Positions 1 through 64,000 of a stretch of DNA of 64,000 nt are shown one piece after another. This stretch comes from Chara braunii. Its lineage: Eukaryota > Plantae > Charophyceae. A program made the position numbers and the translations under genes. The DNA lies in the NCBI GenBank assembly GCA_003427395.1, contig BFEA01000027.1, positions 2,024,015 through 2,088,014 of the forward strand, read 5' to 3'. The notes under the pieces are model-generated. The model made no database searches. It saw only the letters and a program-made list of their open reading frames with translations, and was not told the DNA's origin. Numbering within the stretch: the stretch's first letter is position 1; the number at the start of each line of letters is the position of its first letter.

Positions 1-351
1 CCCGGGTAATCAATGCTGGTGGAATCGAGTCTCCCAGAAGGTTTGTTTTATTTTCTTTCTATAACCTTACCCAAAGGCTGAGGGAGGTACTAGTTGTTAG
101 AAGTGGATATCTGGCGCCTGGTATTAGGGCGAAGAGGTCTCCTCCCCTCCCCTCCTGTAATTACTTGCACAGTCAATCCTCTGGATGCCAGAGTAATCAA
201 TGCTGGCAGGTTTTACACAACTTTCGCCTATTCACTCTGAACCCACTCTGTATTCATTCTGTAAAGGGACGCTGGACCCGTTTTCCAGCAGGTGATGCTC
301 CCCACCAATAGATGGAGTCTCTCCCCGGGTGCTAGTGGTGTCTGATCTTGT
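1..351 (+). mobile_element. L1-like LINE 3' UTR/tail, left part (continues at 20733-20809)
   Basis: Has the shared tail motif GGGACGCTGGACCCGTTTTCCAGC...GATGGAG (266-319) and the CAGTCAAT..hairpin..AATCAATGCTGG motif (170-210), as in the L1 tail at 41480-41727. Its remainder (TCAGCACCACTAGCAC + polyA) resumes after 20732. Confidence 0.85.
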
Positions 352-1409
352 TGTGACGAACCACTTTCTGTAACGCGCGATTTTCTGCGCGGTTGCAATG
401 AGGGGTCCTAAGCTGGGAAGATTGGGCCAATTACGGGGGATTGGGATCGGTGGAGAATTGCATCAGTGTCCTCGCTTTTTCGTCCTTTTTCGTCGTTTCT
501 TTTTCGAATGGCCGGGCATGGGGTCAGGTGTGTCTTGGGACGGCCGGTTGATTGATTGGTCGGATGGTTGTCTGGCGTGACGCCATGCGCGCGCGCGATT
601 GATAAATGTTGTCGTCGTTTCTTTTGGTTCGGTTTTCGATCTTTTGGGCGCGGACATCGCGCGGAAAATTGCTTCGTTCTTTTTTTGAAATTCCTCTTGA
701 ATCTTTTTCGAATTTTGTCGAGCCCCCAATGGCTTTCGAAATTTCGGACTTTCCTTCTGGAATTCGAGCTTTTTGCTTTTTCGCATTAGATAGGAATTTA
801 GGAATTCAGTAATTAGGATTTTTTCTGCCGCGCGGCGCCTTTTGCTTACGCGCTTCTTCATGCGGCTGCAACGGTACTCTGATTAGTGGGCGCCCTTAAT
901 CGTATGTGTAACTGTAATTTTCGGCGGGCGCCATTGTAACTGTATCTCTCTTCTTGCACTTCGTCTCTCCCGCCCTCACTCTCTTTCTTTTGCTGAAATT
1001 TTGTAAGTCGCGGCTTGCATGCTCGGATCGATGCGTGGAGAAGGGTTACGTCCCCCACGCCGCGGTCGATCATGCAGAGCGCAGACGTTCCCTCTCTAAA
1101 TCTCACTCTAAGTCCTGGTAATTCCGTGTTCTTCGCGCATGCATGCACGCTATAAATTCCGGCTGCGCGATAAGTCAGCTCTCTTAACCCATCGTTGGAA
1201 GCTCGGGGTTGTGCGATCAAGAAGGGTCGGCACACGAGCGAAGTAAGAGGTGAGTAGAGTAGGAGTTGGGCGACCCGACGGGCTGGTGCCGAACGCACGG
1301 GATTGACGTGGGCCACGACTAACTGTGGGCACGGGCGAATACAACTGGTGCGGGAGGACTAAGCAGGGTGACAACTTCGTGGGTTGGTGCGTGACGACGG
1401 ACTGTCCGC

Positions 1410-1449
<40 letters not shown>

Positions 1450-2472
1450 TTAAGGTTGATAGACGCGAATTTGCTGTTTTCTTGTCTCTTCCCCCTCTTC
1501 ACCTGTGTACATACATTTTGATTGCGGCTCCGGGCGGTTTGCCCATTCTTATTTCCGTTTCGACTTTCTGAAATCTGGGCTTGGGTTTTTGCTCACACTT
1601 GTCTTTGCTATGTCCGTCCCGATTGCATTATGTGTATGATTATCGAATGAATGGATGTATGAATGTGTGGATGTGTGGACGTTATGCCTGCTTGTATATC
1701 TTTTTGCTAAGAACCTCTGTCCTTGCTTTTTGTTTGTAACAAATTTTTGCCCACACCTGAGGCAGTTGTAGGTGGGACGAGGATCCAGCGCCGATAGCGA
1801 TTTTGTCCTCGTTTTTGCTTATCTCGCGATGGGGGTTGTGATATGGTTGCATCTTGCATAATCCGAAGCAATTACACGATCCGAGGTCTGGCTCCGCGAA
1901 CGCCGCGCGAAAACACGTGTAAACGCGGTCCGAGTCGCGCCCTTACACGCATTCCTGTACGTCGATTCGCCCAACCAAAAAGATTTGCGGCGGAACCGTC
2001 ATCACGTGCGAGCACGCCGAGGCGTCACTGAGTCTGCCTGTCCTGCACCTGCTCATGCGCGGTGACGATATCCCGACCCGAGCTATCCCATCGACGATGA
2101 TACCATGACGCGATCTTGGAGCTCAGACTCGTCCTACGACCCGGACTATTTCACCCCTATGATAAACAAGCTCATAAGGACGTGATACCTCTGTCACACG
2201 GAGAATCGGCTATGTCCGCGGGAATTCCACTGCGCTACCTCTAGCGACCCTCGGTGCTCCGATTTCCCTTCTCCCGACCACACCTACCACTTCACCCACC
2301 CGGGATTTGTTCTCATCACCACCAGTTTCCCTCCTTTCCGCCTTCTTCTCCCGTATCATCAACTCAGTGTTGTTTCGTGGCCGGCCATAGCCCCCTATTG
2401 GCCCAATACATTGTCGACCGGCTGAAGGGGTCTGCCGGCACGCCGTCCGAACCCTATGCCTCGCACCGCATC
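352..2472. mobile_element. Solo LTR of family X, left part (split by the nested Gypsy)
   Basis: Begins TGTGACG; the partner part ends CGTCACA at 20732 (7-bp inverted termini). Flanks TTGT/TTCT are a near-perfect 4-bp TSD. Reverse complement aligns with 61480-63565. Confidence 0.75.
1414..1449. repeat. (GA)n microsatellite in LTR X
   Basis: Direct reading; equivalent to the (CT)n at 62765-62837. Confidence 0.95.
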
Positions 2473-2879
2473 TGTCACCCGTGGGAGGGTTGGTCGGGGC
2501 TCCTGTAACCTGCACAAAACAAGTCAGTCCACATCAACAAATACAAGTATCGTAGCCGACCGTGACCAATGCAAGAAGAAACTCACGAAACATTGTCTGG
2601 CAGAAATAACAGAAGTAGTTTCATTCAATCCAAAACAATAGGATGGGAAACACTCGTCCCGGCCTCAGCCGTACACCTCGCTCCTGTGTCTGGAAAGTCT
2701 GTCTGAGTCCCTACAGACCTAGTCAACAAACGTCGTCTAATCCTCCTCCCAATTAGGTGACGGCTGTAACGCGCTCGTCGATCCCAAGGAGTAGTGCTCG
2801 AACTCTCAGTGTCGGAAGTAGCCTCCCTCGCCCATCGGGGCCAAAGCTCCAGATCCACCGTGACCATAGTTCGGGTGGT

Positions 2880-3600
2880 GCCCCCTCCGAAGGCCTGCTT
2901 CACGAAAGTACCCGCTCGAGAAGCCCCCTTCGGACGTACCCCTTCGGAAAGCCCTCTTCACGAAAGTACCCCCTCGAGAAGCCCCCTTCGGACGTACCCA
3001 TTCGGAAAGCCCGCTTCACGAAAGTACCTCTTCGGGATATTATCCCCCCCTCGGTAAGATGCGGTGAAAGTGTCCGTCTGGTAAAGTACCCGTCCGGTAA
3101 GTGTGTCCGCCCGGTAAAGTATCTGCCCAGTAAGTGTATCCGCCCGGTAAAGTACCCGTCAGGTAAATGTGTCTGCCCAGTAAAGTACCCGTCCGGTAAG
3201 TATGTTCACCCGGTAAAGTACTCGTCAGGTAAAGGTGTCTGACCGGTAAAGTACGTCCAATCGTTAAAAATGGCCGCTCAGTAAAAAGTCTGTTCGGTAA
3301 AACACCCTCTTCGGTAAATGTGTCCCTTCACTAAAATACCCTTCCGCCGAGTGTCCCTCCGGTAGCGTACCCGTTCGGGAAGACAGCCCCCTCCATCGAG
3401 TGTCCCCGTCGAGTGTCCCCGTCGAGTGTCCCTCAGGTAGCGTACCCGTTCGGGAAGAAAGCCCCCTCCGTCGAGTGTCTCCGTCGAGTGTCCCTCAGGT
3501 AGCGTACCCGTTCGGGTAAAAGCCCCCTCCGTCGAGTGCTCTCGTCGAATGTCCCTCCGGTAGCGTACCCGCTCGGGTAAAAAAAAAAACCTCCGTCGAG
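2880..3600. repeat. Tandem minisatellites in LTR (~59-bp, ~30-bp and ~50-60-bp units)
   Basis: Repeated CCCTTCGGAAAGCCC...CACGAAAGTACCC, GGTAAAGTACCCGTC and GAGTGTCCCTCAGGTAGCGTACCCGTTCGGG units. Confidence 0.9.
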
Positions 3601-4039
3601 CCTGGTTCAGATAGCGTCCCTTCACGGGGCCAGACTAGTCTGGTTCCAGTTTTGTCCCAAAAGCCCTGTCTCGTCCCATGTCCCGATCCGCGCCCGATGG
3701 CCCCGGTCCGGTCCGATCTGGTGATCTGCTCCCCGTAACCTGGTTCGGCGAGATGGCCGATCTGTGCCCCGCAGCCCGGTTCTATTCAGAGACCCAAAGC
3801 CGCGTCCAAAGATGCCACCTTGCGTGCTGCCCACACGTTCCAGCTGCTTCCCTGTTCGTATGCCCACAGGCAAGGGGTGGTCGTGCTCAGTCGCGCGTTC
3901 GTGGGCGCGTGAGTGCGCGGTTGGCGCTCGTAGACGAAGGTAGCACCTCTGGGCCACTCTCCTCCTCCATACACTGATGCGCGCCGATGCGCGTAGAATC
4001 CCCTCCCCCGTGGCTCTCTCTCTCTTTCTCCAGCACGCT

Positions 4040-4910
4040 GATGTGCGAGGATGCGTGCTGGGTCCCCGTTGCTCTCTCTCTCCAATGAAGTGATGTGCGC
4101 GGACGCACGCTCGCTCCCCGCGCTCTCTCTCTCGAGTGAACTGATGCGAGCGGATGCACGCAGGATTCCCCTCCCCGAATCCGCTAGTGCGCGGGTGGCC
4201 ATGTTGCCTGTCCGCTGGTGCGCGAGTGCTCCCGCCCTCAGTCCGTTAGTGCGCGTGTCGGCACGCTGCCTGTCCGCATGTGCGCGGGTGCGCCCTCCCC
4301 TAATCCGCTAGTGCGCGGATGGCCGCGCTGCCAATCTCCAAGTGCGCGGGTGCTCCCGCCCTCGGTCCGTGAGTGCGCGGGTGATCGTGCAGCGTGTCCA
4401 CAGGTGCGCAAGTGCCCCCACCCCGAGTTCGCTAGAGCGCGGGTGACCGCGTTGCGTGTCCGCACGTGCGCGGTCGCTCCAGCCCCGGGTCCGCTAGTGC
4501 GAGGGTGACCGCGCTGCGTGTCCACAGGTGGGCGGGTGCTCCCGCCCCGAGTCCGCTAGTGTGCGGGTGACCGCGCTGCGTTTCCACAGGTGCGCGGGTG
4601 CACGTGCGCAGGTGCGTGAGCTGCGTGCCCAATCCGATGGTGCGCGCGTGCCCGCGCACAGGTGCATGAGCTGCGCGCCCGATCCGATAGTGCCCGAGTG
4701 CGCGGGCGGGGTTGCGCGCGGCTGCGCGCACGTGCGCCCGATCCCGACTGTGTGCGGCGAGGTTGCGCGCGGTTGCGCGCGGTTGCGCGCGGTTGCGCGC
4801 GGTTGCGCGCACGTGCGCCCGATCCCGGTTGTGCGCAGCTGCGCGCACGTGCGCCCGATCTCGACTGTGTGCGGACGGGGCTGCGCGCGGCTGCGCACAC
4901 GTGCGCCCGT
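4040..4910. repeat. CpG-rich degenerate tandem repeats in LTR, including a (GGTTGCGCGC)5 run
   Basis: Repeated CCGCTAGTGCGCGGGTGACCGCG units; 10-mer run at ~4761-4810. Confidence 0.9.
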
Positions 4911-5684
4911 GTGTGACTATCCACCTGTGTTACCTGGCTCTCCCCGTTCTTCGTGCGTGGTGCTCCCTCTCTCCTCCGTGCGCCTCCAACTCGTGCATGC
5001 GAGAAGTGTCCCGTGCCTAGGCCCAGTTCGGCTTATATGCTCTGCCGGGCCCTTCTCGGAGTGCAAGCCTTGGTCCTCGTGTGCTCTGTGGCAGCCGACA
5101 ACTTGCAGCGCCCCGGTACCGGGCCTGTGCCCGAGCCTGATTGGGCCTTCGAAAAGTTTCTGGCGAAAAGGGCTTCCCATCGGGAACTGAGCCCTTTGCA
5201 GCGCCCTGGTACCGCAACTGTTCCCGAGCCTGTCCCAGGCCTGCCCGGGCCTATGTGGTTCCCACACAGCTGCGGTGCCTCTCTTAGGGAAAATCCAGGC
5301 TGGGCCCCGTAAGTAAAAAAAAAAAAAACGGTCTCAAATCAATTGGGCCTAGGCGGACCCCTCGCCCTAGCGGAACCGCCCCTTCATAGGAAAATCCAAC
5401 CAGCCGAGTGGCCCCCTTGCCTGTGGCGCCCGCCTGCGTCATGGTCGGTGAGCCCCGGCTAGGTAAAGTAGCCCCCTTGATTGTACCATCGGTCTGCCCC
5501 GGTGTCGGCGAGTGTCGTCTCGTCGCACGATTGGTAAACAGTGGTGACCTCGATGGTCATGGTGTTGGTCTGCCTCATGGTCGGTGAACCCCGACCAGAT
5601 AGAATACTGTCGAGTGGAGTTGTTGTCGCGTGCCCTCTGAAAGGAAGTAAAGGGCGGCGTAGTATTGTAGCCGCCTGACAGCAG

Positions 5685-5703
5685 CCCCCCCCCCCCCATT
5701 CTC
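5685..5703 (-). promoter_or_regulatory. Polypurine tract (PPT)
   Basis: Minus strand reads GAGAAT-G13-CTGC immediately before the LTR start TGTCA. Confidence 0.85.
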
Positions 5704-5804
5704 GACGTCCTCGACGAGCGAGTATTGGGATTTGAAGGGGGAAAATTTTGCAAAAGATGTACGACTCCTAATCTCTACCCATCAACCCAAGATCATCCTC
5801 TTTG

Positions 5805-8800
5805 TCATGCTCGAATGCCTTTCTTTTGTTTTTCCTTCCTGTTTGACTTTCTCTTAGTGAGCTTTGTTTTGACGCCTAAGCGTTTGTCTGGTGGAGTACA
5901 TCTAACATGTCGACGATGGTTTTTTGTTTTTTCTATTGTTAGGGCATTTCTGATGACTTGTTTAGCCTTTTTCTTCTTCTCCTTTTTAGTCGCTGCCAAC
6001 TTCTTGATGTCGGACTTCGTGCTCTTGGTGTGTTTCCGTTGGATATGTCGGACCCCTTGGAGTTTGTCTTGTGTCCTTTTTGAAGATCGCCTAGAGGACT
6101 CCGCTACTTGAGAAGTGGTTTGTGCCGTAGTCTCTGTTGTATGTCGATTAGAGGGCTCTCCTACTTCGGAGGTGGTTGGTGGTGTGGGTTCTTCTAAGGG
6201 TTGATCCTTCTTCTTACCTTTTTCTAGGTGCTTATGGACCTCATCCTTTTGCCTGATTTTTCCCGTACGTGGAATAGCCTCTGTTCGGTCTTTAAATATT
6301 TTAAGACGGGCTCCAAACACCGGTTCCTTCCATCTTGTGCCGTCTACTTCCTCTATCAAGTAGTCTCCGCCTTCTAGTCTTTTGACCACTCTATAGGGCC
6401 CCATCCATCTGTTTGCTAGCTTCCCTGTCCATGTTCTCTCTAATGAGGAGTCATAGAGCAGGACGAGGCTCCCTGTAGGTATCCCTTCTTGCCTGACGCA
6501 AAGGTTCCTATCCCATCTTTCTTTCTTTTTCCCTCTTTGGATCTTTAATTTGTCTATGGTGTCTAGGATGTTATCCTGAAGAGTTTCGGCTATTTGTTTG
6601 ATTTTTGCGGCCAACAACTGTTGTCTAGTGGAGATCTCTTCCCGGTCAATCGTTTGCCAAGAGTCGATATGAAATTCTATAGGTAAAGGACAATGGCGTC
6701 CAAACCATAACGTATAGGGCGGGTATCCTGTAGTCGAGCGAACCGTAATGTTATCTGCCCAGACGGCGAATCTCAAATATTTTGGTCAGTTCTTCTTCTT
6801 TCCTTCGCACCATTTAGCGAGCGCGTTGACTAGAGACTGGTGCCCTCATTTTACAGGAGCGTTAGTTTGAGGATGATATGCTGTGGATAGCGACATTCAT
6901 ATTCCCTCTCTTTGGAGCAATTCTTGGACTTCCTTAGCCATAAACTCTGATCCCCTATCCATGACAATTTTTCCAACGCAGCCGTAGCGAATGATATATT
7001 CAGTCAAATAGTCGCTAACTGCTTTACCTGTTTTTTTACGTAGTAGTCATGCCTCCACGAATCCAGTCAAGTCGTCTCTAATGTCCATGATGTAATTCAT
7101 TCCGCCTTCTCCCTTTGACATTTTAACTAGGTCTACGTGCACCTTCTGGCCTATTGTTGTGGGATAGGAACGAAATAAGGGTTCTTTATATTTAACTACC
7201 GCTGTCTTCTGGCATTCCACACATGTCAGACAGTATGATTCTACGTCCTTATATAGGCCGTCCCACCAGTAGAGGTTCCTAATTTTTTCAAAAGTTCCTT
7301 TTACTCCTCTATGTCCTCCGACGATGCCATCGTGAAGTTCCGCTATTATCTCTCGGCGCTCGTCCTCATCACAGACCACTCTCATTAGCATTCCATTTTT
7401 AGGTGGTCTCTTAAAGAGGTGTTCTGCCTTGAGACAATATTGTTGAACTTCCTTCCTAAGCTTGTCATCTAATTCGATTTCTCCTATAAGATAATGCCCT
7501 ATCTTATGGTATTTGCCAATGTATAGATTTTCAAGAAATAAGGAAGTTCCTCCTGCAGCGGACTCTATTTTTAAGGAGCTTATGTCCATTTGTAAAAATT
7601 TGTCAATACCACTAGGCGACCCTAGATCTCCTTCTTCTAGAGGGATTCGCGAGAGACCATCAGCAACTAAGTTCTTAGCTCCGGATATTCGCTCTACTAT
7701 GTAATCAAACATCCTTATATGCATGAACCATCTCGTGACCGTTGAATCTGTCAATGAGAAGTCTTTTTGTAAGACAGCTGCCACTGCCGTCGGATCGACC
7801 CGCAGTATGAATCTTCGCCCGTAAATATAATGTCGAAAAATATTTAAACAATGTAAGACTCCTATAACTTCTTTCTTAAATTGTGAGTAGTTCCTTTCGG
7901 TGACGTTTAAGGTTTTACTTTCGAATCTGAGGGGCCTCTCATTGTCGGCCTGATTCTTTTGAGCTAAGACTCCACCAACAGAGGCAGGTCCCACGTCCGT
8001 ACATACGACGAATGGCCGATTTTTCTCGTCCTCGAAGTAAGGTACCCCAAGAACTTGACCTCCTTCCTTAAACTCATCTTTTAACGTTCTTACTGTATCC
8101 TCTTGTTCACTCGTCTATTGTCATTCTACTCCCTTGCGCAAGAGCTTTCGAAGGGGTTCGACCTTTGCAGCATAGCCTTTTATGAAATTCCTCCAGAATC
8201 CGACAACTCCTAGAAACTGGCGTATGTCAGTAATATGTCTGAGGGGTGTTGGCCATTTCATAAGTTTTTCTAGCTTTGCCGGATTTGGGCGTCTGCCATC
8301 CTTGTCGCAGATGTAACCTAATATCTTTATAGAGGATACCGCTTGTTTTTTATTCCACTGACCGTAAGGTTTGCATCCTCTAACTTCACTAATACTTTCT
8401 TTATATCTTCTGCGCGGGTGGCTACGAACTTTCTCACTCCAGGTCTTACCTCTGTTTCATCTTTGTCGTATGGTCCTTTGATCGGGAAGTCGTCCAGGAA
8501 AACCTCTACCAGATTTGGTATGAGCTCCCCTAAAACGGTGACCATCGCTCTCTGAAAGACAGCGACACCGTTAGCCCATCTCATGAGTACCACCATCATT
8601 TGAACTAAGCTTAATGGTGTATGCATCGCAGTTAGATGTCGATCTCTGTAGTCTAGCGGTATCTCATCATATCCTGAAAAAAAATAGCAGGCTGAATAAA
8701 TCAAACGTCCTGCTGAGCCTTCGGATAGAAGATCCGCGTTTGGGATTGATCCAACGTCTCTCACTGTGACCTTGTTTGTCTTCTGTAAGTCCTGTATCCA

Positions 8801-9319
8801 TCGTAGTTTGCCGTTTGATTTTCTTATGAAGAACCGGCGATTGGCGTAGGCGCTCTCACAAGGTTCCGCTACAAATGTCTTTATCTTCTCCTTCAGGAAG
8901 TCTACTATCATCTTTTTTTCCTTTTGCACACACTTACATTCTGCATCGTTCCATGGAGTGTGAGGGACTGTATAGATTCTTGCAGGTTTAACATATCGTG
9001 GATCTATTCGCCCTCTTTCTGCGTCACAAAAGGTTACTGCCTTGTTGCATGATCTTAATGTTTCTATTATGAGTTCTCTCTCCTTTTGCGTTACGTTTCC
9101 GTCACCTATATCCATTTCCTTTAACCTGTCTTCAGTGATTCTCCGCCCTTCAGTGGCCTTTCGTTCCCGGATCATCTGCGTAATTTCTTCTTCAGTGATC
9201 CTTATTTCCCCGGTCCTATCATGGCTAACCGCGGCTGGCTTGACTTTTTGGGCTACAGTTTTGTATCTCTTTCCCCCGCCGTGTGGGGGAATTCCTCCAA
9301 AAAAGAAAGGTTTATACAT
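5805..9319 (-). pseudogene. pol: Gypsy pol: reverse transcriptase, RNase H, integrase (disrupted)
   Basis: RT FLDD motif and GYDEIPL; RNase H GPASVGGVLAQ...NYSQFKKE...ADGLSR; integrase HHCC (HDGIVGGH...CVEC), VHVDLV, DRGSEF, YHPQTN and the WMGPY module. Frameshift near 8340 and stops at ~7047 and ~6790-6850. Confidence 0.93.
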
Positions 9320-11916
9320 CCACTGAATTCCTTGTCGTCAGCCTCTTTCTCATAAACTGTTCTGTCTACGACATACTTAGTTTCTAGGTCCTCAACGTCA
9401 ATCTTTTTTCCTCTTACTTTATGCGGTCCTAGTGTAAGGTCTTCAGATACTATTTTGCAACTTCTTGTGTTCAGTTGTCCTTTGTTTTGCAATGAGATCT
9501 TGTGACGGTTATCAAATTCATTCACGGTTTTCAAGGTAAGCCTGCTACCTTGAGGTCCATCGATGGTAACCGTCTGACTTCCGTCTCGTTTATTTTCGGT
9601 GGTGGCATTTACCCGTGTCAGCCATGTTCTTCCAAGAATTATTTCTGACGAGCAGTTCTCAACTGTAAAGACGGGCACAGTGACCTCAACTCCAGCAACC
9701 ACTATCTTGGCTTTGTGGCATACCCCGANCNCAGGTTGCTTGAGTTTGTTAGCGGNTATCATGGTCATAGCTACACTCCTGTCTACCTCTAAGCCAAGGT
9801 TTCTGGCCACCTTGTCCTCACAAACGGTGGACTCGGACCCGTCGTCGACTATAGCCTCCATCCCTATGCCATTGACTCTGACATTGAGTTTTGCACTAGC
9901 AAGGACGTAACAGTAGTTGCTTCCGCCTTCACTGGTTTGTACTGGTGTGTCTCCTTCGGTTAGTGCCGTTAGGACTGAGGTTTTCACCTCCTCCTTCTGT
10001 TGTCCAGAAGTTGTCTCTTGTAGCGGTACTTTAGTTTTCCTCATCATGCCTATTAATTCATCCCTTGTCGGGCCACAGCCTGCTATGAATTCCTTGAGGG
10101 TGATAGGAATTGGCATATTCATAGCCCTTCTTAAAGGTTCTCGTAAATCGACTTCGTCTAGCGAGCTTTTAAGGTGGAACTTCTTGGCTGCTCGTTTTCT
10201 AGGGAATTGTGGTGACTTGGGCGACTCAATTTGGTCGTCTGTCATAGGTTGATCTTGATCCTCTTTCTTTGTGTTGCTTGACTCGCCGACCCCGCCGATG
10301 TCGTGGGTACGTACGTAGACTTCTCAATTATTTTCAGCCTCCTCAAACTTAATGGATGAAATTCTTATACCTGGGCTTTCTGGTGGTTCGTCGAAGTCAT
10401 CTTCGAAAGTGACTCGGGAGATTTTGGCTGGTAATTGATCCTCGGATTGCTTACCCTTTGCTTCATTCATCCTCCTCCTTCGGATGTCTACATTAATCTT
10501 CATCGAGGGTAGGAAGGGTACCGGTTTGCCTTCATTTGCCCAAATGACGTATTTTTGATCGTCGAGTTCAATGATCCCTTCTTTTAGTGCATCTAACATT
10601 GCTTGGCAATCTCTTTTGCGGTGGTCTTCGTCTCTGCATTATATACATGCTTTATCATTCCACGTTCGCTTTGGGCTAGGGTCGGTTTTGTCGCGCGTGG
10701 CTTGGACAGAGTTTTCCTCCTTTCTTTGGTTATTACTTTGCAATCTCTCTACTGCCGCATTTAGTACTTTTATCTGTCTTGCCATCTCCTCTTCTCGTCT
10801 GTCTGGTCTTTTTGCTTTTATCTCATCTCTTGGCTTCCACCTGTTATCCTTTGTATTTGACCACTTGGAGGTTCCTCATTCCGCGTCGTTTCTTTTCCAG
10901 TCACTCCTGTTTCCTTTCCTCCATTCGCCCTCATTTTTGGTTGTATCCCCTCTTCTAGGTGAGCTCGCGTAGGTGTCCCTTCCTTCGGTTTTGGGTCTCC
11001 TATCCTCGAATTGCGATTTTCCTCCTCCCTTTTCTGTGGTTACGCCTTTTCCTAGGTTGTCAAGAACCCTCGCGAGGTGTGCTTTCGCGCTTTGGCCTTC
11101 GGTGTCATGGGTTAAAGTTTTGACTTGGCTGAACGTTACCTTAGAGGGAAGATCCCTCATAATCTTGTCTCGCTTTTCTCGAGACAAAAATCCTAGGAAT
11201 ATTCCGCACCTTTCTATTTCGCTCATAAATTCACCTTCTACTAGAGGGTTCGAAGCCTTTTCATATCTCCTTGCGAATGCTACTAGACTCTCATCGTCCT
11301 GTTTTTTTATTTCTTTTAGATCTTCTATTGAATAGGATGTTTCATGCCATGCGAAGATTCTTGTAATCCGTTCTTTGAATATTAACCAACGCCAACTGTC
11401 CGGAATGGCTTCTCTAACTTCGCGATCTATCTTGGGGGTTGTGTGGTGGAGTAGATTTATAATCATCTCCTGATCGCTCCATTCCGCTCTCATCCCCAGT
11501 ACCTCCCAGTCGTCTAAAAATTCTAAAACATTCTTTCATGTGAAGATTGTTTGGATTCCGGACAGTGTCGGTAATTGGAAGGCTTGTGCTCCCAGAAAGG
11601 GGGATATGTAAGAGTCTGGTGCATATGCCATTCTGTAAGGTTGGCTCGTGGTTTCCCTATATGGTTCTCTTGTAACGGGATCCGAGAATCGGGCTACTCT
11701 ATTTTTGTTTATAACGTCTTTCCTCCACCCTTCACTCTTAGAAGTGCGTTCCTCGAGTTCTGTGGCTGTAGTTTCTAACTCTTTTAGGGCCTTGCTCAAA
11801 TTTTTGGCGTCCTTTGTGACATCAGTTGTCATTTTCCTAACTGGGGTGCTCATCCTTGATTCTTGTGTTTTGACTTCGCCGCCTATCGAAGATAGATAGA
11901 CTCCTTCCGCATCCAT
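9253..11916 (-). pseudogene. gag: Gypsy gag + aspartic protease (one frame, several premature stops)
   Basis: ORFs starting 11916, 11493, 10599 and 10245 share one frame. Motifs: F-x-x-KNVLEFLDDWE, zinc knuckle CI*CRDEDHRKRDC (~10605-10650), protease AIVDDGSE. Confidence 0.88.
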
Positions 11917-11925
11917 ATTTTTTTC

Positions 11926-12428
11926 TCACTCTTCCAAAAGTTGATCCAAGGCAACTTTAACTCTTTCCGTCGATTCTTCTAGTAGCTCTTGCAATGTGTT
12001 GAAGTCTTCGTCTTTCCCTTCAGCTTTGACGACTAAGGCGGTAGCTAAAACGGTTTGTAAGTAGCGTGAGTTGGCCTCCAACGTATTTAGGGATATGCCA
12101 TCAACTATTACGTTGGCGAGTTCTCCTAGAGCTCGAGCGTCCTCTCTTAATTTTTCTACAGATGTGGCTATCGTTTCTCTCCAGGTGCGTGGGATTGTTT
12201 GTCCGCTAGGGTTTACAGTGAGGATTTGTATTCTTACGAGAAAAAGCTCTCCTGCAGCGTTCCAGATGACACACTTCCTGACTTCTATTACTGCTTTTGT
12301 GGCGCACTCGTTTTCCTCTTCTTGGCTTAATTGCTCATTATGTACTGCTTCCACCACGACTCGTACTAAGGACCCTTCTGTTTCTGCTCTGCCTGAGATA
12401 CTAAATTTTTGCCTTCTAGGTTCGACAT
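11926..12428 (-). pseudogene. Accessory ORF I, unknown (family beta, paralog of ORF D); 1-nt frameshift near the N-terminus
   Basis: ATG at 12428 overlaps the previous stop (TAATG). Length 503 nt, one short of a codon multiple. Ends 9 nt before the gag ATG. Confidence 0.6.
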
Positions 12429-12948
12429 TAGTCCTTCCTTTGTTTGTTAGTGTCTTCTCGGTCTTGCTTCAGGCGTCTAGCAATGAAATCATTTCGCCAT
12501 CCTATAATGTTCTCCCTTTCTTCTCTATAGATTGCGACAAGACGTTCGATGTTTTTTTCCAGTCTATTTAAGTTGGCTTCGTCCGTAGAACCACGTCATT
12601 CATGGTATTTTGTTAGCGACTCTTCGACCTTCCTCTCAATTGGGTCTAAGTATACTTATAGGATGACATCAATTTTTGGATCTCTTCCCCGTACACGTGT
12701 GTTCGTGCTTCTTGAATTGCCTTTTCCTTCTCTATCTCGCACTTCATCCATCTCTCGACCCAGATTATCACACTGTAGGCTATGCGATTCTATGTTCTAA
12801 CTTGTGCTAGTGTCCTTGGTCTTTCGCGCTGTATAGCTTCTTGTGCTAATCGTCGACAATCTAATGTGTCTAGTGCTCTAGAGGTTTGGATCCGAATAAT
12901 GGAAGTTATAGTCCCTGCGAAGAATACCCGATTCACTTCCTCTTACAT
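12428..12948 (-). pseudogene. Accessory ORF H, unknown helical protein, decayed
   Basis: Protein-like frames (EEVNRVFFAGTITSIIRIQ...; YLDPIERKVEESL...RLEKNIERLVAIY) with stops and a frameshift. Confidence 0.45.
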
Positions 12949-12980
12949 CAGTTACTGCTCCCGGTATTATTGAGTTCGTT

Positions 12981-13409
12981 TTATGCCCTCTTCACTTTCC
13001 ATACGAGGTCTATTACGGCCGACCATTCATTGTTAGCGAGCGTAAGCCCTTCAACTGTTGGTGACGGTATTCCAATGAAAGGCCTAACGTAGGTACTCTA
13101 CGAGAAATTCGTCCTTAATTGTTGGAGTCTTCTCTTCTTGTCATGCACTATGTTCGAGGCCCGTTGCCAACAACGACCTTTTTCGTCTTCCTTAAACCTA
13201 TGTTGCGGCACGTATATTCCCACATTATACTCATCAAGGTTGATGAAGGACTAGGTGATGACATACATACCATCAATCCTCCATCCCTGACTTTTTAGAC
13301 CTTCGTATCTCACGATCTCATATGGGATCACTGCTCTCTTCGATATAGAGTTAAGGGAACGGACCAACTTCCTCGACTTCCCCTCATCTAGTTTCCTACA
13401 CCTCCTCAT
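12981..13409 (-). pseudogene. Accessory ORF G, unknown (family alpha), 142 codons with two internal TAG
   Basis: Manual translation ...IPYEIVRYE...MYVIT*SFINLDEYNVGIYVP...GRCWQRA...; aligns along its length with ORF E. Absent from the ORF track. Confidence 0.75.
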
Positions 13410-13487
13410 CCTTGGTGAAGTCCCCTAGCATGGCTTCTAATTCTGCTCTTGGTCTTGGAAGCGTTCTCTTTCTTGGTCTTCTTTGCA

Positions 13488-13817
13488 CTACTCCTCCACT
13501 GCCCTCACGACTCCAATCAATTTTCCTCTGTCGTCTTTTATCTCGTGCTCACCTTCTACTCCGAACAGGCCTGTGTCAAGGTAGAGTTCCCCTTCTTGAT
13601 CTCGTAGGCAAGAGGCTCCTCTCTTAATCTCTATCAACCCTGTTTCATTAGATCGAACTCTCCTACAGATCGTCGTGCCTAGAGTATACAAGTCCTCCTG
13701 GGTCCATTCTGTCAAAAGTCTGAGCAACTCTTGGGATCTCCACCTATCATGATCACGCTGTCTTAGTTCATTTGATATATCCCCTCCAAGCTGCCTATTC
13801 TCGTTCCCTCTGGTCAT
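13488..13817 (-). CDS. Accessory ORF F, unknown (109 aa; may read through to ~13395)
   Basis: ATG start overlapping the end of ORF E by 23 nt. Confidence 0.55.
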   Translation of the reverse strand: MTRGNENRQLGGDISNELRQRDHDRWRSQELLRLLTEWTQEDLYTLGTTICRRVRSNETGLIEIKRGASCLRDQEGELYLDTGLFGVEGEHEIKDDRGKLIGVVRAVEE

Positions 13818-14307
13818 TCGGGTTATGGTGTCGGTTTATGAAATCAATTATTAAACCTCGACCGATCCCTGTCAATGCTTCGTAAGGAATCCGCGGCCTA
13901 GACAAGTCTTCAAAGATCCTGATTTCGGTACTCCAAGCGACTTCTTTCTTTAAGGAAAGGAGTCTATCCTTCTCGTCCTCCACCACTTCTCTCGCTCTTT
14001 GTCAGCAACGTCCATACGCTAAATCGTCCGATCTTTTCGTTGGTAGGTAAATGCCTACGTCTCTTACCTCAGTCCCTAGGAAGCGCGCGGTCATAACATA
14101 GAGGCGGCTCAGTTCCCATGCGATGTCGACCATCTCATAGGCTTCCACTTCATACGGAAACTCCTCCCTTCTTCCTAGGGTACTCAAGGATGCACACACC
14201 GCATCAAACTTCTCTTGTGGCGGTCGGTTCCCAGCGATGATCTTATTATCCCACTCTTCGAGTTTCTCTGCAGACTTCTTATGCCTTACTCGTTCATGAC
14301 CCAGCAT
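13795..14307 (-). pseudogene. Accessory ORF E, unknown (family alpha), 170 codons with one internal TGA
   Basis: Track ORFs 14002..14331 and 13795..13986 are in frame. GRC*QRA matches GRCWQRA in ORF G. Confidence 0.75.
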
Positions 14308-14324
14308 TCTTTTGCCACGCTTGC

Positions 14325-14594
14325 CTAACACAACCGGGCTCGTTCCCTAACCAGACAATAGTATCTTTTTTCAGAGGTCTTTAGTCTTTCTACCTTCAGT
14401 AGATAACTGATCTCGGTTTGGTTGGTAATTACCCTCAAAGCCGACTCCCTCATACGATCGAAATAAGGTTGTATGAGTTGAAGTTCTTCAAACCCAAAGA
14501 GATCTATATCAGGAATTCGGAGGGTGCCCTCAACTTTTACCATTCTCTCTTCCGCGATAGCCCTGAAGGAGAATTGTTCCCTAAGACCCGGCAT
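14325..14594 (-). CDS. Accessory ORF D, unknown (family beta), 89 aa
   Basis: ATG 1 nt after the ORF C stop (TAGGATG); similar to ORF I. Confidence 0.65.
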   Translation of the reverse strand: MPGLREQFSFRAIAEERMVKVEGTLRIPDIDLFGFEELQLIQPYFDRMRESALRVITNQTEISYLLKVERLKTSEKRYYCLVRERARLC

Positions 14595-14595
14595 C

Positions 14596-15015
14596 CTACT
14601 GACCCCAACTCCTTGCTCTGAGCGTCATATTAATTAAAGGCTCCCAGTTCTTGTCGTCTGTAAAACTGTTAGGTAGACTAGGTTCTGGAACCCCATAGAA
14701 TAGAACCGGTGATGAGTCACTGATTACTTTCTCTCCTCTCCTTTCTAATTCCTTCCTTTCCTGGCTGATGACGGTTTTAATTCAGTTTCTAAACGACGCT
14801 CGTTCAGTTCCCCTCTCACTCAATAGGGGTATATAGGGTCTAATGTCGTATTCCCCTGTATCAAGGTGTTTTACCACAAGGACATGGGCTTTCCCAGGAG
14901 CGTGGCGTTCCTCCATTGATATACAGCTTTCTATTTTGTAAGGAAACGCCCCCCCACTAGTAATAGGGACTAAGGTGTCTAGGGCCGTTGTGACCCTAGG
15001 GCAATAACCTGACAT
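14596..15015 (-). pseudogene. Accessory ORF C, unknown (family alpha), 139 codons with one internal TGA
   Basis: GGAFPYKIES...HVLVVKHLDTGEYDIRPYIP; reads in frame past 14782 to the TAG at 14596; homolog at 59004-59345. Confidence 0.75.
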
Positions 15016-15082
15016 TTTCGATTCGCTATCCTTTTATCGTTACTCTTCTGCGCGTTCGTCCTCACAGGCAGCTTCACCGAGG

Positions 15083-16210
15083 TCACTCTAGGCTCATCCG
15101 GACACCCAGTCGTGACCATCGTCCCTCGACATATTCTTCTATTTCGGTAGCGCTCCTGAAGTACCCCACCCTTTCCTCAAGAAAAGTTGCGACGTCTTCC
15201 CACTCTTCACGGTCGTCGTCCCTTAATCGTTCCCACTCGGCTAGATCCCAATCTTCTTCCCCATAGTATATGTCCTCATCGTTTACTGCCTCTGTCCCTT
15301 CGTAGTATGTCCGGAGTTCGTAGAACCCAATGAGTGAACCTTCCCTAACCGACGAGTCGTATCCAGGAGTCCCGTATAACTCGGCTATACCAGCTAGGTG
15401 GCTCGGCGGCTCCCTCAGGGCTCTATCCAAAGCGGTCCAGAATTCGGCCGATTGATCAAACCTCAGTGCCTCTCTAAGATCTCTAGGTGAAATAGCTCTA
15501 ATTAGCTCTACCAATTCCAAAGTCGACTCCCCGAACCTAGGCCCTTCCTTCCAGAGCGTGTAGTAGGCGTGATCTTCGTCACTGCTCCTCAAAAGGTTTC
15601 TAATCTCGAGGAAAGCTCGGTAGACCTCAATAAGGCGGCCAAGTCCCCCTAGAAATCCTTCCAAGACGAAACCCGGGACGGGCAGCCTCAAAGTTTGTTC
15701 GGGTTGGGGCAAGAACCCTTCTCTAGCCAGTCGAAGCGAGACCACTACCGACCTATAGTCCCTGTCGTAGCAGCGTTCCTTCCCCCTTAGCTTGTCGACC
15801 ACTTCCTGCAGTATGCGTCGCGTTGTTACCTCGTCTGCCCAGGTATGAGAGTCGAGACTCGGAATTACCCCTAAAACCTGATCCCAGCGACTTCGTTGTA
15901 CAGCTTGGAAAACTATGTCCGCTAGAACGGAAGACTGATAGTAGAGGAAGCCTCTGACCGCTAATTCCAGGGATTCTTTTATAAGCCCGCCTCTCCTGTC
16001 GAACTCACACCCTACCTGGGGCGCGACCAGCAACCAGACCCCCGACCTCAACAGGATAGATCTTCACTCCTTATCTACTTTATCCAGATATCCTCACCTA
16101 ACAGCTTGCCCAGGCAAGGTAAATTCCACCCAATCTTCTCCAATGAACTCGGGTTCCCTATAGTCGAAGTGACAAAGCTCAACTGGGTGCTCTATCTCGT
16201 CGTGAGGCAT
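15083..16210 (-). pseudogene. Accessory ORF B, unknown, ~375 aa with acidic C-terminus; two early TGA
   Basis: ATG directly follows the ORF A stop (TAGATG); in frame with the 322-aa track ORF 15083..16051. Confidence 0.7.
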
Positions 16211-16918
16211 CTAGTCGTCCACGGAGCTCCCGTCTAAAATCCGGCCCCTGTTTATCTCCCCACTTGTCTCCGCTCTCCTTACCTCGTCTCTGACCCTAAA
16301 CACGATTCTGCGCAACTGTCTACGCGTGGGAATTGCTCGGTCTAGACAGTAGGTAAGTAACCAGGCTCGCTCGACGGTAGTTATCCTGAACTGCGTCGCC
16401 CTCTGCACTACAGCTCGTAGCCTCTGATGTCTCACCTCATCGCCAAAGACTACTTCTGTGAGGAATCTAGGAACGATAACCGCTCTCACAGACGTAGCTC
16501 TAGGCAGCTCCCAGTCGTACGCAAAATGCACCGTGTAGAAGGCTACCGAGTCGGCTTCACTCCTCTTCACAAACTCACTGAACACTCTCGCACCGAATCT
16601 ACATGCTAATGATGTCAGGCATAAGAGAGTGTGACAATGACGGGCAGTCTCTATCACTAGATACCTCCACTCCTGGTCTGAGAGATATAATCTAACATTC
16701 ACTTCTGCGCGAAGGGGTTCGCTAGCCCTGTCCCTTCTAACACACACTCTAGGCTCCGCCTCAATTCTCACCCACAGGAAGACGCCCTCGCGTATGACTA
16801 GACCTCGTTGTACGGACGACCTATACTTGCTCGATCCTTCCAAAGGAAGACTAATGATGTCACAGAAGCCGCTACGTTCAACGAGATGTATTCGAGACTC
16901 CGATTCGATGTAAACCAT
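16211..16918 (-). CDS. Accessory ORF A, unknown, 235 aa intact
   Basis: Open frame with its ATG 2 nt downstream of a strong 3' splice site (TTTTTTATTTTGCTTAG|GAATG). Confidence 0.75.
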   Translation of the reverse strand: MVYIESESRIHLVERSGFCDIISLPLEGSSKYRSSVQRGLVIREGVFLWVRIEAEPRVCVRRDRASEPLRAEVNVRLYLSDQEWRYLVIETARHCHTLLCLTSLACRFGARVFSEFVKRSEADSVAFYTVHFAYDWELPRATSVRAVIVPRFLTEVVFGDEVRHQRLRAVVQRATQFRITTVERAWLLTYCLDRAIPTRRQLRRIVFRVRDEVRRAETSGEINRGRILDGSSVDD

Positions 16919-17219
16919 TCCTAAGCAAAATAAAAAATGGTTCTCTCTCAGTATGTCACTCCCTGTGCCACTCTCAGACTGTTGAGCTCAAAGACCCCCA
17001 CGACAGGCCTCCTCTGATCACCCCTGTATCCCTTCAAGACGTCAACAGGCCTACAAGAGAACCGCCCTCTGGCGTATCTCTTCCTACCCTCGTGTCAAGA
17101 AGGAGGTCGGATCAATGTGCCATCGTCGCTGGCCTACCTTCCCTGTCGCAACCTGAGCACGAGCCGGCCAACTCATGTGCTCTAGGGTGGACCGAAGTCA
17201 CACGCGAATAGGGAGGCGG

Positions 17220-20200
17220 TGTCTCACTCGCGGGAGGGTCGGTCAGGGCTCCTGTAACCTGCACAAAACAAGTCAGTCCACATCAACAAATACAAGTACC
17301 GTAGCCGACCATGACCAATGCAATAAGAAACTCACGAAACACTGTCTGGCAGAAATAACAGAAGTAGTTTCATTCAATCCAAACCAATAGGATGGGAAAC
17401 ACTCGTCCCGGCCTCAGCCGTACACCTCGCTCCTGTGTCTGGAAAGTCTGTCTAAGTCCCTAGTCAACAAACGTCGTCTAATCCTCCTCCCGATTGGGTG
17501 ACGCCTGTAACGTGCTCGTCGATCCCAAAGAATAGTGCTCGAACTCTCAGTGTCGGAAGTAGCCTCCCTCGCCTATCGAGGCCAAAGCTCCAGATCCACC
17601 GTGACCATAGTTCGGGTGTGCCCCCTCGGAAGGCCTGCTTCACGAAAGTACCCGCTCGAGAAGCCCCCTTCGGACGTACCCCTTCGGAAAGCCCTTTTCA
17701 CGAAAGTACCCCCTCGAGAAGCCCTCTTCGGACGTACCCCTTCGGAAAGCCCGCTTCATGAAAGTACCTCTTCGGGATATTATCCCCCCCTCAGTAAAAT
17801 GCGGCGAAAGTGTCCGTCTGGTAAAGTACCTGTCTGGTAAGTGTGTCCGCTCAGTAAAAATGGCCGCTCGGTAAAACGTCTATTCGGTAAAACACCCTCT
17901 TCGGTAAATGTGTCCCTTCACTAAAATACCCTTCCGTCGAGTGTCCCTCCGGTAGCGTACCCGTTCGGGAAGACAGCCCCCTCCGTCGAGTGTCCCCGTC
18001 GAGTGTCCCTCAGGTAACGTACCCGTTCGGGAAGAAAGCCCCCTCCGTTGAGTGTCCCCGTCGAGTGTCCCTCAGGTAGCGTACCCATTCGGGTAAAAGC
18101 CCCCTCCGTCGACTGCTCCCGTCAAGTGTCCCTCTCGTAGCGTACTCGTTCGGGTAAAAAAAACCCTCCGTCGAGTGTTCCGGTCGAGTGTCCCTCCGGT
18201 AGCGTACCCGCTCGGGTAAAAAAAGTCCCCTCCGTCGAGCCTGGTTCGGATAGCGTCCCTTCACGGGGCCATACTTAGTCTGGTTCTAGTCGATGTCCCA
18301 AAAGCCCTGTCTCGTTCCATGTCCCGATCCGCGCCCGATGGCCCCGGTCCGGTCCGATCTGGTGATCTGCTCCCCATAACCTGGTTCGGCGAGATGGCCG
18401 ATCTGTGCCCCGTAGCCCGGTTCTATTCAGAGACCCAAAGCCGCGTCCAAAGATGCCACCTTGCGTGGTGCCCGGACGTTCCAGCTGCTTCCCTGTTCGT
18501 ATGCCCACAAGCACGGGGTGGCCATGCTCAGTTGCGTGTTCGTGGGCGCATGAGTGCGCGGTAGGCGCTCGTAGTCGAAGGTAGCAAGCACCTCTAGGCC
18601 ACTCTCCTCCTCCATACACTGATGCGCGCCGATGCGCGTAGAATCCCCTCCCCCGTGGCTCTCTCTCTCTCTCCAGCACGCTGATGTGCGCTGGGTCCCC
18701 GCTGCTCTCTCTCTCCAGTGAAGTGATGCGCGCGGACGCACGCAGGCTCCCCGCGCTCTCTCTCTCGAGTGAACTGATGCGCGCGGATGCGCGCAGGATT
18801 CCCGCGCTCTCTCTCTCCAGTAAACTGATGCGCGCGGATGCGCGCAGGATTCCCCTCCCCGAATCCGCTAGTGCGCGAGAGGCCACGCTGCCTGTCCGCT
18901 AGTGTGTGAGTGCTTCCGCCCTCGGTCCGTGAGTGCGCGTGTCGCCCCGCTGCCTGTCCGCAGGTGCGCGGGTGCGCCCTCCCCTAATCCGCTAGTGCGC
19001 GGATGGCCGCGCTGCCAATCTCCAAGTTCGCGGGTGCTCCCGCCCTCGGTCCGTGAGTGCGCGGGTGATCGCACAGCGTGTCCGCAGGTGCGCGAGTGCC
19101 CCCGCCCCGAGTTCACTAGATCGCGGGTGACCGCGCTGCGTGTCCGCAGGTGCGCGGGTGCTCCAGCCCCGGGTTCGCTAGTGCGCAGGTGACCGCGCCG
19201 TGTGTCCGCAGGTGCACGGGTGCTCCCGCCCCGAGTCCGCTAGTGCGCGGGTGACCGCCCTGCGTTTCCGCAGGTGCGTGGGTGCGCACGCACAGGTGCG
19301 TGAGCTGCGCGCCCGATCCGATGGTGCGCGCGTGCGCGCGCGCAGGTGCGTGAGCTGCGCGCCCGATCCGATAGTGCCCGAGTGCGCGGGCGGGGTTGCG
19401 CGCGGCTGCGCGCACGTGCGCCCTTTCCCGACTGTGAGCGGCGAGGTTGCGCGCACATGCGCCCGATCCCAACTGTGCGCAGGCGGGGCTCCGCGCGGCT
19501 GCGCGCACGTGCGCCCGATCCCGACTGTGTGCGGACGGGCAGCCGCGCCCGTGCGCCCGTGCGTGACTATCCACCTGTGTTACCTGGTTCTCCCCGTTCT
19601 TCGTGCGTGGTGCTCCCTCTCTCCTCCGTGCGCCTCCAACTCGTGCATGCGAGAAGTGTCCTGTGCCTGGGCCCGGTTTGGCTTATATGCTCTGTCGGGC
19701 CCTTCTCGGAGTGCAAGCCTTGGTCCTCGTGTGCTCTGTGGCAGCCGACAACTTGCAGCGCCCGGTACCGGGCCTGTGCCTGAGCCTGATTGGGCCTTCG
19801 AAAAGTTCCAGGCGAAAAGGGCCTTCCCATCGGGAACTGGGCCCTTTGCAGCGCCCTGGTACCGCAGCTGTTCCCGAGCCTGTCCCAGGCCTGCCCGGGC
19901 CTATGCGGTTCCCACATAGCAGCGGTGCCGCTCTTAGGGAAAATCCAGGCTGGGCCCCGTAAGTAAAAAAAAAAAAAACGGTCTCGAATCAATTGGGCCG
20001 AGGCGGACCCCTCGCCCTAGCGGAACCGCCCCTTCAAAGGAAAATCCAACCAGCCGAGTGGCCCCCTCGCCCGTGGCGCCCGCCTGCGTCATGGTCGGTG
20101 AACCCCGGCTAGGTAAAGTAGCCCCCTTGATTGTACCATCCGTCTGCCTCGGTGTCGGCGAGTCCTGACCACGCAAAATAACGCCAAAGAGAAATGTCAC

Positions 20201-20386
20201 CATTCTGCCCCTTCGGAGTGTCGTCTCGTCGCACGATCAGTAAACAGTGGTGACCTTGATGGTCATGGTGTTGGTCTGCCTCATGGTCGGTGAACCCCGG
20301 CCAGATAGAATACTGTCGAGTGGAGTTGTTGTCGCGTGCCATCTGAAAGGAAGTAAAGGGCGGCGTAATATTGTAGCCGCCCGACA
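17220..20386 (-). repeat. 5' LTR of the Gypsy element
   Basis: Colinear with 2473-5680; starts TGTCGG on the minus strand; differs by substitutions and repeat copy number. Confidence 0.9.
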
Positions 20387-20732
20387 ACGTTTTGCGTGAA
20401 CTGCCGACGTAGCGGCAAACAAAGAACTCCGGAGTTCCGAAGGCCCAACCCAGGTACGCGGCGGCCTGCGCCACGTGGCGGCCCCCGACGGCCCAACTTT
20501 TCGGGACCATCTCCACCACGGAGGGATTTTCCCGTAACCCGTCGCCCATAGTGTCCCGGCCCCTTCGGACTGTGAGACCCTTGCGCGCGCACCCCTCATT
20601 CGCCTAATTGCATTCATACCCTTAAGACTCCCCCACTTCCCCAAAAATCCTTGGCACACCCCTTTTCGCACTTCCAGGCCCACATCCCACTCCGATCAGG
20701 AAGTCGCGCTGGGCGTGAGGTTGGGCGTCACA
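20387..20732. mobile_element. Solo LTR family X, right part
   Basis: Ends CGTCACA; reverse complement of 20630-20732 matches 61037-61140. Confidence 0.8.
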
Positions 20733-20809
20733 TTCTCAGCACCACTAGCACTGCAGGGGGGGCATGTTTTCTTAAAAAGAAAAAAGAAAAAAAAAAGAAA
20801 AAAAAAGAA
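20733..20809 (+). mobile_element. Remainder of the L1 tail from 1-351 with polyA
   Basis: CAGCACCACTAGCACTG...TTTTCTTAAAA matches the end of the tail at 31680-31740. Confidence 0.8.
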
Positions 20810-21091
20810 GTTCGGTCGTGCTTCAATCAGGGCTGGGGAGGGAGGTGAGAACCTGACTAACCCTGATGCCTATAACTGCTGTCCGGTCAAGGTCACTAGA
20901 ATGGGTGACAATCCTGGGTGTACTCAGGTAGGACCTTGGGAGCCGGGATGTGCCGGGGATCATAATGATGAGTAAGGGTGGGAGGGTGCCTCACCGGGGG
21001 CCGGTTACGCAATGCATCGGAGTGATCAAATGGCCAGTTGCTGACGGGCCTGTCTGGTGGCCAGCCTCTACAACAACCTGGAGTTTTTTTT

Positions 21092-21130
<39 letters not shown>

Positions 21131-22299
21131 NNNNNNNNNNNNNNNNNNNNNNNNNNNNNNNNNNNNNNNNNNNNNNNNNNNNNNNNNNNNNNNNNNNNNN
21201 NNNNNNNNNNNNNNNNNNNNNNNNNNNNNNNNNNNNNNNNNNNNNNNNNNNNNNNNNNNNNNNNNNNNNNNNNNNNNNNNNNNNNNNNNNNNNNNNNNNN
21301 NNNNNNNNNNNNNNNNNNNNNNNNNNNNNNNNNNNACACCTGTAGTTATGACACCCGGCCTGACACCACATCAGTTGGTACTTCCATTGCTTTTTCGAAC
21401 TCGGGGCCGGTTTTCTTGGCTGGTGCATGTTTTGTTTTGCTCATTCTATAGTCAAAAGTGACATCAACGTAGTACTTGGCCCTTTTTCCCTCTTTTTGAG
21501 AGAAATACCAGTGGCCACTGCTAGCTGGGGTGATAAGAGCAACCCCTTCTACGCTGGACTGACCTGCAAACCCCTTGCGCAACCTCTGATATGCGATAGG
21601 ACAGTCAGGGCATACTCACAGTGGCTCTGAGGGATAGTAGTTTTGTAGTCTTGCTGGCAAGATTGCATCAGCTATGGATGGCATTGTTTAGGAAAGTATT
21701 GTCTATGGGGTTGTGTGTTTGGCATAAGGGATGACTAGGTTTGCTCACGGATTATGAGGCCAGGTATTGCTGTTATAGTATAGTCTTTTATATTTATTAA
21801 TCATTTTCAGCACCATCTTCAAAAAAAAAAAAAAAAAAAAAAAAGTCATATCAAGCTTTCTGGGTTCCGTTATTCTGGGCGGCATCTGGCTTTCTTCCCC
21901 TTTCGGGATATAGGATTTCGGAGATGGTCGAATCTGGACTGATATCTGCAGAGCTGCTTTGTTCTGTGCCCCTGCTTTGACGATGCCAGAACGACGCTGG
22001 CCGGAGCTGGGGCGTCGCCCTGTAACCTGCAAATGGCAGGAGTGTGAGGCCTTGTAGAGAGATCTGGGGGTTTGCTGAGGGAGGAAGGCAACCCAATGAC
22101 GAACCGGGGGGCGCTGCCTTGACAACCTATGGGTCCAGGGATAGTCTAGGTGGTGAGAACAGGTCAGCTATGGTTGACGTTGGTTAGGATGGCATTGTTT
22201 CTGAGATGTAATGTCCTGGTACAGGGAGGGTTAGGAGTTGTTCAAGGATTAGGAAGCCAGAATTGATGATATAGCATAGTCTTCTATAATTCTATACAC

Positions 22300-22405
22300 T
22301 AATTATCATTATCATTAGCACCATCATCATTGGTATCATTATCTCACAGTCGGTATAGAATCATCATAAGCTCATCATCATCATCATCATCATCATTATC
22401 ATCAT
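22300..22405. repeat. (CAT)n degenerate microsatellite
   Basis: Direct reading. Confidence 0.85.
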
Positions 22406-22407
22406 AT

Positions 22408-22560
22408 GAGGGACGCTGAGCCCGGTTCTCAGCATGTCCGGTTCGGTCACTCCGGGTAGACTGTGAGGACCCCGGCTTCAATCTTCTCATTGGTAATATC
22501 AGCCTTGGGCACTGGGCCCGTTTAAAAATAAAATTAAAAAAAAAAAAAAAAAAAAAAAAA
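22408..22560 (+). mobile_element. LINE 3' tail, type 2, with polyA
   Basis: GGGAC-GCTGAG-CCCGGTT-CTCAGC hairpin; downstream sequence matches the reverse complement of 49941-50010. Confidence 0.75.
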
Positions 22561-23099
22561 NNNNNNNNNNNNNNNNNNNNNNNNNNNNNNNNNNNNNNNN
22601 NNNNNNNNNNNNNNNNNNNNNNNNNNNNNNNNNNNNNNNNNNNNNNNNNNNNNNNNNNNNNNNNNNNNNNNNNNNNNNNNNNNNNNNNNNNNNNNNNNNN
22701 NNNNNNNNNNNNNNNNNNNNNNNNNNNNNNNNNNNNNNNNNNNNNNNNNNNNNNNNNNNNNNNNNNNNNNNNNNNNNNNNNNNNNNNNNNNNNNNNNNNN
22801 NNNNNNNNNNNNNNNNNNNNNNNNNNNNNNNNNNNNNNNNNNNNNNNNNNNNNNNTTGATAAATTTCATTGGCGGCTCATTTTCCATTTCGGGCCTGTTT
22901 CTTTTGCACGCGGCCGATATATGGGAAAGGTACCGGTGGTTTAAAGTTCAGTGTGATAAAAAAGCCCCAGCTGTCAACCCCACAAACTATTCTGACACAG
23001 CAACAGGCCCCAAAAACACTTTGTGGAGGGCTTTATTTGTAGCAAAAGCTGCCACAAGATAGACATGCGCTGGATTCTAAAACATGGAGTCCACTGGTC

Positions 23100-23300
23100 C
23101 AGTTGATGTAGCTCAGTGGTTAGAGCACCGGTTGGAAATGCGCATTGTGGTATAAGGTTGCGGGTTCAAAACCCCGCAGCCTTGCGCATGGACACCGGCA
23201 GGGCGTTAGATTGATGCACGGCTGGATGCACATCCCCTTGGGCTAACGCATGGTACTATTACAGACACTGCAGTCCACGGTGTTGTATGTTGGTTGTGGG
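23100..23300 (+). mobile_element. tRNA-derived SINE, copy 1
   Basis: A box TAGCTCAGTGG, B box GGTTCAAAAC, intact D arm but no anticodon stem; ~200 bp shared with 33335-33557. Confidence 0.8.
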
Positions 23301-25413
23301 TTTCACAGGGTTTGCTTGGGGTGTTGGTATCGGGTGTTCTGATGTTCTCCCCAGTCTGGCATGTCACACGATCATTCCATTTCCGGTAGTTGCTCATACG
23401 GTAGAGTCTTGGATTACATGTTACAAGGTCACGGGTTCAAGCTTGGTTTGGTCCTTGGGGGGGGTCCTTGTCCAGCTGGATACACGCATAGCTTGCGAAT
23501 TATATAATATCGCTTACAGGTTACATACACAATTTTCCACACATGATACTGTCCACACGGATTCACAGAATACATAGTACAGAAAAAACAGGCTGGGGAG
23601 CTAGTCACTGGTGGGGTGTACACAAAAAACAGGCTGGGGAGCTAGTCACTGGTGGGGTCAAGTGCCTGCAGTAGGTTCAGGTAGGTTGGATAGGGTGCCA
23701 TTGGGTGCGGTTCCTACTGACATTCGGATAGAGCTGTCTGGTGGCTATATATAATATATGGGGCCTGTAGTTCATTGTCTGGGCCTGGCGACCGAAGTTC
23801 CCGTTCGACAAGGTTTGTCCGATTCCGCTTCCACCAGGGCTGGGCAATCTGTTAGCCCTGGTGCCTATCACTGCTGTTCGGTCCAAGTTGCCTGCCCGTT
23901 GGTAGGGCAATGGCCTGAGTGCTGGTCACACTGAGGTAGAAAAGTGGGATAGGGGGTGCACCACAGTTGGGACCACCAGAAAGCAAGGAATTATGGAGGA
24001 TGTGTAAGAGCTGGAGTATACTGAGGCGTGCAATTGGTCTCTAATGCTCCTGATAATAGTCGACAGACCTGTGTACACTACCACTCACCATAGACTGTTA
24101 TGTAGGCATATAGACAAGGAACCTAGCCTGCGGTGTGAATCAATCTGCCAAACCTTACTCTCAGTATATGGCCCCAGTAGGCTGCTGTCATTCCAAATGC
24201 ATATCTGTCAGGTTAGTTTTCGCAAATGCATTGCAACCAGACTAACCATAATCACAGCATTGTTACATACCATCACCCACCATAGGATGTCATGCTTGTC
24301 TGTCAGGTTAGCTCTCACAAATGCATGCCAACCAGTCCAACTGGTATCACAACATTGTTACATACCACCACTCACCATAGGAAGTCATGCAAGGATGACC
24401 ACTAGGGTAACAAATTAGAAACAACAACATGAGNNNNNNNNNNNNNNNNNNNNNNNNNNNNNNNNNNNNNNNNNNNNNNNNNNNNNNNNNNNNNNNNNNN
24501 NNNNNNNNNNNNNNNNNNNNNNNNNNNNNNNNNNNNNNNNNNNNNNNNNNNNNNNNNNNNNNNNNNNNNNNNNNNNNNNNNNNNNNNNNNNNNNNNNNNN
24601 NNNNNNNNNNNNNNNNNNNNNNNNNNNNNNNNNNNNNNNNNNNNNNNNNNNNNNNNNNNNNNNNNNNNNNNNNNNNNNNNNNNNNNNNNNNNNNNNNNNN
24701 NNNNNNNNNNNNNNNNNNNNNNNNNNNNNNNNNNNNNNNNNNNNNNNNNNNNNNNNNNNNNNNNNNNNNNNNNNNNNNNNNNNNNNNNNNNNNNNNNNNN
24801 NNNNNNNNNNNNNNNNNNNNNNNNNNNNNNNNNNNNNNNNNNNNNNNNNNNNNNNNNNNNNNNAAACATGGCGCCTTGTGGGCTGTTCTATGGGCCTCTT
24901 CACCTGAATAGGTTCAGAATGCCCCGTCATTATTGCTGTATTTGTGGCAGCTTTCATTCTAGATACAGGGGTGATGACCGGGTGTTTTTTTTTTTTTTTT
25001 TTTTTTTTTGGTGTTCAATTTGGGTGAAGAAGGGTAGATCGAGCGACCACGTGCCTCGTTTGCACTAAGTTCGTGTTTGATTTGATTTCCACTCAACCAT
25101 ATCCAGAGGCAATCTGTGTACTGAGCTGCCTACAGGTGGGAGATCAACTCTGAAGGCCTTCATCATGACAGGGACAGATCATTCTATTTGGAATAAGGAC
25201 TCTGTAAATTACACTAGGGGATGAGAGTGAGGGCATATTCACACTACCACTTTTTTTTTTTTACAACACAACCCCTTTATACGTTGGGGGGCACCAGTCC
25301 GGTTGCTTATCACCCGCAAGCATAAAAGACATGCAAGTAAACAGAGCCAGAGGCACCATAATGAACCAGAAACCGTTTTCGGAGCGGATGGAGACTACCT
25401 AAAGTACTCAGTC

Positions 25414-27280
25414 CTTTTTTTTTTCTTCTTTTTTTTCTTTTTTTTTTTCTTTTTTTTTTTCTTTTTTTTTTTCTCAAACAGCCCCAGAGTCAGCCTGAGA
25501 TGCTGGTACGAGTTGTCACTTCAAGCTGGTCCGAGGGAGGCTCCATCTATTGGTGGGGAGCAGCGCCTGATGGGAACCGGGCCCAGCGTGCCATCCATCA
25601 AATGTCACAGGAAACACAGTAATTGTGCATATGTGCTGCCTGTTACAGGCGTACATTCTCCATTGTGTAGTGTATATAGTTTGTATGTGTCAATCTATAT
25701 GATTAAGCAGATTAGTGGTGACGATGGTTGCATTAAGCAGCATTAGATATACTGTACTAGTTCCTAAGTCCAAGTGTTTGTGGTACTGTATTTCTGTATT
25801 TCTGCTGTATTTCTGTCTTACCTCCCACCATTTGAGTGCTGGCTTATGACCTGTTTATGTTTCTAAAAGAGGATGCGATGCATCATCTGTCAGTACTTAT
25901 TTCTGAGGACTAGCGTTAAGCAGCGGTTGTCTATGCTATATTAAGTCCCAACTACTGATGCAGCTTCTGGGGGGAGGGGGGAGGGTGGGGAAGAGCGAGG
26001 AGCGAAAGGACAGATGAGGGGGAATGAAGGGGAGGAGGGGAGGGGGGTGGTTGGTGGGAAGGTGCAGGGTGTAGGGGGGAGGGGGGTTACATTACTTAAG
26101 ACAACAGAAGACAGTTAGTCATAAACGAGGACAAAGTTTGTCGGTTGATGGACAACTTGAAAGTGATGTGTTGGCAATCTTTTCCAGAGCCTCTCAGAGA
26201 GAAGCCAGGGATGCCATGTAAGGGTGTTTTCGTCGTTGAGACTACAAAGTCTCTGTTTTGGGTCAGTCCATGTCTCCGTGAAACTATTTCATAGTTTTTG
26301 ACATTTCTCACTGTCTGACTCGGTACGCATTTTGTCGTGCAGCTTTTTCCATACTGCCTGCGTAAGCTGAGATCGTGTCAATTATCGTTGAACGGGCTTG
26401 CATGAAACCGAAATTATGCTGTTTTCTTTCATAGGAGCAGCGCATCCTCCAGGCTGCCATGAGCACGGTTAGCCTGGAGTAAGTGAAGAGATTGGTCATG
26501 AATGGTGACCAATCTCCAACCTCCATCGGAGGGGCTCCTAGAAGGAGGGTGGACAATTCCCAGGGGAGGTGGTGATCTGTAAGATAGTGCCACTCTGCGT
26601 CCCACCACCTCCACAGTTGGAGCACCATGGGGCAATCCAACAAACAATGCTCCAGAGTAGCTCTCCTGTTGGGATATGAGTTGGAGCAATACGAACACAG
26701 TGGGGAGAGCAACCCTTTTTCCTCCAGGTCAGTCCGTGATGTGATCCAATCCGGGGTAGGCAGGAATCTATGTATGATTTGCCATTGCAGGGCTCTATGG
26801 CTAGTCGGTCGAATGTGTGAGACTGCAGACCACCAAAACTGCCTGAATTCCTGTGGCTCCAATGGGGAATCCCTCTCCCAACGCTTGGTCATTTGGTCAG
26901 AGATCCCGAGTGGCTTTCGTGCTGCCCTATATCCCTTCTTCACCGTGTATTGCCACAAGGACGTTGTTTGAGATCCCCCCCATGTCCGCTCCCATTCTGC
27001 TGGGTTGAATGGGAGGTGGTGCAGCGGGGTGGAGGGTTCGTATTGAAAAAAAACGTTGTTTTGGTTCCCCACCACTCTAATTCTGGTGAGGGAGGACTTT
27101 GGTAGCTGTGTGTCAAACTCTTCCTGACGATGTACAGCTGACCATCTAGCCCCTGGCAAAGTACTCAGTCCTACTCAACATTTATTGCCCATTACGAGGC
27201 ATAACCCTGACTACCTGCAGTCTCTATTCCCTTCCCACTCCAACCTCTTCAACCCGCTAAATCCTAATAGAAAACAGAAT
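25414..27280 (-). mobile_element. 5'-truncated L1-like LINE (ORF2 C-terminus 26308-27159, 3' UTR, polyA)
   Basis: Zinc finger CSYC...TLEHCLLDC and WRWW motif; tail motif at 25535-25592; T-run at 25414-25472. Confidence 0.88.
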
Positions 27281-27286
27281 ATCAAA

Positions 27287-27357
27287 GGGGGAACTCAGTT
27301 GGTAAGGCTCACAAGTGGCATTCAGGAGGTCGTGGGTTCAATCCGCATTGGTCTCAT
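27287..27357 (+). other. Degenerate tRNA-like segment (probable SINE head)
   Basis: AACTCAGTTGG A-box-like, GAGGTC variable loop, GGTTCAATCC B box; stems pair poorly. Confidence 0.5.
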
Positions 27358-27775
27358 GTACCTTCCTGGGCATGCTTGGCGCCCGCCACCTAGAGATAGA
27401 CCACTGGATCCCCCGATCGGCATTGAGCAGAGTCTGCTGATGTTCGTAGGGGAGGGGACCTGAGGGGAGGCACAGGAATTGGTTGTGTTGGCATGGTCCC
27501 TTATGCTACCGGCTGTCCACTAGCCGGTATCGCCCACCTGCAGGTCGGGAGCAGCCCCCGCATGTTCTCTCGTGAACACGGTTCTCGCTGCTATGGGGTT
27601 CCCCATATGCCTACAATTAGGAGTAGTGGTAGGTAGGTAGTGTGAGGTGAAATTGAGAGAAGAATATAGCTTTTATGAAGAAAAAAAAAAAGAGAGTTCA
27701 TACTATTTTCTTGATTTAGGTACCTTGGAGGTTTGTTGCAGTAGAAGAGCCCAGGTTGGATGGGCCAGGGAGACC

Positions 27776-27914
27776 TTTTTTTTTTTTTTTTTTAATTAGG
27801 ACTTCCCCGGCTAGTGCTAAGGATGTTGATAAGAGCAAGCACCCCTAGCACCCCCGAGGAGGCTCCATCTATTGGTGGGGAGCAGCACCTGCTGGAAAAC
27901 GGGTCCAGCGTCCC
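27776..27914 (-). mobile_element. Short L1 3' tail with polyA
   Basis: T-run 27776-27793 plus the shared tail motif. Confidence 0.85.
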
Positions 27915-30410
27915 AGAACATTATATCATTTGGTGAACATCTGAAAGCAAGATATGGCTTGTTCGCAATCGACGACGTGGTTCCTTTCCGAGTAGGCGGA
28001 AGGGAGTATCGAATTCACACTGCACACAAAAACAGGCCGTGGTGCTTTAAATGCCAGGTGTATGGCCACCTTCCGTCCGATCCTGATTGTCCCCACCACC
28101 CGGCCAAACGGATCAGATCCACGGGGCAACTGTTACGAGACCCGTTTCAAGCAACACGATGGAGAACAGTCAACCCGGGGCATGAAGGATGGGTCTATGT
28201 GGACGAACCCCAGGAGGGAGGAGGGGTCAAGGAGTGGGAATGGGAGAAAAAGGAGGCGACAAATTTGGCCACTAAGCCACCAGAACAATGGATCCCTCCC
28301 CTGCCTGCGGAGGTTCAGATGGCAGGAAGTTCTAATCCAACCCCCCACTAAGCTCAAGATTTTGCGCCCTCACCAAACAGACGTATTATGGGATAAAGCC
28401 TACATCCACCTCTTCCCACTGCTGGACGAGAGCCCGGCCCTAAAACAGGTACTAGAACGAGGCTTACCTCCGGAAACCAGTTGGCAGCAAACCCTTCACA
28501 GGATATGGGGCATAGTACACGCGAATTTCCTCCCTCCAACTGCACCAAACACAGAACAATCACGAGCCCATGAACCCCCGAATTCCAAGAATCCCGAGGG
28601 AACTGCCGGGCCCTCGCCCCAGCCAGAAGCGGGACAGATTGGGCCGTCTCGGAGGGTCAAGCTGCGTCACCTAATAGAAACAGGACTGTACAGTGAAAAT
28701 CCTCGAAAACGTGACAAGGTGTTGGTGATTCCGCTCAGAAGGAAAGGGGGGAAGTGGGAACTTGATCTCTCACCGGCAGAATCTGAGGACCCATATACCT
28801 TGTCGTATGGAGGGGTCACAATGTTAGGGTGGGATCTGCAGAGGGAAGGAGCCTTAAAAATTCACAAAGTAAGACAATTTATCGCAAAACATTATGAACC
28901 GGGGCTACCGCAACCATCAGTGCGTCTTCGAATAACATAAAAATGGCCTATAAAGACCTGTATGTGAGGTTCGAGGACAGCAAGGATGCGGGCATGCAAT
29001 GGTACACACACACTGCCCTCCTGGATGCCCAACAACAGAAGGTGAGACCCAATCACATCTGGTCGACAGACGAACTTCTCACGCATTTGTGCACAATCCT
29101 GAGGAAAAACATCCTGGGGGGAGGAGTGGATTGGGAGGCGCACGAATGACAAAGACTATAATGACCCCGGGGGGAGACACAGTCACGTCAGGAAAGCCAC
29201 GCAACCAGTATGGATTGGGTTAACACCTTATGTGAGAAAAATGGGAGAGAACACTCCAACACGCCGATATGGATATCAGGTCTACCAATGTAAACAGTCT
29301 GGCATCCCGTTGCCCGAAAAAAAAACAGGCACTATGGGATCTTATGCGGGGGGTGGGAGGCAAGAGGTGGTCGGACATTGTGTGCATTCAAGAAACTCAC
29401 CTGATGGACCTCCCGGAACACCACAGGGCACGAAAACAGGTCTGGCCCTTTCACAACTACCAGGCCCATGCGCTTGGACCAGGGCGGGCGGGGGTAGCAA
29501 TCTGGATCCCCCCTGAGTCGCGGTTTGAAGTCCTCCATTGGGAAAATGATGAGGAGGATGGACGTTGGGTGTCAGTACTTGGTATGCTGAACCTAGAGGT
29601 GATCTGCATTGTATCCCTTTACGCCCCTAACTCCCCCCGCGCAAGGAGAGAATTCCTAGAAAAAATAAAGAGTATCCCTACCCCTGATACCCCTGATATT
29701 CCGGTGGTGCTTGCAGGGGATTTTAATACAGCACCTGACCGGGGATTGGACAGATGGAGAACCCAGCCGACCACGATCCATAACGGTGAAGAAGACGAAA
29801 AAATGTTAGGGGAGTTATGCTCCTCCCTCCAACTATTTGATACATTCCGATGTAGTTACCCTACCGAAAGAACCTTTACCTGCATTAGGAGCAATGACCC
29901 GGGTAGGCGCTCCTAGTCCCGGATCGATCAGATATTGGCCTCGGAGGACCTCCTGGCTGGATTGACAGTAACCGCAATACTACCAATGAGCCCATACCCC
30001 GGTCCAGATCATGGAATGTGCATGGCTATCTGGACTTTCCGCAAGCGTCCGGACCAAGGGATCAGCTATTATAAGTTTAACACTTCCCTACTTAAGCTGA
30101 AACCCTTCCGAAGCTATTTACGAAAAAACTGGGAATATTGGAAGGACGGACGCCATCATCACGACTCCCAAATTGCATGGTTCAACAATGGACTGTTATT
30201 TCTGGCAAGGAAAAGCAACGAGTTCTCTAAACATTTGGCCGCTCAACGACATTAACAAGAAATTTCGATAATGCGAGATCTGGAGGAACTAGAGCAGCAG
30301 GCAAATTTGCATGAACAGGAACATATAACCACGACACAAGAACTAAAAGAACGTAAAGAACTTAAAAAACAACTTTTGAACTTTGCAAGCCACCGATGGC
30401 TCCAATATGC
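27915..30410 (+). mobile_element. L1-like LINE 5' half: ORF1 (zinc knuckle, C-terminal domain) and ORF2 APE endonuclease
   Basis: WCFKCQVYGH..C knuckle; STNVNSL, CIQETHL, GVAI, YAP, GDFN, RID and DH endonuclease motifs (29269-30030). Confidence 0.9.
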
Positions 30411-30830
30411 CTAGACCTCCCTTTGACTTCGGTTGGGCTACCGTCTGCCATGCCACCCTGCTTATTACGTTTTTATGATCGTAATTACCTCAGAGTCTCC
30501 AGAGATAGGTCGCCACTTGTCTTTGTAGCGCTTTGAGAGCTGCTTTGTCTAGAGACCAAATTGCTGCTTTATACCATAAAGATGCGAAAATAACATTATT
30601 AATGATAAGTGCCCTACCTATAACAGAGGTTTGTTGATTCTTTCATTGCTCCATTTTTTCTAGGGCCGGTTTAGTCCATTCATTGTTTGCTAAAGGTTTG
30701 CCTGTTGCAGACAAGGTGACCCCCAACACTCTAATGGGAGTATTTGGGGGTAATTAATTGATGTGAGGTTGTGCTGGTGGTCTCACCCCCTGGTGATGTA
30801 TCCACCAACCCTGAGCCTTGCTCCCTTAGT
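30411..30830 (-). mobile_element. Inverted L1 ORF2 segment (post-RT region)
   Basis: Minus strand encodes QGWWIH...IRVLGV...GRALIINNVIFASLWYK...VAW...GGLG. Confidence 0.85.
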
Positions 30831-30834
30831 TGGA

Positions 30835-31740
30835 TGTGGAGATGGTGGGATAGGATATGGGGTCAATTAGGTACATCCCACAATTGGCCATGTGACTGGA
30901 AGGAATTGTTATGTGAATCCTGAAACCCAGACCAATTAGACGATTTTACTCAAAACTTGTTTATTGTCGTACGTAGAGCACTTATGTGGGTCATTTGGCG
31001 TCAGAGATGCACCTATAAAATGGAGGGGCAAAACTGGATGGTCAGGAATTCATGGAATCTATCAAACAACAAATACACACAGAAATCACAGCGCAATGGG
31101 AAAAAGTAAAGGAGAGAGTCAAAATTTTATCATCCAGGACGGAAATTCTTCAGCATTTTCAAAACTTCAGTGGTGCTTGGCTAGGGGGTCTTCAAGGGGG
31201 GAAAATGGGAAGGATCATATGGAAGGGGGGCAAGGTTGATCAACAGGGAGAACGACAATAAATTAGAAGGGATCATTATCTCTGCTTCCATGATTGGACA
31301 AACGTTGACCCCTCTCTACCTCTGCGTCCTATGTCTGAATTCCCTGATCCTTTCCCACCTTCGTCAGTGTGTCTGGTCCCTCGAAGTTGGTATGGGTTGG
31401 ATTAAAAGGCCTTTTGTCCTAGTAGCAGGTTTTCCAAACTTCTTTTGTTGAAGACTAGTTGCTAGAATGTTATTGCTAGATCTGACGCTCGTCCAAATGG
31501 GTGAAGAGGCAGCTGCTCCAACACTAGATCAGGGAGGACATGAGGAATTCCCGACAAATGTTTTTCTGATAAGCTTCATATTCAAATTGTACATGGGACA
31601 CTGGACCCGTTTTCCAGCAGGTGATGGTCCCCACCAATAGATGGAGCCTCCCTCCAGGTGCTAGTGGTGTCTTCTCTCATCAGCACCTCTAACACTGGCG
31701 CAGGCGTTTTCTTAAAAAAAAAAAAAAAAAAAAAAAAAGA
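30835..31740 (+). mobile_element. L1 3' end (WRWWDRIW region to tail and polyA)
   Basis: Homologous to 40570-41130; tail motif at 31595-31650; polyA at 31714-31740. Confidence 0.85.
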
Positions 31741-31804
31741 AGTTGGGTGGGTCCGGGAATCTCCCTTTTTTTTTGTAATAGTAAAATAAACCCCGGAGGC
31801 AGCT

Positions 31805-32230
31805 TTTTTTTTCCTTTTTTTTTTTTGTAAAGGAAACTTCAGGCTTGGGTGAACTGCTTAGCGAGTTGGTAAGAGCATCCTCGCTAAGCAGGGCCCTGTG
31901 TGTGAAGGCTCCGTCTATTGGCGGGGAGCTGGACCTGATGTGAACCGGGCCCAGTATCCCATTATTACATTATGTCAGCCTTTTCGTAGATCTACACGCT
32001 GGATATATCATGTCCTTATGACTTGTGGATTGTATTGACCAGCAATGGTCCTGCCCTACGTGACCCACCCACCCTCATTGTGAGGGTTCTGGTACACCGA
32101 CCCCTATATCCCCGCAACCCACCATCCTGTTATATCCCATGGTAAGTTGTGTTGACTGTTATTTTGTATCAGCCGCCTTAAACCCTAAACCCTACCCTAT
32201 AAACCTTTGGTATATTATTTCTTTTGTGAC
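31805..32230 (-). mobile_element. LINE 3' UTR fragment with polyA
   Basis: T-run 31805-31826; diverged tail motif at 31905-31960. Confidence 0.7.
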
Positions 32231-33171
32231 ACCTTATGCTCCAACTCTGTTGTGAAAGCATATGCTCCAACTCTGTTGCAGCGGAGCTTGGCCCTCTCTT
32301 ATCATCGAGACGCCTATTATTAGTTGGGCGTGACCTCCTCCCAGCCCTATGGCTATGTATGTGTGTGTATTCAGTATTGTAGGTGCCCGTAGGCTATATG
32401 TATGTTTGTAATGTGCGTGGACCCGTAGCAGACGCTGCTCCCCACAATGGAGCATCTGCGAAGTGAATACCAGTGAGAGGTGATCTTNNNNNNNNNNNNN
32501 NNNNNNNNNNNNNNNNNNNNNNNNNNNNNNNNNNNNNNNNNNNNNNNNNNNNNNNNNNNNNNNNNNNNNNNNNNNNNNNNNNNNNNNNNNNNNNNNNNNN
32601 NNNNNNNNNNNNNNNNNNNNNNNNNNNNNNNNNNNNNNNNNNNNNNNNNNNNNNNNNNNNNNNNNNNNNNNNNNNNNNNNNNNNNNNNNNNNNNNNNNNN
32701 NNAGTGAGAGGTGATCTTACCACCTCTACCAGTGCCTGTGTGAGCCATGTGTAGGTAGTATATATAGGCCCCTAGAAGCACCTTGCCTCGACGCAGCAGA
32801 GGGGCGACCCTATGCCAACGAATAGACATCCGTCCTCCAGACTCCAAGACATCAGCTGGGGCTCCTCCCCCCCCAAGGACCCATACCTCCTTGATCTATC
32901 CTCAGTAGAGCTGTCTCCCACCAGCAGATTCCGGTATTCGGCTAGGTACTTCCTATAGGGATCGGAAGGGACAGACTGCAGACTCAGTAGGTGGTGGGCC
33001 ATCATCCGTCGTTCCACTAGCCCCCAGCCTTGTCCCTCTGATGTGCCTTAATCTATGTGTGTATGGTATGTGATAGACTGAGTGTCATGGTTATGCCTGT
33101 AGTCAGTATCTGGGGTAGTGTCTTATGTGTGTGTATGTAATATGTGGTAGACACCGGCCTATCTGGAAAGG

Positions 33172-33248
33172 AGAAGTCCGGAACTGGACTCGAACCTGTG
33201 ACCTACAGTACGAGACTGGAGGGTTCTACCACACGCACTACCGTAGGA
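33172..33248 (-). other. Degenerate tRNA-like segment
   Basis: TAGTGCGTGTGG A-box-like and GGTTCGAGTCC B box on the minus strand. Confidence 0.45.
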
Positions 33249-33334
33249 AGTGGATACAATGTGTGAAATATCTAGGCTGGGGAAGATAATCAAGTGACCA
33301 AAGCCAACAACAGCAAGCAACCAATGTGAAGTCT

Positions 33335-33557
33335 AGACCAGCATACAACACCCATGGACTGATCCCTTGGGTGGTGTGCTGGCAGCGTCTGTAAATAGTA
33401 CCATGTGTCAGCCCAGGGGAGTGTGTGTCCAGCTGTGCGTCATTCTGACGCCCTGCCGATGTCCACGCGCCAGGTTGCAATTGAGTTTTGAACCCGCAAC
33501 CTCATACCATAATGTGCATTTCCAACCAGTGCTCTAACCACTGAGCTACATCAACTG
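33335..33557 (-). mobile_element. tRNA-derived SINE, copy 2
   Basis: Reverse complement aligns with 23100-23300. Confidence 0.8.
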
Positions 33558-35002
33558 CTTGAAACTATTCCTAATGCGAGACACTGGCAAGGAGATGCCA
33601 TTGAACCTTCGGTCCCTTCTGGCCAGCCAAAGAGTCCAAAAGCCAATACCTCTGAATTTGTTCACGATCTTGCTTCTTAGTGTGTTGCCTTGATCTCCGA
33701 AGGGAAAAAAAGTGCCTATTTCAATCAGGCCTGATGTCTGAAACGCCACCCAATGTTACTTTTGCCTTTTTGGACTGCGGTGGGGGTAGACCTGCCCACA
33801 AGTGTTTCTTTTGCCTATTGGAAACGTGGGTTGTGACCCACGAGCCGTTGCCCCATTTATTTATTTTTTTTCCCTTTCAAGAAACAGCAGGGGCTGATGC
33901 TAGGGGTGTGGACCTTTCTATAATGCATCTGACTGCACTTACGTCTAGAGCTCAGTCCAAATTGCCCTAGTGTGAGTATGCCCTGAGTAGACTGTGGCCA
34001 GTCTTGACAGCAACCCTGCATGGCTTCAGTGCCTATTCGCAAGCTGGCAGATTTTGGGACCCCAATCTTCAAACTTCAGGAGAGAGATGCTATGCACAGG
34101 GTTCTTCGCCAGCCACATCTTCTTCTTCTTCTTCTTCTTGTTCTTCTTCTTTTTTTTTTTTTTTTTTTTTGGGTGAACATCATGCGGGCGGGTTGCCGCC
34201 AACGTGCATGCTTGGAGCATCTTAGGGCACCCTCACACTAGGACTTGACACACATCCAGGTCCGCTCAATAGTTAAGCCGGGTGAGATACTCTTAAGGTA
34301 GTGCTGGTGTGAGTACCCGCTTGGATGGAAGATATGAAATGGATATCTTAGCCGAGTAAGGAAATTGCCTTTCACGGACACAATTTGGCTGGCCGGCAAT
34401 CCAAATTTCAGTAGTTCTCAGCCGAAGCCAGGTGATGGCCCTCGTATCTCAATCGAGCTGTAAATTTTTCAAAGGGACAATGGGCCCACTTCCTAGTACA
34501 TGTTGCTCCCCACAAACAGCTTGGAGCAAGTTTCAAGAAAAAAAAAGTCAAAAAAACATGACAGATCCAAGGTAGATGGAGCTGAGGAGGAACTGTGCAC
34601 TCAGGGTAAACATCGACGACAGCAACCGTGGCTGCCTCTGAGCTGACCTGATGCCAACTGGTGGTTATGGGATCACAATCTTTGGAGTCACGCCACGTGC
34701 AGGATTTTCTTCAGTGAAATTCTGCCTTCAGAATTTGCCACCGCGATGAAATGATGGCGAGGAAATGATGACACCTCCAGAGTGGATTTGATTAGCTGGG
34801 GCTCCCGCTCTTGGTGAATGCTCCTATCACCATGAAAGGGGGAGCCGACAGTGGGCTGTCAAGGAAAAGACACAAGGCCAAATTTGAACAATGACAAAAT
34901 TTGGTGAAAAACATGGTTTCCGCTGCTGCTCCACAGAATGGCAGAGCCATCACCATATAAAGGTCATCATTTGGGGACAAACAAGAGAAGTCTTTTCTCT
35001 GA

Positions 35003-35266
35003 GGACATACTCACACTGGGACTTTTCGAAGGGCATCGCCACACCACTGTCCAAATGTGCAAAAGGAGAATGAACTTCCCGCTAGAACATGGCCAGATGC
35101 AAACACCACATTTTTGCGTTTTTCACATTTAGAGAGTGGTGGTGCGGCGAGGCCCTAAATCATGAATCTGAGTGCATTTACTGAGTGCAGTTACGCCGAA
35201 CATGGATGCATCTCACTGCAATCGCGTCCAGAGCTGAGTCGGAAAAGTCCTCGTGTGAGTATGCCC
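35003..35266. mobile_element. PIF/Harbinger (Tourist-like) MITE, 264 bp
   Basis: ~24-bp TIRs GG(A/G)CATACTCACAC..GGACTTTTC; 3-bp TSD TGA at 35000-35002 and 35267-35269. Confidence 0.85.
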
Positions 35267-35437
35267 TGAGAAAAGGTAGTGAAAAGGCAGTATAATGTCT
35301 GTTTTTGTTTTATTTCTTTGGTTTTTGTCCACACATCAATCTGCAGGCCGGCGTCTCCACTGGGGTGATGCGAATGATATCATAGCCCCTGCTATGAACA
35401 CTCCTGCTCCTGTGGCAAGATCCCACTAGCAAAGAGG

Positions 35438-35800
35438 ATTTTTTTTTATTTTTTATTTTTTTATGCAACGCCGGAGGTAGCTTGAGGCGCTGGTAGGAGC
35501 AGACGCCGCTAGCTATTCCTGGGGAGGCTCCATCTATTGGTGGGGAGCTGCACCTGCTGGGAAACGGGCCCAGCATCCCTTTCACATGTTGCAGAATTCA
35601 TATTCAGGGTTTCACTGGAGCATGCCGGGGGGCCACCTCTTCAGCCTGAAGATAGGCCGCCTAACTATTCATGAATTAACCAGCTGCTCCCCCTTGTGTC
35701 CACCCATGTGTTTGGGTGGTGCTGAGGTTGGCTGCATCCATCCTTCCTTCTCTTTTTGACACGTTTGACCTCTAAGAGTCTAAACCCTTAAAACACCAGT
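35438..35800 (-). mobile_element. LINE 3' UTR fragment with polyA
   Basis: T-rich run 35438-35462; tail motif at 35525-35580. Confidence 0.75.
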
Positions 35801-36009
35801 ACTTGGCCCAGCTATCGGCCGTGGCGCTTCCCTGTTTACGCGCCGCGCCTTTAGGGCTTCGGGGTACAGGACCACAATGGCTGGAAGTGCCAGCCAAAAA
35901 AAATGGAAACGGTACCCTGGCGCTTTGGCAAAAATTGGTGCACAGGGGCATTCCAGGCTCGGCAGCTCCTCAAACCCGGAAAGTCAATCTGACAAGCCCC
36001 CCCCACACC

Positions 36010-39000
36010 CCCCTGATCGAATACATGTAGAAGAGGATATGATTGAACAGGGAGGGAGAGAGACAACAGAGGCTGTAGAAACCGGCCTATCAAGGAGAAT
36101 AAGAGTTTGCCACAAGGGGACAGGGTATTAGTGCTACCGCTTAGAAGGAAGGCCGGGAACTGGGAACTGGGCCTGTCACCCGCCGAATTGGACGACCCGT
36201 ACTCTCCTTCCTACGGAGGAACGACTTTACAGGGCTGGCATATGCAGAGGGAGGGGATATTAAAAACCCATGAAGTCACAAATTTTATCGCCAGCCATTT
36301 CGAACCAGGGGCAACGGCTACCATTAGCGTAGCTACAGTTGGCCTGAAGATGGGCTACAAGGACCTTTACGTGAGATTTGAAGACAATAAGGAGGCAGGG
36401 TTGCTGTTGTACACACACAACATGCTCCTAGACACCCAACAACTTAAATTTAAGCCGAGTAATATCTGGTCGGCAGATGAAATACTTTCATGCATTTGTA
36501 CGATATTAAGGAAGAACATTTTGAATAGGGCGGTACATTGGGATGCCCAGGAATGGTCACAACTTCTAAAGCAATAGAAAAGTACTAGGGATACACATCC
36601 AATGATGAATTGGGTCGAAGTGGTGTATGGGAAAAACAAGGAGTGGAAGCACATTCTACAACAGGCTGACCTTGATATCAGAACGATCAACGTTAATGGC
36701 CTGGCCTCCCGCAACCCGGACAAAATCAAAGCCCTATGGGATCTAATAAGGGGGGTGGGGGGTAGATCGTGGCCAGACGTAGCCTGCCTACATGAGACCC
36801 ACCTTATGGATTCACCGAAACGCCACAGGGCACATAAGCAAGCCTGGCCCTTTCAAAGCTATCAAGCATTCGCCCCTCGCCCAGGAAGTGCAGGGGTGGC
36901 AATTTGGATCGCACCGGAATCACGATTCGATGTACTCTGCTGGGAAAAGGATGAGGTGGAAGGGAGATGTGTTAAAGTGTTGGGCATGCTGGAATTAGAA
37001 ATAATATGTATCGTATCTATATATGCCCCGGACACGACTCGCGAAAGAAGTTTTTTTTTTTTAGAACTCGAATCAATACCCACTCCAGGCGTTCCTCTTA
37101 TACTCACATGGGACTTCAATGCCGCACCCGATAGGTGGTTAGACCGATGGAAGATCTCCCCCACCACCACGCACAGCGCAGAGGAGGATGAGCGGATGTT
37201 GAGAGACTTATGTGCCCCCCTTTCACTCTTTACACTTTCAGGTGGAGTTACCCTGTTGAGAGGACCTTTACCTGCATTCAAAATAACGATCCTGCCAGAC
37301 TATCCAAGTCCCGAATTTATATAATCTTAGCCTCAGAAGAGTTGGGGGGGGAACTCTCGGCGGCGGCAATCTTGCCGGCCAGCCCATATCCTGGTCTCGA
37401 CCATAGGATGTGTATGGCAGTCTGGACCTTCCATAAATGGTCGGACCAAGGGTCTAGCTATTATAAACTTAACACTTATTTGCTTAGAACCCAATCCTTC
37501 CAGAAATACCTACAGCAGGCTTGAACCTTCTGGAAAGACTATCGCACTCAACATGATTCACAAATAGCTTGGTTTAACAACGGGTTGTTCTTTTTGGCCA
37601 AAAAGAGCAACGAGTTTTTTAAGTATCTGGCCGCCCAGAGATACCAGCAGGAAGCTGCAATCTTGCAAAAACTGGTGAACACAGAATAAGAACAAAACTC
37701 GCAAGGGAAGGAAGAAAAAATTACTGAATTACAAACATGTATACAAGATTTGAAGAATCAATTACTAAAACACGCACAGTCCCGATGGCAAGGTGCCCAA
37801 ACAAGAGCAAGGTTATTCAAATTCTCCACGAAGGAACAATGGACTCTCACTTTTTCAGGTTGGCACGAACACGTACTCAAAGAACCACCATTGAAGCGCT
37901 TTACGAACTAAACGCCACAGACTCAGAACCAGCAGTTACCACAACCTGTTGTACAAAAATAACATACGATTACTATAAAGACATTTTCTCTTCACATATA
38001 AACAAAGCAGATGAACCATATCATGAGCGTCTTTTGAACGAATTTCTGGAACCAGTTAATAAAGCCTTGACTCATGAACAACGTCACGCCCTAGAAGCCC
38101 AACTCTCCAAATACGAGATATGGACCGCCCTTCTACAAATGAAGGAGGATAAAACCCCAGGCATCAACGACTTCCCCAAGGAATTATGGGAAACCACTTG
38201 GGACTTTATGTGTCAAGATGTCATGAATTTTTACAACGAAGTGTGGGTAACAAGGGAGATGGGCGAAAGGGTGGGGCAATAGATTCCAACCCTCATATAT
38301 AAAAAGAGAGATAAGATTGATATCAGAAACTACAGGCCAATAACGCTACTCACAGTAGTGTACAAAATGTTGTCTAAGGCCTTAGCAAACAGAATGATAT
38401 CGGTAATGGAAGACATCATCCATCCCGCTCAAACTGGTTTCATGGAAAACAGGAACATACAAGAAAATACCTTACTGATCCATAAGGTCCTCCAGCTTAC
38501 GACCCACTCCCGATAAAATGCGGCTCTGATCTTCATCGACTTCGAAAAGGCCTATGACCATATGGACTGGTTGTTTTTGGACAGATGTCTGAAAAAAATG
38601 AATTTTGGGCCGGATTTCCGACGTTGGATATGAATCCTGCACCATAACGCTACCATATGCGTCCAAGTCAACGGGAGCCTCACACTACCTTTACATTTGG
38701 AGAGATCGGTCCGTCAGGGAGATCCAATGACCCATTTTCTTTTCCTGGTCATTATGGAGGCACTAACCGCCAATCTCCAGGCAAATAGAAATATTACAAG
38801 GATACATGTCACACGTATCCCGGAGGATGCAATCCTGGTGTGCTCTGACAGAGGCCACACTCCGTAACATGGAGGAAATTCAGCGGATGATGAAAAAGTT
38901 TGCCAAGGTGTCTGATATGGTAGTTAATTGGCGTTCTAAAACACAGGGCTGGTGGATCCACTACCAAGGAGGACACCCGTCAGAGTCACCACGAGTAGCA

Positions 39001-41727
39001 TGGAAACCACTAGAGGCCCCAATAAGAATTATGGGGGTATCCATGACCACTGAGGGACGACCGCCAATCAACGATGAATGGATTAGCACCCCGACCCAAC
39101 AAAAAGTAAATAACTGGAGGAACAAACACACATCCCTTTTCAGTCGAGCGCTGGTTATTAATAACGTGATTTTTGCATCCTTATGGTACAAATCCTTGTT
39201 GTGGTCACTGAGCAACGCAGCCGTGAGAAGCCTGAGGACAAAAGCAACAACGTTCATGTGGAGAGGGGATGGAGAGCAGACCAACGTAATAAGTCGTGTA
39301 GCTTGGGACTCAATTATCCAACCTAACGCAGGAGGAGGATTGAGAATAATTGACCCAGCCATACAGGTCCAAGCCCTTCGTATAAAATGGATTAAGAAGC
39401 TTATCTTCGCCCCCCATAACCCGTGGTCTATTTTAGCTTTGGAACATTTGGCTCGAATGACCCCGGAGGCCTCCCACAAGATTCACCCACTGACATGGTT
39501 GGAGGATCGCTTCTGGACAGTCCCACACAAATTCTCACAAGTTAGGAACAGGCCGGAAAGAGGGACTCAATCGATGGACACATTATGATCATCCTTGCTG
39601 CAGACCTGGCATCATCTCCCGCTCCCAGACAAGAACCACCCCAACCGTTGGGAGGAGGTCCACCGACAACCTCTCTTTGGGAACAGATGGATAACGGATA
39701 CAAGGGGCTGCGTCATGAAGAGCTCAGCCCTGCCCTGGAAAAGTTGGGTTAGACATGGCATCCTTAGGGTAGGGGATCTCTGGGACCGTGACAGACACGA
39801 TTGGAAAACAAAGGAACAGATGCGAACATTCTTAAAGTACTGCCACCGTGTGGAAGAACTCTTTGAGAATCTAATTGAAGCCATCCCACTGGAATGGTAC
39901 CGAATTCTCAAACATGGCCCTACCTTGAGAATAAGGGATTGGGTGGCATGCACAGGGCCCCCGTTAAGGATCGGCCAGATTCACATGGTCTCACCTCAAC
40001 TAGTCCTGGTTGAACATCACACCATCACCAAAAAGGGCACCCTCCAAGGGAGTAGGACAAAGGGTGGCGTACCAGCCCGAAAAAGGGTGAGGGTCTTAGA
40101 AGAGAAAGGACAAAGGATGGCGTACCAGCCCAAAAAAAAAATCCAGGACCTGGTCTTTGATCCGGTGGAATGGACTTGGCTGCCTCCCCAAAAGAGGGGA
40201 ACCCCCAAGGTAAGTCATATTAGCCTACATCAATTAACGGTCAAATCGCCTATAAAATGCTCAAACCTAAGCGGTATCTAAATGATTTGATCAACGATAG
40301 ATGGGCCACGCAGCTGAATGTGGACCGATCTCTCTTATCGCCAATCCAATGGTTCAGGGAACAAAAATCCAGGCCCATGAAAATCACCTCCCTTCAGTGG
40401 CAAATAGCACACCGATGTCAGCCAACAAATGATTGGTTGGCTCACTGCACAACCCTCGAACAGAGAGGAATGTTGCTCCTTTGGTGTCAACGGTGCCAAA
40501 GTCTCTTCCCCCCCCACAAAATGGCGGAGACCATTGAGCACATCTTTATGCAATGTCCAATTGCTCAATTCATATGGAGATGGTGGGACCGTATATGACG
40601 GAAGATGAAACCAGACATTCCCTGGCCCTGGTCATGGCAGGCCATATTAGCTGGGCATTGGCCGCGGGTAGAAACAACCTTGACTTTCGTACGGAATATG
40701 TACAGACTGGGAAGGAGAGTAGTGATTTGGGCTCTTTGGTGGCAGAGGTGCACCTTGGCCATGGAAAGGGTGCGGGTGGAAGGGGCGGAAGTTCTAGAAC
40801 AGATTCAGCAACAGATTCATCTTGAGCTTACTTAGAGATGGTTAGACACAATATCCCAATTAAACGTTTTCAAACAAATTGGAGACGTCAGGAGACAAAT
40901 TACGACTTTTGCACAGACTGGGTGGGGGGAGAAAGAAAAGGGTGGATTGCAAAAATTGAATGGAGTGGGGACAGGGGAGTAGGGTCGTATGATTTGGAGC
41001 AAATAAGAAACTATCGTCTAATTTTTAAGGACTGGACTAACATAGAGCCCTCCTCCCCTTTACGCCCTCCCTCGGATTTTCCGGACCCCTTTCCTCCTCA
41101 TGCCCTGTCTCTAACAGAGATTCTGTCTTGAGCATAATACTTTCCTTTGCAAACCTCGCACACTTTCACAAAGTGGAACACCTCCCTAGAGCCCCCTGGG
41201 GAGGACCCCGCCAATGCTTTTTTCTATTCTACTTTCTGTTGAGGTAGTCAATGTAGTCAATGCTGACCTTTTGAGTATTCTAGAAACAACTGAGCATGAG
41301 GGTTCTGTATGCAACTGAGCATGGTTTTGGAGTGTGACTCCCCTGATTAGTATCATTCCCTAGTATCAATCATAAGCGGTCTATCTGACGCCCTTTTATG
41401 AGGATGAAGAGCTACAAAAAGGGATTGGCTGCCCTACATGCTCACACAAGGCTACTTTACGGGATATTACACAGGATCTGCTCAGTCAATCCCCTGGGTT
41501 TCAGGGCAATCAATGCTGGCAGACTCCATAGCCACTATTCTCGTAGGGTCTGCTCAGTCAATCCCCTGTTGTGCAGGGTAATCAATGCTGGCAAGCCTCA
41601 CACTGTTTTCACCTTCTCAAGATGTTTTTCTTTCAAGGGACGCTGGACCCGTTTTCCAGCAGGTGACGCTCCCCACTAATAGATGGAGCCTCTCCCCAGG
41701 TGTTAGTGGTGTCTGCTCTTACCAGCA
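36010..41727 (+). mobile_element. Near-complete decayed L1-like LINE (ORF1 3' part, ORF2 EN-RT-Zn finger, 3' UTR)
   Basis: EN motifs TINVNGL/CLHETHL/WDFN; RT motifs NYRPITLL, DFEKAYD, RQGDP (the FADD segment appears deleted near 38840); CQRC...ETIEHIFMQC; tail motifs at 41482-41727. Confidence 0.92.
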
Positions 41728-43489
41728 NNNNNNNNNNNNNNNNNNNNNNNNNNNNNNNNNNNNNNNNNNNNNNNNNNNNNNNNNNNNNNNNNNNNNNNNN
41801 NNNNNNNNNNNNNNNNNNNNNNNNNNNNNNNNNNNNNNNNNNNNNNNNNNNNNNNNNNNNNNNNNNNNNNNNNNNNNNNNNNNNNNNNNNNNNNNNNNNN
41901 NNNNNNNNNNNNNNNNNNNNNNNNNNNNNNNNNNNNNNNNNNNNNNNNNNNNNNNNNNNNNNNNNNNNNNNNNNNNNNNNNNNNNNNNNNNNNNNNNNNN
42001 NNNNNNNNNNNNNNNNNNNNNNNNNNNNNNNNNNNNNNNNNNNNNNNNNNNNNNNNNNNNNNNNNNNNNNNNNNNNNNNNNNNNNNNNNNNNNNNNNNNN
42101 NNNNNNNNNNNNNNNNNNNNNNNNNNNNNNNNNNNNNNNNNNNNNNNNNNNNNNNNNNNNNNNNNNNNNNNNNNNNNNNNNNNNNNNNNNNNNNNNNNNN
42201 NNNNNNNNNNNNNNNNNNNNNNNNNNNNNNNNNNNNNNNNNNNNNNNNNNNNNNNNNNNNNNNNNNNNNNNNNNNNNNNNNNNNNNNNNNNNNNNNNNNN
42301 NNNNNNNNNNNNNNNNNNNNNNNNNNNNNNNNNNNNNNNNNNNNNNNNNNNNNNNNNTTTTTAAAGCCCTTGTGCAAGGCCTCTATCCCGGTGGTGGTAA
42401 GAGAACCTCCGGAATTGAGGCTTTGCCTAACAGGCTGCTCCATCTATTGGTGGGGAGCATCACCTGCTGGAAACCGGGCCCAACGTCCCTTTCATACATC
42501 TTCTCTTTTCTGTGAAGGAAGAATCAGTACCAAACTTCGCCAATGTAGAGAATATATTCCTGCCAGCATTGATTACCCTGGATTCCAGGGGATTGACTGA
42601 GCAGTACAGGAGGCATCTAGGAGGAAAAACAGGGGAAGGGAAGCCTCTTTAGTCCATGAGGACCGCGATAGATCCTTTCAACAAAGCTATCCTGTCCCTG
42701 CGTGTTAGCCTTGATTAACCTTTCTCAAAGGCTCCCCATACCTTACCATTGCATTTCTACCATAGCAAGCTCAGACGGAGGGAAAGGGTCTGAAAAACAA
42801 ATCGGAGATCTGAGAAAGGCTCCTGGATGAAGTTAGGACCAATCTCGAAAGATGAGATGGAAGTCTTTTTTTAGTGACACTCCTATCTCTTCTTCCCCTG
42901 GCCATTTCACCTCACCCAAGCCCCTCCCTGCAGCACCCCCCAGCCAGTCCAGGTTAAATTTTTGAATAATTTGTTGAAGGTTTTGCAGCTTAGCTTTAAT
43001 TGTCGTCCACTTTGCTCCGATTTGCGTTTGTATCATACTTGCAAGCGCACATCGTGCGCAAGTTTCCCGACGTTCCGCGCACGCGCCTAACCATTCCCGC
43101 GAGGAGCACGAGGTGTGCGGGGAACGGCCCGAACACACCCCCCTCCCCCCCGAAAAAAGAAGGCAGGGGTCGAAACGGCACATTGGAGCCCCCCCGCCAA
43201 AATTGATGCCAAGGCCAAAAAAAAAATTTTTAGGCCCGCGCTCAAGGCCGGACCTCGAGGTTTCAAATTTTCAAAACTTGTTTGTACTGTGTGGGTGGGC
43301 TTGGTTGGGCCTCTTGCGTTGGTTTCTGGTCGGCCACGACCATCCCTGCTAGGAGTGTCGTTGCCATTTCAAGGAGGAGCTACCGCCGTTCTCAAGTGTC
43401 GCCCCGTGCTGAAGTGCAGCCATGCTGCCGTGCTGCCTTATGAGGGAGGAGCTGCCACCATTGCCCGGTGAGAATCACCAGCCTCGACC

Positions 43490-44050
43490 TCCCCTTCATC
43501 CTCCTCACTGCCTCCTCTACATGCTTCTCCTCTCCTCTCGCTCGTCCTCCTCCTCCTCCCCTACCTCGTTGCCCTCTTCCTTCTCCTCATCCTCCTCCTT
43601 CTCCTCCTCCTCCTCCTCCTCCTCCTCTTCCTCGTCGCCCTCGTTGCCCTCCTCCTCCTCCTCCTCCTNNNNNNNNNNNNNNNNNNNNNNNNNNTCATCG
43701 CCCTCGTCGCCCTCCTCCTCCTCCTCCTCCTCCTCCTCCTCCTCCTCCTGCTCTTGTTCCTCGTCACCCTCATCGTCCACGTCCTCCTCCTCTCCCACCC
43801 AGGTAACAAATCTATCGAGCCCTTGTCCAACTCCTCCGGACCCCCTCCCGCTCGTCCTCCTCCTCCTCCCCTTCCTCGTCGCCCTCGCCGCCCTCATCGC
43901 CCTCCTCCTCCTCCTCCTCCTCCTTCTCCTCCTCCTCCCCTTCCTCATTCCCTTGTCGCCCTCCTCCTCCTCCTCCTTCTCCTCCTCCTCCTCCTCCTCC
44001 CCTTCCTCGTCGCCCTCGTCGCCCTCCTCCTCCAGGTCGTCCTCCTCTCC
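43490..44050. repeat. (TCC)n low-complexity tract
   Basis: Direct reading. Confidence 0.9.
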
Positions 44051-44092
44051 CACCCAGGTAACGAAACTATCGAGCTTCGTTTTTTTTTCCCA

Positions 44093-44553
44093 ACCTTTTC
44101 TCGATTAAATTTTGTGTGTGTCATCCTTGCGCAGAGGTCGTGCTAATCTTGTTCCCAAAGTCACGAAACGGAGGAGGATTGGGAACGATACAGAGAAGAT
44201 TAGCACGACCTCTGCGTCCACCTCGTCCTCCCCCTCTCTCACCTAGGTATCGAAATTTCAAAAATAATCCGATCTATTGAGTTCTTTTTTTTCTTTTTTT
44301 TTTGACCTTTTCTCGAATCATGTGTCATCCTTGCGTCAAGGTCATGGTAATCATCTGTGTGTTGTTCTCATTGCAACGGATGTCCTGAAGGAGCCTGTTT
44401 TTTGTTTTTTTACCTTTTTCTCGATTTTTGTTTGTCATCCTTGCACAGGGGTTATGCTGATCTATTGGGGCCTGTAGGGCTTGATGCGCAGGGGCCGTTA
44501 GGGCTTGATGTACAAGGCACTTTAAGGGGTCATGCTAATCTCCTCGCTATATC
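44093..44553. pseudogene. U6: Cluster of U6 snRNA-derived fragments (five minus, one plus)
   Basis: 44178-44216(+) GGAACGATACAGAGAAGATTAGCACGACCTCTGCG; minus copies at 44093-44158, 44301-44367 and 44412-44463 carry GCAAGGATGACA...TCGAGAAA; short pieces at 44485-44496 and 44525-44553. Confidence 0.88.
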
Positions 44554-44649
44554 CCCTCCGCTGGAAAACGTTGGAAATACCGCTCGTTTTTTTTTTTTCC
44601 GTTGTTTCCTGTTCCTGGACTCGGTGCTCGCCATATCCCAGTCTCCCCG

Positions 44650-45175
44650 CCATATCCCCACCTTCATCTCTCCTCCATGCCTCCACCTTCGTCCTCCACC
44701 TGTCCATCTTTCCTCCAGCTCTCCTCCATCTGTTCTCCATATACTCCACCTTCACCTCTCCATGCCTCCATGTTTGTCCACTTGTCCATCTTTCCTGCAT
44801 CTCTCCTCCATCTGTCCTTAATATACCCTCCACCTTCTTCTTTTCTCCATGCCTCCACCTTTGTCCTCCACCTGTCCATCTTTCCTCCATCTCTCCACCT
44901 TCATTTCTCCTCCATGCCTCCACCTTCATCTCTCCTCCATGCCTCCACCAGATGCAACATCATCTTTCCTCCATACCTCCGCCTTTCTCCTCCATGTCCA
45001 TCTCTCCTCCACCTCCCGGACCGTATCTCGCCCTCTCCCCTCCATCTCTCTTTCATATCCCCATCTCCCTCTCATATCCCCTCCACCTTCATTTCTCCTC
45101 CATTCACCACCTTTCTTTTCCATCTCTCCATCTCTCCTCCATATCTCCTGCATTTGGCGTGCATCTCTCCTCCAA
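44650..45175. repeat. Pyrimidine-rich minisatellite (CTCCTCCATGCCTCCACCTTC units)
   Basis: Direct reading. Confidence 0.85.
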
Positions 45176-47451
45176 CTGATTTCAAGGCAGACAACATAAC
45201 CCCTTTTGTTTTTTTTTCTTCGTTTCTATTATATTATTAATTATTTCTATAACCGTTCACTTGATTTGAAGGCAGACTTCCGAAGACAGCGACTGCTGAC
45301 AACTGTTTTTTTTTTTAGTTCGTCCTGTCTGGCCAGCCGTGTTGAAAAGGGGCGGTGGTTGTGGAGGAGTCTACGGCAGGAGGGCGGAGGACACAGAGTC
45401 TGGTGTGGGTGAATTACGGATGTAATTGGGACTATGGCTGATTTGATGGTCCTGACCATTTTTTATGTGTGCAGGTCACAACGACGAGCAACAAGTTCGC
45501 CGCCGACATGGTCAAGGAGAGATTTGATCAAGGAGCAGCACGTTCGGACCCCTCAGACCCCCTTTAAAAAAAAAAAAAAAAAAAAAGTCTCGCACGGCTT
45601 TGCACGGTGCGGTACACGTAGCGCACGTCCCCGCACATTTCTGCACCCGCACAGCCACCCCCCGCACGGATCTGGTCTGTGTGGGTGCAGAATGTGCGGA
45701 GATCGAGCACCTCCCGCACGCCGTACTTCACACCGCACCGCACGAATGTGCGGCTCATGCGGTTGCAAGTATGGTTTGTATAAATCGAACAATAAGATCT
45801 AGTATCTCAGGGCCATCTAGGCTCACCTTCTCATGTTCTCTAACACGCCTTTTATACCATAACACCCATAATATTGCTTTATGGCCAATTTCAAAAAGAT
45901 TATTTTGAAAACTGAAAATTTGATATAGTGAGATCTAGGGGTTTCCAATACCCCAGTAAAATGGTCCTCCAATCCCAGGGCCAGTTTATACCTGTTAGGT
46001 CTCTCCAAGTACAATCTCATCTTCTCCATAAATGGACTGAACCCGGACATTGCAAGATTTGGGATAGGTAGTTGATGATAATAAGCATGTCACCCCTCAG
46101 TATGAGAGACAAAGAAAACTCTAATACGATAAATATAGGTGGCCAAAAAAAAAATTACCTTGTTTGAAGGGGAGGGTGATATAAGATGTTCCTTGTTGAT
46201 TTTGACCAGGCCTACCATAGCTTCTTGTGGAGTAAGATGAATCACTTGTCCCACCATCTGTTGCCCATTAGGCTGGACTCCTATCACCCAATCTCCCTCC
46301 TTGATTTTTTACCCTTTTTTCAAAATTTGTACCCAAGCTAAGGGGATGGAAAAAATAATCTGATCTAGATTTGAAGATAGGTGATGGGCATATCTCAATG
46401 TAGATCTCAGTTGATCAACGGTCTTCCAATCTTTGGTTTCTGAATTCCATAAATCTTTAATTCTGAGTACCCCCCTTTTGACCCACAAGGACCAGGGTGG
46501 AACTGAACTATTAAAAATGCAGCTATTTAAGTCTGTAATCCATCTGTTGCCAAAAAGAGGCTGCCTAAGTATCTCCTCACATCGAGAAGGAAAGGGCCTA
46601 TTTGGCAATGAAAGACATCTCCATATTTTCAACAAGGAAGTCCACATATTATCCAAGCTAAGATCAACTTTGGCGGCCCCGCGCACCCCCTCTTCTCTGG
46701 AATGCGTCCTGGGAATGGTCCAATAACAATCTTCAATCCAAGTGAGGGGGTGTATATCATCTGGACATGAAGGACCTAACCAACGAATTTGTTCACATAC
46801 TAGCACTTGTCAGGGTTTGTCAGTAGACAATATTATTTTTTTTATCCTTTGCAATGATAAAGCCTGATAGTGAAGAGTTGGATCCAGGATCCTCAATCCT
46901 CCTCTCGTCCTTGGTTAGACTAGGGAGAGCCAGACTACTCTTGGAATCACCTTGTCCTGTTCATGATCACCTCTCCATAAGAATGCTGACACTTGTCTTC
47001 GTAAAGTTTTCGTACGCTCTTTGTTGATCGACCAACGTGTTGATTTGTACCGTATTGAGGCAAGGACAACATTGTTAATTATAAGTGCACGCCCAAAAAT
47101 TGAGATATGTAACATTAAACGGTTACAAATTTCAGGAATACCAGAGGAAGCAACTCCTATTACCTCTATGTTTGCAGATGATCTCACTGTTACGATGGAG
47201 GCATCAAAATCGAACATGAAGGAGATTCAGGCTATGATAGAAAAAAATTCTCAGATATCTGACATGGTGGTTAATTGGGGAAGTGAAACACAAGGCTGGT
47301 GGATTCATTCTAATGGGGTACGTCCTCCGGAACACCCTAAAGTTGGTTGGGTTCCCTTGAATGCTCCGGTGCAAATTTTGGGAGTTTCTCTTACAGCAAA
47401 TGGTAAAACAACTACTAATGATGATTGTATCTCCAAACCAGCTCTGGAAAA

Positions 47452-47673
47452 AACGTCCACCCGGTCTTTCGTTGTTCAAAGTTGGCTCTTTTTGTTTCGG
47501 CAGAATGCGCCGAGTTTCCCGGGCGACGATCGCAAGACCCACGCTCCATGGACAGTTTTCAGGAGGTTAGCGACATCATCTCGCAGCGGCGCTACAGCAC
47601 CAAGCCGACGGAGTACTTAGTACACTTTTCCTATTGTAGCCATAAGGCTGACCGTTGGTTGACCCGTGCTGAG
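47452..47673 (+). mobile_element. Chromoviral Gypsy integrase C-terminus/chromodomain relic
   Basis: VHPVFRCSKL (end of GPY/F module) followed by EVSDIISQRRY...EYLVHF...DRW. Confidence 0.75.
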
Positions 47674-48950
47674 CATGTATTAGTAACCCTAGAACAATGC
47701 CTGCTGGTATGTCCAATGGTTGCACAGATCTGGAGATGCTGGGATGCAGCTCGGTCACACCTCACAGGCAGCCAATACCCCTGGGTGATCAAGCTACTAC
47801 TTTTGGGAGTCCAAACTGACATACCGCCTGGGTGGAATGCTTATGACAGAAACCTCTTCCAAACCACAAGATTGGAACTGTTAATGGTGGTCGAGCGAGC
47901 ATGCTGCACCTTTGAGCGGAAACAGCACACCTTTGGTTATCTCCAAGCCAAGGACCACATGGCGGACTACCTGAAGGTCAGGACCAAAGAGGCGTGGGAT
48001 CACCTGAAGGCCAAAAGAAAAATTATTGAAGGTGACCCTATCCTCACCGATCAGGTGAAACAGCAAAAGATCAAAGAGATACGGGACCAATTTCAAGATG
48101 AATGGCTGGGGCGGAGAAAGATGACTGCAGAACTCTTGGGCCAACACCTCCGATGGAAGGACTGGAGACGCCGAGAGAGCGAATGGCCTCTTAAGCCAAG
48201 CGCTCATTTCACAGTCCCACACTCAGCGACCCCCGCCCCCGTCATCCTTTGCCCATGATCCTATGCCTCTAGACTTCCAGACTTCCCCTCCCCCTGCGCG
48301 CCTGCCCCCCCCCCCTCTTCCCTCCGGACACCCAACTGTTGGTATGCAGGATCGAAGACACTCAAAGCGGTCGGACAAACCTGTGGCTTCAAGAACTGGA
48401 GGGACACACACAGACGGACATGGAGAGACCGGAAAGAAGGGGTGAGGGTGCAGAATCTTGGGGGGGGATGGAAGGACGGCAGGATGGGGCCCGAAGGGCA
48501 CACGGAGTCTCCTGAAGGGAAACGAAGCAGGGTGGGCAGGTACACTCAAAAGGGGGATGGACTGCAAACCATGGACGGGGTGGGGACAGGTAGGAAGGGT
48601 TTAAGTTTTAGGGTTTAAGGCTCAGGGTTTCAAAATGTACAGAAGGGAGATCGAAATTAGATAGAAGCAGTACAGGGCATGTAACGCTGTGACAAATGGG
48701 GGCTGCGGATTGGGGCAGAGCCACTTGACAGAGAGAGCTCCATGACGGGATGGGTGTTGGTAGCAGCTCCAAAGGGAACAGGGAGCCGCGTGATTGGAAG
48801 TGTTTGGCTCCTGCCCCAACAACATTGTGAAGTATGTGATACCCAAGGGACGCTGGACCCTGTTTCCAGCAGGTGCCGCTACCCACCAATAAATGGAGCA
48901 GTCCGACAGATAAGCCCTCAATCCTGGTGGTTCTCTCGCCAAAATGAACG
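47674..48950 (+). mobile_element. 5'-truncated L1-like LINE 3' end
   Basis: TLEQCLLVCPMVAQIWRCWD...FERKQHTFGYLQA is homologous to ORF 26308..27159; tail motif at 48847-48900. Confidence 0.85.
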
Positions 48951-51221
48951 TCAATTTCGTTTGTGCTGCGAATTGCGAATGTATCTGTGCAAAAATCATC
49001 AGTCCTGATTCATTCATATGTTGCCTACCGTAGAGAGGAACACTTTACCTTCCTTTGGTAGCTCGACCATGAGACTGCGGGCCTCGCGATGCTACTCACA
49101 ACTATTTTTTTGGAAAGGATGCTGGACCTGGTTTCCAGCCAGTTTTCTATCTCTTCTTCTCAGGGCACTGGACCTGCTTTCCAGTCTGATACCCAAGATA
49201 GGATGCTGGACCTGTGTTTCAGCAATCCGGGTTGAATTGTGAGGTCCCAAGCAAAGTTAAAATAAAAAAGAACAAACAAAAAAAAAAAACGTACAAGCGC
49301 ATCGTCCCAAGGAAAGAAGCACAATACATCCGCTGCTATTCAGAGTAACCCGTGTATATGTCCTTTGTCTGTGGCAATATGCAGTCATTGTTTTTGTTTT
49401 CATTTTGGTATTGTGGCATAGCGGTCCGTTATTCACGGCCTCTGACACAGCTGCGGCACTAATGGCAAAGTCTATGGAAGACATCTTGGCTGGATTTGGA
49501 CGGTTTCGTCTTTAGATAGATTCGCAAGAGCTCTTCTGTGTGATATCTGGTCGGTTACCTCACAGCTGTCAGAGGGCTCTGAGAAACGTTTCTCTCCGTC
49601 CCTTACAGCTGTCTTCCCTTCTTTTCTTTTTTTTTTGGATCTTTTCTTTTCTCTTTCACAGCTCCTTCCTTTGCTTCTTGGAAAGGACCCTCCTCCAGAC
49701 CAACTTCCCGGTGGGTTCCAGATAAATGCGGCGTCTAAGCATATAATTGCCTCACAAAAAAAAAAAAAACAGGGTGAAGTATTTTGGCTTAATTTACATG
49801 GAAAAAAAGAGTAACTCATCATGAATGTGGTCCAATGCTTGCCTGGCGATAGGCTGGGCTATTTTGGCAATGTGTCTGTTTGGCCTGTGGGACCAGGCCG
49901 GGCCTTTTTTTTCTTTTTTCTTTTTTTTGTTGTTGTTGATTCGGGCCCAGTGCCCAAGGCTCAACTTACCAAAGAGGGAACTGAGGCCGGGGTCCTCACA
50001 GTCTACCTGGATAGAAACATCTGGGAGCCTTACCCAGTTTCATTTTTTACAGGACCGATCAGGACCCGAAACAACAGAAGTGCCAGAAGCAGAAGACACA
50101 TTCTAACAATCATTACTTCAACAGCTTACAGCAATACGCTAAACTACTGTAGCTACCTACAGTGCCTACACATTACAGGAAGAATCTGGCGCGCCCTAGC
50201 ATCTGTAGAGGAGCAAAGTAGTTCCTACGGGGGTTACCTAACAGTGTTCCAGGCCTATTCTCGGCCCGTCTCTGAATGAACCATGTGAAACCGCCCCTCA
50301 AGACGGGGCTAGCTCAGAACAGAGTCTTTGAGCCATAGGGCCAGCTGTAATCTCAGGTCAGGAGACACTTCAGAGAACATCTTGTCCCTCGCCCATGTAT
50401 TGCGGAACCAGCCTGTACCCTGTCCAAACTGGGAGTGGGATCTTAGCCAGTCTGCCTGTACAGTCCGTCTGATTCGGCTCAGGACCTGGCCTTTTTGTTG
50501 GTTAAAGGAAGTAGCCTCCTTTCTGAAGAATACATTATTTGGAGTTGCCCAAATTACTTCCATAATGATACCCCAGATGGAGAGTGCTACGAGCCACAAC
50601 CTGAGTTCAGGCATAGCCTGTGGTCGCACTGGGAGAATAAGATCCATTCGTCAGTCCAGGGGACTGAGTCTTGTACAAAACGGTCCCATTGGGATCTCGG
50701 ACACCGCCAGATAAGGTCTGAAGAGGGACAGCGTAACCATAGGTGTTCCGCTGTTTCCCAGCCCCATCTGCGTCGGGAGCAGATCTCTGAGACCTTCATT
50801 CTTCGGGAGTTAAGCCAGCAGGCTGATGCTGTTACAATCAATGACTGAAGCCACATGATGCTTGCTTGCTTCTGGGAGGCTGTCGTACAGTCTGAGAGAG
50901 CTTCCCATAGCTTGACAAGGTCCACATTTTGTAGTTGAAGATGGTGCAGGTCTTGGAGGCGCTTGGTTGACAGAGCAATCGGCTGCTTCCGCACTTTACC
51001 ACGCAGTTGACTTCCTCCCACCTTTGGCTTATAATGGATTAATGGGACCATTTCATGACTTCCACCTCTTCAGCCACCACCACCGGTGCCTGTTTGTCTG
51101 ATGCAGAGTTGACCCAGACTCTGATTTCTCTTTGAACTCTCGAGTGGAGGGTAGCACTCTCTCTGCAGTCTTGTGTAGGGAGTGATGCCTTCCTTGTTTC
51201 TCTTTTTCGCCCAGATCTGTA

Positions 51222-51227
51222 TCTTCT

Positions 51228-51272
<45 letters not shown>

Positions 51273-51540
51273 TTCGCATGTGGGAAAACCTACTTAACGA
51301 GGTGATAAGAACAGCCCCGGTAAGTAGGCCCCTGCGGCGAAGGCTCCATCTATTGGTGGGGAGCTGCACCTGCTGGTAATCGGGTCCAGCGTCCCTGTAC
51401 TAGATATGATGTGTATCAGCTGGAAATCGGGTCCAGCGTCCCTAATCAGTGATATGAGGAAATATCATTCTACCGTGATACGAAGCCCTAACACTGATGT
51501 GATGTGTACGAGCTGGAATTCAGGACCAGCCTCCCTATTA
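51222..51540 (-). mobile_element. LINE 3' tail insertion with long polyA and three hairpin copies
   Basis: T-run to 51269; motif at 51341-51395 plus partial copies at 51417-51443 and 51511-51536. Confidence 0.8.
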
Positions 51541-53005
51541 TGTGTTCGCACCTACATCTCAGAACAGAGCCGAGGCATTGATTATCTTCATCTTCACTCC
51601 TTGAGAAAGTTCCGGGCCCAGAACTTGTCAGACTTGTGAGTCTAAGTCCAGTGACTTTAGCCAGGTCCCTCGTGCATGGTCCGCGCCATCCAATAGGATG
51701 GGACAGCCTGTTTGAGTTTTTTGAACTGCTCTTCCACAAGGCGAAGCCTGCCCAACTTATTGTGTAGAACCGGAGCGGGGATCCAATAGCTTTTTCTCAA
51801 TCCCGTATATCCTGTATCTGAGCAACACCTTTCTCCACCCAGGCTTTACGAAAGGAGCTCGGGCTGCTGTTAGCCATAAACTGAGTACCATCCGGCTGTT
51901 TGATGTGTGGGTTCTCAAACATGATCTGTTTGAGGACCTTCTCTCTTGTGTTGGGCTGCAGATACATGTCCGGGAACAGTTTGCCCCAAGCCGACAGCAT
52001 ACTCTTCCAAAATTTGGATTTTGGTCTTCTCTGCACAAAGGACGGGATCAGAAAACAGACAAATACCAGCTTTGGCTTGGAGATGGCCCATTCCTTCGCC
52101 AAGATGTACTGGGCCAGCCGCTTCCACGGCTTGGATTTGGGCCCAAAGATTGCCGCCACTACCCACTTGATAAGCAGGGCCAGGTTCTGATGTGCTGGGT
52201 CGAGGACACCTAGGCCTCCCTCAGACCTTGGGAGGGCTATTGTCTCCCAGGCTACTTTCGTGATGTAGCCTTGATTCTCTGATGCCGACGGTTTCCACAG
52301 GTATCATGCCGCTGCTGACTTTATTTTTGAGTACGCCTTGTCCCCCACTGTATGCACGGACAATGGGAACCAGAGGATTGAGAGGGCAGCTGAGGACAAG
52401 ACCAGAGCTCGGAGAAAGAGGGAGAGTCGGTAGTTTCTCATCCAACGTGCAATCCTCGTCAACACCTGATCCGCCAAAATTGAGTCTTGGACTGCTGAGC
52501 AGTCGCCCAATGAGACTTGTACGCCCAGGAACCTGTCTGATGAGTCAGACGGGCCCCTCTTTAAGCCCCAATCCACGCAGAGTTCATATTGGGGACGAAG
52601 AAAGTAAGCCGACTTGCTCCAATTTATTGATGCCTCAGATAACTCACTGTATTTATCCATAGTAGATCTTAGCTCTTCTGAGTCCTGGGTGGAGTTTGTA
52701 ACTGCTACAGTAAGGTCATCGGCTAAAGCGCCTCCCTTCCACTATAGCGTGGGGGCCAGTGAGAGTCTTTGGATATGGGGATTGCGTGTAATATTTATCT
52801 AAGAGTACTTCTAATCGCAGGACAAATAGTAGAGGGGCTAGCAGACAGCCCTGTCTCAAGGAAGGGGTAAGTAGAAATTCTTCCGATTGTTTACCGTTGA
52901 CAACCACTACTAAGGAGGCCTGGTCATGGCCCGAACACTCCGGCAGAACGTGTCACCATAACCCATTCTTTTGAGGGTATTGAGAACAAAGCCCCATCTT
53001 ACCTT

Positions 53006-54030
53006 TTTTTTTTTTTTTTTTTTTTTTTTGATGGGAACAAGGCTCCAATCTATTCGTGGGGGGCAGCACGTGCTGGGAACCGGGCCTAGCGTCCCATATG
53101 GAATTTTTTACGTAGGAGTTTTGAAAATTTGAGATATTTGAGATACCGGGGCCATTACCCGGCTTTGGCTAGGAAAAATTCAAATTACTTAGCAAATTAC
53201 TACGACGAACTTCAGGAATAAGCAAAGTTCAGAAAACGACTCAGAAACCCTCCATCAATCCTCTTTACCTCACTCCGGCAAGACTTACTGCAGCAGAGCC
53301 ACCATCTCCACTGCTGCTGTACCCTATTTCCGTCCTACAGGCTAGCCCCCTCACTAGTAGGACGCTTGATATCCAACCATCTACTTCTCCATGCAGAGGG
53401 CCCTTTCGTTTTTAGAAGAGCATTCAGATCGAGAAATACCTGGCTTAGAGCCTTTCAGCAGCCCACCCCTACCTGCCTCATCCTATATCCCGATACTTAG
53501 CTTCTACTAGGCCTCACGCCCCCAGCTGGTAGGTTACAGAGTGACACAGCCCACCCCAGAAAACTCCCCCCTACTAGGCTACAGGGCAAAACGACCCGCC
53601 CCGGCTCCGACCAGCATCGTCTGAGTACCAGCTTACCAAAGGACACTAGAGTGTCTTTCGCCCTCGACAACTCCCCAGATCTCTCTATCAGGTCTCTTGC
53701 CCTCGTATAGCTCGAGTTACAGGGCAGAGCGACCAAGCCCCAGCATCGACCAGCGTCGTTCTGGCCTCGTCCATTCGCAAGCACACGGGCCACGGCGACC
53801 CAAGACTACAGCAAATACCAGACAAGCCACCAATCAACAACATAACTGTAGATCCGATCACTCAGCTCCTTCGGGCGCTGGTTGCAGATATCCCACATAA
53901 AATCCCTCACAACCCTACTCCGGCAAGTCATACTGCGATGAAGTCACCATCTTCACCGCAGTTGTACCCTATTTCCACCCTGTATGTTAGCCCCATGGCC
54001 GCAAAGCGCATTATCCCCCACCATCGCAAC
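53006..54030 (-). mobile_element. Nested LINE 3' fragment with TSD-like flanks
   Basis: T-run plus tail motif (53040-53095); flanked by CCCATC(T/C)TACCTT near-duplicates (~52993 and ~54031); internal duplication 53270-53350 / 53914-53995. Confidence 0.7.
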
Positions 54031-57000
54031 CCATCCTACCTTATCGTATGCTTTCTCCTTATCTAGTAGTAGAATCGCTACTTCCCATTTTCCCCTCCAA
54101 TGACCTATAGAGCTTGGGTTGTCGCTAATATGTTTTCAAAAATCGGCCGTCCCTTGATAAACCCGCCTTGCTCCCACCCAATTAAACCGGGAAGTAGGGT
54201 CACGGTAGCAAGGCGGAACGCAAAGGTTTTTGCAAACAGTTTGGACATTATGTTAAGAACAGATATGGGGCGTCAGTTGCGCACATATCTTTTATCCCCC
54301 TTTCTGTAAAGAAAGGATATGGCCCCCTTGTCAAAGTTTTTGGGGAAAACCCTTATTACTCTTATGTGATTGTATATTTCGCATATAAAGGGCTCAAAAG
54401 TATTCCACGCGGCCAAGAAAAGTTATATTGGGAGGCCATCCAGGCCTGGGCATTTGCCCACGGTCATCTGTTTGGCTGCCTAATAGAGTTATGGGTTTGT
54501 GAATGGTCCATCCAAGTGCTGATGAAAGCAACTGTTTGTTAGAGAACATAAAAAATCTGAAAATTCGGAGAGGTCCGAGTCAGGTGAGTCAAAGGGACGC
54601 CTTGTGGTGACTATGTCTTTGAAGTAATCATGGGCATAGGTACACAAGGTCTGCTTGTCTGCAGCTACCAAGGCGTTGAGTGCGAAGAGGTGGGAGAATT
54701 CACGAATTAAAGGCCTAACTTGTTTTAAGATAATAGATCTTAATGTTAATGTAATCATGCGGTGGTATCCTACTACTCCACGAATCTTCAGCCAGTCCAG
54801 CCAATTGGCTTGCTTCCAATTTTCTAACTTTTCTAATTGGAGGAGAGCGTCCTTTATTTTTTCAAACCAATAATAATCTTCAAATAAGAAAAAAAAAAAA
54901 AAAAAAAAAAGATTCACACTCATATTTGCATCAGACTCTTGGACGAGTTTAACCAGGGTTTTCTCTTTCCATGTTCTGTTTACTGCTTTCATTTGGGAAA
55001 ATCCCTTAAAACTGGCTTGGATTATATTAATTTCAAATTCGGTCCATGTGACCAGTTCTGGAAAGAGATCTTTGGCTTCACCCCAACGAGTCATTTGAGA
55101 GTTGACCCAATTTATTAGACCCTGATCCTTCAGGATGTTAACATTTAGTCTGAAGGGGGGTCTGAAACGGACAACCTGTTCCTTTGAGATAATGTTCATC
55201 GTTACAGGGAGTTCATCTGACATCGAGGATACCATAATATCTACACTCATACACTGATCTCAAGGCGTGGCCCCTGCTTAAGAAGAAGTCCAATCTTCGA
55301 TAGGGAATGGGGGCACGGGGTGCCGGTCTTGGTCCCTGCCACGTGTATCCATGGTCTGTGGGGTTAAAGATTTTAAATGCGTCATTGAGGGTTTGCGCCA
55401 TTGTGAATGTAGAGAGTGCTAATATGTCTGCTCTCAGGGGTCTAAGATCGGGGGAGTCTAGTCCCGGATTAAAAATTTGTATTCCAATCGCCTGCCATAA
55501 TCAGGTTCTCAGTATCCAACAGGTAATTGAGTAGGGTCTCGAAAAAAATAACTCTGTCTTGGTATTTAACTGAACTAGTCTTCGTCATCCATTGAGAACT
55601 TTATCTGGGCCGTCTGTGCCAGAGCATTGGCTAATGATTATAACGTCTAAATCCTTGTTGATTAGAATAGCTACCCCGCCCTTGGAGCCCACTTCGGGGG
55701 ACCACACTTGGTTACTATCCCATTAATTTTGAAGATTATTTATTTTATCTTCGCACAATTTGGTCTCTTGAAGGCATGTGATATGAATGTTGTGTGAATG
55801 GATAAAGGAGCGCAATTCGCTCTTCTTGTTCCTCTTCACCATATCACCTAGTCCACGTGTGTTCCAAGTTAATAATCTAACGTGGTTTGGAAGGACTATT
55901 GTTTGGGTCGTTATCTCTTGCTTTTTTGACGCGGATAACTGTGTCCTTCTTGACCTTGAGTATCTTGTTTTTTGTCTCTCTATGCACGCAGACTGTTTGC
56001 GAAACGATCAGGAAAAAGGATGTCTCTTGTGTTGCCCTGCTTCAGCCATTCGATTATCTGCAGGGTTGGACAACCAGTTGTGACTCCAATATCAAGAAGG
56101 GAGTCTATCACGGTGTCTAGCAGATGGGCCAACGACAGCCAATGGATGCGTTGGGGCCGCCATAATTTTGTATCTTGTTTGAATTCCAGTACAGATAGAA
56201 AGGCCGCATGTCAGATGACTCTTTCCCCATTAGTACCAGTAGGGAGGATTCTGCCTTTTCACGGCTCTGCGAGGAGGAAGTTGGAACCCGCCCCTTGATC
56301 TGGGTTGCTGATGAGGAGGTTGTTACCGGGTGAGCTGGCAAGCACCGGGATTCGTCGTCTGTCATTTATGTTAGAACCATCGCCCCTTGAAGGGTATGGA
56401 CACAAACCAGAGGAATGATGTACTCTTGAATTTGACCTTTAAGCTTTTCGACTCTTGTGAAAGTGGACATCGATGGAACGAACAATGCTTGCCTCGCATT
56501 TTTGGAAGAGACCTTCTTTCTCCTATGAGTCGAACGGGTCAGACTCGGTGAGTGCGTGCGACAAGTTTCGTCGATTTTATCATTATTGAGTTTCACTCTC
56601 GTCTTTTTTTCAGGGTTGCGTAGACTCCTTTAGAAGATTGACCTTTATCGTTGTTCGTGGTGCACGAATCAGGGACCGAATCCGATCCTTTGGATTTTAT
56701 TTCCTCTTTATCGGATGTATGTTGGCCGTCTCTGGAATCCACAAAATGCTCCTAAGAGGAGGGAGTCTGTGTTTTTCGGGGTGTGGCCATGATTGTCTCG
56801 TGATGAGGCTCTTTGCCCGCCTCCTCGGGGAAGGATGTGGCATAAGCCACAGTCGAATAGGAAGAAGTAAATTTCGAAGTGGCTTTCGCCCCATTCTCCA
56901 CCAGGGAGGGTCGTGTGCTTAGGATCAGGATGAGAGAGTTTCATCAACGCCTCTACATCACTTACTATATCGTCGTCTCACAACATTGCTACATCCTTTC

Positions 57001-58078
57001 CTATTTCCTCATCTTTATCCTTTTGCTCTCAATCCGAATAGGAATGATACTCATAAGGGTGTTGTGTGTTGCTTGCTCAAACAAAGGCAAAACTTTAACC
57101 GATGTTGTAGTGTATGTGTCACGCAACGAATTGATATTAAGAAAGAGAGGGATGACCTTAACTACAAACAAACGTGCTGGCAACAAAAACGATATAATAT
57201 TAGCTAGTAAGGTAGAAGATATCAATAATTGGCGCGAGGTGGAAAAAAAAGCAACACGTATCTGTAAAGCTATAGGGAAATATTTATTAGCGTCGCCAGA
57301 CGTTGTGCGAATAAAATAATAACGATGTTCGCAGACAAAAAAACTGTCCAAAAACTGCATCGCCTGGTATTTGGGTCAACCATGGACGTGTTGCGTGCCT
57401 CAAGTTCCTTGAGATGTCTCGCCTTATATTAGCCGCCAATTTTTATTTTTTTTAACTTGCACTATTGGTCACGTGCACCTGGATGCAGTAGTTGCTATGA
57501 ACGGAGCAATTGGACGCTATACAGAGTATGTTCATAGTTGTGTAATTTGTAAAATTCTATAACATATAACAGACATGTTGGTTTAAAATATTCATAATCT
57601 AATCCGATGAAACTCGTGAATTATGTTCGTCTACACGCTCTACTTGCATGATGGAAATCGGTCAAAGCAGCTCACATGGAAACAGATCCTCTCATCACAC
57701 CCCGTCAACAATTGAGGAGGAAACAAATTATCTTATCACACCCCATCAACAATTGAGGATATGATAATTTTAGGCAAAAACATCTAGACGATTGGGATAA
57801 TCGATGAATTTTTACATTATGAGCACATAAATGTTGAAAATAAAGTTTTGACCGCATGAAGAAGTTTTGTCGATAATGAGTTTTGTTAACGGGCAATAGA
57901 CGATCTTGTGCGATATTGTATCACATGTATGATACTTGTACGCAATGGAGGAAGAGGTTGACATCTCAGTATCGAGGAAAGACGTTGTTGGCCCTCTAGA
58001 GATGTTAGTGAATTGGAGGGAGGTATGTCTGAAATAGGATTAAGACGCAAATGACAAAAAAAAACAAAAAGTGTGCAC

Positions 58079-58591
58079 ATGGCATTTCATTGGTAGGAGA
58101 GAATTTCTCTCACCGGTGATGTTATACTATTATAGTCGAATGCGAGTATACAATAGAGACAAGACATAGTGACAATTTTTACAACAGTGAAGGTCACTGA
58201 CACAAAAATGAATGTGTTGTTCAATGCAAGAGAAGAATTATGAGACCCCGCAGGTTCGAACAAACTCGAAAAATTCCACAATCGGTTAGAAATTCATGCG
58301 GCACTTAGAAAAAAGTTAGTGTACATGGTTGATAGCTCGGTGCATGTTCAACTTCACTATCTTTTTTATAACTGTAAGAAAATAGTATTCACAATCGAAC
58401 ACATAAAATACGACACGGATGAAGTGATCCGTACTGAGCAGTATCATCCGTCGGGACAAAAAAAAGTATCGTTCGTGGGTGACAAACAAAATATAGTTGT
58501 AGATTATCCATACTCTGAAGACGGGAAACATATAAGGAATTCTGAAGCACTTATATTCAATGCATGGAATGAAGACCATAAGGTAGCATAG
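58079..58591 (+). pseudogene. Decayed unknown ORF (~170 codons)
   Basis: In-frame upstream extension of track ORF 58319..58591 through several stops. Confidence 0.4.
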
Positions 58592-59003
58592 CACATAAAA
58601 CATTGAAAGGATATATATTCAACAATTGATGAGCTTCATCGATGACATGGGTTGCTCAAATGCTTACTCAGAATACACACGTGCAAGGGGAATAAAACAA
58701 TGATATTTTATACCGGTTGAAGTTATGAAAAATGAAAGTTAAAAAACACATGAATTTTTAAAGTGCGAAATAAGTCCAATGTGAGGTTATAATGAAGGAG
58801 ACAACGATCATGAACAGAATATTGTGTGTTGAATGTAATAACGTTTTTGAGGTTTCAAGAATTCATTTTTTTTATTTTTTTTTTGCGTGTTGTGCAAATA
58901 TCAATTTTGAAAAATCAATCTCATTTTGAATTTTCACGCTCGATGTTAGCATGTACGAGTGGGTGAATCAACATAGTTTGTTTTTGTACCTTATAAACCA
59001 ATG

Positions 59004-59345
59004 ATGAATGTCACTCCCGTTGCAGTGTCAGCAGGGGCAGCGATTACCACAACCGGAGGAGCATTTCCATACAAATACGAGTCAATAGTGATATGTGAAC
59101 TGCGTGGATGCAATTTGTTTGTAGTTGTCGTAAAGTTTATGAATATCGACATATATGACGTGCACATTTATAGATGACAGAGACAAATGAGACAAGAGAA
59201 CGATTACGCAGAATGTCATCAAACAACTTTGCAAGCCCACGAAGAAAAAAAAACAGCACTGAAGCGAGAGGGCAGAAGACTTGAAGGATGGTCGACTTTC
59301 ACAACTGAGTTTCAGAGCATGTTTGTTCCACCTATCCCGAGGTGA
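59004..59345 (+). pseudogene. Family alpha homolog (related to Gypsy accessory ORF C)
   Basis: ITTTGGAFPYKYESIVICELRGCNLFVVVVKFMNIDIYDVHIY aligns with ORF C ITSGGAFPYKIES...VLVVKHLDTGEYDIRPY. Confidence 0.75.
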
Positions 59346-61036
59346 ATGTTAGAGGGCTCACACAAAGCGACCATGTGGATTCCCATCATGAATGTAGTCA
59401 ATCAGATTCATGGGTAATGGGAAAGCAGGGTAATGTTAAGTGGTGGACGAGGAGTCATGTTGAAATACATTGTATATTGTATAGCAATATGAAACAATTT
59501 TAAGTTTTGTACTTATATACACTGTATTTATTGTAACAAACTCGTAGAAATATGACCAAGATTCACCATTTCACAAGAAAGACAAAAAGGTAAAAAACAA
59601 AACGGTGTGCATTTACATGTATGAAAAGGGTTGGCATCGAATGTATGCAGCTATTTATAGGCATAGAGACATATTATTTTTTGTTTTTTTTTTACGACGA
59701 TGATTGAAAAAAAGGTACATCGAGATACTTTTTTGTATTAGGCATATGATTATATGCCCAAATGATGTTGTTTTTATAATATATTACAAAAACTTGCTGT
59801 GAATTAAGCGAATAATAAATCCACGGTGCTTTTCTTATACATTGTCCCACAAATTTCGACAATATAGTATAAAAATTTGTTAAATTTAAAAAAAAAAAAA
59901 AATCATCAAATATGAACATACGTGCACTTGAAAAACAAAACCCCATAGCAAAAGCATAGATTACAAGCGAATGTCGAGTCAGTTTCATTATATTTCCCGG
60001 TAAATTCAATGAATGGTATCATATAAATAATGTGATAGTTAAATTGCTTGAGAACGGAAAAAGTTTAAAAAAAAACACTTTCAAATTTCAATTTCGTTCA
60101 AAAAATAAAAAATGTCCGTTGTGACGAAATCGTTGTTGAGTCAGAACGCACATCATCAGTTAGACTATATTCGGAGTCGGAAGTAGATTCCATAACCGCA
60201 TATGATTCGTCTACATCTAAATTGTCCAGGGGAACTCCATCCTCGGCTCTCTCGGGTTGATCCTTCTGATTATGGTCGACTGGAGGTCCCAAATGAGAAG
60301 GGGTGGGGAACTCGTCTTCCCTTTATCGCCCAGGCCATCCGCCGTGTGTTGTTCGGAAGGTTTCTCATGGGGGTGCTTAGGGGGGGTTTTAGGAAACTTT
60401 TAAAGGGATTTTTCAGAGGGGGGTTTGAGGGGTCTTCTTCGAGGATTTTTCTGAGGGTTCCGATGGACTAGGAGCTTTAGGTGGGGAGTCTCTTTTTTCT
60501 TTGTTTTTGTCGTTCGAAGGTTTGTCTTGGGGTTCGATTTAACAGCTTTAGTGTATGATCTCTTCTTTTTGAGTCATTCCTCATCCTCTTTTGAATGAAA
60601 GTGACGACGACATACCTGACACCACAGGGTTGTTGCACAAACAACCTCAATCGCAACCTCTGCACGGGGGCCCAGGTCTACCAACAGGTAGCGCTTGTAT
60701 TTGAGCCTTGCCGCTGACTCGAGGTCAAAGCGCACATTCATGAGATGGGGGCACTTCCTATCTGAATAGGCAGGATACTTCTTAATTAACGTTGTCCCAT
60801 ATGTATCCTCGATTATGCCCAGGATAGGGGCTAGGGCTGCAATTTGTCCCTGGAGCAGATTTGTCCGGAAGAATTCCTTCCGTATAATATTGGCTTAGGA
60901 TGCCTCCAACTCGCTGTTTTCTTCCTCTGTTATAGAGGAGGATGTCTGTGAAGCCATGGTACATCAACCTTTGTGACCTACTAGGATGTAACTCCTATAT
61001 AAGCTACCGAAATCCAATACCATAATATTTTAACTA

Positions 61037-62761
61037 TGTGACACCCAACCTCACGCCTGGCGCGACTTCCTGTTCGGAGTGTGAGTGGGTCTGGAAGTGC
61101 GAAAAAGGGGTGTGCCAAGGATTTTTGGGAAAGTGGGGATGGAGTCTCAGGCCGGAACTGAGATCTTCTGTGGCAGGTTTCAGAGATAGGAATGCAAGAG
61201 GATGGGGGCGGGTCGAAGTCTGTTCCTATGCTTCTGAGAGTGGGTTTACCACCTCTGCTGGTTCCGTCGTCTAGGTTAGACTCGTATTTGGTGCACGGGC
61301 GGGACGCTATGGCTATCGCGCTGTCTGACCACTTGTTAGCGTCGTGCATCGCTGGTCTCAGAATCCGACGCGGCTGGCCTTAGCCGAAGGCTGTGCGCCC
61401 GTCGTTCTTCGTCTGAGCGAGTTCGTTGGATGAAACCGGAGGCTCGGTACTCGCGGTTTTGTGAGCACTCCGAGCACAGGGGTTGGGGCCAATAAGGGGC
61501 AATTGCGTGTCAGGGGATGACGACCAGCTAAGGGAAGGGCAATATGCGGTGGTAGGGAGGGAAGTCGGTTTCCAAAATAATTACTCCCGGTTCTACGATA
61601 AGGTGACACGCGTATGAGCTGGGAAAATTTCGGGTGGTGGGGTATGCCCTCTCAAAGCTCAGTCGATGTCCAACTTGCAGATACACTCGTTTCCCACCGG
61701 GTATGGAAATTCAGGAAGTTCTCCCCTCGGTCGTGCAGACAGAGGCACGTGCTCCACTGCTCCCAATACTCCCGGAATTCTGGATCCCTCAGACACTCGC
61801 GGTCAGTAATGCGAAAAGGGAGTTCAATATTCATGTTGTGGGGTGAGGTGAAAGCTCGGTAATTCAAAAAGTTGGGCCGAGCACAGGCGTTGTAGACACG
61901 CGTGTAGGCCACATTCTTCTGATCGAGCTTACACGTGCGCGCACAAGGCTTGCCCTTCGGTCCGATGAACAAGGACCAGTGACCCGCGTCTCATACGCGC
62001 TGGCTCGTTAACCGAGGGTGGATAGTCCTATCGGGAGGCAGACATCTAATCATCTAGTAGGCTTAGGTAATTTCGACAGAAAAATACCCATCGTCCACTC
62101 GTCCAGTTTCATGCATTCGTAAACAAAAAGAAGGTGACAATCGTTCATGCCTCGAGATCGTACAAAACTCTATTGTAGGCAATTAACCGATCAATGCGGT
62201 CCATCCATATAGAGGGAAGAACAAAGAGAGAGAAACAATCATGCACCAATCAGTAGAGACAAACAAAGAAAGGATCCAAGATGCCGATCAAAGGGGGCAA
62301 GGGCGGTTTGCGCCAAATACCAAAATTGTTCAGAGGGATAGAAGAGGATTGCCACAACATCATCCTACAGTGAGACGGTCATCTAATAATCTATCAAACC
62401 TATCCTATATATGCAGAACCACGCCCATCATCCATGCATCAAGGTTCATGCAATGCCTCCTTGGACCATCGGTTCGACACCACCCAAGGTCCAATCATCG
62501 TGGATCGATCAATTAGATCCATCAATCTAAGGGGTCAGAGAAGGGGAGGGGGAAGAAGACAACCATTTCTCAGCACCCAAGGAGAGCAAATGAAAACATA
62601 CACGTCAACAAAACAGAGCATATGGCAAGTCCGAACAACGAATGCCGATCCCGAAGGGAAAAAGCGGGGCGACTCGCGCCGAATACCAAAATTGCTAAGA
62701 AGCAAGGAAGAATAATAAAAAATGGCTTAGAGGGATAAAAAAAAAAGCTCGTCACACACTT

Positions 62762-62841
<80 letters not shown>

Positions 62842-63570
62842 GCCCGATGCGGGCAATCCGTCGCCTCGCCCCTACACAGAGTTGTCACCCCGCTTAGTCC
62901 GAGCATGCCAGCCGGATTCGCCCATGTGCCACAATCCGTCGCGGCCCCACGTCAACCCCGCATGCCCAACACCAACTCGTCGGATCGCCCAACTCTTTAC
63001 TCACCTTCAAAATCTCGCTCATTAGCCGATCCTCTCGACCGCGCTACTTCCAAAAGTCTTAGAGAGCGAGTTAATCTCACGTATGAAATTTTTAGCATGC
63101 ATGCGTGTGCGCACGATACCCGGGATTGTGTTTGAGTACGAGGAAGAAGGAGGAAGGGAGTGCCTATGATTGCATGGTCAGGCCGCTGTGTGGGTGACGT
63201 AGCCTCACTCCACACATCGATCTGGTCATGCACACGTTCAGGCCAATAGGATAGAGGAAGAAGTACTCACGCATGGAGGCGCGACAAAAAATACCAAAAG
63301 CGAAGGAATTGCGGTTGCAATTATGCCCGCCAAGACAAAATTTACAGTTATGCTCAGGATTAAGGCGTGAAGAAATCAGAGCACGGATCTTGACGTGGCA
63401 TGGCATGCGCAAGCAAGAAGCACAGTGGAACAGATATTGAGGCGCGCTTAAATTCCTAATTCTAATTCCTAGTTTCAAAAAAGAAATTCCGAACGAAGCA
63501 ATTTCCAAGAGTCCCCCGGGGCTCGACATCAGTTGAAAATTCAAAAAAAAGATTTTCCCGCGCGACAATC
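61037..63570. mobile_element. LTR family X, second diverged copy in opposite orientation, apparently truncated
   Basis: Starts TGTGACACCCAACCTCACGCC; aligns to the reverse complements of 20630-20732, ~2390-2410, 1240-1450 and 650-840. Confidence 0.78.
62765..62837. repeat. (CT)n microsatellite
   Basis: Direct reading. Confidence 0.97.
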
Positions 63571-63818
63571 TGTGTTGCCCCCCGTATGTCGTACGGGGGT
63601 TTTGTCGTACGTCCGTACGTATGGCCGTACGGCCAGTCCCGTACAAAGTGACGAACCCCACCCCAAAAAAACGTAAAAAACAAAAAAACATGTATGGGGA
63701 TGTAGAGTTTTCCGTGCTCTAGACCCCCGTATTTTTTATTTTATTTTTGTTTTTTTTATATTTAAAAAAAATAAAAACCATCAAAACATGAAAAAAAAAA
63801 CAAAATAAGGAAATAAAA

Positions 63819-63885
63819 ATTGATTGATTGATTGATTGATTGATTGATGATTGATTGATTGATTGATTGATGATTGCTTGATTGC

Positions 63886-63955
<70 letters not shown>
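63819..63955. repeat. (TTGA)n microsatellite
   Basis: Direct reading. Confidence 0.97.
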
Positions 63956-64000
63956 AATGAAGAAAGAAAACGAAAAAAATGATGCCGCGTACCTTTTTTT

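Follow-up and report, generated by a model that had tools for sequence, protein, structure and literature searches.

What is the structure of a short RNA motif that recurs in LINE 3' tails, and what reads it? These questions are raised by the 64,000-nt stretch of the Chara braunii genome analyzed here (contig BFEA01000027.1, positions 2,024,015 to 2,088,014; hereafter the window), in which a first-pass annotation described a conserved, covarying double-hairpin RNA at 13 places.

Copies of the Motif

All 13 of these places carry the motif or a piece of it (11 full copies, the first hairpin at 22410+ and a decayed copy at 32415+), and seven of them lie on the minus strand, the annotation having been silent on strand. 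The annotation missed 34474+, a full copy in decay, and five units that consist of the first half only (49116+, 49162+, 49200+, 51442- and 51535-). The window as a whole contains 11 full cores of 53-54 nt (266+, 25592-, 27914-, 31595+, 31960-, 35579-, 41637+, 42489-, 48847+, 51395- and 53095-), two decayed copies and six copies of the first half only. In the following list, PK1 and PK2 are the pseudoknots predicted in the two halves of the core, S1 is the first stem of a pseudoknot and SL3 is a stem-loop behind the core.

266..318, plus strand: full core; its SL3 is cut off, ending inside its loop
22410..22433, plus strand: PK1-only unit, heading a different tail ("type B")
25540..25592, minus strand: full core within the 3' UTR of an L1 copy truncated at its 5' end, 716 nt past the ORF2 stop
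25415..27171, minus strand: this 5'-truncated L1 copy, with ORF2 zinc-binding end, 3' UTR, core, SL3, poly(A) and a 15-nt target-site duplication (1 mismatch)
27862..27914, minus strand: type copy of the 53-nt core, with predicted PK1, A25 linker and predicted PK2
27794..27861, minus strand: SL3 of the type copy, a long terminal stem-loop with a conserved pyrimidine-rich loop (folding z -5.4); poly(A) at 27776-27793
about 27996-31738, plus strand: rearranged L1 with ORF1-like frame, endonuclease, inverted RT piece and zinc-binding end
31595..31647, plus strand: full core at the end of the rearranged L1
31648..31738, plus strand: SL3 and poly(A) of the rearranged L1
31908..31960, minus strand: full core that has diverged most, being 75-86% like the others; its SL3 and poly(A) extend to 31804
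32415..32454, plus strand: strongly decayed core (11.9 bits, E 0.03)
34474..34527, plus strand: decayed full core (39 bits, outside the model's training set), with an A-run 10 nt 3' of the core
35527..35579, minus strand: full core; SL3 and poly(A) down to 35439
about 36047-41727, plus strand: long decayed L1 with ORF1-like frame, endonuclease, RT and zinc-binding end
41477..41595, plus strand: second conserved UTR module in two copies, with a stem, an asymmetric internal loop and a variable inner stem
41637..41689, plus strand: full core at the end of the long decayed L1
42437..42489, minus strand: full core with a second SL3 type
48847..48899, plus strand: full core, 589 nt past an ORF2 end; SL3 cut short
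49116..49223, plus strand: three PK1-only units (49116, 49162, 49200), in each of which A-U replaces G-C as the first S1 pair
51343..51395, minus strand: full core of a short insertion lying within the ORF2 of a second L1; two PK1-only units precede the core
51419..51535, minus strand: these two PK1-only units (51442, 51535), upstream of the 51395 core
53042..53095, minus strand: full core with the G26C/C41G swap in phase, lacking SL3
53004-54040, minus strand: ORF-less element of about 1 kb, with the 53095 core as its 3' end

Searching the window with a 20-mer from the core at up to two mismatches resulted in 10 matches, as compared with 0.0002 expected by chance, and pairwise core identity among the 11 full copies was 75-96%, with a mean of 86%. 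The 200 nt 5' of the core in the same copies were 52% alike vs. 51 ± 2% for shuffles. The annotation's statement that the surrounding UTRs are unrelated holds for these flanks, but not for two sets of copies: a 45-nt module is common to the UTRs of 266, 41637 and 42489, and approximately 120 nt of UTR are common to 53095 and 22410. Further copies of the second UTR module occur at 164-210 (+) and 42559-42605 (-), the distance to the downstream core being 80-110 nt. The 108 nt downstream of the type B unit at 22410 are 81% like 49905-50011 (-); a pseudoknot reading of this tail, for which two alternative drawings are possible, was not adopted.

Carriers of the Core

The first-pass annotation spoke of more than 12 LINE tails from different families, conserved across divergent L1 lineages. 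Neither part of this was borne out, since a sense-strand ORF2 C-terminus lies upstream of only 4 of the 11 full copies (for the other seven we infer a LINE origin), and the three carriers that could be placed in a tree form one well-supported L1 lineage (100/99). Pfam matches to Exo_endo_phos (29236 and 36578) and zf-RVT (26308) were identified, and RT pieces in the carriers were located by tblastn. As judged from these sequences, the carriers are L1-clade (APE-type) LINEs, an assignment that covers L1 proper and Tx1 alike; P0016, a relative from another Chara lineage, matched human L1 ORF2p at E 1.6e-63 vs. 2e-15 for R2. An R2 identity was rejected on the basis of the APE endonuclease and the lack of an rRNA family match within the window. 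Among 17 tails searched for target-site duplications there was one clear case, the 15-nt duplication of the 25592 element, while duplications of 13 nt and 10 nt were seen by eye for 53095 and 51395, respectively.

By domain, carrier ORF2 pieces are 26-61% identical, with RT and endonuclease pieces at 44-61%. Set against these values and against background flanks, the 86% identity of the core supports selection on a structured RNA element in the 3' tails of diverged L1-type families, in agreement with the original proposal.

Predicted Architecture of the Core

The description as a double hairpin captured a structured element, but two serial pseudoknots followed by an optional third stem-loop fit better. 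Each hairpin loop is complementary to bases just upstream, a feature that had been overlooked and that makes two serial H-type pseudoknots possible: PK1 is predicted at core positions 1-24 (S1 1-3/12-14, S2 6-11/19-24) and PK2, after A25 as the linker, at positions 26-53 (S1 26-29/38-41, S2 32-36/49-53, A-rich loop 42-48). By crude energies each pseudoknot lies 2-5 kcal/mol below its best single hairpin, and on this crude estimate both stems of each, PK2 included, may form at once. PK2 stem 2 (32-36 with 49-53) is perfectly complementary and conserved, with no convincing double change, and both the A-rich loop 42-47 and U17-U18 are invariant. The nested minimum-energy fold (1-13 with 26-37) was rejected because it would pair the hypervariable positions 30-31; it would also break under G26C.

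A simpler account has hairpin 1 form together with one of two alternatives in the second half, the extra pairings being incidental and the loops being read as sequence. Nested folding of the type copy does yield the two hairpins, PK2 stem 2 shows no covariation, PK1 stem 1 comprises just three pairs and the pseudoknot energies are crude. We nevertheless consider this account quite unlikely, as it turns the matched G26C/C41G change, the switch of pair 1-14 between G-C and A-U, and the 32-36/49-53 complementarity into separate accidents, and the variable positions described below sit in predicted pseudoknot loops.

Covariation and Population Variation

The covariation reported for the stems was confirmed for hairpin 1, with double changes at three of six pairs among 19 distinct rows. 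It was not upheld for hairpin 2, where the sole double change (1 of 14 rows) occurs in a copy whose insertion shifts the alignment, and the population table contains no compensatory pair for this hairpin. That table was compiled from two DNA runs (12,905 and 16,631 contigs) at a core likeness of at least 80%; read tables clip the edge positions 1-4 and 49-53, they are weighted by depth, and a few large subfamilies probably make up most of them. A11G, for example, is present in 5 of 14 aligned copies but in just 1.3% of DNA depth.

Variability in run X2 reached 59%, 47% and 35% at positions 16, 30 and 31, respectively, as compared with at most 3.2% at listed stem positions, and these hypervariable positions coincide with predicted pseudoknot loops. 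Within PK1, the frequencies of A11G and U19C are matched in DNA (1.36/1.20% and 1.29/1.33%) and in sense RNA (15.7/15.7% and 11.1/11.4%). Pair 1-14 is G-C in 14 of the 19 rows, A-U in three, G-U in one and broken in one, with the caveat that the A-U form comes from three neighboring units and that C14 is within a CpG. For PK2, G26C and C41G are likewise matched in DNA (1.20/1.17% and 2.02/2.20%), about tenfold above the median of 0.12-0.14% for other listed stem transversions. The two changes are in phase in 53095 and are not CpG decay, though the swap may have arisen just once, in one subfamily; pair 26-41 also accepts G-U (C41U 1.1-1.2%). An apparent G29C/C38G swap was at background level in DNA (0.05-0.08%) and was not counted.

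These data bear on whether the core is under selection at all. Recent recombination or one burst could be invoked, given that the carriers are one lineage and that tail swapping may have occurred (53095 has UTR sequence in common with type B 22410). However, the three variable predicted loop positions adjoin invariant ones, flanks are at background and compensatory pairs exist, and neutrality of the core is largely refuted. Absence of selection, even when pooled with the possibility of a self-cleaving ribozyme, is extremely improbable.

The ribozyme half of this alternative found no pointer in Rfam scans or reads. The HDV ribozyme fold is a nested double pseudoknot, whereas the topology predicted here is serial. 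Over the core, scanning the whole window yielded no ribozyme family at E up to 5, scanning two core copies yielded none at E up to 10, and reads pass through both core ends.

Database and Range Searches

An Rfam search had been suggested by the annotation, and no family was matched by the core; for the core, the upstream module and the ORF-less element alike, no hit from the window plus three small stretches approached its gathering score. Within the window, no tRNA gene or tRNA head was found. A-tailed U6 fragments are present in the window; they hint at machinery in this genome by which foreign RNA is copied, a point against the template reading considered below.

The strict full-length core pattern had no metagenome matches. 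The core 20-mer identified seven metagenome loci, two of which (L003 and L007) hold three true copies; in the other five the first half of the core is missing, and they were discounted as chance matches. Viral and prokaryotic collections contained no core match, and none of these searches found a carrier from a clearly different species. A literature search, with most subscription papers and Repbase outside its scope, found no description of the element.

Poly(A) and Transcripts

Behind the core, SL3 is an optional long stem-loop with a conserved loop, usually with UCU or a near form, and it differs by family. Poly(A) stands directly behind the tail in 8 of 14 copies. It starts 64-81 nt past the core in seven of the 14 and 12 nt past it in 53095, its start in the remaining six being hidden by an N gap or a cut SL3. 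In poly(A) RNA the core is read mainly in sense (75-84% of reads in three runs, assuming antisense first mates as in most stranded libraries).

Two alternatives to a template signal arise at this point. The core might be an RNA stability or translation element read by the host. In the available text of PMC4683447, consecutive pseudoknots in plant-virus 3' UTRs bind eEF1A and can replace poly(A); repeat units of PK1 occur at 49116-49223 and 51419-51535, one sequence across diverged families fits a host reader, and core-bearing reads make up 0.05-0.06% of reads in two poly(A) runs. Against this, core-bearing RNAs already carry a poly(A) tail, 12-81 nt separate it from the core, which is where the template signal is located in other LINEs and R2, and the window holds no detectable tRNA gene. 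We regard this explanation as unlikely.

Alternatively, the core might be a 3'-end formation signal, its A-rich loop acting as a plant near-upstream polyadenylation element and SL3 bringing the cleavage site near. Near-upstream polyadenylation elements with a canonical hexamer are part of the plant layout. The A-rich loop is one letter off this hexamer, and an A-run starts 10-12 nt past the core in two window copies (53095 and 34474) and in a transcribed family found among loose ends. However, G46A, which would create the canonical hexamer, is carried by one of the 14 aligned copies and none of four runs lists it at 1%, no pile-up of molecule ends is listed (a weak argument in fragmented libraries), and two conserved pseudoknots are superfluous for such a signal, which makes this proposal decidedly improbable.

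A Candidate Template Signal

On balance we lean toward the 53-nt core being the conserved 3'-tail core of one Chara L1-type lineage and a putative stringent-type template signal for ORF2p. As in stringent tails, a conserved structured RNA is located at the 3' end of the UTR and carries compensatory changes. Stringent tails are also family-specific and often common to a LINE and a partner SINE; in Chara an ORF-less 1-kb element bears the core, but no partner SINE was identified. In the proposed model, the core would fold as two serial H-type pseudoknots, ORF2p would bind it and thereby choose and position its own RNA, and target-primed reverse transcription would start from the poly(A) tail. 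The A-rich loop 42-47 and U17-U18 would make tertiary or protein contacts, and the variable SL3 would be optional, either a spacer or a second contact. ORF2p as the reader is an inference, and a cis-recognition role would fit three precedents: stringent LINE tails, the monocot L1 hairpin and the R2 pseudoknot-hinge-stem.

Stringent LINE tails are bound by ORF2p, and L2 recognition is family-specific (PMC4176376, available text). UnaL2 (eel), ZfL2-1 and ZfL2-2 (zebrafish) are described there with a selected structured 3' tail, sequence-tolerant stems and sequence-specific loops, as seen here, but they belong to the L2 clade and have one family-specific stem-loop, whereas Chara has one core across diverged L1-lineage families. 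Such family specificity in L2 speaks against the template reading, the core being common to families whose RT and endonuclease differ as noted above.

Monocot L1 lineage 1a (LINE1-1_ZM, ZmSINE2/3) has a conserved covarying 3' hairpin, and Chlamydomonas L1-1_CR and SINEX-3_CR share a tail (PMC3472496). Lineage 1a and the Chara carriers are alike in L1 clade, green lineage, poly(A) end, lineage-wide tail and compensatory changes; the monocot element is, however, a single hairpin in the last 45-50 nt, while in Chara the pseudoknot core is invariant and the terminal hairpin optional. The monocot loop keeps UCU, making the SL3 loop a lead, with homology not implied. The term pseudoknot was not found in the seven files of supplementary text searched for PMC3472496.

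The A-clade R2 pseudoknot-hinge-stem is bound by the R2 protein and needed for insertion, as given in the available text of PMC12180492. Vertebrate A-clade R2 and the Chara elements are both non-LTR, with a pseudoknot, in Chara a predicted and doubled one, and then a stem at the UTR 3' end, common across diverged elements. According to that text, R2 has a single pseudoknot, a purine hinge of 6 nt, a fixed target in rDNA and a protein with N-terminal zinc fingers and a restriction-like endonuclease; Chara has two predicted serial pseudoknots, no purine hinge between core and SL3, an APE-type L1 protein with putative ORF2p binding, poly(A) and scattered insertions. The upstream pseudoknot domain of tobamoviruses also has consecutive small pseudoknots in a 3' UTR, but in viral RNA and as three pseudoknots before a tRNA-like end (PMC4683447, available text), sequence likeness being gauged by blank Rfam scans alone. 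A domain of this type was rejected, as the core is followed by a simple stem-loop or nothing and then poly(A), with no tRNA in the window.

Significance

It is possible, though rather doubtful, that the serial double pseudoknot is the template signal of the whole charophyte L1 lineage, common to families that cross-mobilize, with PK1 portable, repeatable and crossed to another lineage's tail. The plant L1 ancestor has been proposed to have recognized a structured tail before relaxing to poly(A) (PMC3472496), and the Chara elements would, if this is true, be a living example of that stringent ancestor and would parallel the pseudoknot module of R2. The core is 53 nt long, its stems are defined, natural compensatory variants exist and the pool of copies is very large, so that tests can be made with small RNAs and a single protein. 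As a compact and portable 3' module of an APE-type enzyme, it would also match the R2 3' modules used for RNA-templated gene insertion, and if the core were instead a stability or translation element, it would still be a structured RNA with no Rfam match. In a close algal relative of land plants, the finding bears on how L1-clade elements choose their own RNA and on ancestral plant L1 recognition.

Copies of the core in the window

The first-pass annotation had listed a motif at 13 places, and a motif scan read together with the flanking sequence confirmed the segment at every one, with seven in minus-strand orientation. There are eleven full cores of 53-54 nt, the place at 22410 holds only the first half and that at 32415 is decayed (copies are named by their start positions; the type copy is 27862..27914, minus strand). 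A structural scan, together with a covariance model trained on 14 full copies, added a further full-length but decayed copy at 34474 (39 bits), as well as five units limited to the first half at 49116, 49162, 49200, 51442 and 51535 (12-29 bits); the top unrelated match in the window scored 8 bits. With at most two mismatches allowed, a 20-mer from the core gave 10 matches vs 0.0002 expected. Across the 11 full copies core identity is 75-96% (mean 86), and similarity over the 200 nt upstream is 52%, vs 51+/-2% in shuffles. The core is real and under selection.

No Rfam family was significant over the core, and no published account of it was found in the literature searched (partial coverage; Repbase not included). 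The core is distinct from the R2 module, from known ribozymes and from viral pseudoknot domains. Five metagenome loci (L001, L002, L004, L005 and L006) exactly match 20 bases of its second half without the first half; they were rejected as carriers and treated as chance matches to unrelated shared sequence.

A predicted tandem pseudoknot

The loop of hairpin 1 opens with CCC, which can pair with GGG five bases 5' of the stem, and that of hairpin 2 contains CACC, which can pair with GGUG directly 5' of its stem. Because both loops can pair with bases upstream, the core is predicted to be two H-type pseudoknots in series, linked by one A. This predicted tandem pseudoknot, with a stem-loop as an optional addition, describes the core better than the double hairpin proposed earlier.

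Predicted pseudoknots (core positions)
PK1, 1-24: stems of 3 pairs (1-3/12-14) and 6 pairs (6-11/19-24); loops of 2, 0 and 4 nt
PK2, 26-53: stems of 4 pairs (26-29/38-41) and 5 pairs (32-36/49-53); loops of 2, 1 and 7 nt, with the 7-nt loop (42-48) rich in A

In the 14 full copies 91.7% of cells pair, vs 27-54% for slid partners. The energy calculated for each pseudoknot, with crude penalties, is lower by 2-5 kcal/mol than that of its best single-hairpin alternative. Among 19 distinct first halves, double changes occur in 3 of the 6 pairs of hairpin 1, which bears out the covariation claimed for this stem. No convincing double change was found in stem 2 of PK2, so the same claim for hairpin 2 is not confirmed. 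Pair 1-14 is G-C in 14 first halves, A-U in three, G-U in one and broken in one; the A-U form is confined to three neighbouring units, and C14 sits in a CpG (C14U 3.0%, G15A 6.0%).

In a population table of reads, clipped at the core edges, unphased save via copy 53095 and weighted to large subfamilies, nearly all variation falls at positions 16, 30 and 31 (59%, 47% and 35% in run X2, one of the two DNA runs), all predicted loop positions. The frequencies of A11G and U19C are matched in DNA and in sense RNA. Those of G26C/C41G are matched in both DNA runs (1.20/1.17% and 2.02/2.20%), approximately tenfold above the remaining stem transversions in the table (median 0.12-0.14%, maximum 0.28%); copy 53095 carries both changes together. 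CpG decay is ruled out as their source since both are transversions. A G29C/C38G swap was at background level. Set beside these data, plain hairpins read as sequence are quite unlikely; we are fairly confident that PK2 forms as predicted, and nearly as confident of PK1.

PK1 is also found alone, in repeats, and at the head of a different tail (type B) at 22410.

Type B tail behind a PK1 unit
22434-22535, plus strand
49905-50011, minus strand; linked to an L1 of another lineage
49224-49260, plus strand

From its few copies, the type B tail at 22410 can be drawn only tentatively as a PK2-like pseudoknot with different sequence.

Sequence between the core and poly(A)

The core is followed by a sequence-variable long stem-loop (SL3) and then, in 7 of 14 copies, by poly(A) 64-81 nt past the core. 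Folding z of SL3 is -2.3 to -5.4 in 7 of the 13 tails tested; it is weak in three (-0.9 to -1.5) and cut short in three. The consensus of nine aligned tails has a 5-pair stem, three pairs of which show double changes, and a 12-column loop holding a conserved pyrimidine-rich run. SL3 is optional, because poly(A) begins 12 nt past the core in 53095, an A-run begins 10 nt past it in 34474, and loose ends of RNA reads reveal a family with an A-run 12 nt past the core (222 and 532 reads for a 153-nt stretch, 1201 and 1057 for the 60-nt core). This proximity raises the reading of the core as a polyadenylation signal; however, the change giving a canonical hexamer is rare, and we regard that reading as very unlikely.

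Carrier elements

The window is a repeat-dense eukaryotic stretch in which endonuclease, RT and zinc-binding pieces reveal decayed L1-type elements. Ten HMMER protein matches were looked up, and all eight named ones are Chara braunii proteins (closest 75% over 121 residues), which points to C. braunii or a close relative as the probable host. A sense-strand ORF2 end lies 558-877 nt upstream of 4 of the 11 full cores (25592, 31595, 41637 and 48847). Of the seven without one, 51395 and 53095 lie inserted in the ORF2 of a different L1, 266 is truncated by the window edge, and the remainder are short or unassigned. A clear 15-nt target-site duplication was present in one of 17 tails searched, with two more read by eye.

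Carrier proteins share 61% identity across the endonuclease, 44-53% across the RT-thumb region and 26-43% across the C-terminus. A tree was built from 83 rows, comprising 4 window pieces plus 79 of 153 proteins (retained for coverage or for being named). In it, the three carriers that have an RT-thumb piece cluster with two Chara proteins at 100/99, separate from the type B element of the window and from six further named Chara proteins. Since the tree joins them in this way, the carriers are diverged families of one lineage; the core marks one algal L1 lineage and not, as the first-pass annotation had it, divergent lineages.

Core-bearing elements form three tail-to-tail pairs (31595-31960, 41637-42489 and, in a metagenome locus, L003:272-545), and the minus-strand tails 27914 and 35579 lie directly upstream of plus-strand ORF1-like frames; these arrangements may reflect a preference for insertion in or near other copies. 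RT-thumb coding pieces are internally inverted in two carriers (30382-30831 and 45951-47109). Twin priming would yield such inversions.

Neighbouring modules and repeats

Second conserved UTR module
164-210, plus strand
41477-41523, plus strand
41549-41595, plus strand
42559-42605, minus strand
7, plus strand, half copy

In three elements this module precedes the core by 80-110 nt. It has an outer stem, an asymmetric internal loop whose two strands carry an identical CAAU run, and an inner stem of varying sequence that remains paired; no Rfam match near the gathering score was found.

Other repeats
53004-54040, minus strand: element of about 1 kb that lacks ORFs and interrupts an L1 ORF2; it has a probable target-site duplication of 13 nt
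About 2500-20400, coding pieces on the minus strand: decayed Gypsy-type LTR retrotransposon (protease, RT, RNase H and integrase zinc-binding pieces), flanked by long GC-rich repeats containing tandem arrays
44090-44464: four decayed U6 snRNA fragments scoring 30-38 bits, under the gathering score (44); three are minus-strand fragments with A-runs behind them, and the fourth is inverted

The ORF-less element holds a hairpin module with conserved flanks twice (53265-53355 and 53910-54000), has about 120 nt in common with 21979-22090, and could represent either a non-autonomous partner or a UTR that is long and truncated. The U6 fragments look like retrocopies or a U6-derived repeat.

Abundance, expression and possible function

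At 80% likeness the 153-nt stretch matched 8,077 and 9,263 DNA contigs in the two runs and the 60-nt core 12,905 and 16,631; these counts represent many different contexts, not a copy number. DNA depth is limited to the core, and loose ends with mixed flanks start from its first base. Of the reads in three poly(A) RNA runs, 75-84% are oriented as expected for sense RNA, presuming the usual stranded library. As a small number of flanks predominate, part of the reads may derive from copies within host transcripts. No sites where many molecules start or end were listed in these runs. A ribozyme, or neutrality of the core, is extremely improbable. A stability or translation element, like the upstream pseudoknot domain of TMV (PMC4683447), is a reading that we consider unlikely.

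The core would instead work like a stringent LINE tail or an R2 3' module, a likeness in mode, its membership among stringent tails being putative. In zebrafish L2 elements a tail stem-loop is reported to be bound by ORF2p (PMC4176376); a 3' hairpin with covariation is retained in one monocot L1 lineage, and the ancestral plant L1 has been proposed to be stringent (PMC3472496). Proteins of vertebrate A-clade R2 elements recognise and bind a pseudoknot-hinge-stem (PMC12180492; PMC12503042), for which compensatory mutants restored insertion (PMC12180492). By analogy, stringent LINEs have such a tail, conserved between families despite UTR turnover and sited immediately ahead of the priming poly(A), and on balance we favor a model in which the ORF2p of the carrier lineage would bind the tandem pseudoknots and thereby select and position its template.

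Follow-up and report, generated by a model that had tools for sequence, protein, structure and literature searches.

The window analyzed here, a 64,000-nt stretch of Chara braunii DNA, contains one decayed member of a Ty3/gypsy family that is present in many copies; in it, eight accessory genes, three of them paralogous, are likely real and are probably translated serially from an LTR-driven RNA. We give this overall reading a probability of roughly 0.55. That the frames of the cassette represent real, conserved genes is very probable, and serial translation from one RNA, suggested by the tight junctions and the AUG-poor A and B frames, has about an even chance. An earlier note on this DNA had proposed a retrotransposon lineage carrying a multi-gene accessory payload, and this is borne out by the family-wide occurrence of the region, by the open homologues of the C, E, and G paralogues, and by the position of frame I before gag in other subfamilies.

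The element lies on the minus strand, is ~17.9 kb long, and has ~3.2-kb LTRs that differ by 5.4% (158 mismatches in 2928 columns, 94.6% identity in ungapped blocks, by blastn and alignment). The LTRs end in TG...CA, the right one having 2 nt inserted at one of its ends, and the polypurine tract is a G-run at ~5685-5700 adjoining the 3′ LTR. The gag product is 35% identical to P0010, which itself matches Retrotrans_gag and Ty3_capsid; with gag placed in this way, Pfam recovers the Ty3/gypsy order of gag followed by PR-RT-RH-INT. Pfam matched neither a second RNase H nor a chromodomain in pol, the RNase H matches being to RT_RNaseH families on one stretch. The leader contains no TGG-type (tRNA-type) primer-binding site, its best self-priming match is 8 nt, which is chance level, and there is no tRNA gene in the whole window. 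The features are as follows (frame letters are those of the earlier note, the correspondence being uncertain for G-I):

17220 to 20386, minus strand: 5′ LTR, ~3.17 kb, with several tandem arrays; matched to the left LTR by blastn and alignment
16919 to 17219, minus strand: leader, T-rich 3′ splice-acceptor-like end, AG at 16922-16921
16211 to 16918, minus strand: ORF A, 235 aa, 0 stops, single Met
15083 to 16210, minus strand: ORF B, 375 codons, 2 internal stops, acidic
14596 to 15015, minus strand: ORF C, 139 codons, 1 internal stop, C-type copy of the triplicated domain
14325 to 14594, minus strand: ORF D, 89 aa, 0 stops
13795 to 14307, minus strand: ORF E, 170 codons, 1 internal stop, E/G-type domain copy
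13488 to 13817, minus strand: ORF F, 109 aa, 0 stops, positional counterpart of D
~13409 to 12981, minus strand: ORF G, 142 codons, 2 internal stops, start uncertain, E/G-type domain copy
12469 to 12942, minus strand: region H, 5 stops in 157 codons (P 0.06), a doubtful ORF with no homologue
~12468 to 11926, minus strand: ORF I, 180 codons, 0 stops, its open stretch lacking an ATG in the present copy
10324 to 11916, minus strand: gag, ATG at 11916, 3 stops in 530 codons, zinc-knuckle-like motif
5760 to 10245, minus strand: pol, with protease, RT, RNase H, H2C2, rve integrase, and SH3-like matches (Pfam)
2473 to 5680, minus strand: 3′ LTR, TGTCA...TGACA ends
59001 to 59417, plus strand: fourth, decayed domain copy (tblastn with P0013, E 1e-15)

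Between the 5′ LTR and gag there are ~5 kb of minus-strand frames, of which A-G and I are open. These eight frames contain 6 stops in 1439 codons, compared with 9 in 1371 codons of gag-pol, and their stops are well under expectation (Poisson P 1e-6 to 6e-3, values that are optimistic because the frames were chosen for being open, most of all for the short D and F). Of the approximately nine ORFs counted previously, eight are retained and H, with its five stops and no homologue among 1.84 billion proteins searched, is doubtful. Most of the junctions that had been described were seen in the sequence: A and B abut at TAGATG (0 nt apart, frame kept), C and D are 1 nt apart at TAGGATG, E and F overlap by 23 nt, and I is separated from gag by 9 nt with the frame kept. 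D and E are 17 nt apart. The TAATG said to join H and I was not found in that role, as the four TAATG sites in the region (13650, 13227, 12430, and 12340) are not stop-start junctions of cassette frames; closest to such a junction is a TGATG (12950-12946), next to which most other copies show a 1-nt indel. Head-to-tail packing holds at the 0-23-nt junctions but is looser elsewhere, with gaps of 67 nt at B/C and of 56-78 nt up to the next ATG at F/G.

Sequence comparison identifies C, E, and G as paralogues of one ~125-aa domain that has no named family. C is 40-42% identical to P0006 and P0013, E is 42% identical to P0005 (E 2.7e-24, 1.84 billion proteins searched), and G is 33% identical to E and 42% to P0005. 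That search returned 8 matches, to C, E, and I, and 2 more were found by profile. Six homologues, gene calls on contigs of 0.5-1.5 kb, consist of the domain alone; they are open, 121-164 aa long, and five of the six terminate no more than ~8 residues from the end of C or G. The split between C-type and E/G-type domains has tree support of 98/98. The nucleotide alignment of D-E with F-G suggests duplication of a two-gene unit (504 nt, 290 identical; score 128 versus 50±8 for shuffled sequences), and no protein-level match was found between D and F or between I and the triplicated domain. The cassette would have grown by tandem duplication, first separating C-type from E/G-type domains and then doubling the D-E/F-G unit. 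A merging of the ORFs into one or two known proteins, which the earlier note had considered, was not seen for C, E, and G.

The region also recurs across many contigs, rather than being missing from other copies of the family. In each of four DNA runs, all from one sample, 1826-2557 contigs cover 30 of 30 bins, the other copies being known from short contigs only. At least two of the six internal stop codons of the cassette are private to the present copy, as they fall among the 40 near-fixed differences listed. The three common indel sites within the cassette are confined to spacers or a frame boundary (P 7e-5 to 2.5e-3). The C/D spacing differs from copy to copy, which indicates that C and D are not frame-locked. 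The listed nucleotide differences have no third-position excess (8/11/10 and 11/13/12); this flat pattern is as expected where neutral decay dominates among close copies, and supports no claim of selection. In three Chara braunii gene models that run on into gag, the N-terminus is 30-32% identical to ORF I, and by this homology relatives of I precede gag in other subfamilies, including a distant one; the related subfamilies include those behind CBR_g24151, g30075, and g57135.

Searches with the other frames were empty. No homologue was found for A at near or greater lengths (word-based search, proteins ≥129 aa) or in metagenome contigs, for B in Pfam, PHROGs, PDB sequences, viral contigs, or the Atlas (no usable match), or for D and F in the smaller libraries searched. 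Exact look-up in the protein collection returned none of 10 window proteins, and Pfam placed no family, TAV and movement protein included, on 14 pieces or 4 read-through frames. Domain searches of phages, viral contigs, and prokaryote genomes gave nothing. The description of the cassette as virus-like did not gain support, there being no match in the parts searched of viral contigs, phage records, and PHROGs, and none in BFVD at E≤0.001. The maximum 19-residue Kyte-Doolittle hydropathy is 0.01-1.42 across A-I, no membrane segment is predicted from hydropathy in any ORF, and the proteins are soluble by this measure. No catalytic motif was recognizable in them.

The predicted structure of the triplicated domain (pLDDT 77.5) is alpha/beta, and the models give it no assignable fold, gelsolin-like being the best description available. 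Likeness to gelsolin/villin repeats reached a best Z of 5.6 (rmsd 3.5 Å, 78 aligned) and also 6.5 (rmsd 6.3), both below the Z of 7-8 usual for unrelated models; no sequence match was found at E≤10. Likeness to Ulp1/CE-clan proteases was seen with model 1 (Foldseek E 4e-3 to 0.1, Z 3.5-3.6) and was weaker with model 2. With the better of the two models, no Ulp1-like structure was among the top 50 matches, and the domain alignment has no invariant His and no Cys-Gly pattern. A structure search with P0005 in the Atlas gave no lead (best feature score 0.83, TM ≤0.50). A PC4-like appearance of the end of G, noted by eye, had no Pfam or PDB support, and L001 was rejected as a chance match on a single 8-residue word. 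It is improbable that any named function applies to the cassette proteins. They are most likely host-interaction factors diversified by an arms race, and our guess would be adaptors against silencing or for particle routing. That the modeled domain has a gelsolin-like fold engaging actin in the giant streaming cells of Chara is very unlikely.

How the cassette might be translated is suggested by its AUG content. A and B together contain 11 AUGs versus 20.1 expected (P~0.013, uncorrected for 17 regions), and B has 930 nt without ATG in any frame (16209-15280). C-I are not depleted (48 versus 46.6), and gag and pol have an excess. With 61 AUGs upstream of it, gag would have to be reached by reinitiation downstream of I or made from an RNA of its own. 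A spliced leader likely brings ribosomes to A, and the downstream proteins would likely be made by leaky scanning past the AUG-poor A and B and by termination-reinitiation at the 0-23-nt junctions. By analogy, termination-reinitiation as in caulimoviruses and caliciviruses is plausible. In TURBS, a UGGGA motif lies 40-87 nt upstream, within structure. UGGGA was observed upstream of 1 of 11 starts examined (D, -52) in this decayed copy, the junction windows contain no hairpin and none folds better than z -1.6, and the leader is unstructured (fold z -0.59). The B/C and F/G gaps are longer than the ~30 nt over which TURBS reinitiation operates according to passages of PMC10275272.

A different possibility, to which we give appreciably less weight, is that the genes are real but that each, or each pair, has its own spliced or internally started RNA, as do complex-retrovirus accessory genes or env-type ORF3s, with the packing reflecting genome compaction. 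Two strong acceptor-like sites occur in 7.1 kb versus 0.22 expected, one of them 2 nt before the ATG of A, and weaker ones are found at 17259, 14685, and 14618 (24 nt before D), the last two of which would allow splicing. YAG stands immediately 5′ of the ATG at both tight junctions, no reinitiation signal common to the junctions was found, and there is a precedent in rotifer LTR-element ORF3s, reportedly made from spliced messages (in the relevant part of PMC5408684). Against this, no equally strong T-rich acceptor precedes B, C, E, F, G, I, or gag, nor does any site of that strength occur before D or H, and separate RNAs do not require the AUG depletion of A and B. RNA from the element is scarce, one run yielding 197 of 16.7 million reads and two other runs 9 and 12, and the reads are unable to demonstrate a single transcript; they contain no splice joint, at a depth too low to weigh.

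Two further readings concern what the frames are. It is rather improbable that there are fewer, longer genes, with A-B one protein and I an N-terminal extension of Gag, joined by read-through or split in this decayed copy only. Both pairs share a frame, I has no ATG of its own here and is joined to gag in the three gene models, and one 15%-diverged contig (X2 record 9) spans I/gag without a gap. Yet an ATG follows the stop after 0 nt at A/B and 9 nt at I/gag, the three gene models lack the gag N-terminus of the present copy and were apparently spliced by the predictor, the continuity of P0011 into gag is not significant (z 0.9), X14 contigs have a longer A-run in the I/gag spacer, and C-G would be left untouched. 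Less probable still is a foreign origin of the 5 kb, by capture of a gene block from a virus or another mobile element that has been a passive passenger since the last burst of the family and is no longer under selection. The fourth domain copy sits in an unrelated AT-rich island (57-60 kb) of packed small ORFs with no gag or pol, the third-position excess is absent, and more abundant relatives with the same LTR and leader diverge from near 16970. This reading is opposed by the intactness of the cassette, which equals that of gag-pol, by homologues that are open at 30-42% identity, by the presence of I before gag even in a distant subfamily, by common indels that spare the frames, and by the lack of a viral match in the searches made. 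The stop of the fourth copy overlaps the next ATG (TAATG, 59415-59419).

The preferred reading, that of eight accessory genes probably translated serially, invites comparison with known systems. In the sections available of PMC6431247 and PMC7264820, the LTR retrotransposons described so far have one or two extra ORFs, as does Ogre (PMC6317226, PMC6431247, in part). Like Ogre/Tat elements (OTA, eORF-5′F), as far as those accounts go, the present element has large, multi-kb LTRs with tandem arrays and an extra coding region 5′ of gag; compared by features rather than phylogeny, it differs in having eight ORFs, most below the 250-codon limit given in PMC6317226, internal paralogy, no match to a second (archaeal-type, aRH) RNase H, and no Pfam match such as plant mobile domain. 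The Drosophila MDG1 group (412, mdg1, Stalker) also has small accessory ORFs 5′ of gag, sORF1 and sORF2, on an unspliced LTR-to-LTR RNA with translation shown (10.1101/2025.03.14.642691, in excerpt), but these are two rather than eight, and sORF2 is membrane fusogen-like whereas hydropathy here reaches 1.42 at most. Caulimoviridae have a polycistronic pregenomic RNA, with reinitiation by TAV in CaMV and leaky scanning in RTBV/badnavirus (portions of PMC5902531); closely spaced ORFs and fused stop/start codons are shared, and the AUG-free ~900 nt of RTBV resembles the stretch in B. The element is not a member of the Caulimoviridae, as it has LTRs and integrase and neither a TAV/movement-protein match nor a structured leader was found, although by analogy it may work similarly. 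Five of the eight junctions here have stop and start within ~20 nt, as in TURBS of caliciviruses and SART1 UAAUG coupling; the latter are bicistronic systems (PMC10275272, PMC5902531, each in part), and no UGGGA or hairpin is common to the junctions here. VANDAL/VANC anti-silencing elements, with tandem arrays in non-coding parts, and DNA transposons with Ulp1/OTU proteases (PMC2836005) likewise carry accessory proteins, on the partial accounts used, but no sequence match to either was found.

These data indicate that, among gypsy elements with extra 5′ ORFs, the element is a new and unusually gene-rich form; the literature searched holds no description of it, and the Chara genome paper and the additional files of PMC6317226 may bear on this. 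Surveys with a 250-codon floor would overlook seven of the eight ORFs. With a paralogue-expanded cassette before gag, the boundary that separates retrotransposons from complex reverse-transcribing viruses, caulimoviruses among them, becomes blurred, and there is a natural test case for the route by which ribosomes of the plant lineage arrive at a ninth cistron. The triplicated domain forms a new family, compact and foldable, and knowing its host target would reveal the needs of a transposon in an algal genome that is large and rich in transposons. A bolder picture, which we hold at somewhat less than even odds, is of a charophyte LTR lineage with an operon-like RNA, from which eight accessory proteins and Gag would be made by reinitiation and leaky scanning, and of a new threefold-amplified protein family common to other mobile DNA; a gelsolin-like, actin-engaging role for that family would, as above, be very unlikely.

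The two flanks of the element differ, with no target-site duplication. In 39-52 contigs per run, this LTR end is followed by sequence that the left flank resembles, and the LTR is therefore probably common to an adjoining element.

An earlier note had described ORFs A–I, some 5 kb of same-strand frames between a 5' LTR and gag, as about nine head-to-tail ORFs forming a multi-gene accessory payload. Our data support the payload: the accessory cassette is real, is unusually rich in genes and includes a new paralogous family. Eight near-open frames were observed from LTR to gag (codons/stops: A 235/0, B 375/2, C 139/1, D 89/0, E 170/1, F 109/0, G 142/2, I 180/0), where chance would give 5.5–18.9 stops in each, for frames picked post hoc. 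Pooled, they hold 6 stops in 1439 codons, a density like that of gag plus RT-RH-IN (9/1371). Region H is doubtful as a ninth ORF, having 5 stops in 157 codons (P 0.06), and the packing is loose at B/C (67 nt) and from the F stop to the next ATG (F/G, 56–78 nt). The D/E gap is 17 nt. The claimed TAGATG (A/B), TAGGATG (C/D), E/F overlap (23 nt) and I/gag spacer of 9 nt are all present; the claimed H/I TAATG is absent, the four TAATG sites of the region all lying away from stop-start junctions. G/H and H/I are ill-defined in this decayed copy.

The element carrying the cassette is as follows:

2473-20386, minus strand: LTR retrotransposon carrying the cassette
~2473-5680 and ~17220-20386, minus strand: its two LTRs, with several tandem arrays within

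Its pol follows the Ty3/gypsy arrangement of protease, RT, RNase H, H2C2 and rve integrase; a Pfam domain search matched neither a second RNase H nor a chromodomain. Its gag shares 35% identity with a gene model which itself matches Retrotrans_gag. All homologues with names are Chara braunii gene models, which makes that alga, or a close relative of it, the likely host. The element is Ty3/gypsy, at most a possible member of Ogre/Tat, and not a caulimovirus. A polypurine tract is present; no TGG-type (tRNA-type) primer site was found after the 5' LTR (17200-17219), nor a target duplication at the element ends. Across 2928 aligned columns the LTRs have 158 mismatches (112 transitions), and this 5.4% divergence gives an uncertain age because the left LTR probably belongs also to a neighbouring element, since its outer flank (2446-2472; 350-2472) resembles sequence after the same LTR end in 39–52 contigs per DNA run. 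The flank points to a tandem arrangement, the LTR being shared with a more abundant family, or else to a preferred target. RNA reads also show flank-like sequence after this LTR end. The integrase end (5760-6250, minus strand) has a Lys/Thr-rich basic tail of ~150 residues without a chromodomain match. At the gag/pol junction (10245-10324, minus strand) the two are in different frames; the in-frame ATG of pol lies 78 nt past the gag stop and its open frame extends back to the gag end, so that either frameshifting or reinitiation may express pol.

Other copies were viewed as contigs of ≥80% likeness from a single sample, perhaps the one behind the assembly itself, for which four DNA runs were used. 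The cassette is a family trait, because contigs (2131, 2514, 2557 and 1826 per run) filled 30/30 bins in all four runs; the concern that other copies might lack the region was thus not borne out. Summed contig depth suggests copies in the tens, a rough reading against which the mapping tool itself cautions. Contigs lie several-fold deeper on the leader (16970-17220) than on the cassette, and loose ends occur near 16970-17040: the family has relatives with the same LTR and leader and a different interior. The internal stop codons 14782 and 16064 are among the 40 best-supported differences listed, below which rank 532 others; nearly all other copies differ at these two codons. Five indel rows among these differences mark four sites:

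17214: leader
14596/7: C/D spacer
14313: D/E spacer
12945: G/H boundary

All three sites within the cassette fall outside frames (P 7e-5; 2.5e-3 with H as non-coding) among the listed differences, the G/H boundary being partly our own definition. Codon positions of the differences, 8/11/10 (29/40 rows, H and spacer rows dropped) and 11/13/12 in a second listing (36/40, 4 dropped), show no third-position excess. This either speaks against selection or is uninformative; close copies differ mostly through post-insertion decay.

A frame with C, E, H and I (X for stops) searched against 1.84 billion proteins gave eight matches (C three, E two, I three), with none for H. C, E and G are paralogous and form a new family: E–G identity is 33% (E-value 4e-20, from a comparison of limited size), and shuffle tests gave z 8–32. 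With the database homologues P0005 and P0013, identities were 42% for G–P0005, E–P0005 and C–P0013, and 33% for P0005–P0013. A profile search added two homologues. Six homologues stand alone (121–164 aa, on short ENA contigs): the three C-type proteins end two residues short of C's end, P0005 and P0015 start ≤5 codons from E's start and end ≤8 residues from G's end, and P0009 has a shorter front and a back 17 residues longer. The tree splits C-type from E/G-type at 98/98, with the window copies on long branches. D-E and F-G are alignable as DNA, the stop of D lining up with that of F, and are likely a duplicated two-gene unit; no protein-level match between D and F was found. A fourth copy lies elsewhere:

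59001-59417, plus strand: decayed domain copy, ending in TAATG

It sits in an island (56900-60100, plus strand; 34–38% GC) of small, packed, decayed same-strand frames, with no gag/pol found and no Pfam match in six frames; the domain is therefore common to other DNA. The island may represent the cassette of an old relative, or else a viral or mobile remnant.

Two AlphaFold2 models of the domain from a ten-row alignment (pLDDT 63.6 and 77.5, pTM 0.72) concur in predicting a helix, three strands, a long helix, a strand, a proline loop and a helix. Foldseek at E≤0.001 found no match in PDB for model 1, nor in BFVD for either model; weak rows include CE-clan proteases (adenain E 4e-3). Gelsolin/villin repeats ranked top in VIA-align for both models at Z 5.6 (second look 6.5, rmsd 6.3), below the Z 7–8 typical of unrelated models. 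Sequence profile searches supported neither family, and no cassette ORF has membrane-like segments.

ORF I, open without any ATG in this copy, matches the N-termini of CBR_g24151, g30075 and g57135 at 30–32% identity. Because each of these runs on into gag, I-type sequence holds the same pre-gag position in a distant subfamily. The spacer (11917-11925) is A-rich, with a longer A-run in contigs of run X14, and could aid initiation or reflect mere oligo-dT priming.

On the cassette's mechanism, which like its function we infer, we favour at about even odds a combination in which a spliced leader would join upstream of A, leaky scanning would cross the AUG-poor A/B, and the tight junctions would allow reinitiation with few signals. 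With 61 AUGs between LTR and gag, gag would be out of reach by simple scanning. A+B has 11 AUGs against 20 expected (P~0.013, uncorrected), none in 16209-15280; C–I are not depleted and gag/pol has an excess. A T-rich acceptor-like site stops 2 nt short of A's ATG, one of two of that strength in 7.1 kb (0.22 expected). The alternative, about equally probable, is that each ORF has its own ORF-specific RNA; weaker acceptor-like sites lie at 17259, 14685 and 14618. A UGGGA (TURBS-like) motif precedes 1 of 11 starts, and 0 of 16 junction windows showed structure. Poly(A) RNA gave 197 of 16.7 M reads on the region in run X6 (28/30 bins), and 9 and 12 in X5 and X7, with no splice joint seen in any. 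Only one X6 read reaches ≥99% identity, so the reads come from other copies. X6 first mates in the cassette ran + 0.84 vs - 0.35, in a library of unestablished strandedness, and low read-through or DNA carry-over may be their source. X14 contigs, taken as RNA by guess, span I and the gag start.

In published accounts, Ogre elements (PMC6431247, PMC6317226, PMC7264820, PMC11963269) and MDG1 sORF1/2 (10.1101/2025.03.14.642691) have one or two extra 5' ORFs, in contrast to eight here; Burro holds many domains within a single polyprotein, and rotifer elements of different classes share ORF3 types (PMC5408684). Termination-reinitiation is there named for non-LTR, not LTR, elements (PMC5902531), and AUG-poor A+B resembles RTBV leaky scanning (PMC5902531) and green-algal bicistrons (PMC11291117). 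No description of the element family was found in the literature covered, which did not include the Chara genome paper itself. Elsewhere in the window, a ~70-nt repeat occurs at least seven times within 25500-53100, where by eye there are also several non-LTR (LINE)-like fragments, on both strands, and what looks like a chromodomain-bearing fragment at 47425-48255.

Follow-up and report, generated by a model that had tools for sequence, protein, structure and literature searches.

The locus considered here raises the question of what three short reading frames, set among small ORFs ahead of the gag position of a retrotransposon that is likely one of Chara, encode and why the element carries them. 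An earlier note on the window (the whole stretch of 64,000 nucleotides that was analysed) had taken frames C, E and G for one protein family, here called alpha, in three copies. All three frames lie on the minus strand where that note had put them, and the peptides it quoted agree with the translations (Table 1). Homology was assessed by Smith-Waterman alignment with 1000 shuffles per pair, internal stops being read as X. E and G align with a score of 176 (39 of 118 positions identical, z 33) and C and G with a score of 67 (z 10.1), neither of which was reached by any shuffle; the C-E score of 59 (z 6.8) was reached by one shuffle in 1000. The scores of all three pairs thus exceed all, or all but one, of the shuffled controls, and the proposed triplication is borne out. 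Among the 36 pairs formed by nine ORFs, the six that involve C, E, G and a further copy at 59 kb gave z values of 6.8 to 33, and the other 30 gave 2.6 or less. Membership of C follows from a profile comparison of E/G-type with C-type sequences (probability 99.3%, E 5e-20, 119 columns). At the DNA level, blastn of E against G and C gave nothing better than E 0.6, so that the protein is conserved despite diverged DNA, as the note had also claimed. Identity between E and G at the three codon positions is 0.47, 0.64 and 0.27. A six-frame profile scan of the window revealed no fifth copy.

Table 1. Features of the retrotransposon and of the alpha copies, in positions of the window
Feature	Position	Strand	Basis or remark
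5′ LTR, ~3.2 kb	17224..20386	-	self-blastn vs 2475-5680; exact ends approximate
ORF A, 235 aa, open, no family	16211..16918	-	Pfam, PDB
ORF B, 375 aa, 2 internal stops, acidic, no family	15083..16210	-	ATG directly after the stop of A
ORF C, alpha paralogue 1, 139 aa, 1 internal stop	14596..15015	-	alignment and profile comparison
ORF D, 89 aa, unrelated to alpha, no family	14325..14594	-	shuffles, Pfam
ORF E, alpha paralogue 2, 170 aa, 1 internal stop, pI 5.9	13795..14307	-	alignment
ORF F, 126 aa, 1 internal stop, unrelated to alpha	13437..13817	-	overlaps the end of E by 23 nt
ORF G, alpha paralogue 3, 142 aa, 2 internal stops, pI 10.1	12981..13409	-	alignment
Broken reading region H with likely gag	10324..13002	-	gag by position; starts 22 nt inside the end of G
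Broken pol: protease, RT, RNase H, integrase	5805..10323	-	Pfam
3′ LTR	2475..5680	-	self-blastn; in sense, a G-rich polypurine-like tract precedes
Fourth alpha copy, 137 aa, 2 internal stops	59004..59417	+	outside the LTR element; z 10.8-15.6 vs C, E, G

The carrier is a Ty3/gypsy LTR retrotransposon of about 18 kb. Its two long direct terminal repeats are identical in 2814 of 2991 aligned columns and enclose protease, RT, RNase H and integrase in this order. Pfam matches in pol are Asp_protease_2 (5e-8), RVT_1 (4e-5), RT_RNaseH (3e-21), Integrase_H2C2 (3e-20) and rve (1e-7). The copy in the window is decayed. No gag domain was matched by Pfam in the gag-position frame, and no clear primer-binding site or target-site duplication was seen around an inner LTR end that is itself uncertain. 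The 5′ LTR holds at least five tandem-repeat arrays, with periods of about 58, 62, 51, 62/31 and 50-52 nt. Many sister contigs run past the inner end of this LTR into sequence like the flank of the 3′ LTR (window 2250-2475 and 17000-17224). The LTR could therefore extend further than given here, or the 3′ LTR could be the start of a second, truncated element.

Between the 5′ LTR and the gag-position frame lie seven sense ORFs, A to G, which make 97.2% of 3.9 kb coding. From A through H the junctions measure, in order, 0, 67, 1, 17, -23, 27 and -22 nt. Stops number 7 among the 1276 codons of the called frames and 195 among the 2552 of the remaining two sense frames; since the called frames were chosen for openness, part of this contrast is circular. 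ORFs A and B (window 15083-16918, minus strand) are without a match in Pfam or the PDB. Within the 4217 nt ahead of H there are 49 ATGs, and therefore plain scanning could not reach the gag-side frame. At the start of frame H (window 12945), the sequence differs in length by one base from most sister contigs. Translation through such a polycistronic leader would proceed by stop and restart or from shorter RNAs. RNA reads are scarce and say nothing on translation: three runs gave 14, 244 and 20 reads over a 10.6-kb stretch, and over positions 12900-15100 one run gave 46 from both strands, none of them 99% alike. A similar arrangement is described for the MDG1 group (Drosophila 412 and Stalker2), where the RNAs translated for sORF1 and sORF2, two small sense ORFs upstream of gag that are under purifying selection, are either unspliced or shortened (bioRxiv 10.1101/2025.03.14.642691). 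The Chara cassette likewise has small constrained sense ORFs before gag. However, the two MDG1 ORFs are unrelated to each other, and one of them, sORF2, encodes a membrane protein; no hydrophobic segment is present in C, E or G.

Extra ORFs are also known from plant elements, mostly as single genes of unknown function. Ogre is described with LTRs of 1.9-6.5 kb and one or two extra ORFs (PMC6431247), and additional ORFs of plant gypsy elements are reported upstream or downstream of gag-pol (PMC7264820). Ogre, Retand and Grande resemble the Chara element as long-LTR gypsy elements with conserved extra ORFs of unknown function; their extra ORFs were compared with the cassette through Pfam only, and no match was found. 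In most of the reviewed plant cases there are one or two such ORFs, and their usual place is after pol and before the 3′ LTR, whereas the Chara cassette has seven sense ORFs ahead of gag, three of them paralogous. It is well supported that a protein matching no family occurs in three copies within an accessory cassette of unusual size; the retrotransposon that carries it is likely one of Chara. A near-gapless cassette of seven genes before gag poses the question of how a eukaryotic RNA that contains it can be translated. Our literature search found no paper on the cassette or the alpha domain; the supplements of the Chara genome, Repbase and REXdb may hold the family as a consensus.

To judge age and selection, sister copies were compared. 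The sister contig L001 (1164 nt) carries, in this order, the last part of a C-like gene, an E-like gene, a G-like gene and sequence resembling the start of H, and has no room for D or F. Window G and its L001 counterpart share 65% amino acid identity (pN 0.19, pS 0.74); for E the values are 41%, 0.41 and 0.75. In the tree, E and G types are joined with support of 97/93 and window G groups with L001 G at 100/100. Nine of the 14 inner branches are open; the E-slot sequences are not united in one supported clade, nor does any supported branch unite the C type. The isoelectric points of the slots agree in the two elements compared, being 5.9 and 5.8 for E and 10.1 and 9.7 for G (window and L001, respectively). 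Contigs from three runs of one sample together span the whole cassette. Each of the four internal stops of C, E and G differs in 88-100% of the aligned contig depth in these runs, so most sister copies lack them, with the reservation that depth is not copy number. The claim of old duplications under selection thus stands, with dN far below dS within the slots and stops rare among the sisters. The likeness to a diversifying viral effector array gains no support: the signal measured is purifying, the searches described below turned up no viral relative, and it is an LTR retrotransposon that carries the genes.

What the proteins might do was approached through a structure model of alpha (pLDDT 82, pTM 0.75), according to which C, E and G are each predicted to form one small soluble alpha/beta domain. 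The model is globular, and hydropathy indicated no transmembrane segment of the env or sORF2 kind in C, E or G (highest 19-residue value 0.68-0.78). In a 14-row alignment the sole invariant column is a Tyr, the conserved positions belong mostly to the hydrophobic core, and no invariant acidic or His set is present. A nearly invariant Asp-x-Arg-x-Tyr motif lies on one strand and could be an active site. Alpha also has a motif likeness to the ssDNA-binding domain of PC4/Sub1, for which Pfam gave no match in alpha. The PC4 and PD-(D/E)XK folds were not among the leading structural rows, which does not exclude them. Foldseek against the PDB and BFVD gave nothing at E 0.001, and Atlas feature searches nothing at 0.9. 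The explanation that we favour, and consider moderately probable, takes C, E and G for extra genes of this Ty3/gypsy family that were duplicated in tandem long ago and kept by purifying selection, and their products for binding proteins that serve the element. Because conservation is mostly of core residues and a membrane segment is absent, we infer that the proteins likely bind host or element molecules non-catalytically and thereby help the element to replicate. The conserved order and the difference in charge between the acidic E and the basic G slot suggest that the three slots likely serve different partners. CERV of the C. elegans element Cer1, a novel LTR-element accessory protein described as aiding RNA export (PMC10309623), is a precedent for such a binding role, but it is a single spliced gene and is likened to alpha by description.

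Relatives were sought in several collections. HMMER over 1.84 billion representatives returned ten matches, nine of which were kept: four named ones, all gene models of Chara braunii, and five short contigs with stop-free ORFs. The assignment of the element to Chara is based on those four names. The tenth, a fish trichohyalin-like repeat (P0014, E 5e-4), matched a helix only and was dropped as a coiled-coil artefact. Two further stop-free alpha proteins were found on short contigs beyond these nine. The stop-free homologues are P0005-P0008, P0010, P0015 and P0016; C is 40% identical to the intact P0006 and E 42% identical to the intact P0005. Word-indexed searches with E and with a four-row alignment gave no match, and a third such search gave three proteins. 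Pattern searches, which reach close relatives only, found none in viral contigs (queries A4 and A5), GTDB genomes (A4 only), plasmids (P0006) or phages (P0005; three matches at E 5-9). PDB sequences gave no match with A2 and four helix-only matches at E 0.15-1.6 with A6. No meaningful match was obtained in PHROGs (best E 0.04), NCBIfam or Pfam; the alpha profile fits no characterised TE domain in Pfam.

Two of the Chara gene models fuse alpha to RT pieces and one to a Mutator-like transposase match (E 0.0016, below the cut-off); automatic models that join alpha to transposon pieces may be chimeric. The gene models P0012 and P0013 have a common segment upstream of alpha that also matches window positions 56906-57142 (E 0.005 and 6e-6), about 2 kb before the copy at 59 kb. 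Because of this common segment, it seems likely that the 59-kb copy belongs to a second kind of carrier. As a point against the favoured explanation, this copy outside an LTR context and the gene model with the weak Mutator-like match show that alpha does not depend on the life cycle of LTR elements. The 59-kb copy and P0012 hint at one accessory family across element types, as with the bdelloid ORF3 genes, which are described as common to LTR and Penelope-like elements (PMC5408684). In contrast, bdelloid ORF3 genes encode recognisable enzymes downstream of pol, and the second carrier of alpha is a tentative one. The region 56900-59417 (plus strand) is AT-rich, and no terminal inverted repeats stood out in it. 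Positions 56369-56470 (minus strand) match residues 1-32 at the N-terminus of the gene model P0009 (E 0.001), whose following segment looks Nudix-like. The window also contains two related LINE-type elements (28713-30245 and 36119-37637, plus strand; 65% DNA identity), whose APE endonuclease domains resemble LINE-1 EN. An ORF at 46967-48255 (plus strand) with weak Tudor-knot/chromodomain (E 0.0016) and HTH_21 matches perhaps belongs to another element.

The favoured binder explanation can be made more specific in several ways. Alpha proteins might be anti-silencing DNA binders that recognise tandem-repeat motifs of the LTR and lift methylation, as VANC proteins of VANDAL Mutator elements do. 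VANC are described as accessory proteins that bind tandem repeats, their targets lying in TE non-coding regions (PMC5735166, PMC12859917). We regard this as a minor but serious possibility. The tandem arrays of the LTR, the basic G slot and the gene model with the Mutator-like match fit it, and both systems have TE-encoded accessory proteins beside non-coding DNA rich in tandem repeats. On the other hand, no member matched DUF1985 or DUF287 (Pfam, E 10), the C and E slots are neutral or acidic, and no DNA-binding fold is among the top structural rows. Alpha further differs from VANC in being one small domain with an LTR carrier. Unlikely in our view is a bolder combination: a virus-like polycistronic operon ahead of gag, whose triplicated effectors, of gelsolin fold or wholly new fold, would take over some host machinery, for instance the actin cables behind streaming in the giant cells of Chara, and be common to a second, unrelated transposon class. 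That alpha proteins are single-domain gelsolin-like actin binders, moving or anchoring element particles on host actin cables, is another specific form of the binder explanation; we hold it to be quite unlikely, and no gelsolin-like repeat was matched by Pfam or PDB sequences at E 10.

That alpha is what remains of an enzyme fold (one half of an EEP/LINE endonuclease, or of a GNAT the first half) and was put to new use, whether still active or not, is also quite unlikely. All Atlas rows fall below the bar for naming a family, with models of pLDDT 0.45-0.56. Profile comparison gave 1.1% against the two LINE endonucleases of the window and 0.1% against five EEP proteins, no better than 96 decoys, and hhalign against 22 E. 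coli GNATs gave a score of 9.4 (shuffled mean 8.8); these tests used shallow targets and have low power, and the GNAT and EEP comparisons had no positive control at a like distance. Alpha is a domain of 130 aa and not the full domain of about 230 aa with the catalytic motifs of EEP/APE. The conserved glycines that follow the third strand in GNATs, and with them a glycine-rich CoA loop, were not found in the 14-row alignment. It is highly improbable that the frames are a neutral passenger, sequence that was duplicated or captured and does nothing for the element: the window copy is broken, RNA support is slight and single sister contigs skip parts of the cassette (D and F in L001), but dN lies far below dS, the order is conserved and stops are rare among the sisters.

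As a constrained and triplicated domain without a family, alpha offers a handle on transposon-host dealings in the algal sisters of land plants, and stop-free natural homologues together with a confident model make it testable now. A separate observation concerns base changes. Over positions 12900-15100, the window copy departs from most sister contigs by transitions that are strand-biased: run X1 showed 39 of one type and 3 of its complement (binomial p 2e-6, base composition taken into account). The 27 sites listed were not preferentially CG or CHG. The biased transitions could reflect editing during reverse transcription or a threshold effect of the tool. Between the two LTRs, transitions are balanced (64 vs 62).

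Follow-up and report, generated by a model that had tools for sequence, protein, structure and literature searches.

How several fragments of U6 snRNA came to lie inside a DNA transposon, and whether they act there, is the question raised by one element in a 64-kb stretch of Chara braunii DNA (the whole stretch analysed, hereafter the window). A TIR element sits in a decayed LINE, and its five U6 pieces probably derive from one A-tailed retrocopy, which would have been duplicated in place and then carried as passive cargo. Passive capture plus slippage, as proposed in the preliminary description, fits these data; more precisely, the source looks to have been a retrocopy with an A-rich tail.

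The element and its insertion in LINE ORF2

The element is bounded by a perfect 8-bp TSD (GTTTGTAT, identical on both sides), and its TIRs are complementary at 15/16 positions (Table 1). Among 36,439 pairs of identical 8-mers lying 0.2-15 kb apart in the window, two enclose an inverted repeat (<=3 mismatches in 16), one being this element and the other an N-gap artefact. CGCAC repeats, clustered near both termini, are absent from the 2.3-kb interior and occur at 0.9 per kb in the sampled background; subterminal repeats are a feature of hAT elements. Pfam and protein searches found no transposase in the element, and its earlier description as a non-autonomous TIR element with a perfect TSD is confirmed. 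The label hAT-like agrees with TSD, TIR length and subterminal repeats, but P-type elements also make 8-bp TSDs and, since no transposase was found, a P-type origin is the alternative to a likely hAT assignment. An 8-bp TSD and TIRs of 10-25 bp are given as hAT criteria, and subterminal short repeats at both ends as a hAT feature, in the available parts of the literature (PMC3942097; PMC3260210). The element shows an 8-bp TSD, 16-bp TIRs and subterminal repeats at both ends, and dispersed copies are seen at its right end, where 14 contigs exit the TIR into unlike flanks.

No further copy was found within the window, where the exact TIR word occurs only at the two ends and matches with <=2 mismatches number 13 against 16 expected. 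A literature search with the TIR word found no transposon paper. The one hit of a metagenome scan made with 21 nt from the right end (L001) was rejected: its 25-nt match is due to chance and lies in a coding region of bacterial appearance that lacks U6. The one matching piece of a sediment metagenome (X10, 116 nt) was uninformative on U6.

When the element and one TSD are removed, an open frame runs across the junction and aligns with another LINE in the window. The DNA alignment of this empty site scored 271, against a mean of 121 and a maximum of 145 in 100 shuffles, and the protein alignment of the restored frame spans the junction. The element thus landed in LINE ORF2.

Two further readings are extremely improbable. 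Dada-U6, which targets U6 genes, is likewise a DNA transposon associated with U6 fragments; however, Dada elements, as far as the available text describes them, lack TIRs, make 6-7-bp TSDs and sit between two U6 halves (PMC3706591), and were ruled out by the TIRs, 8-bp TSD and LINE flanks found here. An assembly artefact, to which the N gap and simple repeats might point, was rejected because one contig agrees with 44312-44491 without a single difference and the same order of parts recurs in diverged paralogues.

Table 1. Features of the element and its host LINE (window positions; a dot marks features given no strand).
Feature	Position	Strand	Remarks
Host LINE	42700-47109	-	decayed ORF2 3' end, split by element
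Left TSD	43026-43033	.	8 bp; exact match to 45774-45781
Whole element	43034-45773		2.74 kb; non-coding, TIR-bounded
Left TIR	43034-43049	+	16 bp; inverted-repeat search
Left subterminal CGCAC repeats	43045-43120	.	4 in first 200 bp
CCT-rich unit 1	43482-43820	+	ends in donor-like word at 43801; no U6 follows
CCT-rich unit 2	43835-44079	+	repeats unit 1 in tandem; donor-like word again at 44056
U6 piece B	44080-44158	-	model about 29-97, A-run; left arm of fold-back
U6 piece C	44178-44217	+	model about 29-65; right arm of fold-back
Third non-U6 spacer copy, shortened	44219-44284	+	degenerate donor-like word; homologous to spacer beside piece B
U6 piece A	44285-44393	-	near full length, 3' end clipped, then A-run
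U6 piece D	44394-44463	-	model 46-95, A-rich tail; paralogous contigs
24-nt tandem repeat	44467-44514	.	one unit holds 12-nt U6 word
U6 piece E	44525-44550	-	model about 35-62; 26 nt
Pyrimidine-rich 11/25/90-nt tandem region	44631-45183	+	varies among paralogues
Acceptor-like site and 30-codon open stretch	45466-45567	+	TGCAG ends at 45474
Right subterminal CGCAC repeats	45591-45752	.	11 in last 200 bp
Right TIR	45758-45773	-	16 bp; unlike flanks beyond it in 14 genomic contigs
Right TSD	45774-45781	.	8 bp; exact match to 43026-43033

The U6 pieces and their origin

An Rfam scan of the whole 64 kb, which included the U6 model check suggested in the preliminary description, gave five hits at E<=1, four of them U6, all inside the element (E 6e-6 to 1e-3) and all below the U6 gathering score of 44: 44295-44393(-) with the best score, 38 bits, 44090-44153(-) with 33.4, 44151-44217(+) with 32.5 and 44403-44464(-) with 30.5. 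The 5' stem of the plus-strand hit (44151-44177) is spurious and corresponds to the piece B arm and the hairpin loop, and weak matches (MIR840, RUF6-5, MIR6020 and others; E 0.33 or more) were discarded as chance. Piece E came to light in alignments between parts of the window and matches the consensus at 16/17 core positions by eye; Rfam did not report it, also when 44440-44620 was scanned alone. The five pieces span 44092-44550. Of the about six pieces counted earlier, these five stand (four by Rfam, one by alignment), while the sixth is only a 12-nt word, 44485-44496(-), equal by eye to consensus positions 56-67. With the word included, 5/6 are antisense on the plus strand, as had been claimed for most of them.

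A functional U6 gene was rejected, given the best score of 38, the mutation of both the ACAGAGA box and the AGC triad in near-full-length piece A, and the absence upstream of it of a TATA or USE-like motif (the USE taken in its commonly known form). Piece B misses 9 nt, the ACAGAGA box among them, and piece C is the only sense piece and the only one of five with that box intact. No T-run terminator occurs in the U6 pieces; A, B and D have the A-rich 3' tail and lack the Pol III terminator, as U6 retropseudogenes do. A-rich runs flank piece A on both sides and may represent either a TSD that has decayed or the tail of D; around the founding retrocopy, no TSD was clearly recognisable within the element.

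Derived changes were compared by eye in Rfam consensus numbering. G57A is present in 5/5 pieces; in the 3/3 pieces reaching the 3' end, U92A is found as well and the sequence is cut short at about position 95-97, with an A-run behind it. Since the 12-nt word retains G57, not every U6-derived stretch bears the G57A marker. Identity between pieces is 77-84% (A-B 41/49, A-D 37/48, B-D 43/51), little above identity to the consensus, so that two or three shared changes carry the case for a common origin. Moreover, B and C are complementary at 21/21 positions, including substitutions of B that are absent from the consensus, and piece C is a fold-back of its neighbour B. The non-U6 flanks of A and B are also homologous (alignment score 43; mean 17, maximum 27 in 300 shuffles). 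One U6 retrocopy with an A-rich tail, followed by local duplication, fits these data best.

Repeated independent retro-insertions, of a U6 variant or a U6-derived SINE-like master moved by a T-run-favouring LINE, could also account for the limited identity among pieces, the G57 of the 12-nt word and the abundance of A-tailed U6-like contigs in the genome, and SINEU-3 is described, in the accessible part of its report, as entering Mariner-N4 independently and in tandem (PMC4494074). We consider this unlikely, however, since A and B have a homologous non-U6 flank in common, C is a fold-back of B, and U6-like contigs outside the element keep G57 and an unclipped 3' end. Among the 17 of 213 loose ends listed, as consensus only, 35 contigs part from the element at 44417 and continue into a U6 3' end that is not clipped, and 19 leave at 44451 with G56-G57 intact; the shared changes consequently look specific to the element.

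A summed depth of 10,951, which is not a copy number, is drawn by the U6 core with A-rich tails. The window is rich in LINEs and A-tailed U6-like contigs are abundant, so a source of U6 retrocopies is at hand. DNA-level capture of the Pack-TIR type, in which a segment with a U6 retrocopy and its flank would be taken up by gap filling or fork switching and then rearranged, is rather improbable: such capture by TIR elements including hAT is described in the available text of two reports (PMC8903248; PMC8277862), no TSD brackets the retrocopy inside the element, and the interior has an unexplained exon-like stretch, but no donor locus is identified, and the outcome, passive cargo, would be that of the retrocopy reading.

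Under the preferred reading, in situ duplication of one retrocopy, a LINE reverse transcriptase would first have placed a slightly 3'-clipped U6 into a T-run of the ancestral element, antisense to the plus strand. The interior, rich in CCT and T, may then have undergone slippage or unequal exchange that duplicated the retrocopy together with its flank (A, B), further tandem duplication may have yielded D, E and the 24-mers, and a fold-back template switch on B would have given sense piece C, with 9 nt lost from B later; from the homology observed, we infer the mechanism of this step. A transposase encoded elsewhere, probably hAT, would have spread one subfamily of a larger TIR-sharing family, one copy of which landed in the LINE ORF2. 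Since then the U6 pieces would be decaying neutrally, with no effect on splicing.

Other copies, splice-like sites and possible function

The contig and read comparison left out pieces B and C and the left half of the element. Two bases beyond the edge of piece D (position 44466), the U6/non-U6 junction is covered by 10 genomic contigs that differ from the window; they account for 226 of a summed depth of 232.5, the window's own contig having a depth of 6.3. Among the 17 of 760 pieces listed, two diverged contigs (X1) and one from another study (X5) bridge the D boundary, each with at least 46 nt on each side, and nine contigs carry the altered 3' end of D with its spacer. The U6 cargo is therefore not a one-off, a point that the preliminary description had left to be checked. 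No contig joining a U6 piece to a TIR was found, so spread by transposition is what we infer, and the U6-bearing paralogues could partly be other duplications. Two skipping joints in X1 have only 21 nt on the short side and were not counted as U6-less copies; no element copy devoid of all U6 appeared among the contigs.

The donor-like words and the acceptor-like TGCAG noted earlier do exist, but the two donors are one duplicated word, units 1 and 2 being identical at 95/110 positions over their aligned ends (unit 1 contains the N gap, 43669-43694), and AGGTAA occurs 38 times over the two strands of the window taken together. The oligo-dT RNA run (X11) listed no spliced joint, in a comparison that left out the donors at 43801 and 44056, and two contigs from what is probably an RNA run read through the acceptor without splicing. 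Given the duplicated donors, the absent joint and the crossed acceptor, the proposal that antisense U6 is intronic is unsupported. The stretch at the acceptor (30-41 aa) is possibly a relic exon; a weak search assigned it to no Pfam family, and none of eight candidate proteins matched at E<=10. A bacterial promoter scan, whose models do not apply to this host, found nothing.

Plus-strand transcripts carrying a U6 hairpin and a U4-like stretch complementary to U6 positions about 46-77 might act against U6 or U6-like sequences, as a decoy or a small-RNA source, a reading that we regard as very unlikely. In its favour, 4/5 pieces are antisense on the plus strand, the predicted MFE and centroid structures each contain a hairpin (about 30 bp, of which 21 bp form a perfect B/C core), the cargo is kept in other copies, and contigs about 90% alike from X5, a probable RNA run whose status is guessed, extend over much of the right half, which may mean that a paralogue is transcribed. 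On the other hand, the longest perfect complement to the U6 consensus, measured by eye, is 17 nt for B, 14 nt for A and 12 nt for D, much of that in B pairs in cis with C, and the 501-nt fold is not unusual (z -1.26). Furthermore, only 48 of 8.9 million X11 reads aligned to the locus, two of them at 99% or more; 85% of the aligned reads continue into unlike sequence and the main pile comes from another locus, although this is a weak test, since it sampled 6% of a single oligo-dT run from which filtering had removed some U6-like reads. With decayed catalytic boxes, no spliced joint and almost no locus-matching RNA in this weak poly(A) run, the suggested RNA able to pair with U6 finds no backing, and a functional role of the U6 cargo is unsupported, with no sign of one so far. 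We give little credence to a transposon subfamily that kept the antisense-U6 cassette and hairpin for action on U6, whether as a U4-like decoy loosening splicing surveillance or as a small-RNA trigger against U6 retrocopies. Should the cassette prove to be expressed and conserved, a transposon RNA would be directed at the spliceosome; if the action on U6 were true, this would be the first mobile element with an RNA aimed at the spliceosome's catalytic core.

Comparison with known systems

As best explained, the locus would join two mobility systems in series, snRNA retroposition and then spread on a TIR transposon. Retrocopies and transposon cargo will inflate the U6 annotations of the C. braunii genome, and the great number of A-tailed U6-like copies in this charophyte alga may be of more consequence for the LINE biology of the plant lineage. 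Searches of the open-access literature found no description of a TIR element with U6 as its multi-copy cargo.

The sources compared below are cited from their available text. Whereas Dada-U6 inserts into U6 (PMC3706591), U6 is cargo inside the Chara TIR element. Non-autonomous hAT and Pack-hAT elements are alike in 10-25-bp TIRs, 8-bp TSD, 2.5-5-kb size, lack of transposase and host sequence inside (PMC3942097; PMC8903248); Pack-TYPE elements, however, are defined by captured coding DNA (PMC8903248), of which a weak search with the one 30-41-aa stretch found none here. Mammalian U6 retropseudogenes, poly(A)-tailed and 3'-truncated, likewise combine U6 with an A-rich tail, a slight 3' clip and no promoter, but are dispersed single insertions with TSDs (PMC4476161), whereas the Chara pieces are nested in a transposon, arrayed, and have no recognisable TSD. 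SINEU in Mariner-N4_AMi is likewise snRNA-derived sequence found repeatedly, sometimes in tandem, in a non-autonomous DNA transposon; it is U1/U2-derived and inserts independently, hitch-hiking having been tested and rejected there (PMC4494074), whereas in Chara a single insertion with hitch-hiking is favoured by the changes and flanks that the pieces share.

Finally, the Helitron-amplified nested retrogenes of bats are likewise LINE-made retrocopies in a DNA transposon, multiplied by transposition (PMC4224331). In that case the carrier is a Helitron, the cargo is mRNA, TSDs and empty-site exemplars are presented, and snRNA does not appear in the available text (PMC4224331); the Chara element, in contrast, has a TIR carrier and a U6 cargo multiplied internally with fold-back, and the contigs showed no empty exemplar. 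The statement that multiple U6 copies in a DNA transposon are unexpected was thus too strong, retrocopies nested in and amplified by DNA transposons having been described (PMC4224331), and each step, retroposition and then amplification on a DNA transposon, has its precedent.

Structure of the element and its insertion site

The TIRs of the element are 16 bp long and complementary at 15 of 16 positions, and an exact 8-bp TSD borders it, as the preliminary description had stated; of the 36,439 pairs that identical 8-mers form at spacings of 0.2-15 kb in the window, this was the sole real pair around such an inverted repeat, a second one being an N-gap artefact. CGCAC words are concentrated at the element ends (four at the left, 11 at the right, none in the 2.3-kb interior). 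When the element and one TSD are taken out, an open frame is restored across the junction and aligns with another LINE of the window (score 271, against a mean of 121 and a maximum of 145 in 100 shuffles); therefore, the element is directly seen to have inserted into a decayed LINE ORF2, at its 3' end. For one LINE peptide, only one of 501 candidates proved homologous, a protein named as Chara braunii (75% identity over 44% of the query), and the host is probably a Chara species.

The window is rich in LINE pieces and holds one Ty3-like element, whose gag-pol is broken, whose long, tandem-rich LTRs share about 85% identity and whose two extra frames had no Pfam match. Moreover, a 90-180-nt dispersed repeat, with copies 75-88% alike and often adjoining A or T runs, is possibly a SINE or LINE tail, and two long inverted repeat pairs are possibly the ends of other TIR elements.

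Features of the window (window positions)
Feature	Position	Strand	Remark
TIR element	43034-45773		hAT-like
Unit 1	43482-43820		CCT-rich, no U6 after it
Unit 2	43835-44079		CCT-rich, tandem duplicate of unit 1
U6 piece B	44080-44158	minus	
U6 piece C	44178-44217	plus	sole piece keeping ACAGAGA box
U6 piece A	44285-44393	minus	near full length
U6 piece D	44394-44463	minus	
U6 word, 12 nt	44485-44496	minus	in 24-nt tandem repeat
U6 piece E	44525-44550	minus	
Ty3-like LTR retrotransposon	2475-20386	minus	about 18 kb
Its extra frames	15083-16063, 16211-16987		
Dispersed repeat	251-349, 25452-25594, 27776-27915, 31592-31737, 35439-35581, 41551-41727, 51224-51413		
Inverted repeat pair	1016-1449 / 62803-63232		70%
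Inverted repeat pair	23100-23271 / 33382-33557		85%
LINE ORF2 stretch	46967-47620		internal inversion; matches another LINE on both strands

U6 pieces and their origin

Rfam returned four U6 matches, every one within the element and each below the gathering score, and aligning the window pieces mutually added a fifth piece and the 12-nt word. The expected total of about six pieces holds for five, but the sixth is only this word; the predominance of antisense pieces on the plus strand was confirmed. None of the pieces is a working U6 gene. In piece A, the ACAGAGA box and AGC triad are both mutated, an A-run replaces a gene's T-run, and no TATA or USE-like motif was found upstream.

An A-tailed U6 retrocopy, duplicated locally and then spread passively on the TIR element, is probably the best explanation. 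Reading marker bases by eye against the Rfam U6 consensus (consensus numbering), we found G57A in 5/5 pieces, and U92A with a clip near position 95-97 and then an A-run in 3/3 pieces reaching the 3' end; U6-like contigs from other genome places retain the consensus bases at G57 and U92. Furthermore, internal homologies are directly visible, with the non-U6 flank of A resembling the flank of B and the end of unit 1 (scores 43, 45 and 94 against shuffle maxima of 27, 29 and 36). Likewise, B and C are complementary at 21/21 positions, private substitutions included, and fold back into a hairpin of about 30 bp; since C retains 9 nt lost from B, the fold-back preceded that loss. Against a single origin count the G57 retained in the 12-nt word and a pairwise identity of only 77-84%, implying old duplications and few markers. 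Repeated independent SINEU-like insertions, which would give the pieces separate origins, are unlikely beside the shared markers and flanks, and acquisition by DNA-level capture is slightly more doubtful still. For the A-tailed retrocopy, LINE machinery would have inserted one U6 where a master copy had a T-run, duplications would have followed locally within the slippage-prone interior, a transposase encoded elsewhere would have spread the U6-bearing version, and the pieces would have decayed neutrally.

Copies elsewhere and expression

Part of the stretch is contained in 10 of 24 listed runs, nine of these from one organism, and four runs were aligned at 80% likeness to 44225-46000, which leaves out B, C and the element's left half. 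In X1, a genomic run that may be the window's source, the exact contig has a depth of 6.3, and at 44466, just beyond D, ten other contigs differing from the window account for 226 of a summed depth of 232.5. Among the 17 of 760 pieces listed, two X1 contigs (12-14 differences) and one from X5 (another study, RNA by guess only) span the edge of D, reaching 46 nt or more to either side. D's altered 3' end, together with its spacer, is present in nine contigs. Given about 10% divergence, these appear from sequence to be paralogues rather than alleles; diverged contigs thus directly join U6 to element DNA in other copies, contrary to a one-off insertion. No contig aligned to 44225-46000 links U6 to a TIR, so we infer that link in other copies. 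At the right TIR, 14 contigs run out into flanks that do not match; in the inward direction, 14 diverge at 45738. Summed depth, which gives no copy number, reaches 400-2000 at the right end, 130-340 next to the U6 pieces and 18-33 over 45185-45364; these depths suggest that the cargo is a subfamily feature of a larger TIR family. A 25-nt right-TIR match in a metagenome contig (L001, 1-5560) lies in a bacterial-looking coding region and is an unrelated chance match.

Over the U6 core (44405-44464), summed contig depth reaches 10,951, whereas the exact contig has 6.3, and 35 contigs exit into A-rich sequence and a U6 3' end that is not clipped. U6 retrocopies or genes appear to abound in the genome, so that U6 landing in a transposon is unsurprising. 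From this depth and the A-rich tails on the loose ends, the genome may hold a very large U6 retrocopy set, an unusual finding for a charophyte alga.

An intronic antisense-U6 array had been proposed between donor-like sites and an acceptor at 45474. These words are present, but the two donors are duplicates of one word, and the window contains 38 occurrences of AGGTAA. X11, a raw oligo-dT RNA run of one condition (8.9 million reads sampled, or 6%, with some of the U6-like reads removed by filtering), gave 48 reads over 44225-46000, two at >=99% and 47 aligned only in part, with no splice joint listed in this poly(A)-selected condition; the main pile, about 20 poly(A) reads at 44354-44392, derived from a different U6-like locus whose flanks do not match, and these reads place a diverged U6 within an unrelated transcript, mostly in one orientation. 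X5 contigs about 90% alike cover much of 44414-45714 (depth 5-41), and two pass 45474 unspliced; since they tile the right half and cross this acceptor, a paralogue may be read through. X11 and X5 thus gave no sign of spliced or abundant antisense-U6 RNA, a weak test (one condition, poly(A), filtered U6-like reads), which leaves the intronic idea unsupported. Between the alternatives first offered, passive capture plus slippage is the probable one, but a functional RNA pairing with U6 is very improbable; the feature is real and its cargo most likely passive. The acceptor and exon-like stretch (45412-45553) shows no differences in X5 and one in a sediment metagenome, most paralogues differing by about 10%; its 30-codon frame had no protein match.

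Comparison with known systems

The element has the structural hAT traits given in the available portions of two sources (PMC3942097; PMC8903248), but Pfam and protein searches found no transposase, so 'hAT-like' is the safe label. Identity with Dada-U6 was rejected on the available text of PMC3706591, and a Dada element or an assembly artefact is scarcely credible. The term 'snRNA' has 0 occurrences in a 2026 review of plant gene capture (PMC13317346), and in the mainly open-access literature, supplements aside, we found U6 nowhere described as multi-copy cargo of a TIR element. As far as the available text of each source goes, the nearest snRNA case is SINEU in Mariner-N4, although SINEU inserts independently (PMC4494074), the cargo belongs to the class of poly(A) or 3'-truncated U6 retrocopies (PMC4476161), and the element works in the same way as Helitron-amplified bat retrogenes (PMC4224331).

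Follow-up and report, generated by a model that had tools for sequence, protein, structure and literature searches.

Genes and features of the locus

The window, meaning the whole 64,000-nucleotide stretch of Chara braunii DNA that was analysed, contains an L1 retrotransposon interrupted by an AT-rich block with several short genes. The host was recognised as an L1 by APE endonuclease and reverse transcriptase (RT) motifs on the minus strand. The two parts of the L1, the block, and the features within it are listed below.

53800..57037, minus strand: L1 continued, with the last codons of ORF1 followed by APE endonuclease and RT, degraded (from translation)
57038..60137, no strand assigned: inserted block, a left-truncated copy of an unclassified multi-ORF repeat, with its left edge at 57038-57042
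57041..57319, plus strand: 3' part of ORF-x (about 92 aa), cut by the left edge of the block; ORF-x is a Chara gene of about 280 aa
57500..58170, plus strand: two degraded segments, probably further ORFs, conserved in relatives, with depth peaks of 140-450 vs 17-45 nearby
58208..58591, plus strand: ORF o4, 127 codons, with one internal TGA at 58241
59001..59417, plus strand: alpha-family pseudogene, 138 codons, with internal TGA at 59175 and 59343
60086..60137, plus strand: right terminus of 52 nt, common to a very abundant repeat family, with a fixed end and variable flanks
60138..61030, minus strand: upstream part of L1 ORF1 (from translation; match to P0016, labelled DUF4283, E 1.5e-6)

Limits, target site, and composition of the block

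The limits of the block were set from a sister copy of the L1, in one contig of which (sample X1, depth 9.6) positions 57037 and 60138 are separated by four letters of other sequence. Based on this joint, which as evidence for the empty site is a single paralogous contig, the block extends from about 57038 to 60137, replaced 4 nt of its target, and is flanked by a repeat of at most 2 nt. The initial annotation had given 57055-60150 as the limits, and these were corrected accordingly. It had also described a clean interruption of L1 ORF1; the host is indeed an L1 and the insertion, a few codons before the ORF1 stop, is nearly clean, but 4 nt were replaced. Contigs of the second sample bridge both block junctions too (contig records 9 and 15 of X4), and the insertion is therefore common to both samples.

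No target site duplication (TSD) longer than 2 nt was present at the ends of the block, where the sister-copy joint leaves at most a 2-nt GA repeat. An apparent 3-nt TSD (ATA) was rejected because this joint puts the ends elsewhere. No terminal inverted repeat (TIR) was found between the block ends (best score 9, reached by 438 of 1000 shuffles), and an imperfect TIR first seen there was discarded as scoring at chance. Short terminal direct repeats were absent from the true ends of the block, of which the left is truncated, and no poly(A) or variable tail was evident in it.

The GC content of the block was 35.4%, vs a minimum of 43.1% in the 364 other N-free 3.1-kb segments, and lay 11 points below that of the interior of the Gypsy element described in the next section. 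No nucleotide match to the Gypsy LTRs or interior was obtained, the sole non-self match being a 35-nt A-rich run. Searches of the masked window with blastn and six-frame tblastn returned only the alpha paralogs and one 28-aa match (E 0.018). The compositional distinctness of the block was thus upheld, as was the reported lack of LTR, gag, or pol homology and of a TIR, on the basis of the DNA and six-frame protein searches and the shuffled TIR score.

The alpha gene in the block and in a Gypsy element

Alpha is shared by the block and an LTR retrotransposon in the same window, in which it is present three times.

2475..20386, minus strand: Gypsy LTR retrotransposon, with LTRs of about 3.1 kb that are 83-86% identical; protease, RT, RNase H, and integrase; alpha cluster upstream of gag
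14596..15015, minus strand: Gypsy alpha paralog g1 (ORF C), from pairwise score and HMM
13795..14307, minus strand: Gypsy alpha paralog g2, from HMM; 42% identical to P0001 over 152 aa
12981..13409, minus strand: Gypsy alpha paralog g3, from HMM; 42% identical to P0001 over 131 aa

In the block, alpha runs from the ATG at 59001 to the TAA at 59415 and carries two internal TGA codons, so it is a pseudogene and longer than the ORF at 59004-59345 recorded at first; that ORF includes the TGA at 59175, and the homology continues past the second TGA at 59343 to the TAA. The local score against ORF C (15015-14596, minus strand) was 88, which 0 of 5000 shuffles reached (maximum 57). The block alpha also matched g2 (14307-13798) and g3 (13409-12984), with 0 of 2000 shuffles reaching either score, and all six pairs among the four copies outscored 2000 of 2000 shuffles. 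An HMM built from the three Gypsy alphas alone recovered the block ORF at E 3e-14, with the next unrelated match at E 2.8. In the Gypsy, g2 and g3 come directly after ORF C and still ahead of gag. The homology to ORF C proposed by the initial annotation is therefore significant, and the block is no fragment of this Gypsy or of an evident relative.

Other genes of the block and signs of selection

Residues 181-278 of P0014, the last 98 of ORF-x, matched positions 57041-57316 (tblastn E 4.6e-13), and P0019 matched with E 2e-10; against P0008 and P0009, 0 of 1000 shuffles reached the score of this ORF-x part. Since only the C-terminal residues of ORF-x match the block start, the left edge of the block cuts a gene, near residue 181 of about 280. 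The C-terminal domain of ORF-x was considered as a distant alpha and rejected (hhalign probability 0.9%). The structure model of P0014 was too poor to use (pLDDT 37.7).

The segments at 57500-58170 hold a 48-nt tandem duplication that is missing in some relatives (joint 57697->57746), and no protein match to them was obtained. ORF o4 had no Pfam, PHROG, or phage match. A weak MORN-like lead for o4 (0.81) appeared in the ESM Atlas only. Neither ORF-x nor o4 has a homolog in the Gypsy.

Positions 56850-60075 were covered by 245 X1 records, 187 of them under 90% identical. Depth peaked over the coding segments, with a mean of 196 over alpha vs 25 in eight non-coding bins. Among the 40 variants listed (756 further ones were recorded), o4 and alpha account for 10, of which 9 affect the third letter of a codon (o4 6/7, alpha 3/3; P 3.6e-4). 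At the stop codons 58241 and 59343, most relatives have another letter. From the depth peaks, the third-position variants, and the relatives without stops, it is concluded that the repeat family has o4 and alpha as genuine genes and that the copy studied here has decayed. RNA reads on o4 and alpha were few, under 90-95% identity (7 in X7), and too few to use; no RNA holder was found among the records listed.

The block thus belongs to a family of repeats that has a fixed terminus and a gene order of its own (ORF-x ... alpha), and its ORFs are conserved across tens of divergent relatives. It carries alpha, as had been noted from the outset, but it holds more genes than alpha and an ultra-abundant right terminus as well.

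The right terminus

Summed depth at 60121 reached 106,539 in X1 vs 7-10 in single contigs, and 195,628 in X4 vs 14-20; because read depth is not copy number, these values are taken only as an order of magnitude of about 10^4. Loose ends stand behind 60137 in 229 records of X1 and 234 of X4 (agreement 0.33), and behind 60130, as a variant end, in 106 and 127 records, respectively. The holders of the terminus have unrelated flanks, and most of them differ from the block upstream of 60086. Given these loose ends and the differing upstream sequence, positions 60086-60137 represent a fixed element terminus common to many internal sequences. Some relatives of the block align through its AT-rich tail up to about 60054.

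No second copy of the terminus was found in the 64-kb window. The right end reads GTT and is followed by GAG, with no CTRR; the insertion site is neither A^T nor T^T, and no TT is present at the sister-copy junction. A 13-nt imperfect inverted repeat at 60091-60130 was not significant in this copy (z 0.8 and 0.3; the hairpin was reached by 841 of 5000 shuffles). An Rfam scan gave 0 matches, hammerhead included, and neither the terminus nor the proteins turned up among JGI metagenome and IMG/VR contigs.

Relatives and gene models

A profile of the four alphas matched 10 of 1.84 billion proteins at E <=0.001 in a full HMMER scan, namely four Chara braunii gene models, five short ENA contigs, and one fish protein; no viral-labelled protein was among the matches. 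The fish match (P0010, a repeat protein) was rejected as a spurious low-complexity helix match. Only the full scan found relatives, and word-seeded protein searches with the block alpha or the four-row alignment returned nothing.

Two of the alpha-bearing Chara models, P0008 and P0009, also match the first 30 codons of the block, and a search with residues 1-340 of P0008 yielded 14 Chara models, by which ORF-x was defined. Fifteen Chara models were examined, and the ORF-x motif was present in 13 of them. In three, ORF-x is followed in frame by alpha, as in the block; a fourth has the same alpha without ORF-x. ORF-x occurs with pieces of one common large protein in 9 of the 15. Resemblances of this large protein to ParB-like and methyltransferase-like motifs were considered but had no Pfam, PHROG, NCBIfam, or PDB support.

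The enzymes appended to some of these models differ, being Mutator-like (below cut-off), Harbinger, RT with a chromodomain, or a protein with an L1 ORF1 label. In P0008, alpha is followed by a Mutator-like domain (PF20700, E 0.0016, below cut-off), and in P0012 by a Harbinger DDE domain; Pfam DDE matches were thus limited to 2 of the 15 models, in different families and one below cut-off. RT or gag-like pieces were found in four alpha-bearing models, and no Rep or helicase family was found among the 15 ORF-x/alpha models. The appended enzymes look like the product of gene models fused with neighbouring transposons and not like the partner enzyme of the element.

Phylogeny and predicted structure of alpha

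The block alpha grouped with the ORF-x-linked alphas with support of 82/88 (16 rows), which became 95/93 when the three long rows P0004, P0006, and P0007 were left out. It also shares two indels with them, one of which is shared by P0004. A clade of the block alpha with g1 was rejected (p-AU 0.010); placement with the wider g1 or g2/g3 groups was not (p-AU 0.08). The best pairwise score of the block alpha was to the g1-type P0011 (65.5 bits), just above P0024 (61.2 bits), which tempers the grouping with ORF-x-linked alphas. The alphas fall into separate lineages. The tree is unrooted, and for this reason it is not used to argue for transfer in either direction.

Alpha is predicted to be a small alpha/beta protein. 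The AlphaFold model (9-row alignment, first row P0002; pLDDT 79.7) consists of a helix, a three-strand meander, a long helix, and a strand. The only invariant columns are V, Y, and L, and this lack of conserved catalytic residues argues, as far as the alignment can tell, against an enzyme. Searches for Pfam, PHROG, PDB-sequence, and fold matches gave nothing significant (best Z 5.1). A dsRBD-like reading of the topology was dropped, as it did not appear among the fold-match rows listed. By analogy with VANC (PMC13547354), the best guess is that alpha may serve the element by binding, either to nucleic acid or to a chromatin or silencing protein of the host, for example in anti-silencing, and this role is put forward with some reserve.

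Origin of the block

The block is probably a piece of a non-Gypsy, multi-gene mobile element that shares alpha with the Gypsy. It is filed under no known family. That two different types of element carry alpha, as the initial annotation had proposed, is borne out by the significant homology and by the dissimilarity of the block to the Gypsy elsewhere. The accompanying suggestion of a relic of a donor virus or of an unclassified element survives in its second half, given the repeated family, own gene order, and fixed terminus; its first half gained no support, as the searches with alpha, ORF-x, o4, and the terminus brought up no viral relative.

The block is probably a left-truncated, pseudogenised, non-autonomous copy of a large unclassified Chara element, and the insertion of this copy in the L1 was likely carried out in trans, by an enzyme that recognises the 52-nt terminus. 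Transfer would have started at the conserved end and halted inside ORF-x, with 4 nt of target replaced. Alpha is likely an accessory module that was also acquired by a Gypsy lineage, which suggests that an exchange of accessory genes between unrelated transposons is likely. The carrier may be of the rolling-circle class, with a Helitron-like transposase; this assignment is tentative. Among the classes considered it fits best because of the fixed end with very many holders and the lack of a TSD, a TIR, and poly(A).

Several observations run the other way. Against the rolling-circle class, the end is GTT and not CTRR, the site is neither A^T nor T^T, and the hairpin is not significant here. Nor is a Rep/helicase or other transposase linked to the block. 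Left truncation with a small loss of target is more typical of target-primed retroelements.

A bolder version of the same reading, rather unlikely as a whole, would place the block in a superfamily of giant Chara transposons that has yet to be described. Its terminus would exist in some ten thousand copies, its cassette (ORF-x, o4, alpha, and the large partner protein) would consist of genes matching no known fold, and its transposase would belong to none of the recognised types. Alpha would then be a portable anti-silencing module traded with LTR retrotransposons and tandemly amplified there.

Among the alternatives, the block could be derived from a large DNA transposon of the TIR type, similar to Mutator, Kolobok, or Harbinger elements and carrying cargo genes, the 52 nt being one TIR and the left arm having been lost by abortive transposition or deletion. 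A fixed end common to very many copies, as in MITE families, speaks for such an element, and P0008 and P0012 do place alpha ahead of a Mutator-like domain (below cut-off) and a Harbinger DDE domain; yet the fused transposases disagree between models, and the block, as this one truncated copy, has neither an inverted partner of the terminus nor a TSD. As only 4 nt of target were lost, a later deletion would moreover have had to end almost exactly at the insertion site, and this origin is considered improbable.

Somewhat less probable still is an origin by target priming, with the block as a 5'-truncated retroelement (Penelope-like, Terminon-like, or LINE-dependent) that has its 3' tail in common with an abundant partner. 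All ORFs point to the conserved end, and the 5' truncation (in one copy) and small target loss are in keeping with this; Chara has high-copy Penelope-like elements (PLEs), with non-autonomous Chlamys elements sharing 3' ends with partners (PMC8557442), and multi-ORF, 5'-truncated Terminons share ORFs with LTR elements (PMC5408684). However, the terminus is unlike the 3' ends of 8 curated PLE consensus sequences from C. braunii, and two of its core motifs are absent from the PLE supplement in the portion covered, where line breaks or cut runs could hide a match (PMC8557442). In addition, neither a poly(A) or variable tail nor an Rfam match, hammerhead included, was seen.

It is very unlikely that the block is left over from an endogenous DNA virus from which the Gypsy received alpha. 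The AT-rich composition, the compact, co-oriented small ORFs, the weak MORN-like lead for o4 (0.81), and a Clandestinovirus protein as the best BFVD row (E 5e-3) are what speak for it, whereas the 3.1 kb present had no relatives among known viruses in IMG/VR, phage records, and PHROGs, the alpha profile matched no viral-labelled protein among 1.84 billion, and the terminus behaves like a transposon end.

Least probable is an internal fragment of a distant Gypsy subfamily, alone or joined to a separate small high-copy element, for although the Gypsy has three copies of alpha, four alpha-bearing models also have RT or gag-like pieces, and most terminus holders differ from the block upstream of 60086, ORF-x and o4 lack Gypsy homologs, there is no DNA similarity, GC is 11 points below the Gypsy interior, the block+g1 clade was rejected, and some relatives align through the AT-rich tail to about 60054. 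A very distant LTR-element origin of the ORF-x cassette is possible.

Comparison with known systems

Transposon accessory genes are mostly uncharacterised, and to our knowledge documented sharing of such genes between element types is rare and found mainly among retroelements. In bdelloid rotifers, accessory ORFs are common to LTR retrotransposons and Athena/Terminon retroelements, which share an ORF3 pool (PMC5408684; for context PMC6431247). As in the present case, one type of accessory ORF occurs there in unrelated element types of one genome, which was read as exchange; the bdelloid ORFs differ in being known enzymes (DEDDy, GDSL) located downstream of pol, and both of their carriers are retroelements (PMC5408684). 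The Chara gene, by contrast, is without known family or fold, is triplicated upstream of gag, and has a second carrier that is unclassified and possibly a DNA element. ORF sharing among retroelements therefore has precedent, and what is new is an apparently unnamed orphan gene, triplicated upstream of gag and shared with an unclassified carrier. Literature searches, with a coverage lacking the Chara genome paper and Repbase, returned no description of the alpha family or its carrier.

Helitron-like elements (HLEs) have no TSD and a right end that is more conserved than the left (PMC5148889, PMC11417382). Non-autonomous HLE1 and HLE2 resemble the block in the absence of a TSD, a conserved right end common to many internal sequences, and gene cargo. 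In contrast to them, the block is without a CTRR end, an A^T or T^T site, a short terminal inverted repeat, and RepHel, and the 5'-TC end was not seen, the left end being truncated. The cargo also differs, that of HLEs consisting of host fragments and that of the block of a conserved gene set (PMC5148889, PMC11417382). HLE2/Helentron elements insert in TT and have short asymmetric terminal inverted repeats, for which the block, with its left end missing, has no partner repeat. A subterminal hairpin is a further mark of both Helitron types, and its counterpart in the block would be the 13-nt imperfect inverted repeat at 60091-60130. Replitrons, which are HUH elements of the green lineage, are mostly without a TSD, like the block; their short terminal direct repeats and their single Rep gene, however, were not seen in the left-truncated block (PMC10288648). 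The word 'braunii' is absent from the main text of that paper (PMC10288648).

VANDAL MULEs with VANB/VANC are likewise multi-gene elements with lineage-specific accessory proteins, and they could serve as a model for the role of alpha (PMC13547354). They differ from the block element in that no sequence or fold link between alpha and VANC turned up and that the block has neither a MuDR transposase nor a TSD associated with it. The Chlamys/PLE-X elements of Chara braunii share with the block a likely host, a high copy number, and 5' truncation; the 3' ends listed for them differ, and no genes like ORF-x, o4, or alpha were present among the rows listed (PMC8557442).

Alpha is an orphan family that selection maintains in both of its unrelated carriers, one of which has it in triplicate, and this makes it a promising candidate for a general factor of counter-defence. 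The 52-nt terminus provides a handle for classifying a repeat that may rank among the most abundant unclassified ones in Chara, a relative of land plants. A number of Chara gene models annotated as 'hypothetical' would, in turn, be chimeras of the block element with neighbouring transposons.

Possible gene fusions and additional Gypsy ORFs

An identical in-frame join, which passes from the C-terminal helix of ORF-x (the Chara gene whose 3' part opens the block) into alpha, was found in four Chara braunii gene models (P0008, P0009, P0012, and P0024). These four models lie at separate loci, and the common junction suggests that ORF-x-alpha is a natural fusion subfamily. A second, partial alpha was additionally present in P0009 and P0012. 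In gene models P0014, P0015, and P0017-P0023, ORF-x was also recurrently fused with one large Chara protein, whose motifs we took to be reminiscent of ParB-like and methyltransferase-like domains; these motifs were unsupported by Pfam, PHROG, NCBIfam, and PDB. The Gypsy element carries two additional ORFs upstream of its three alpha paralogs, neither of which had a match in Pfam or PHROG.

2475-20386, minus strand, Gypsy element (LTRs of ~3.1 kb with many GC tandem repeats)
16987-16214, minus strand, additional ORF, 258 aa
16063-15086, minus strand, additional ORF, 326 aa

Repeats in the block and the window

57665-57765, tandem duplication of 48 nt within the block, absent from some relatives
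61037-61500, another very abundant repeat, starting at 61037
25538, 27860, 31906, 35525, 42435, 51341, and 53041, plus strand, dispersed 60-110 nt repeat with conserved core

Among the aligned contigs, block relatives lacking the 48 nt duplication were joined from 57697 to 57746. The terminus unit at 60089-60120 was tandemly repeated head to tail in one contig of sample X4, hinting that some family members have subterminal tandem repeats. The repeat from 61037, which is preceded by loose alignment ends and has an inverted relative at 20685-20733, reached a maximum bin depth of ~39,000 in sample X1 and ~76,000 in X4, read depths that are not copy numbers. The dispersed repeat, present in at least a dozen copies in the window (several on the minus strand, some adjoined by poly(T) runs), is SINE-like or represents L1 3' ends. 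A (GATT)n microsatellite, preceded by an AT-rich stretch, was located at 63820-63957.
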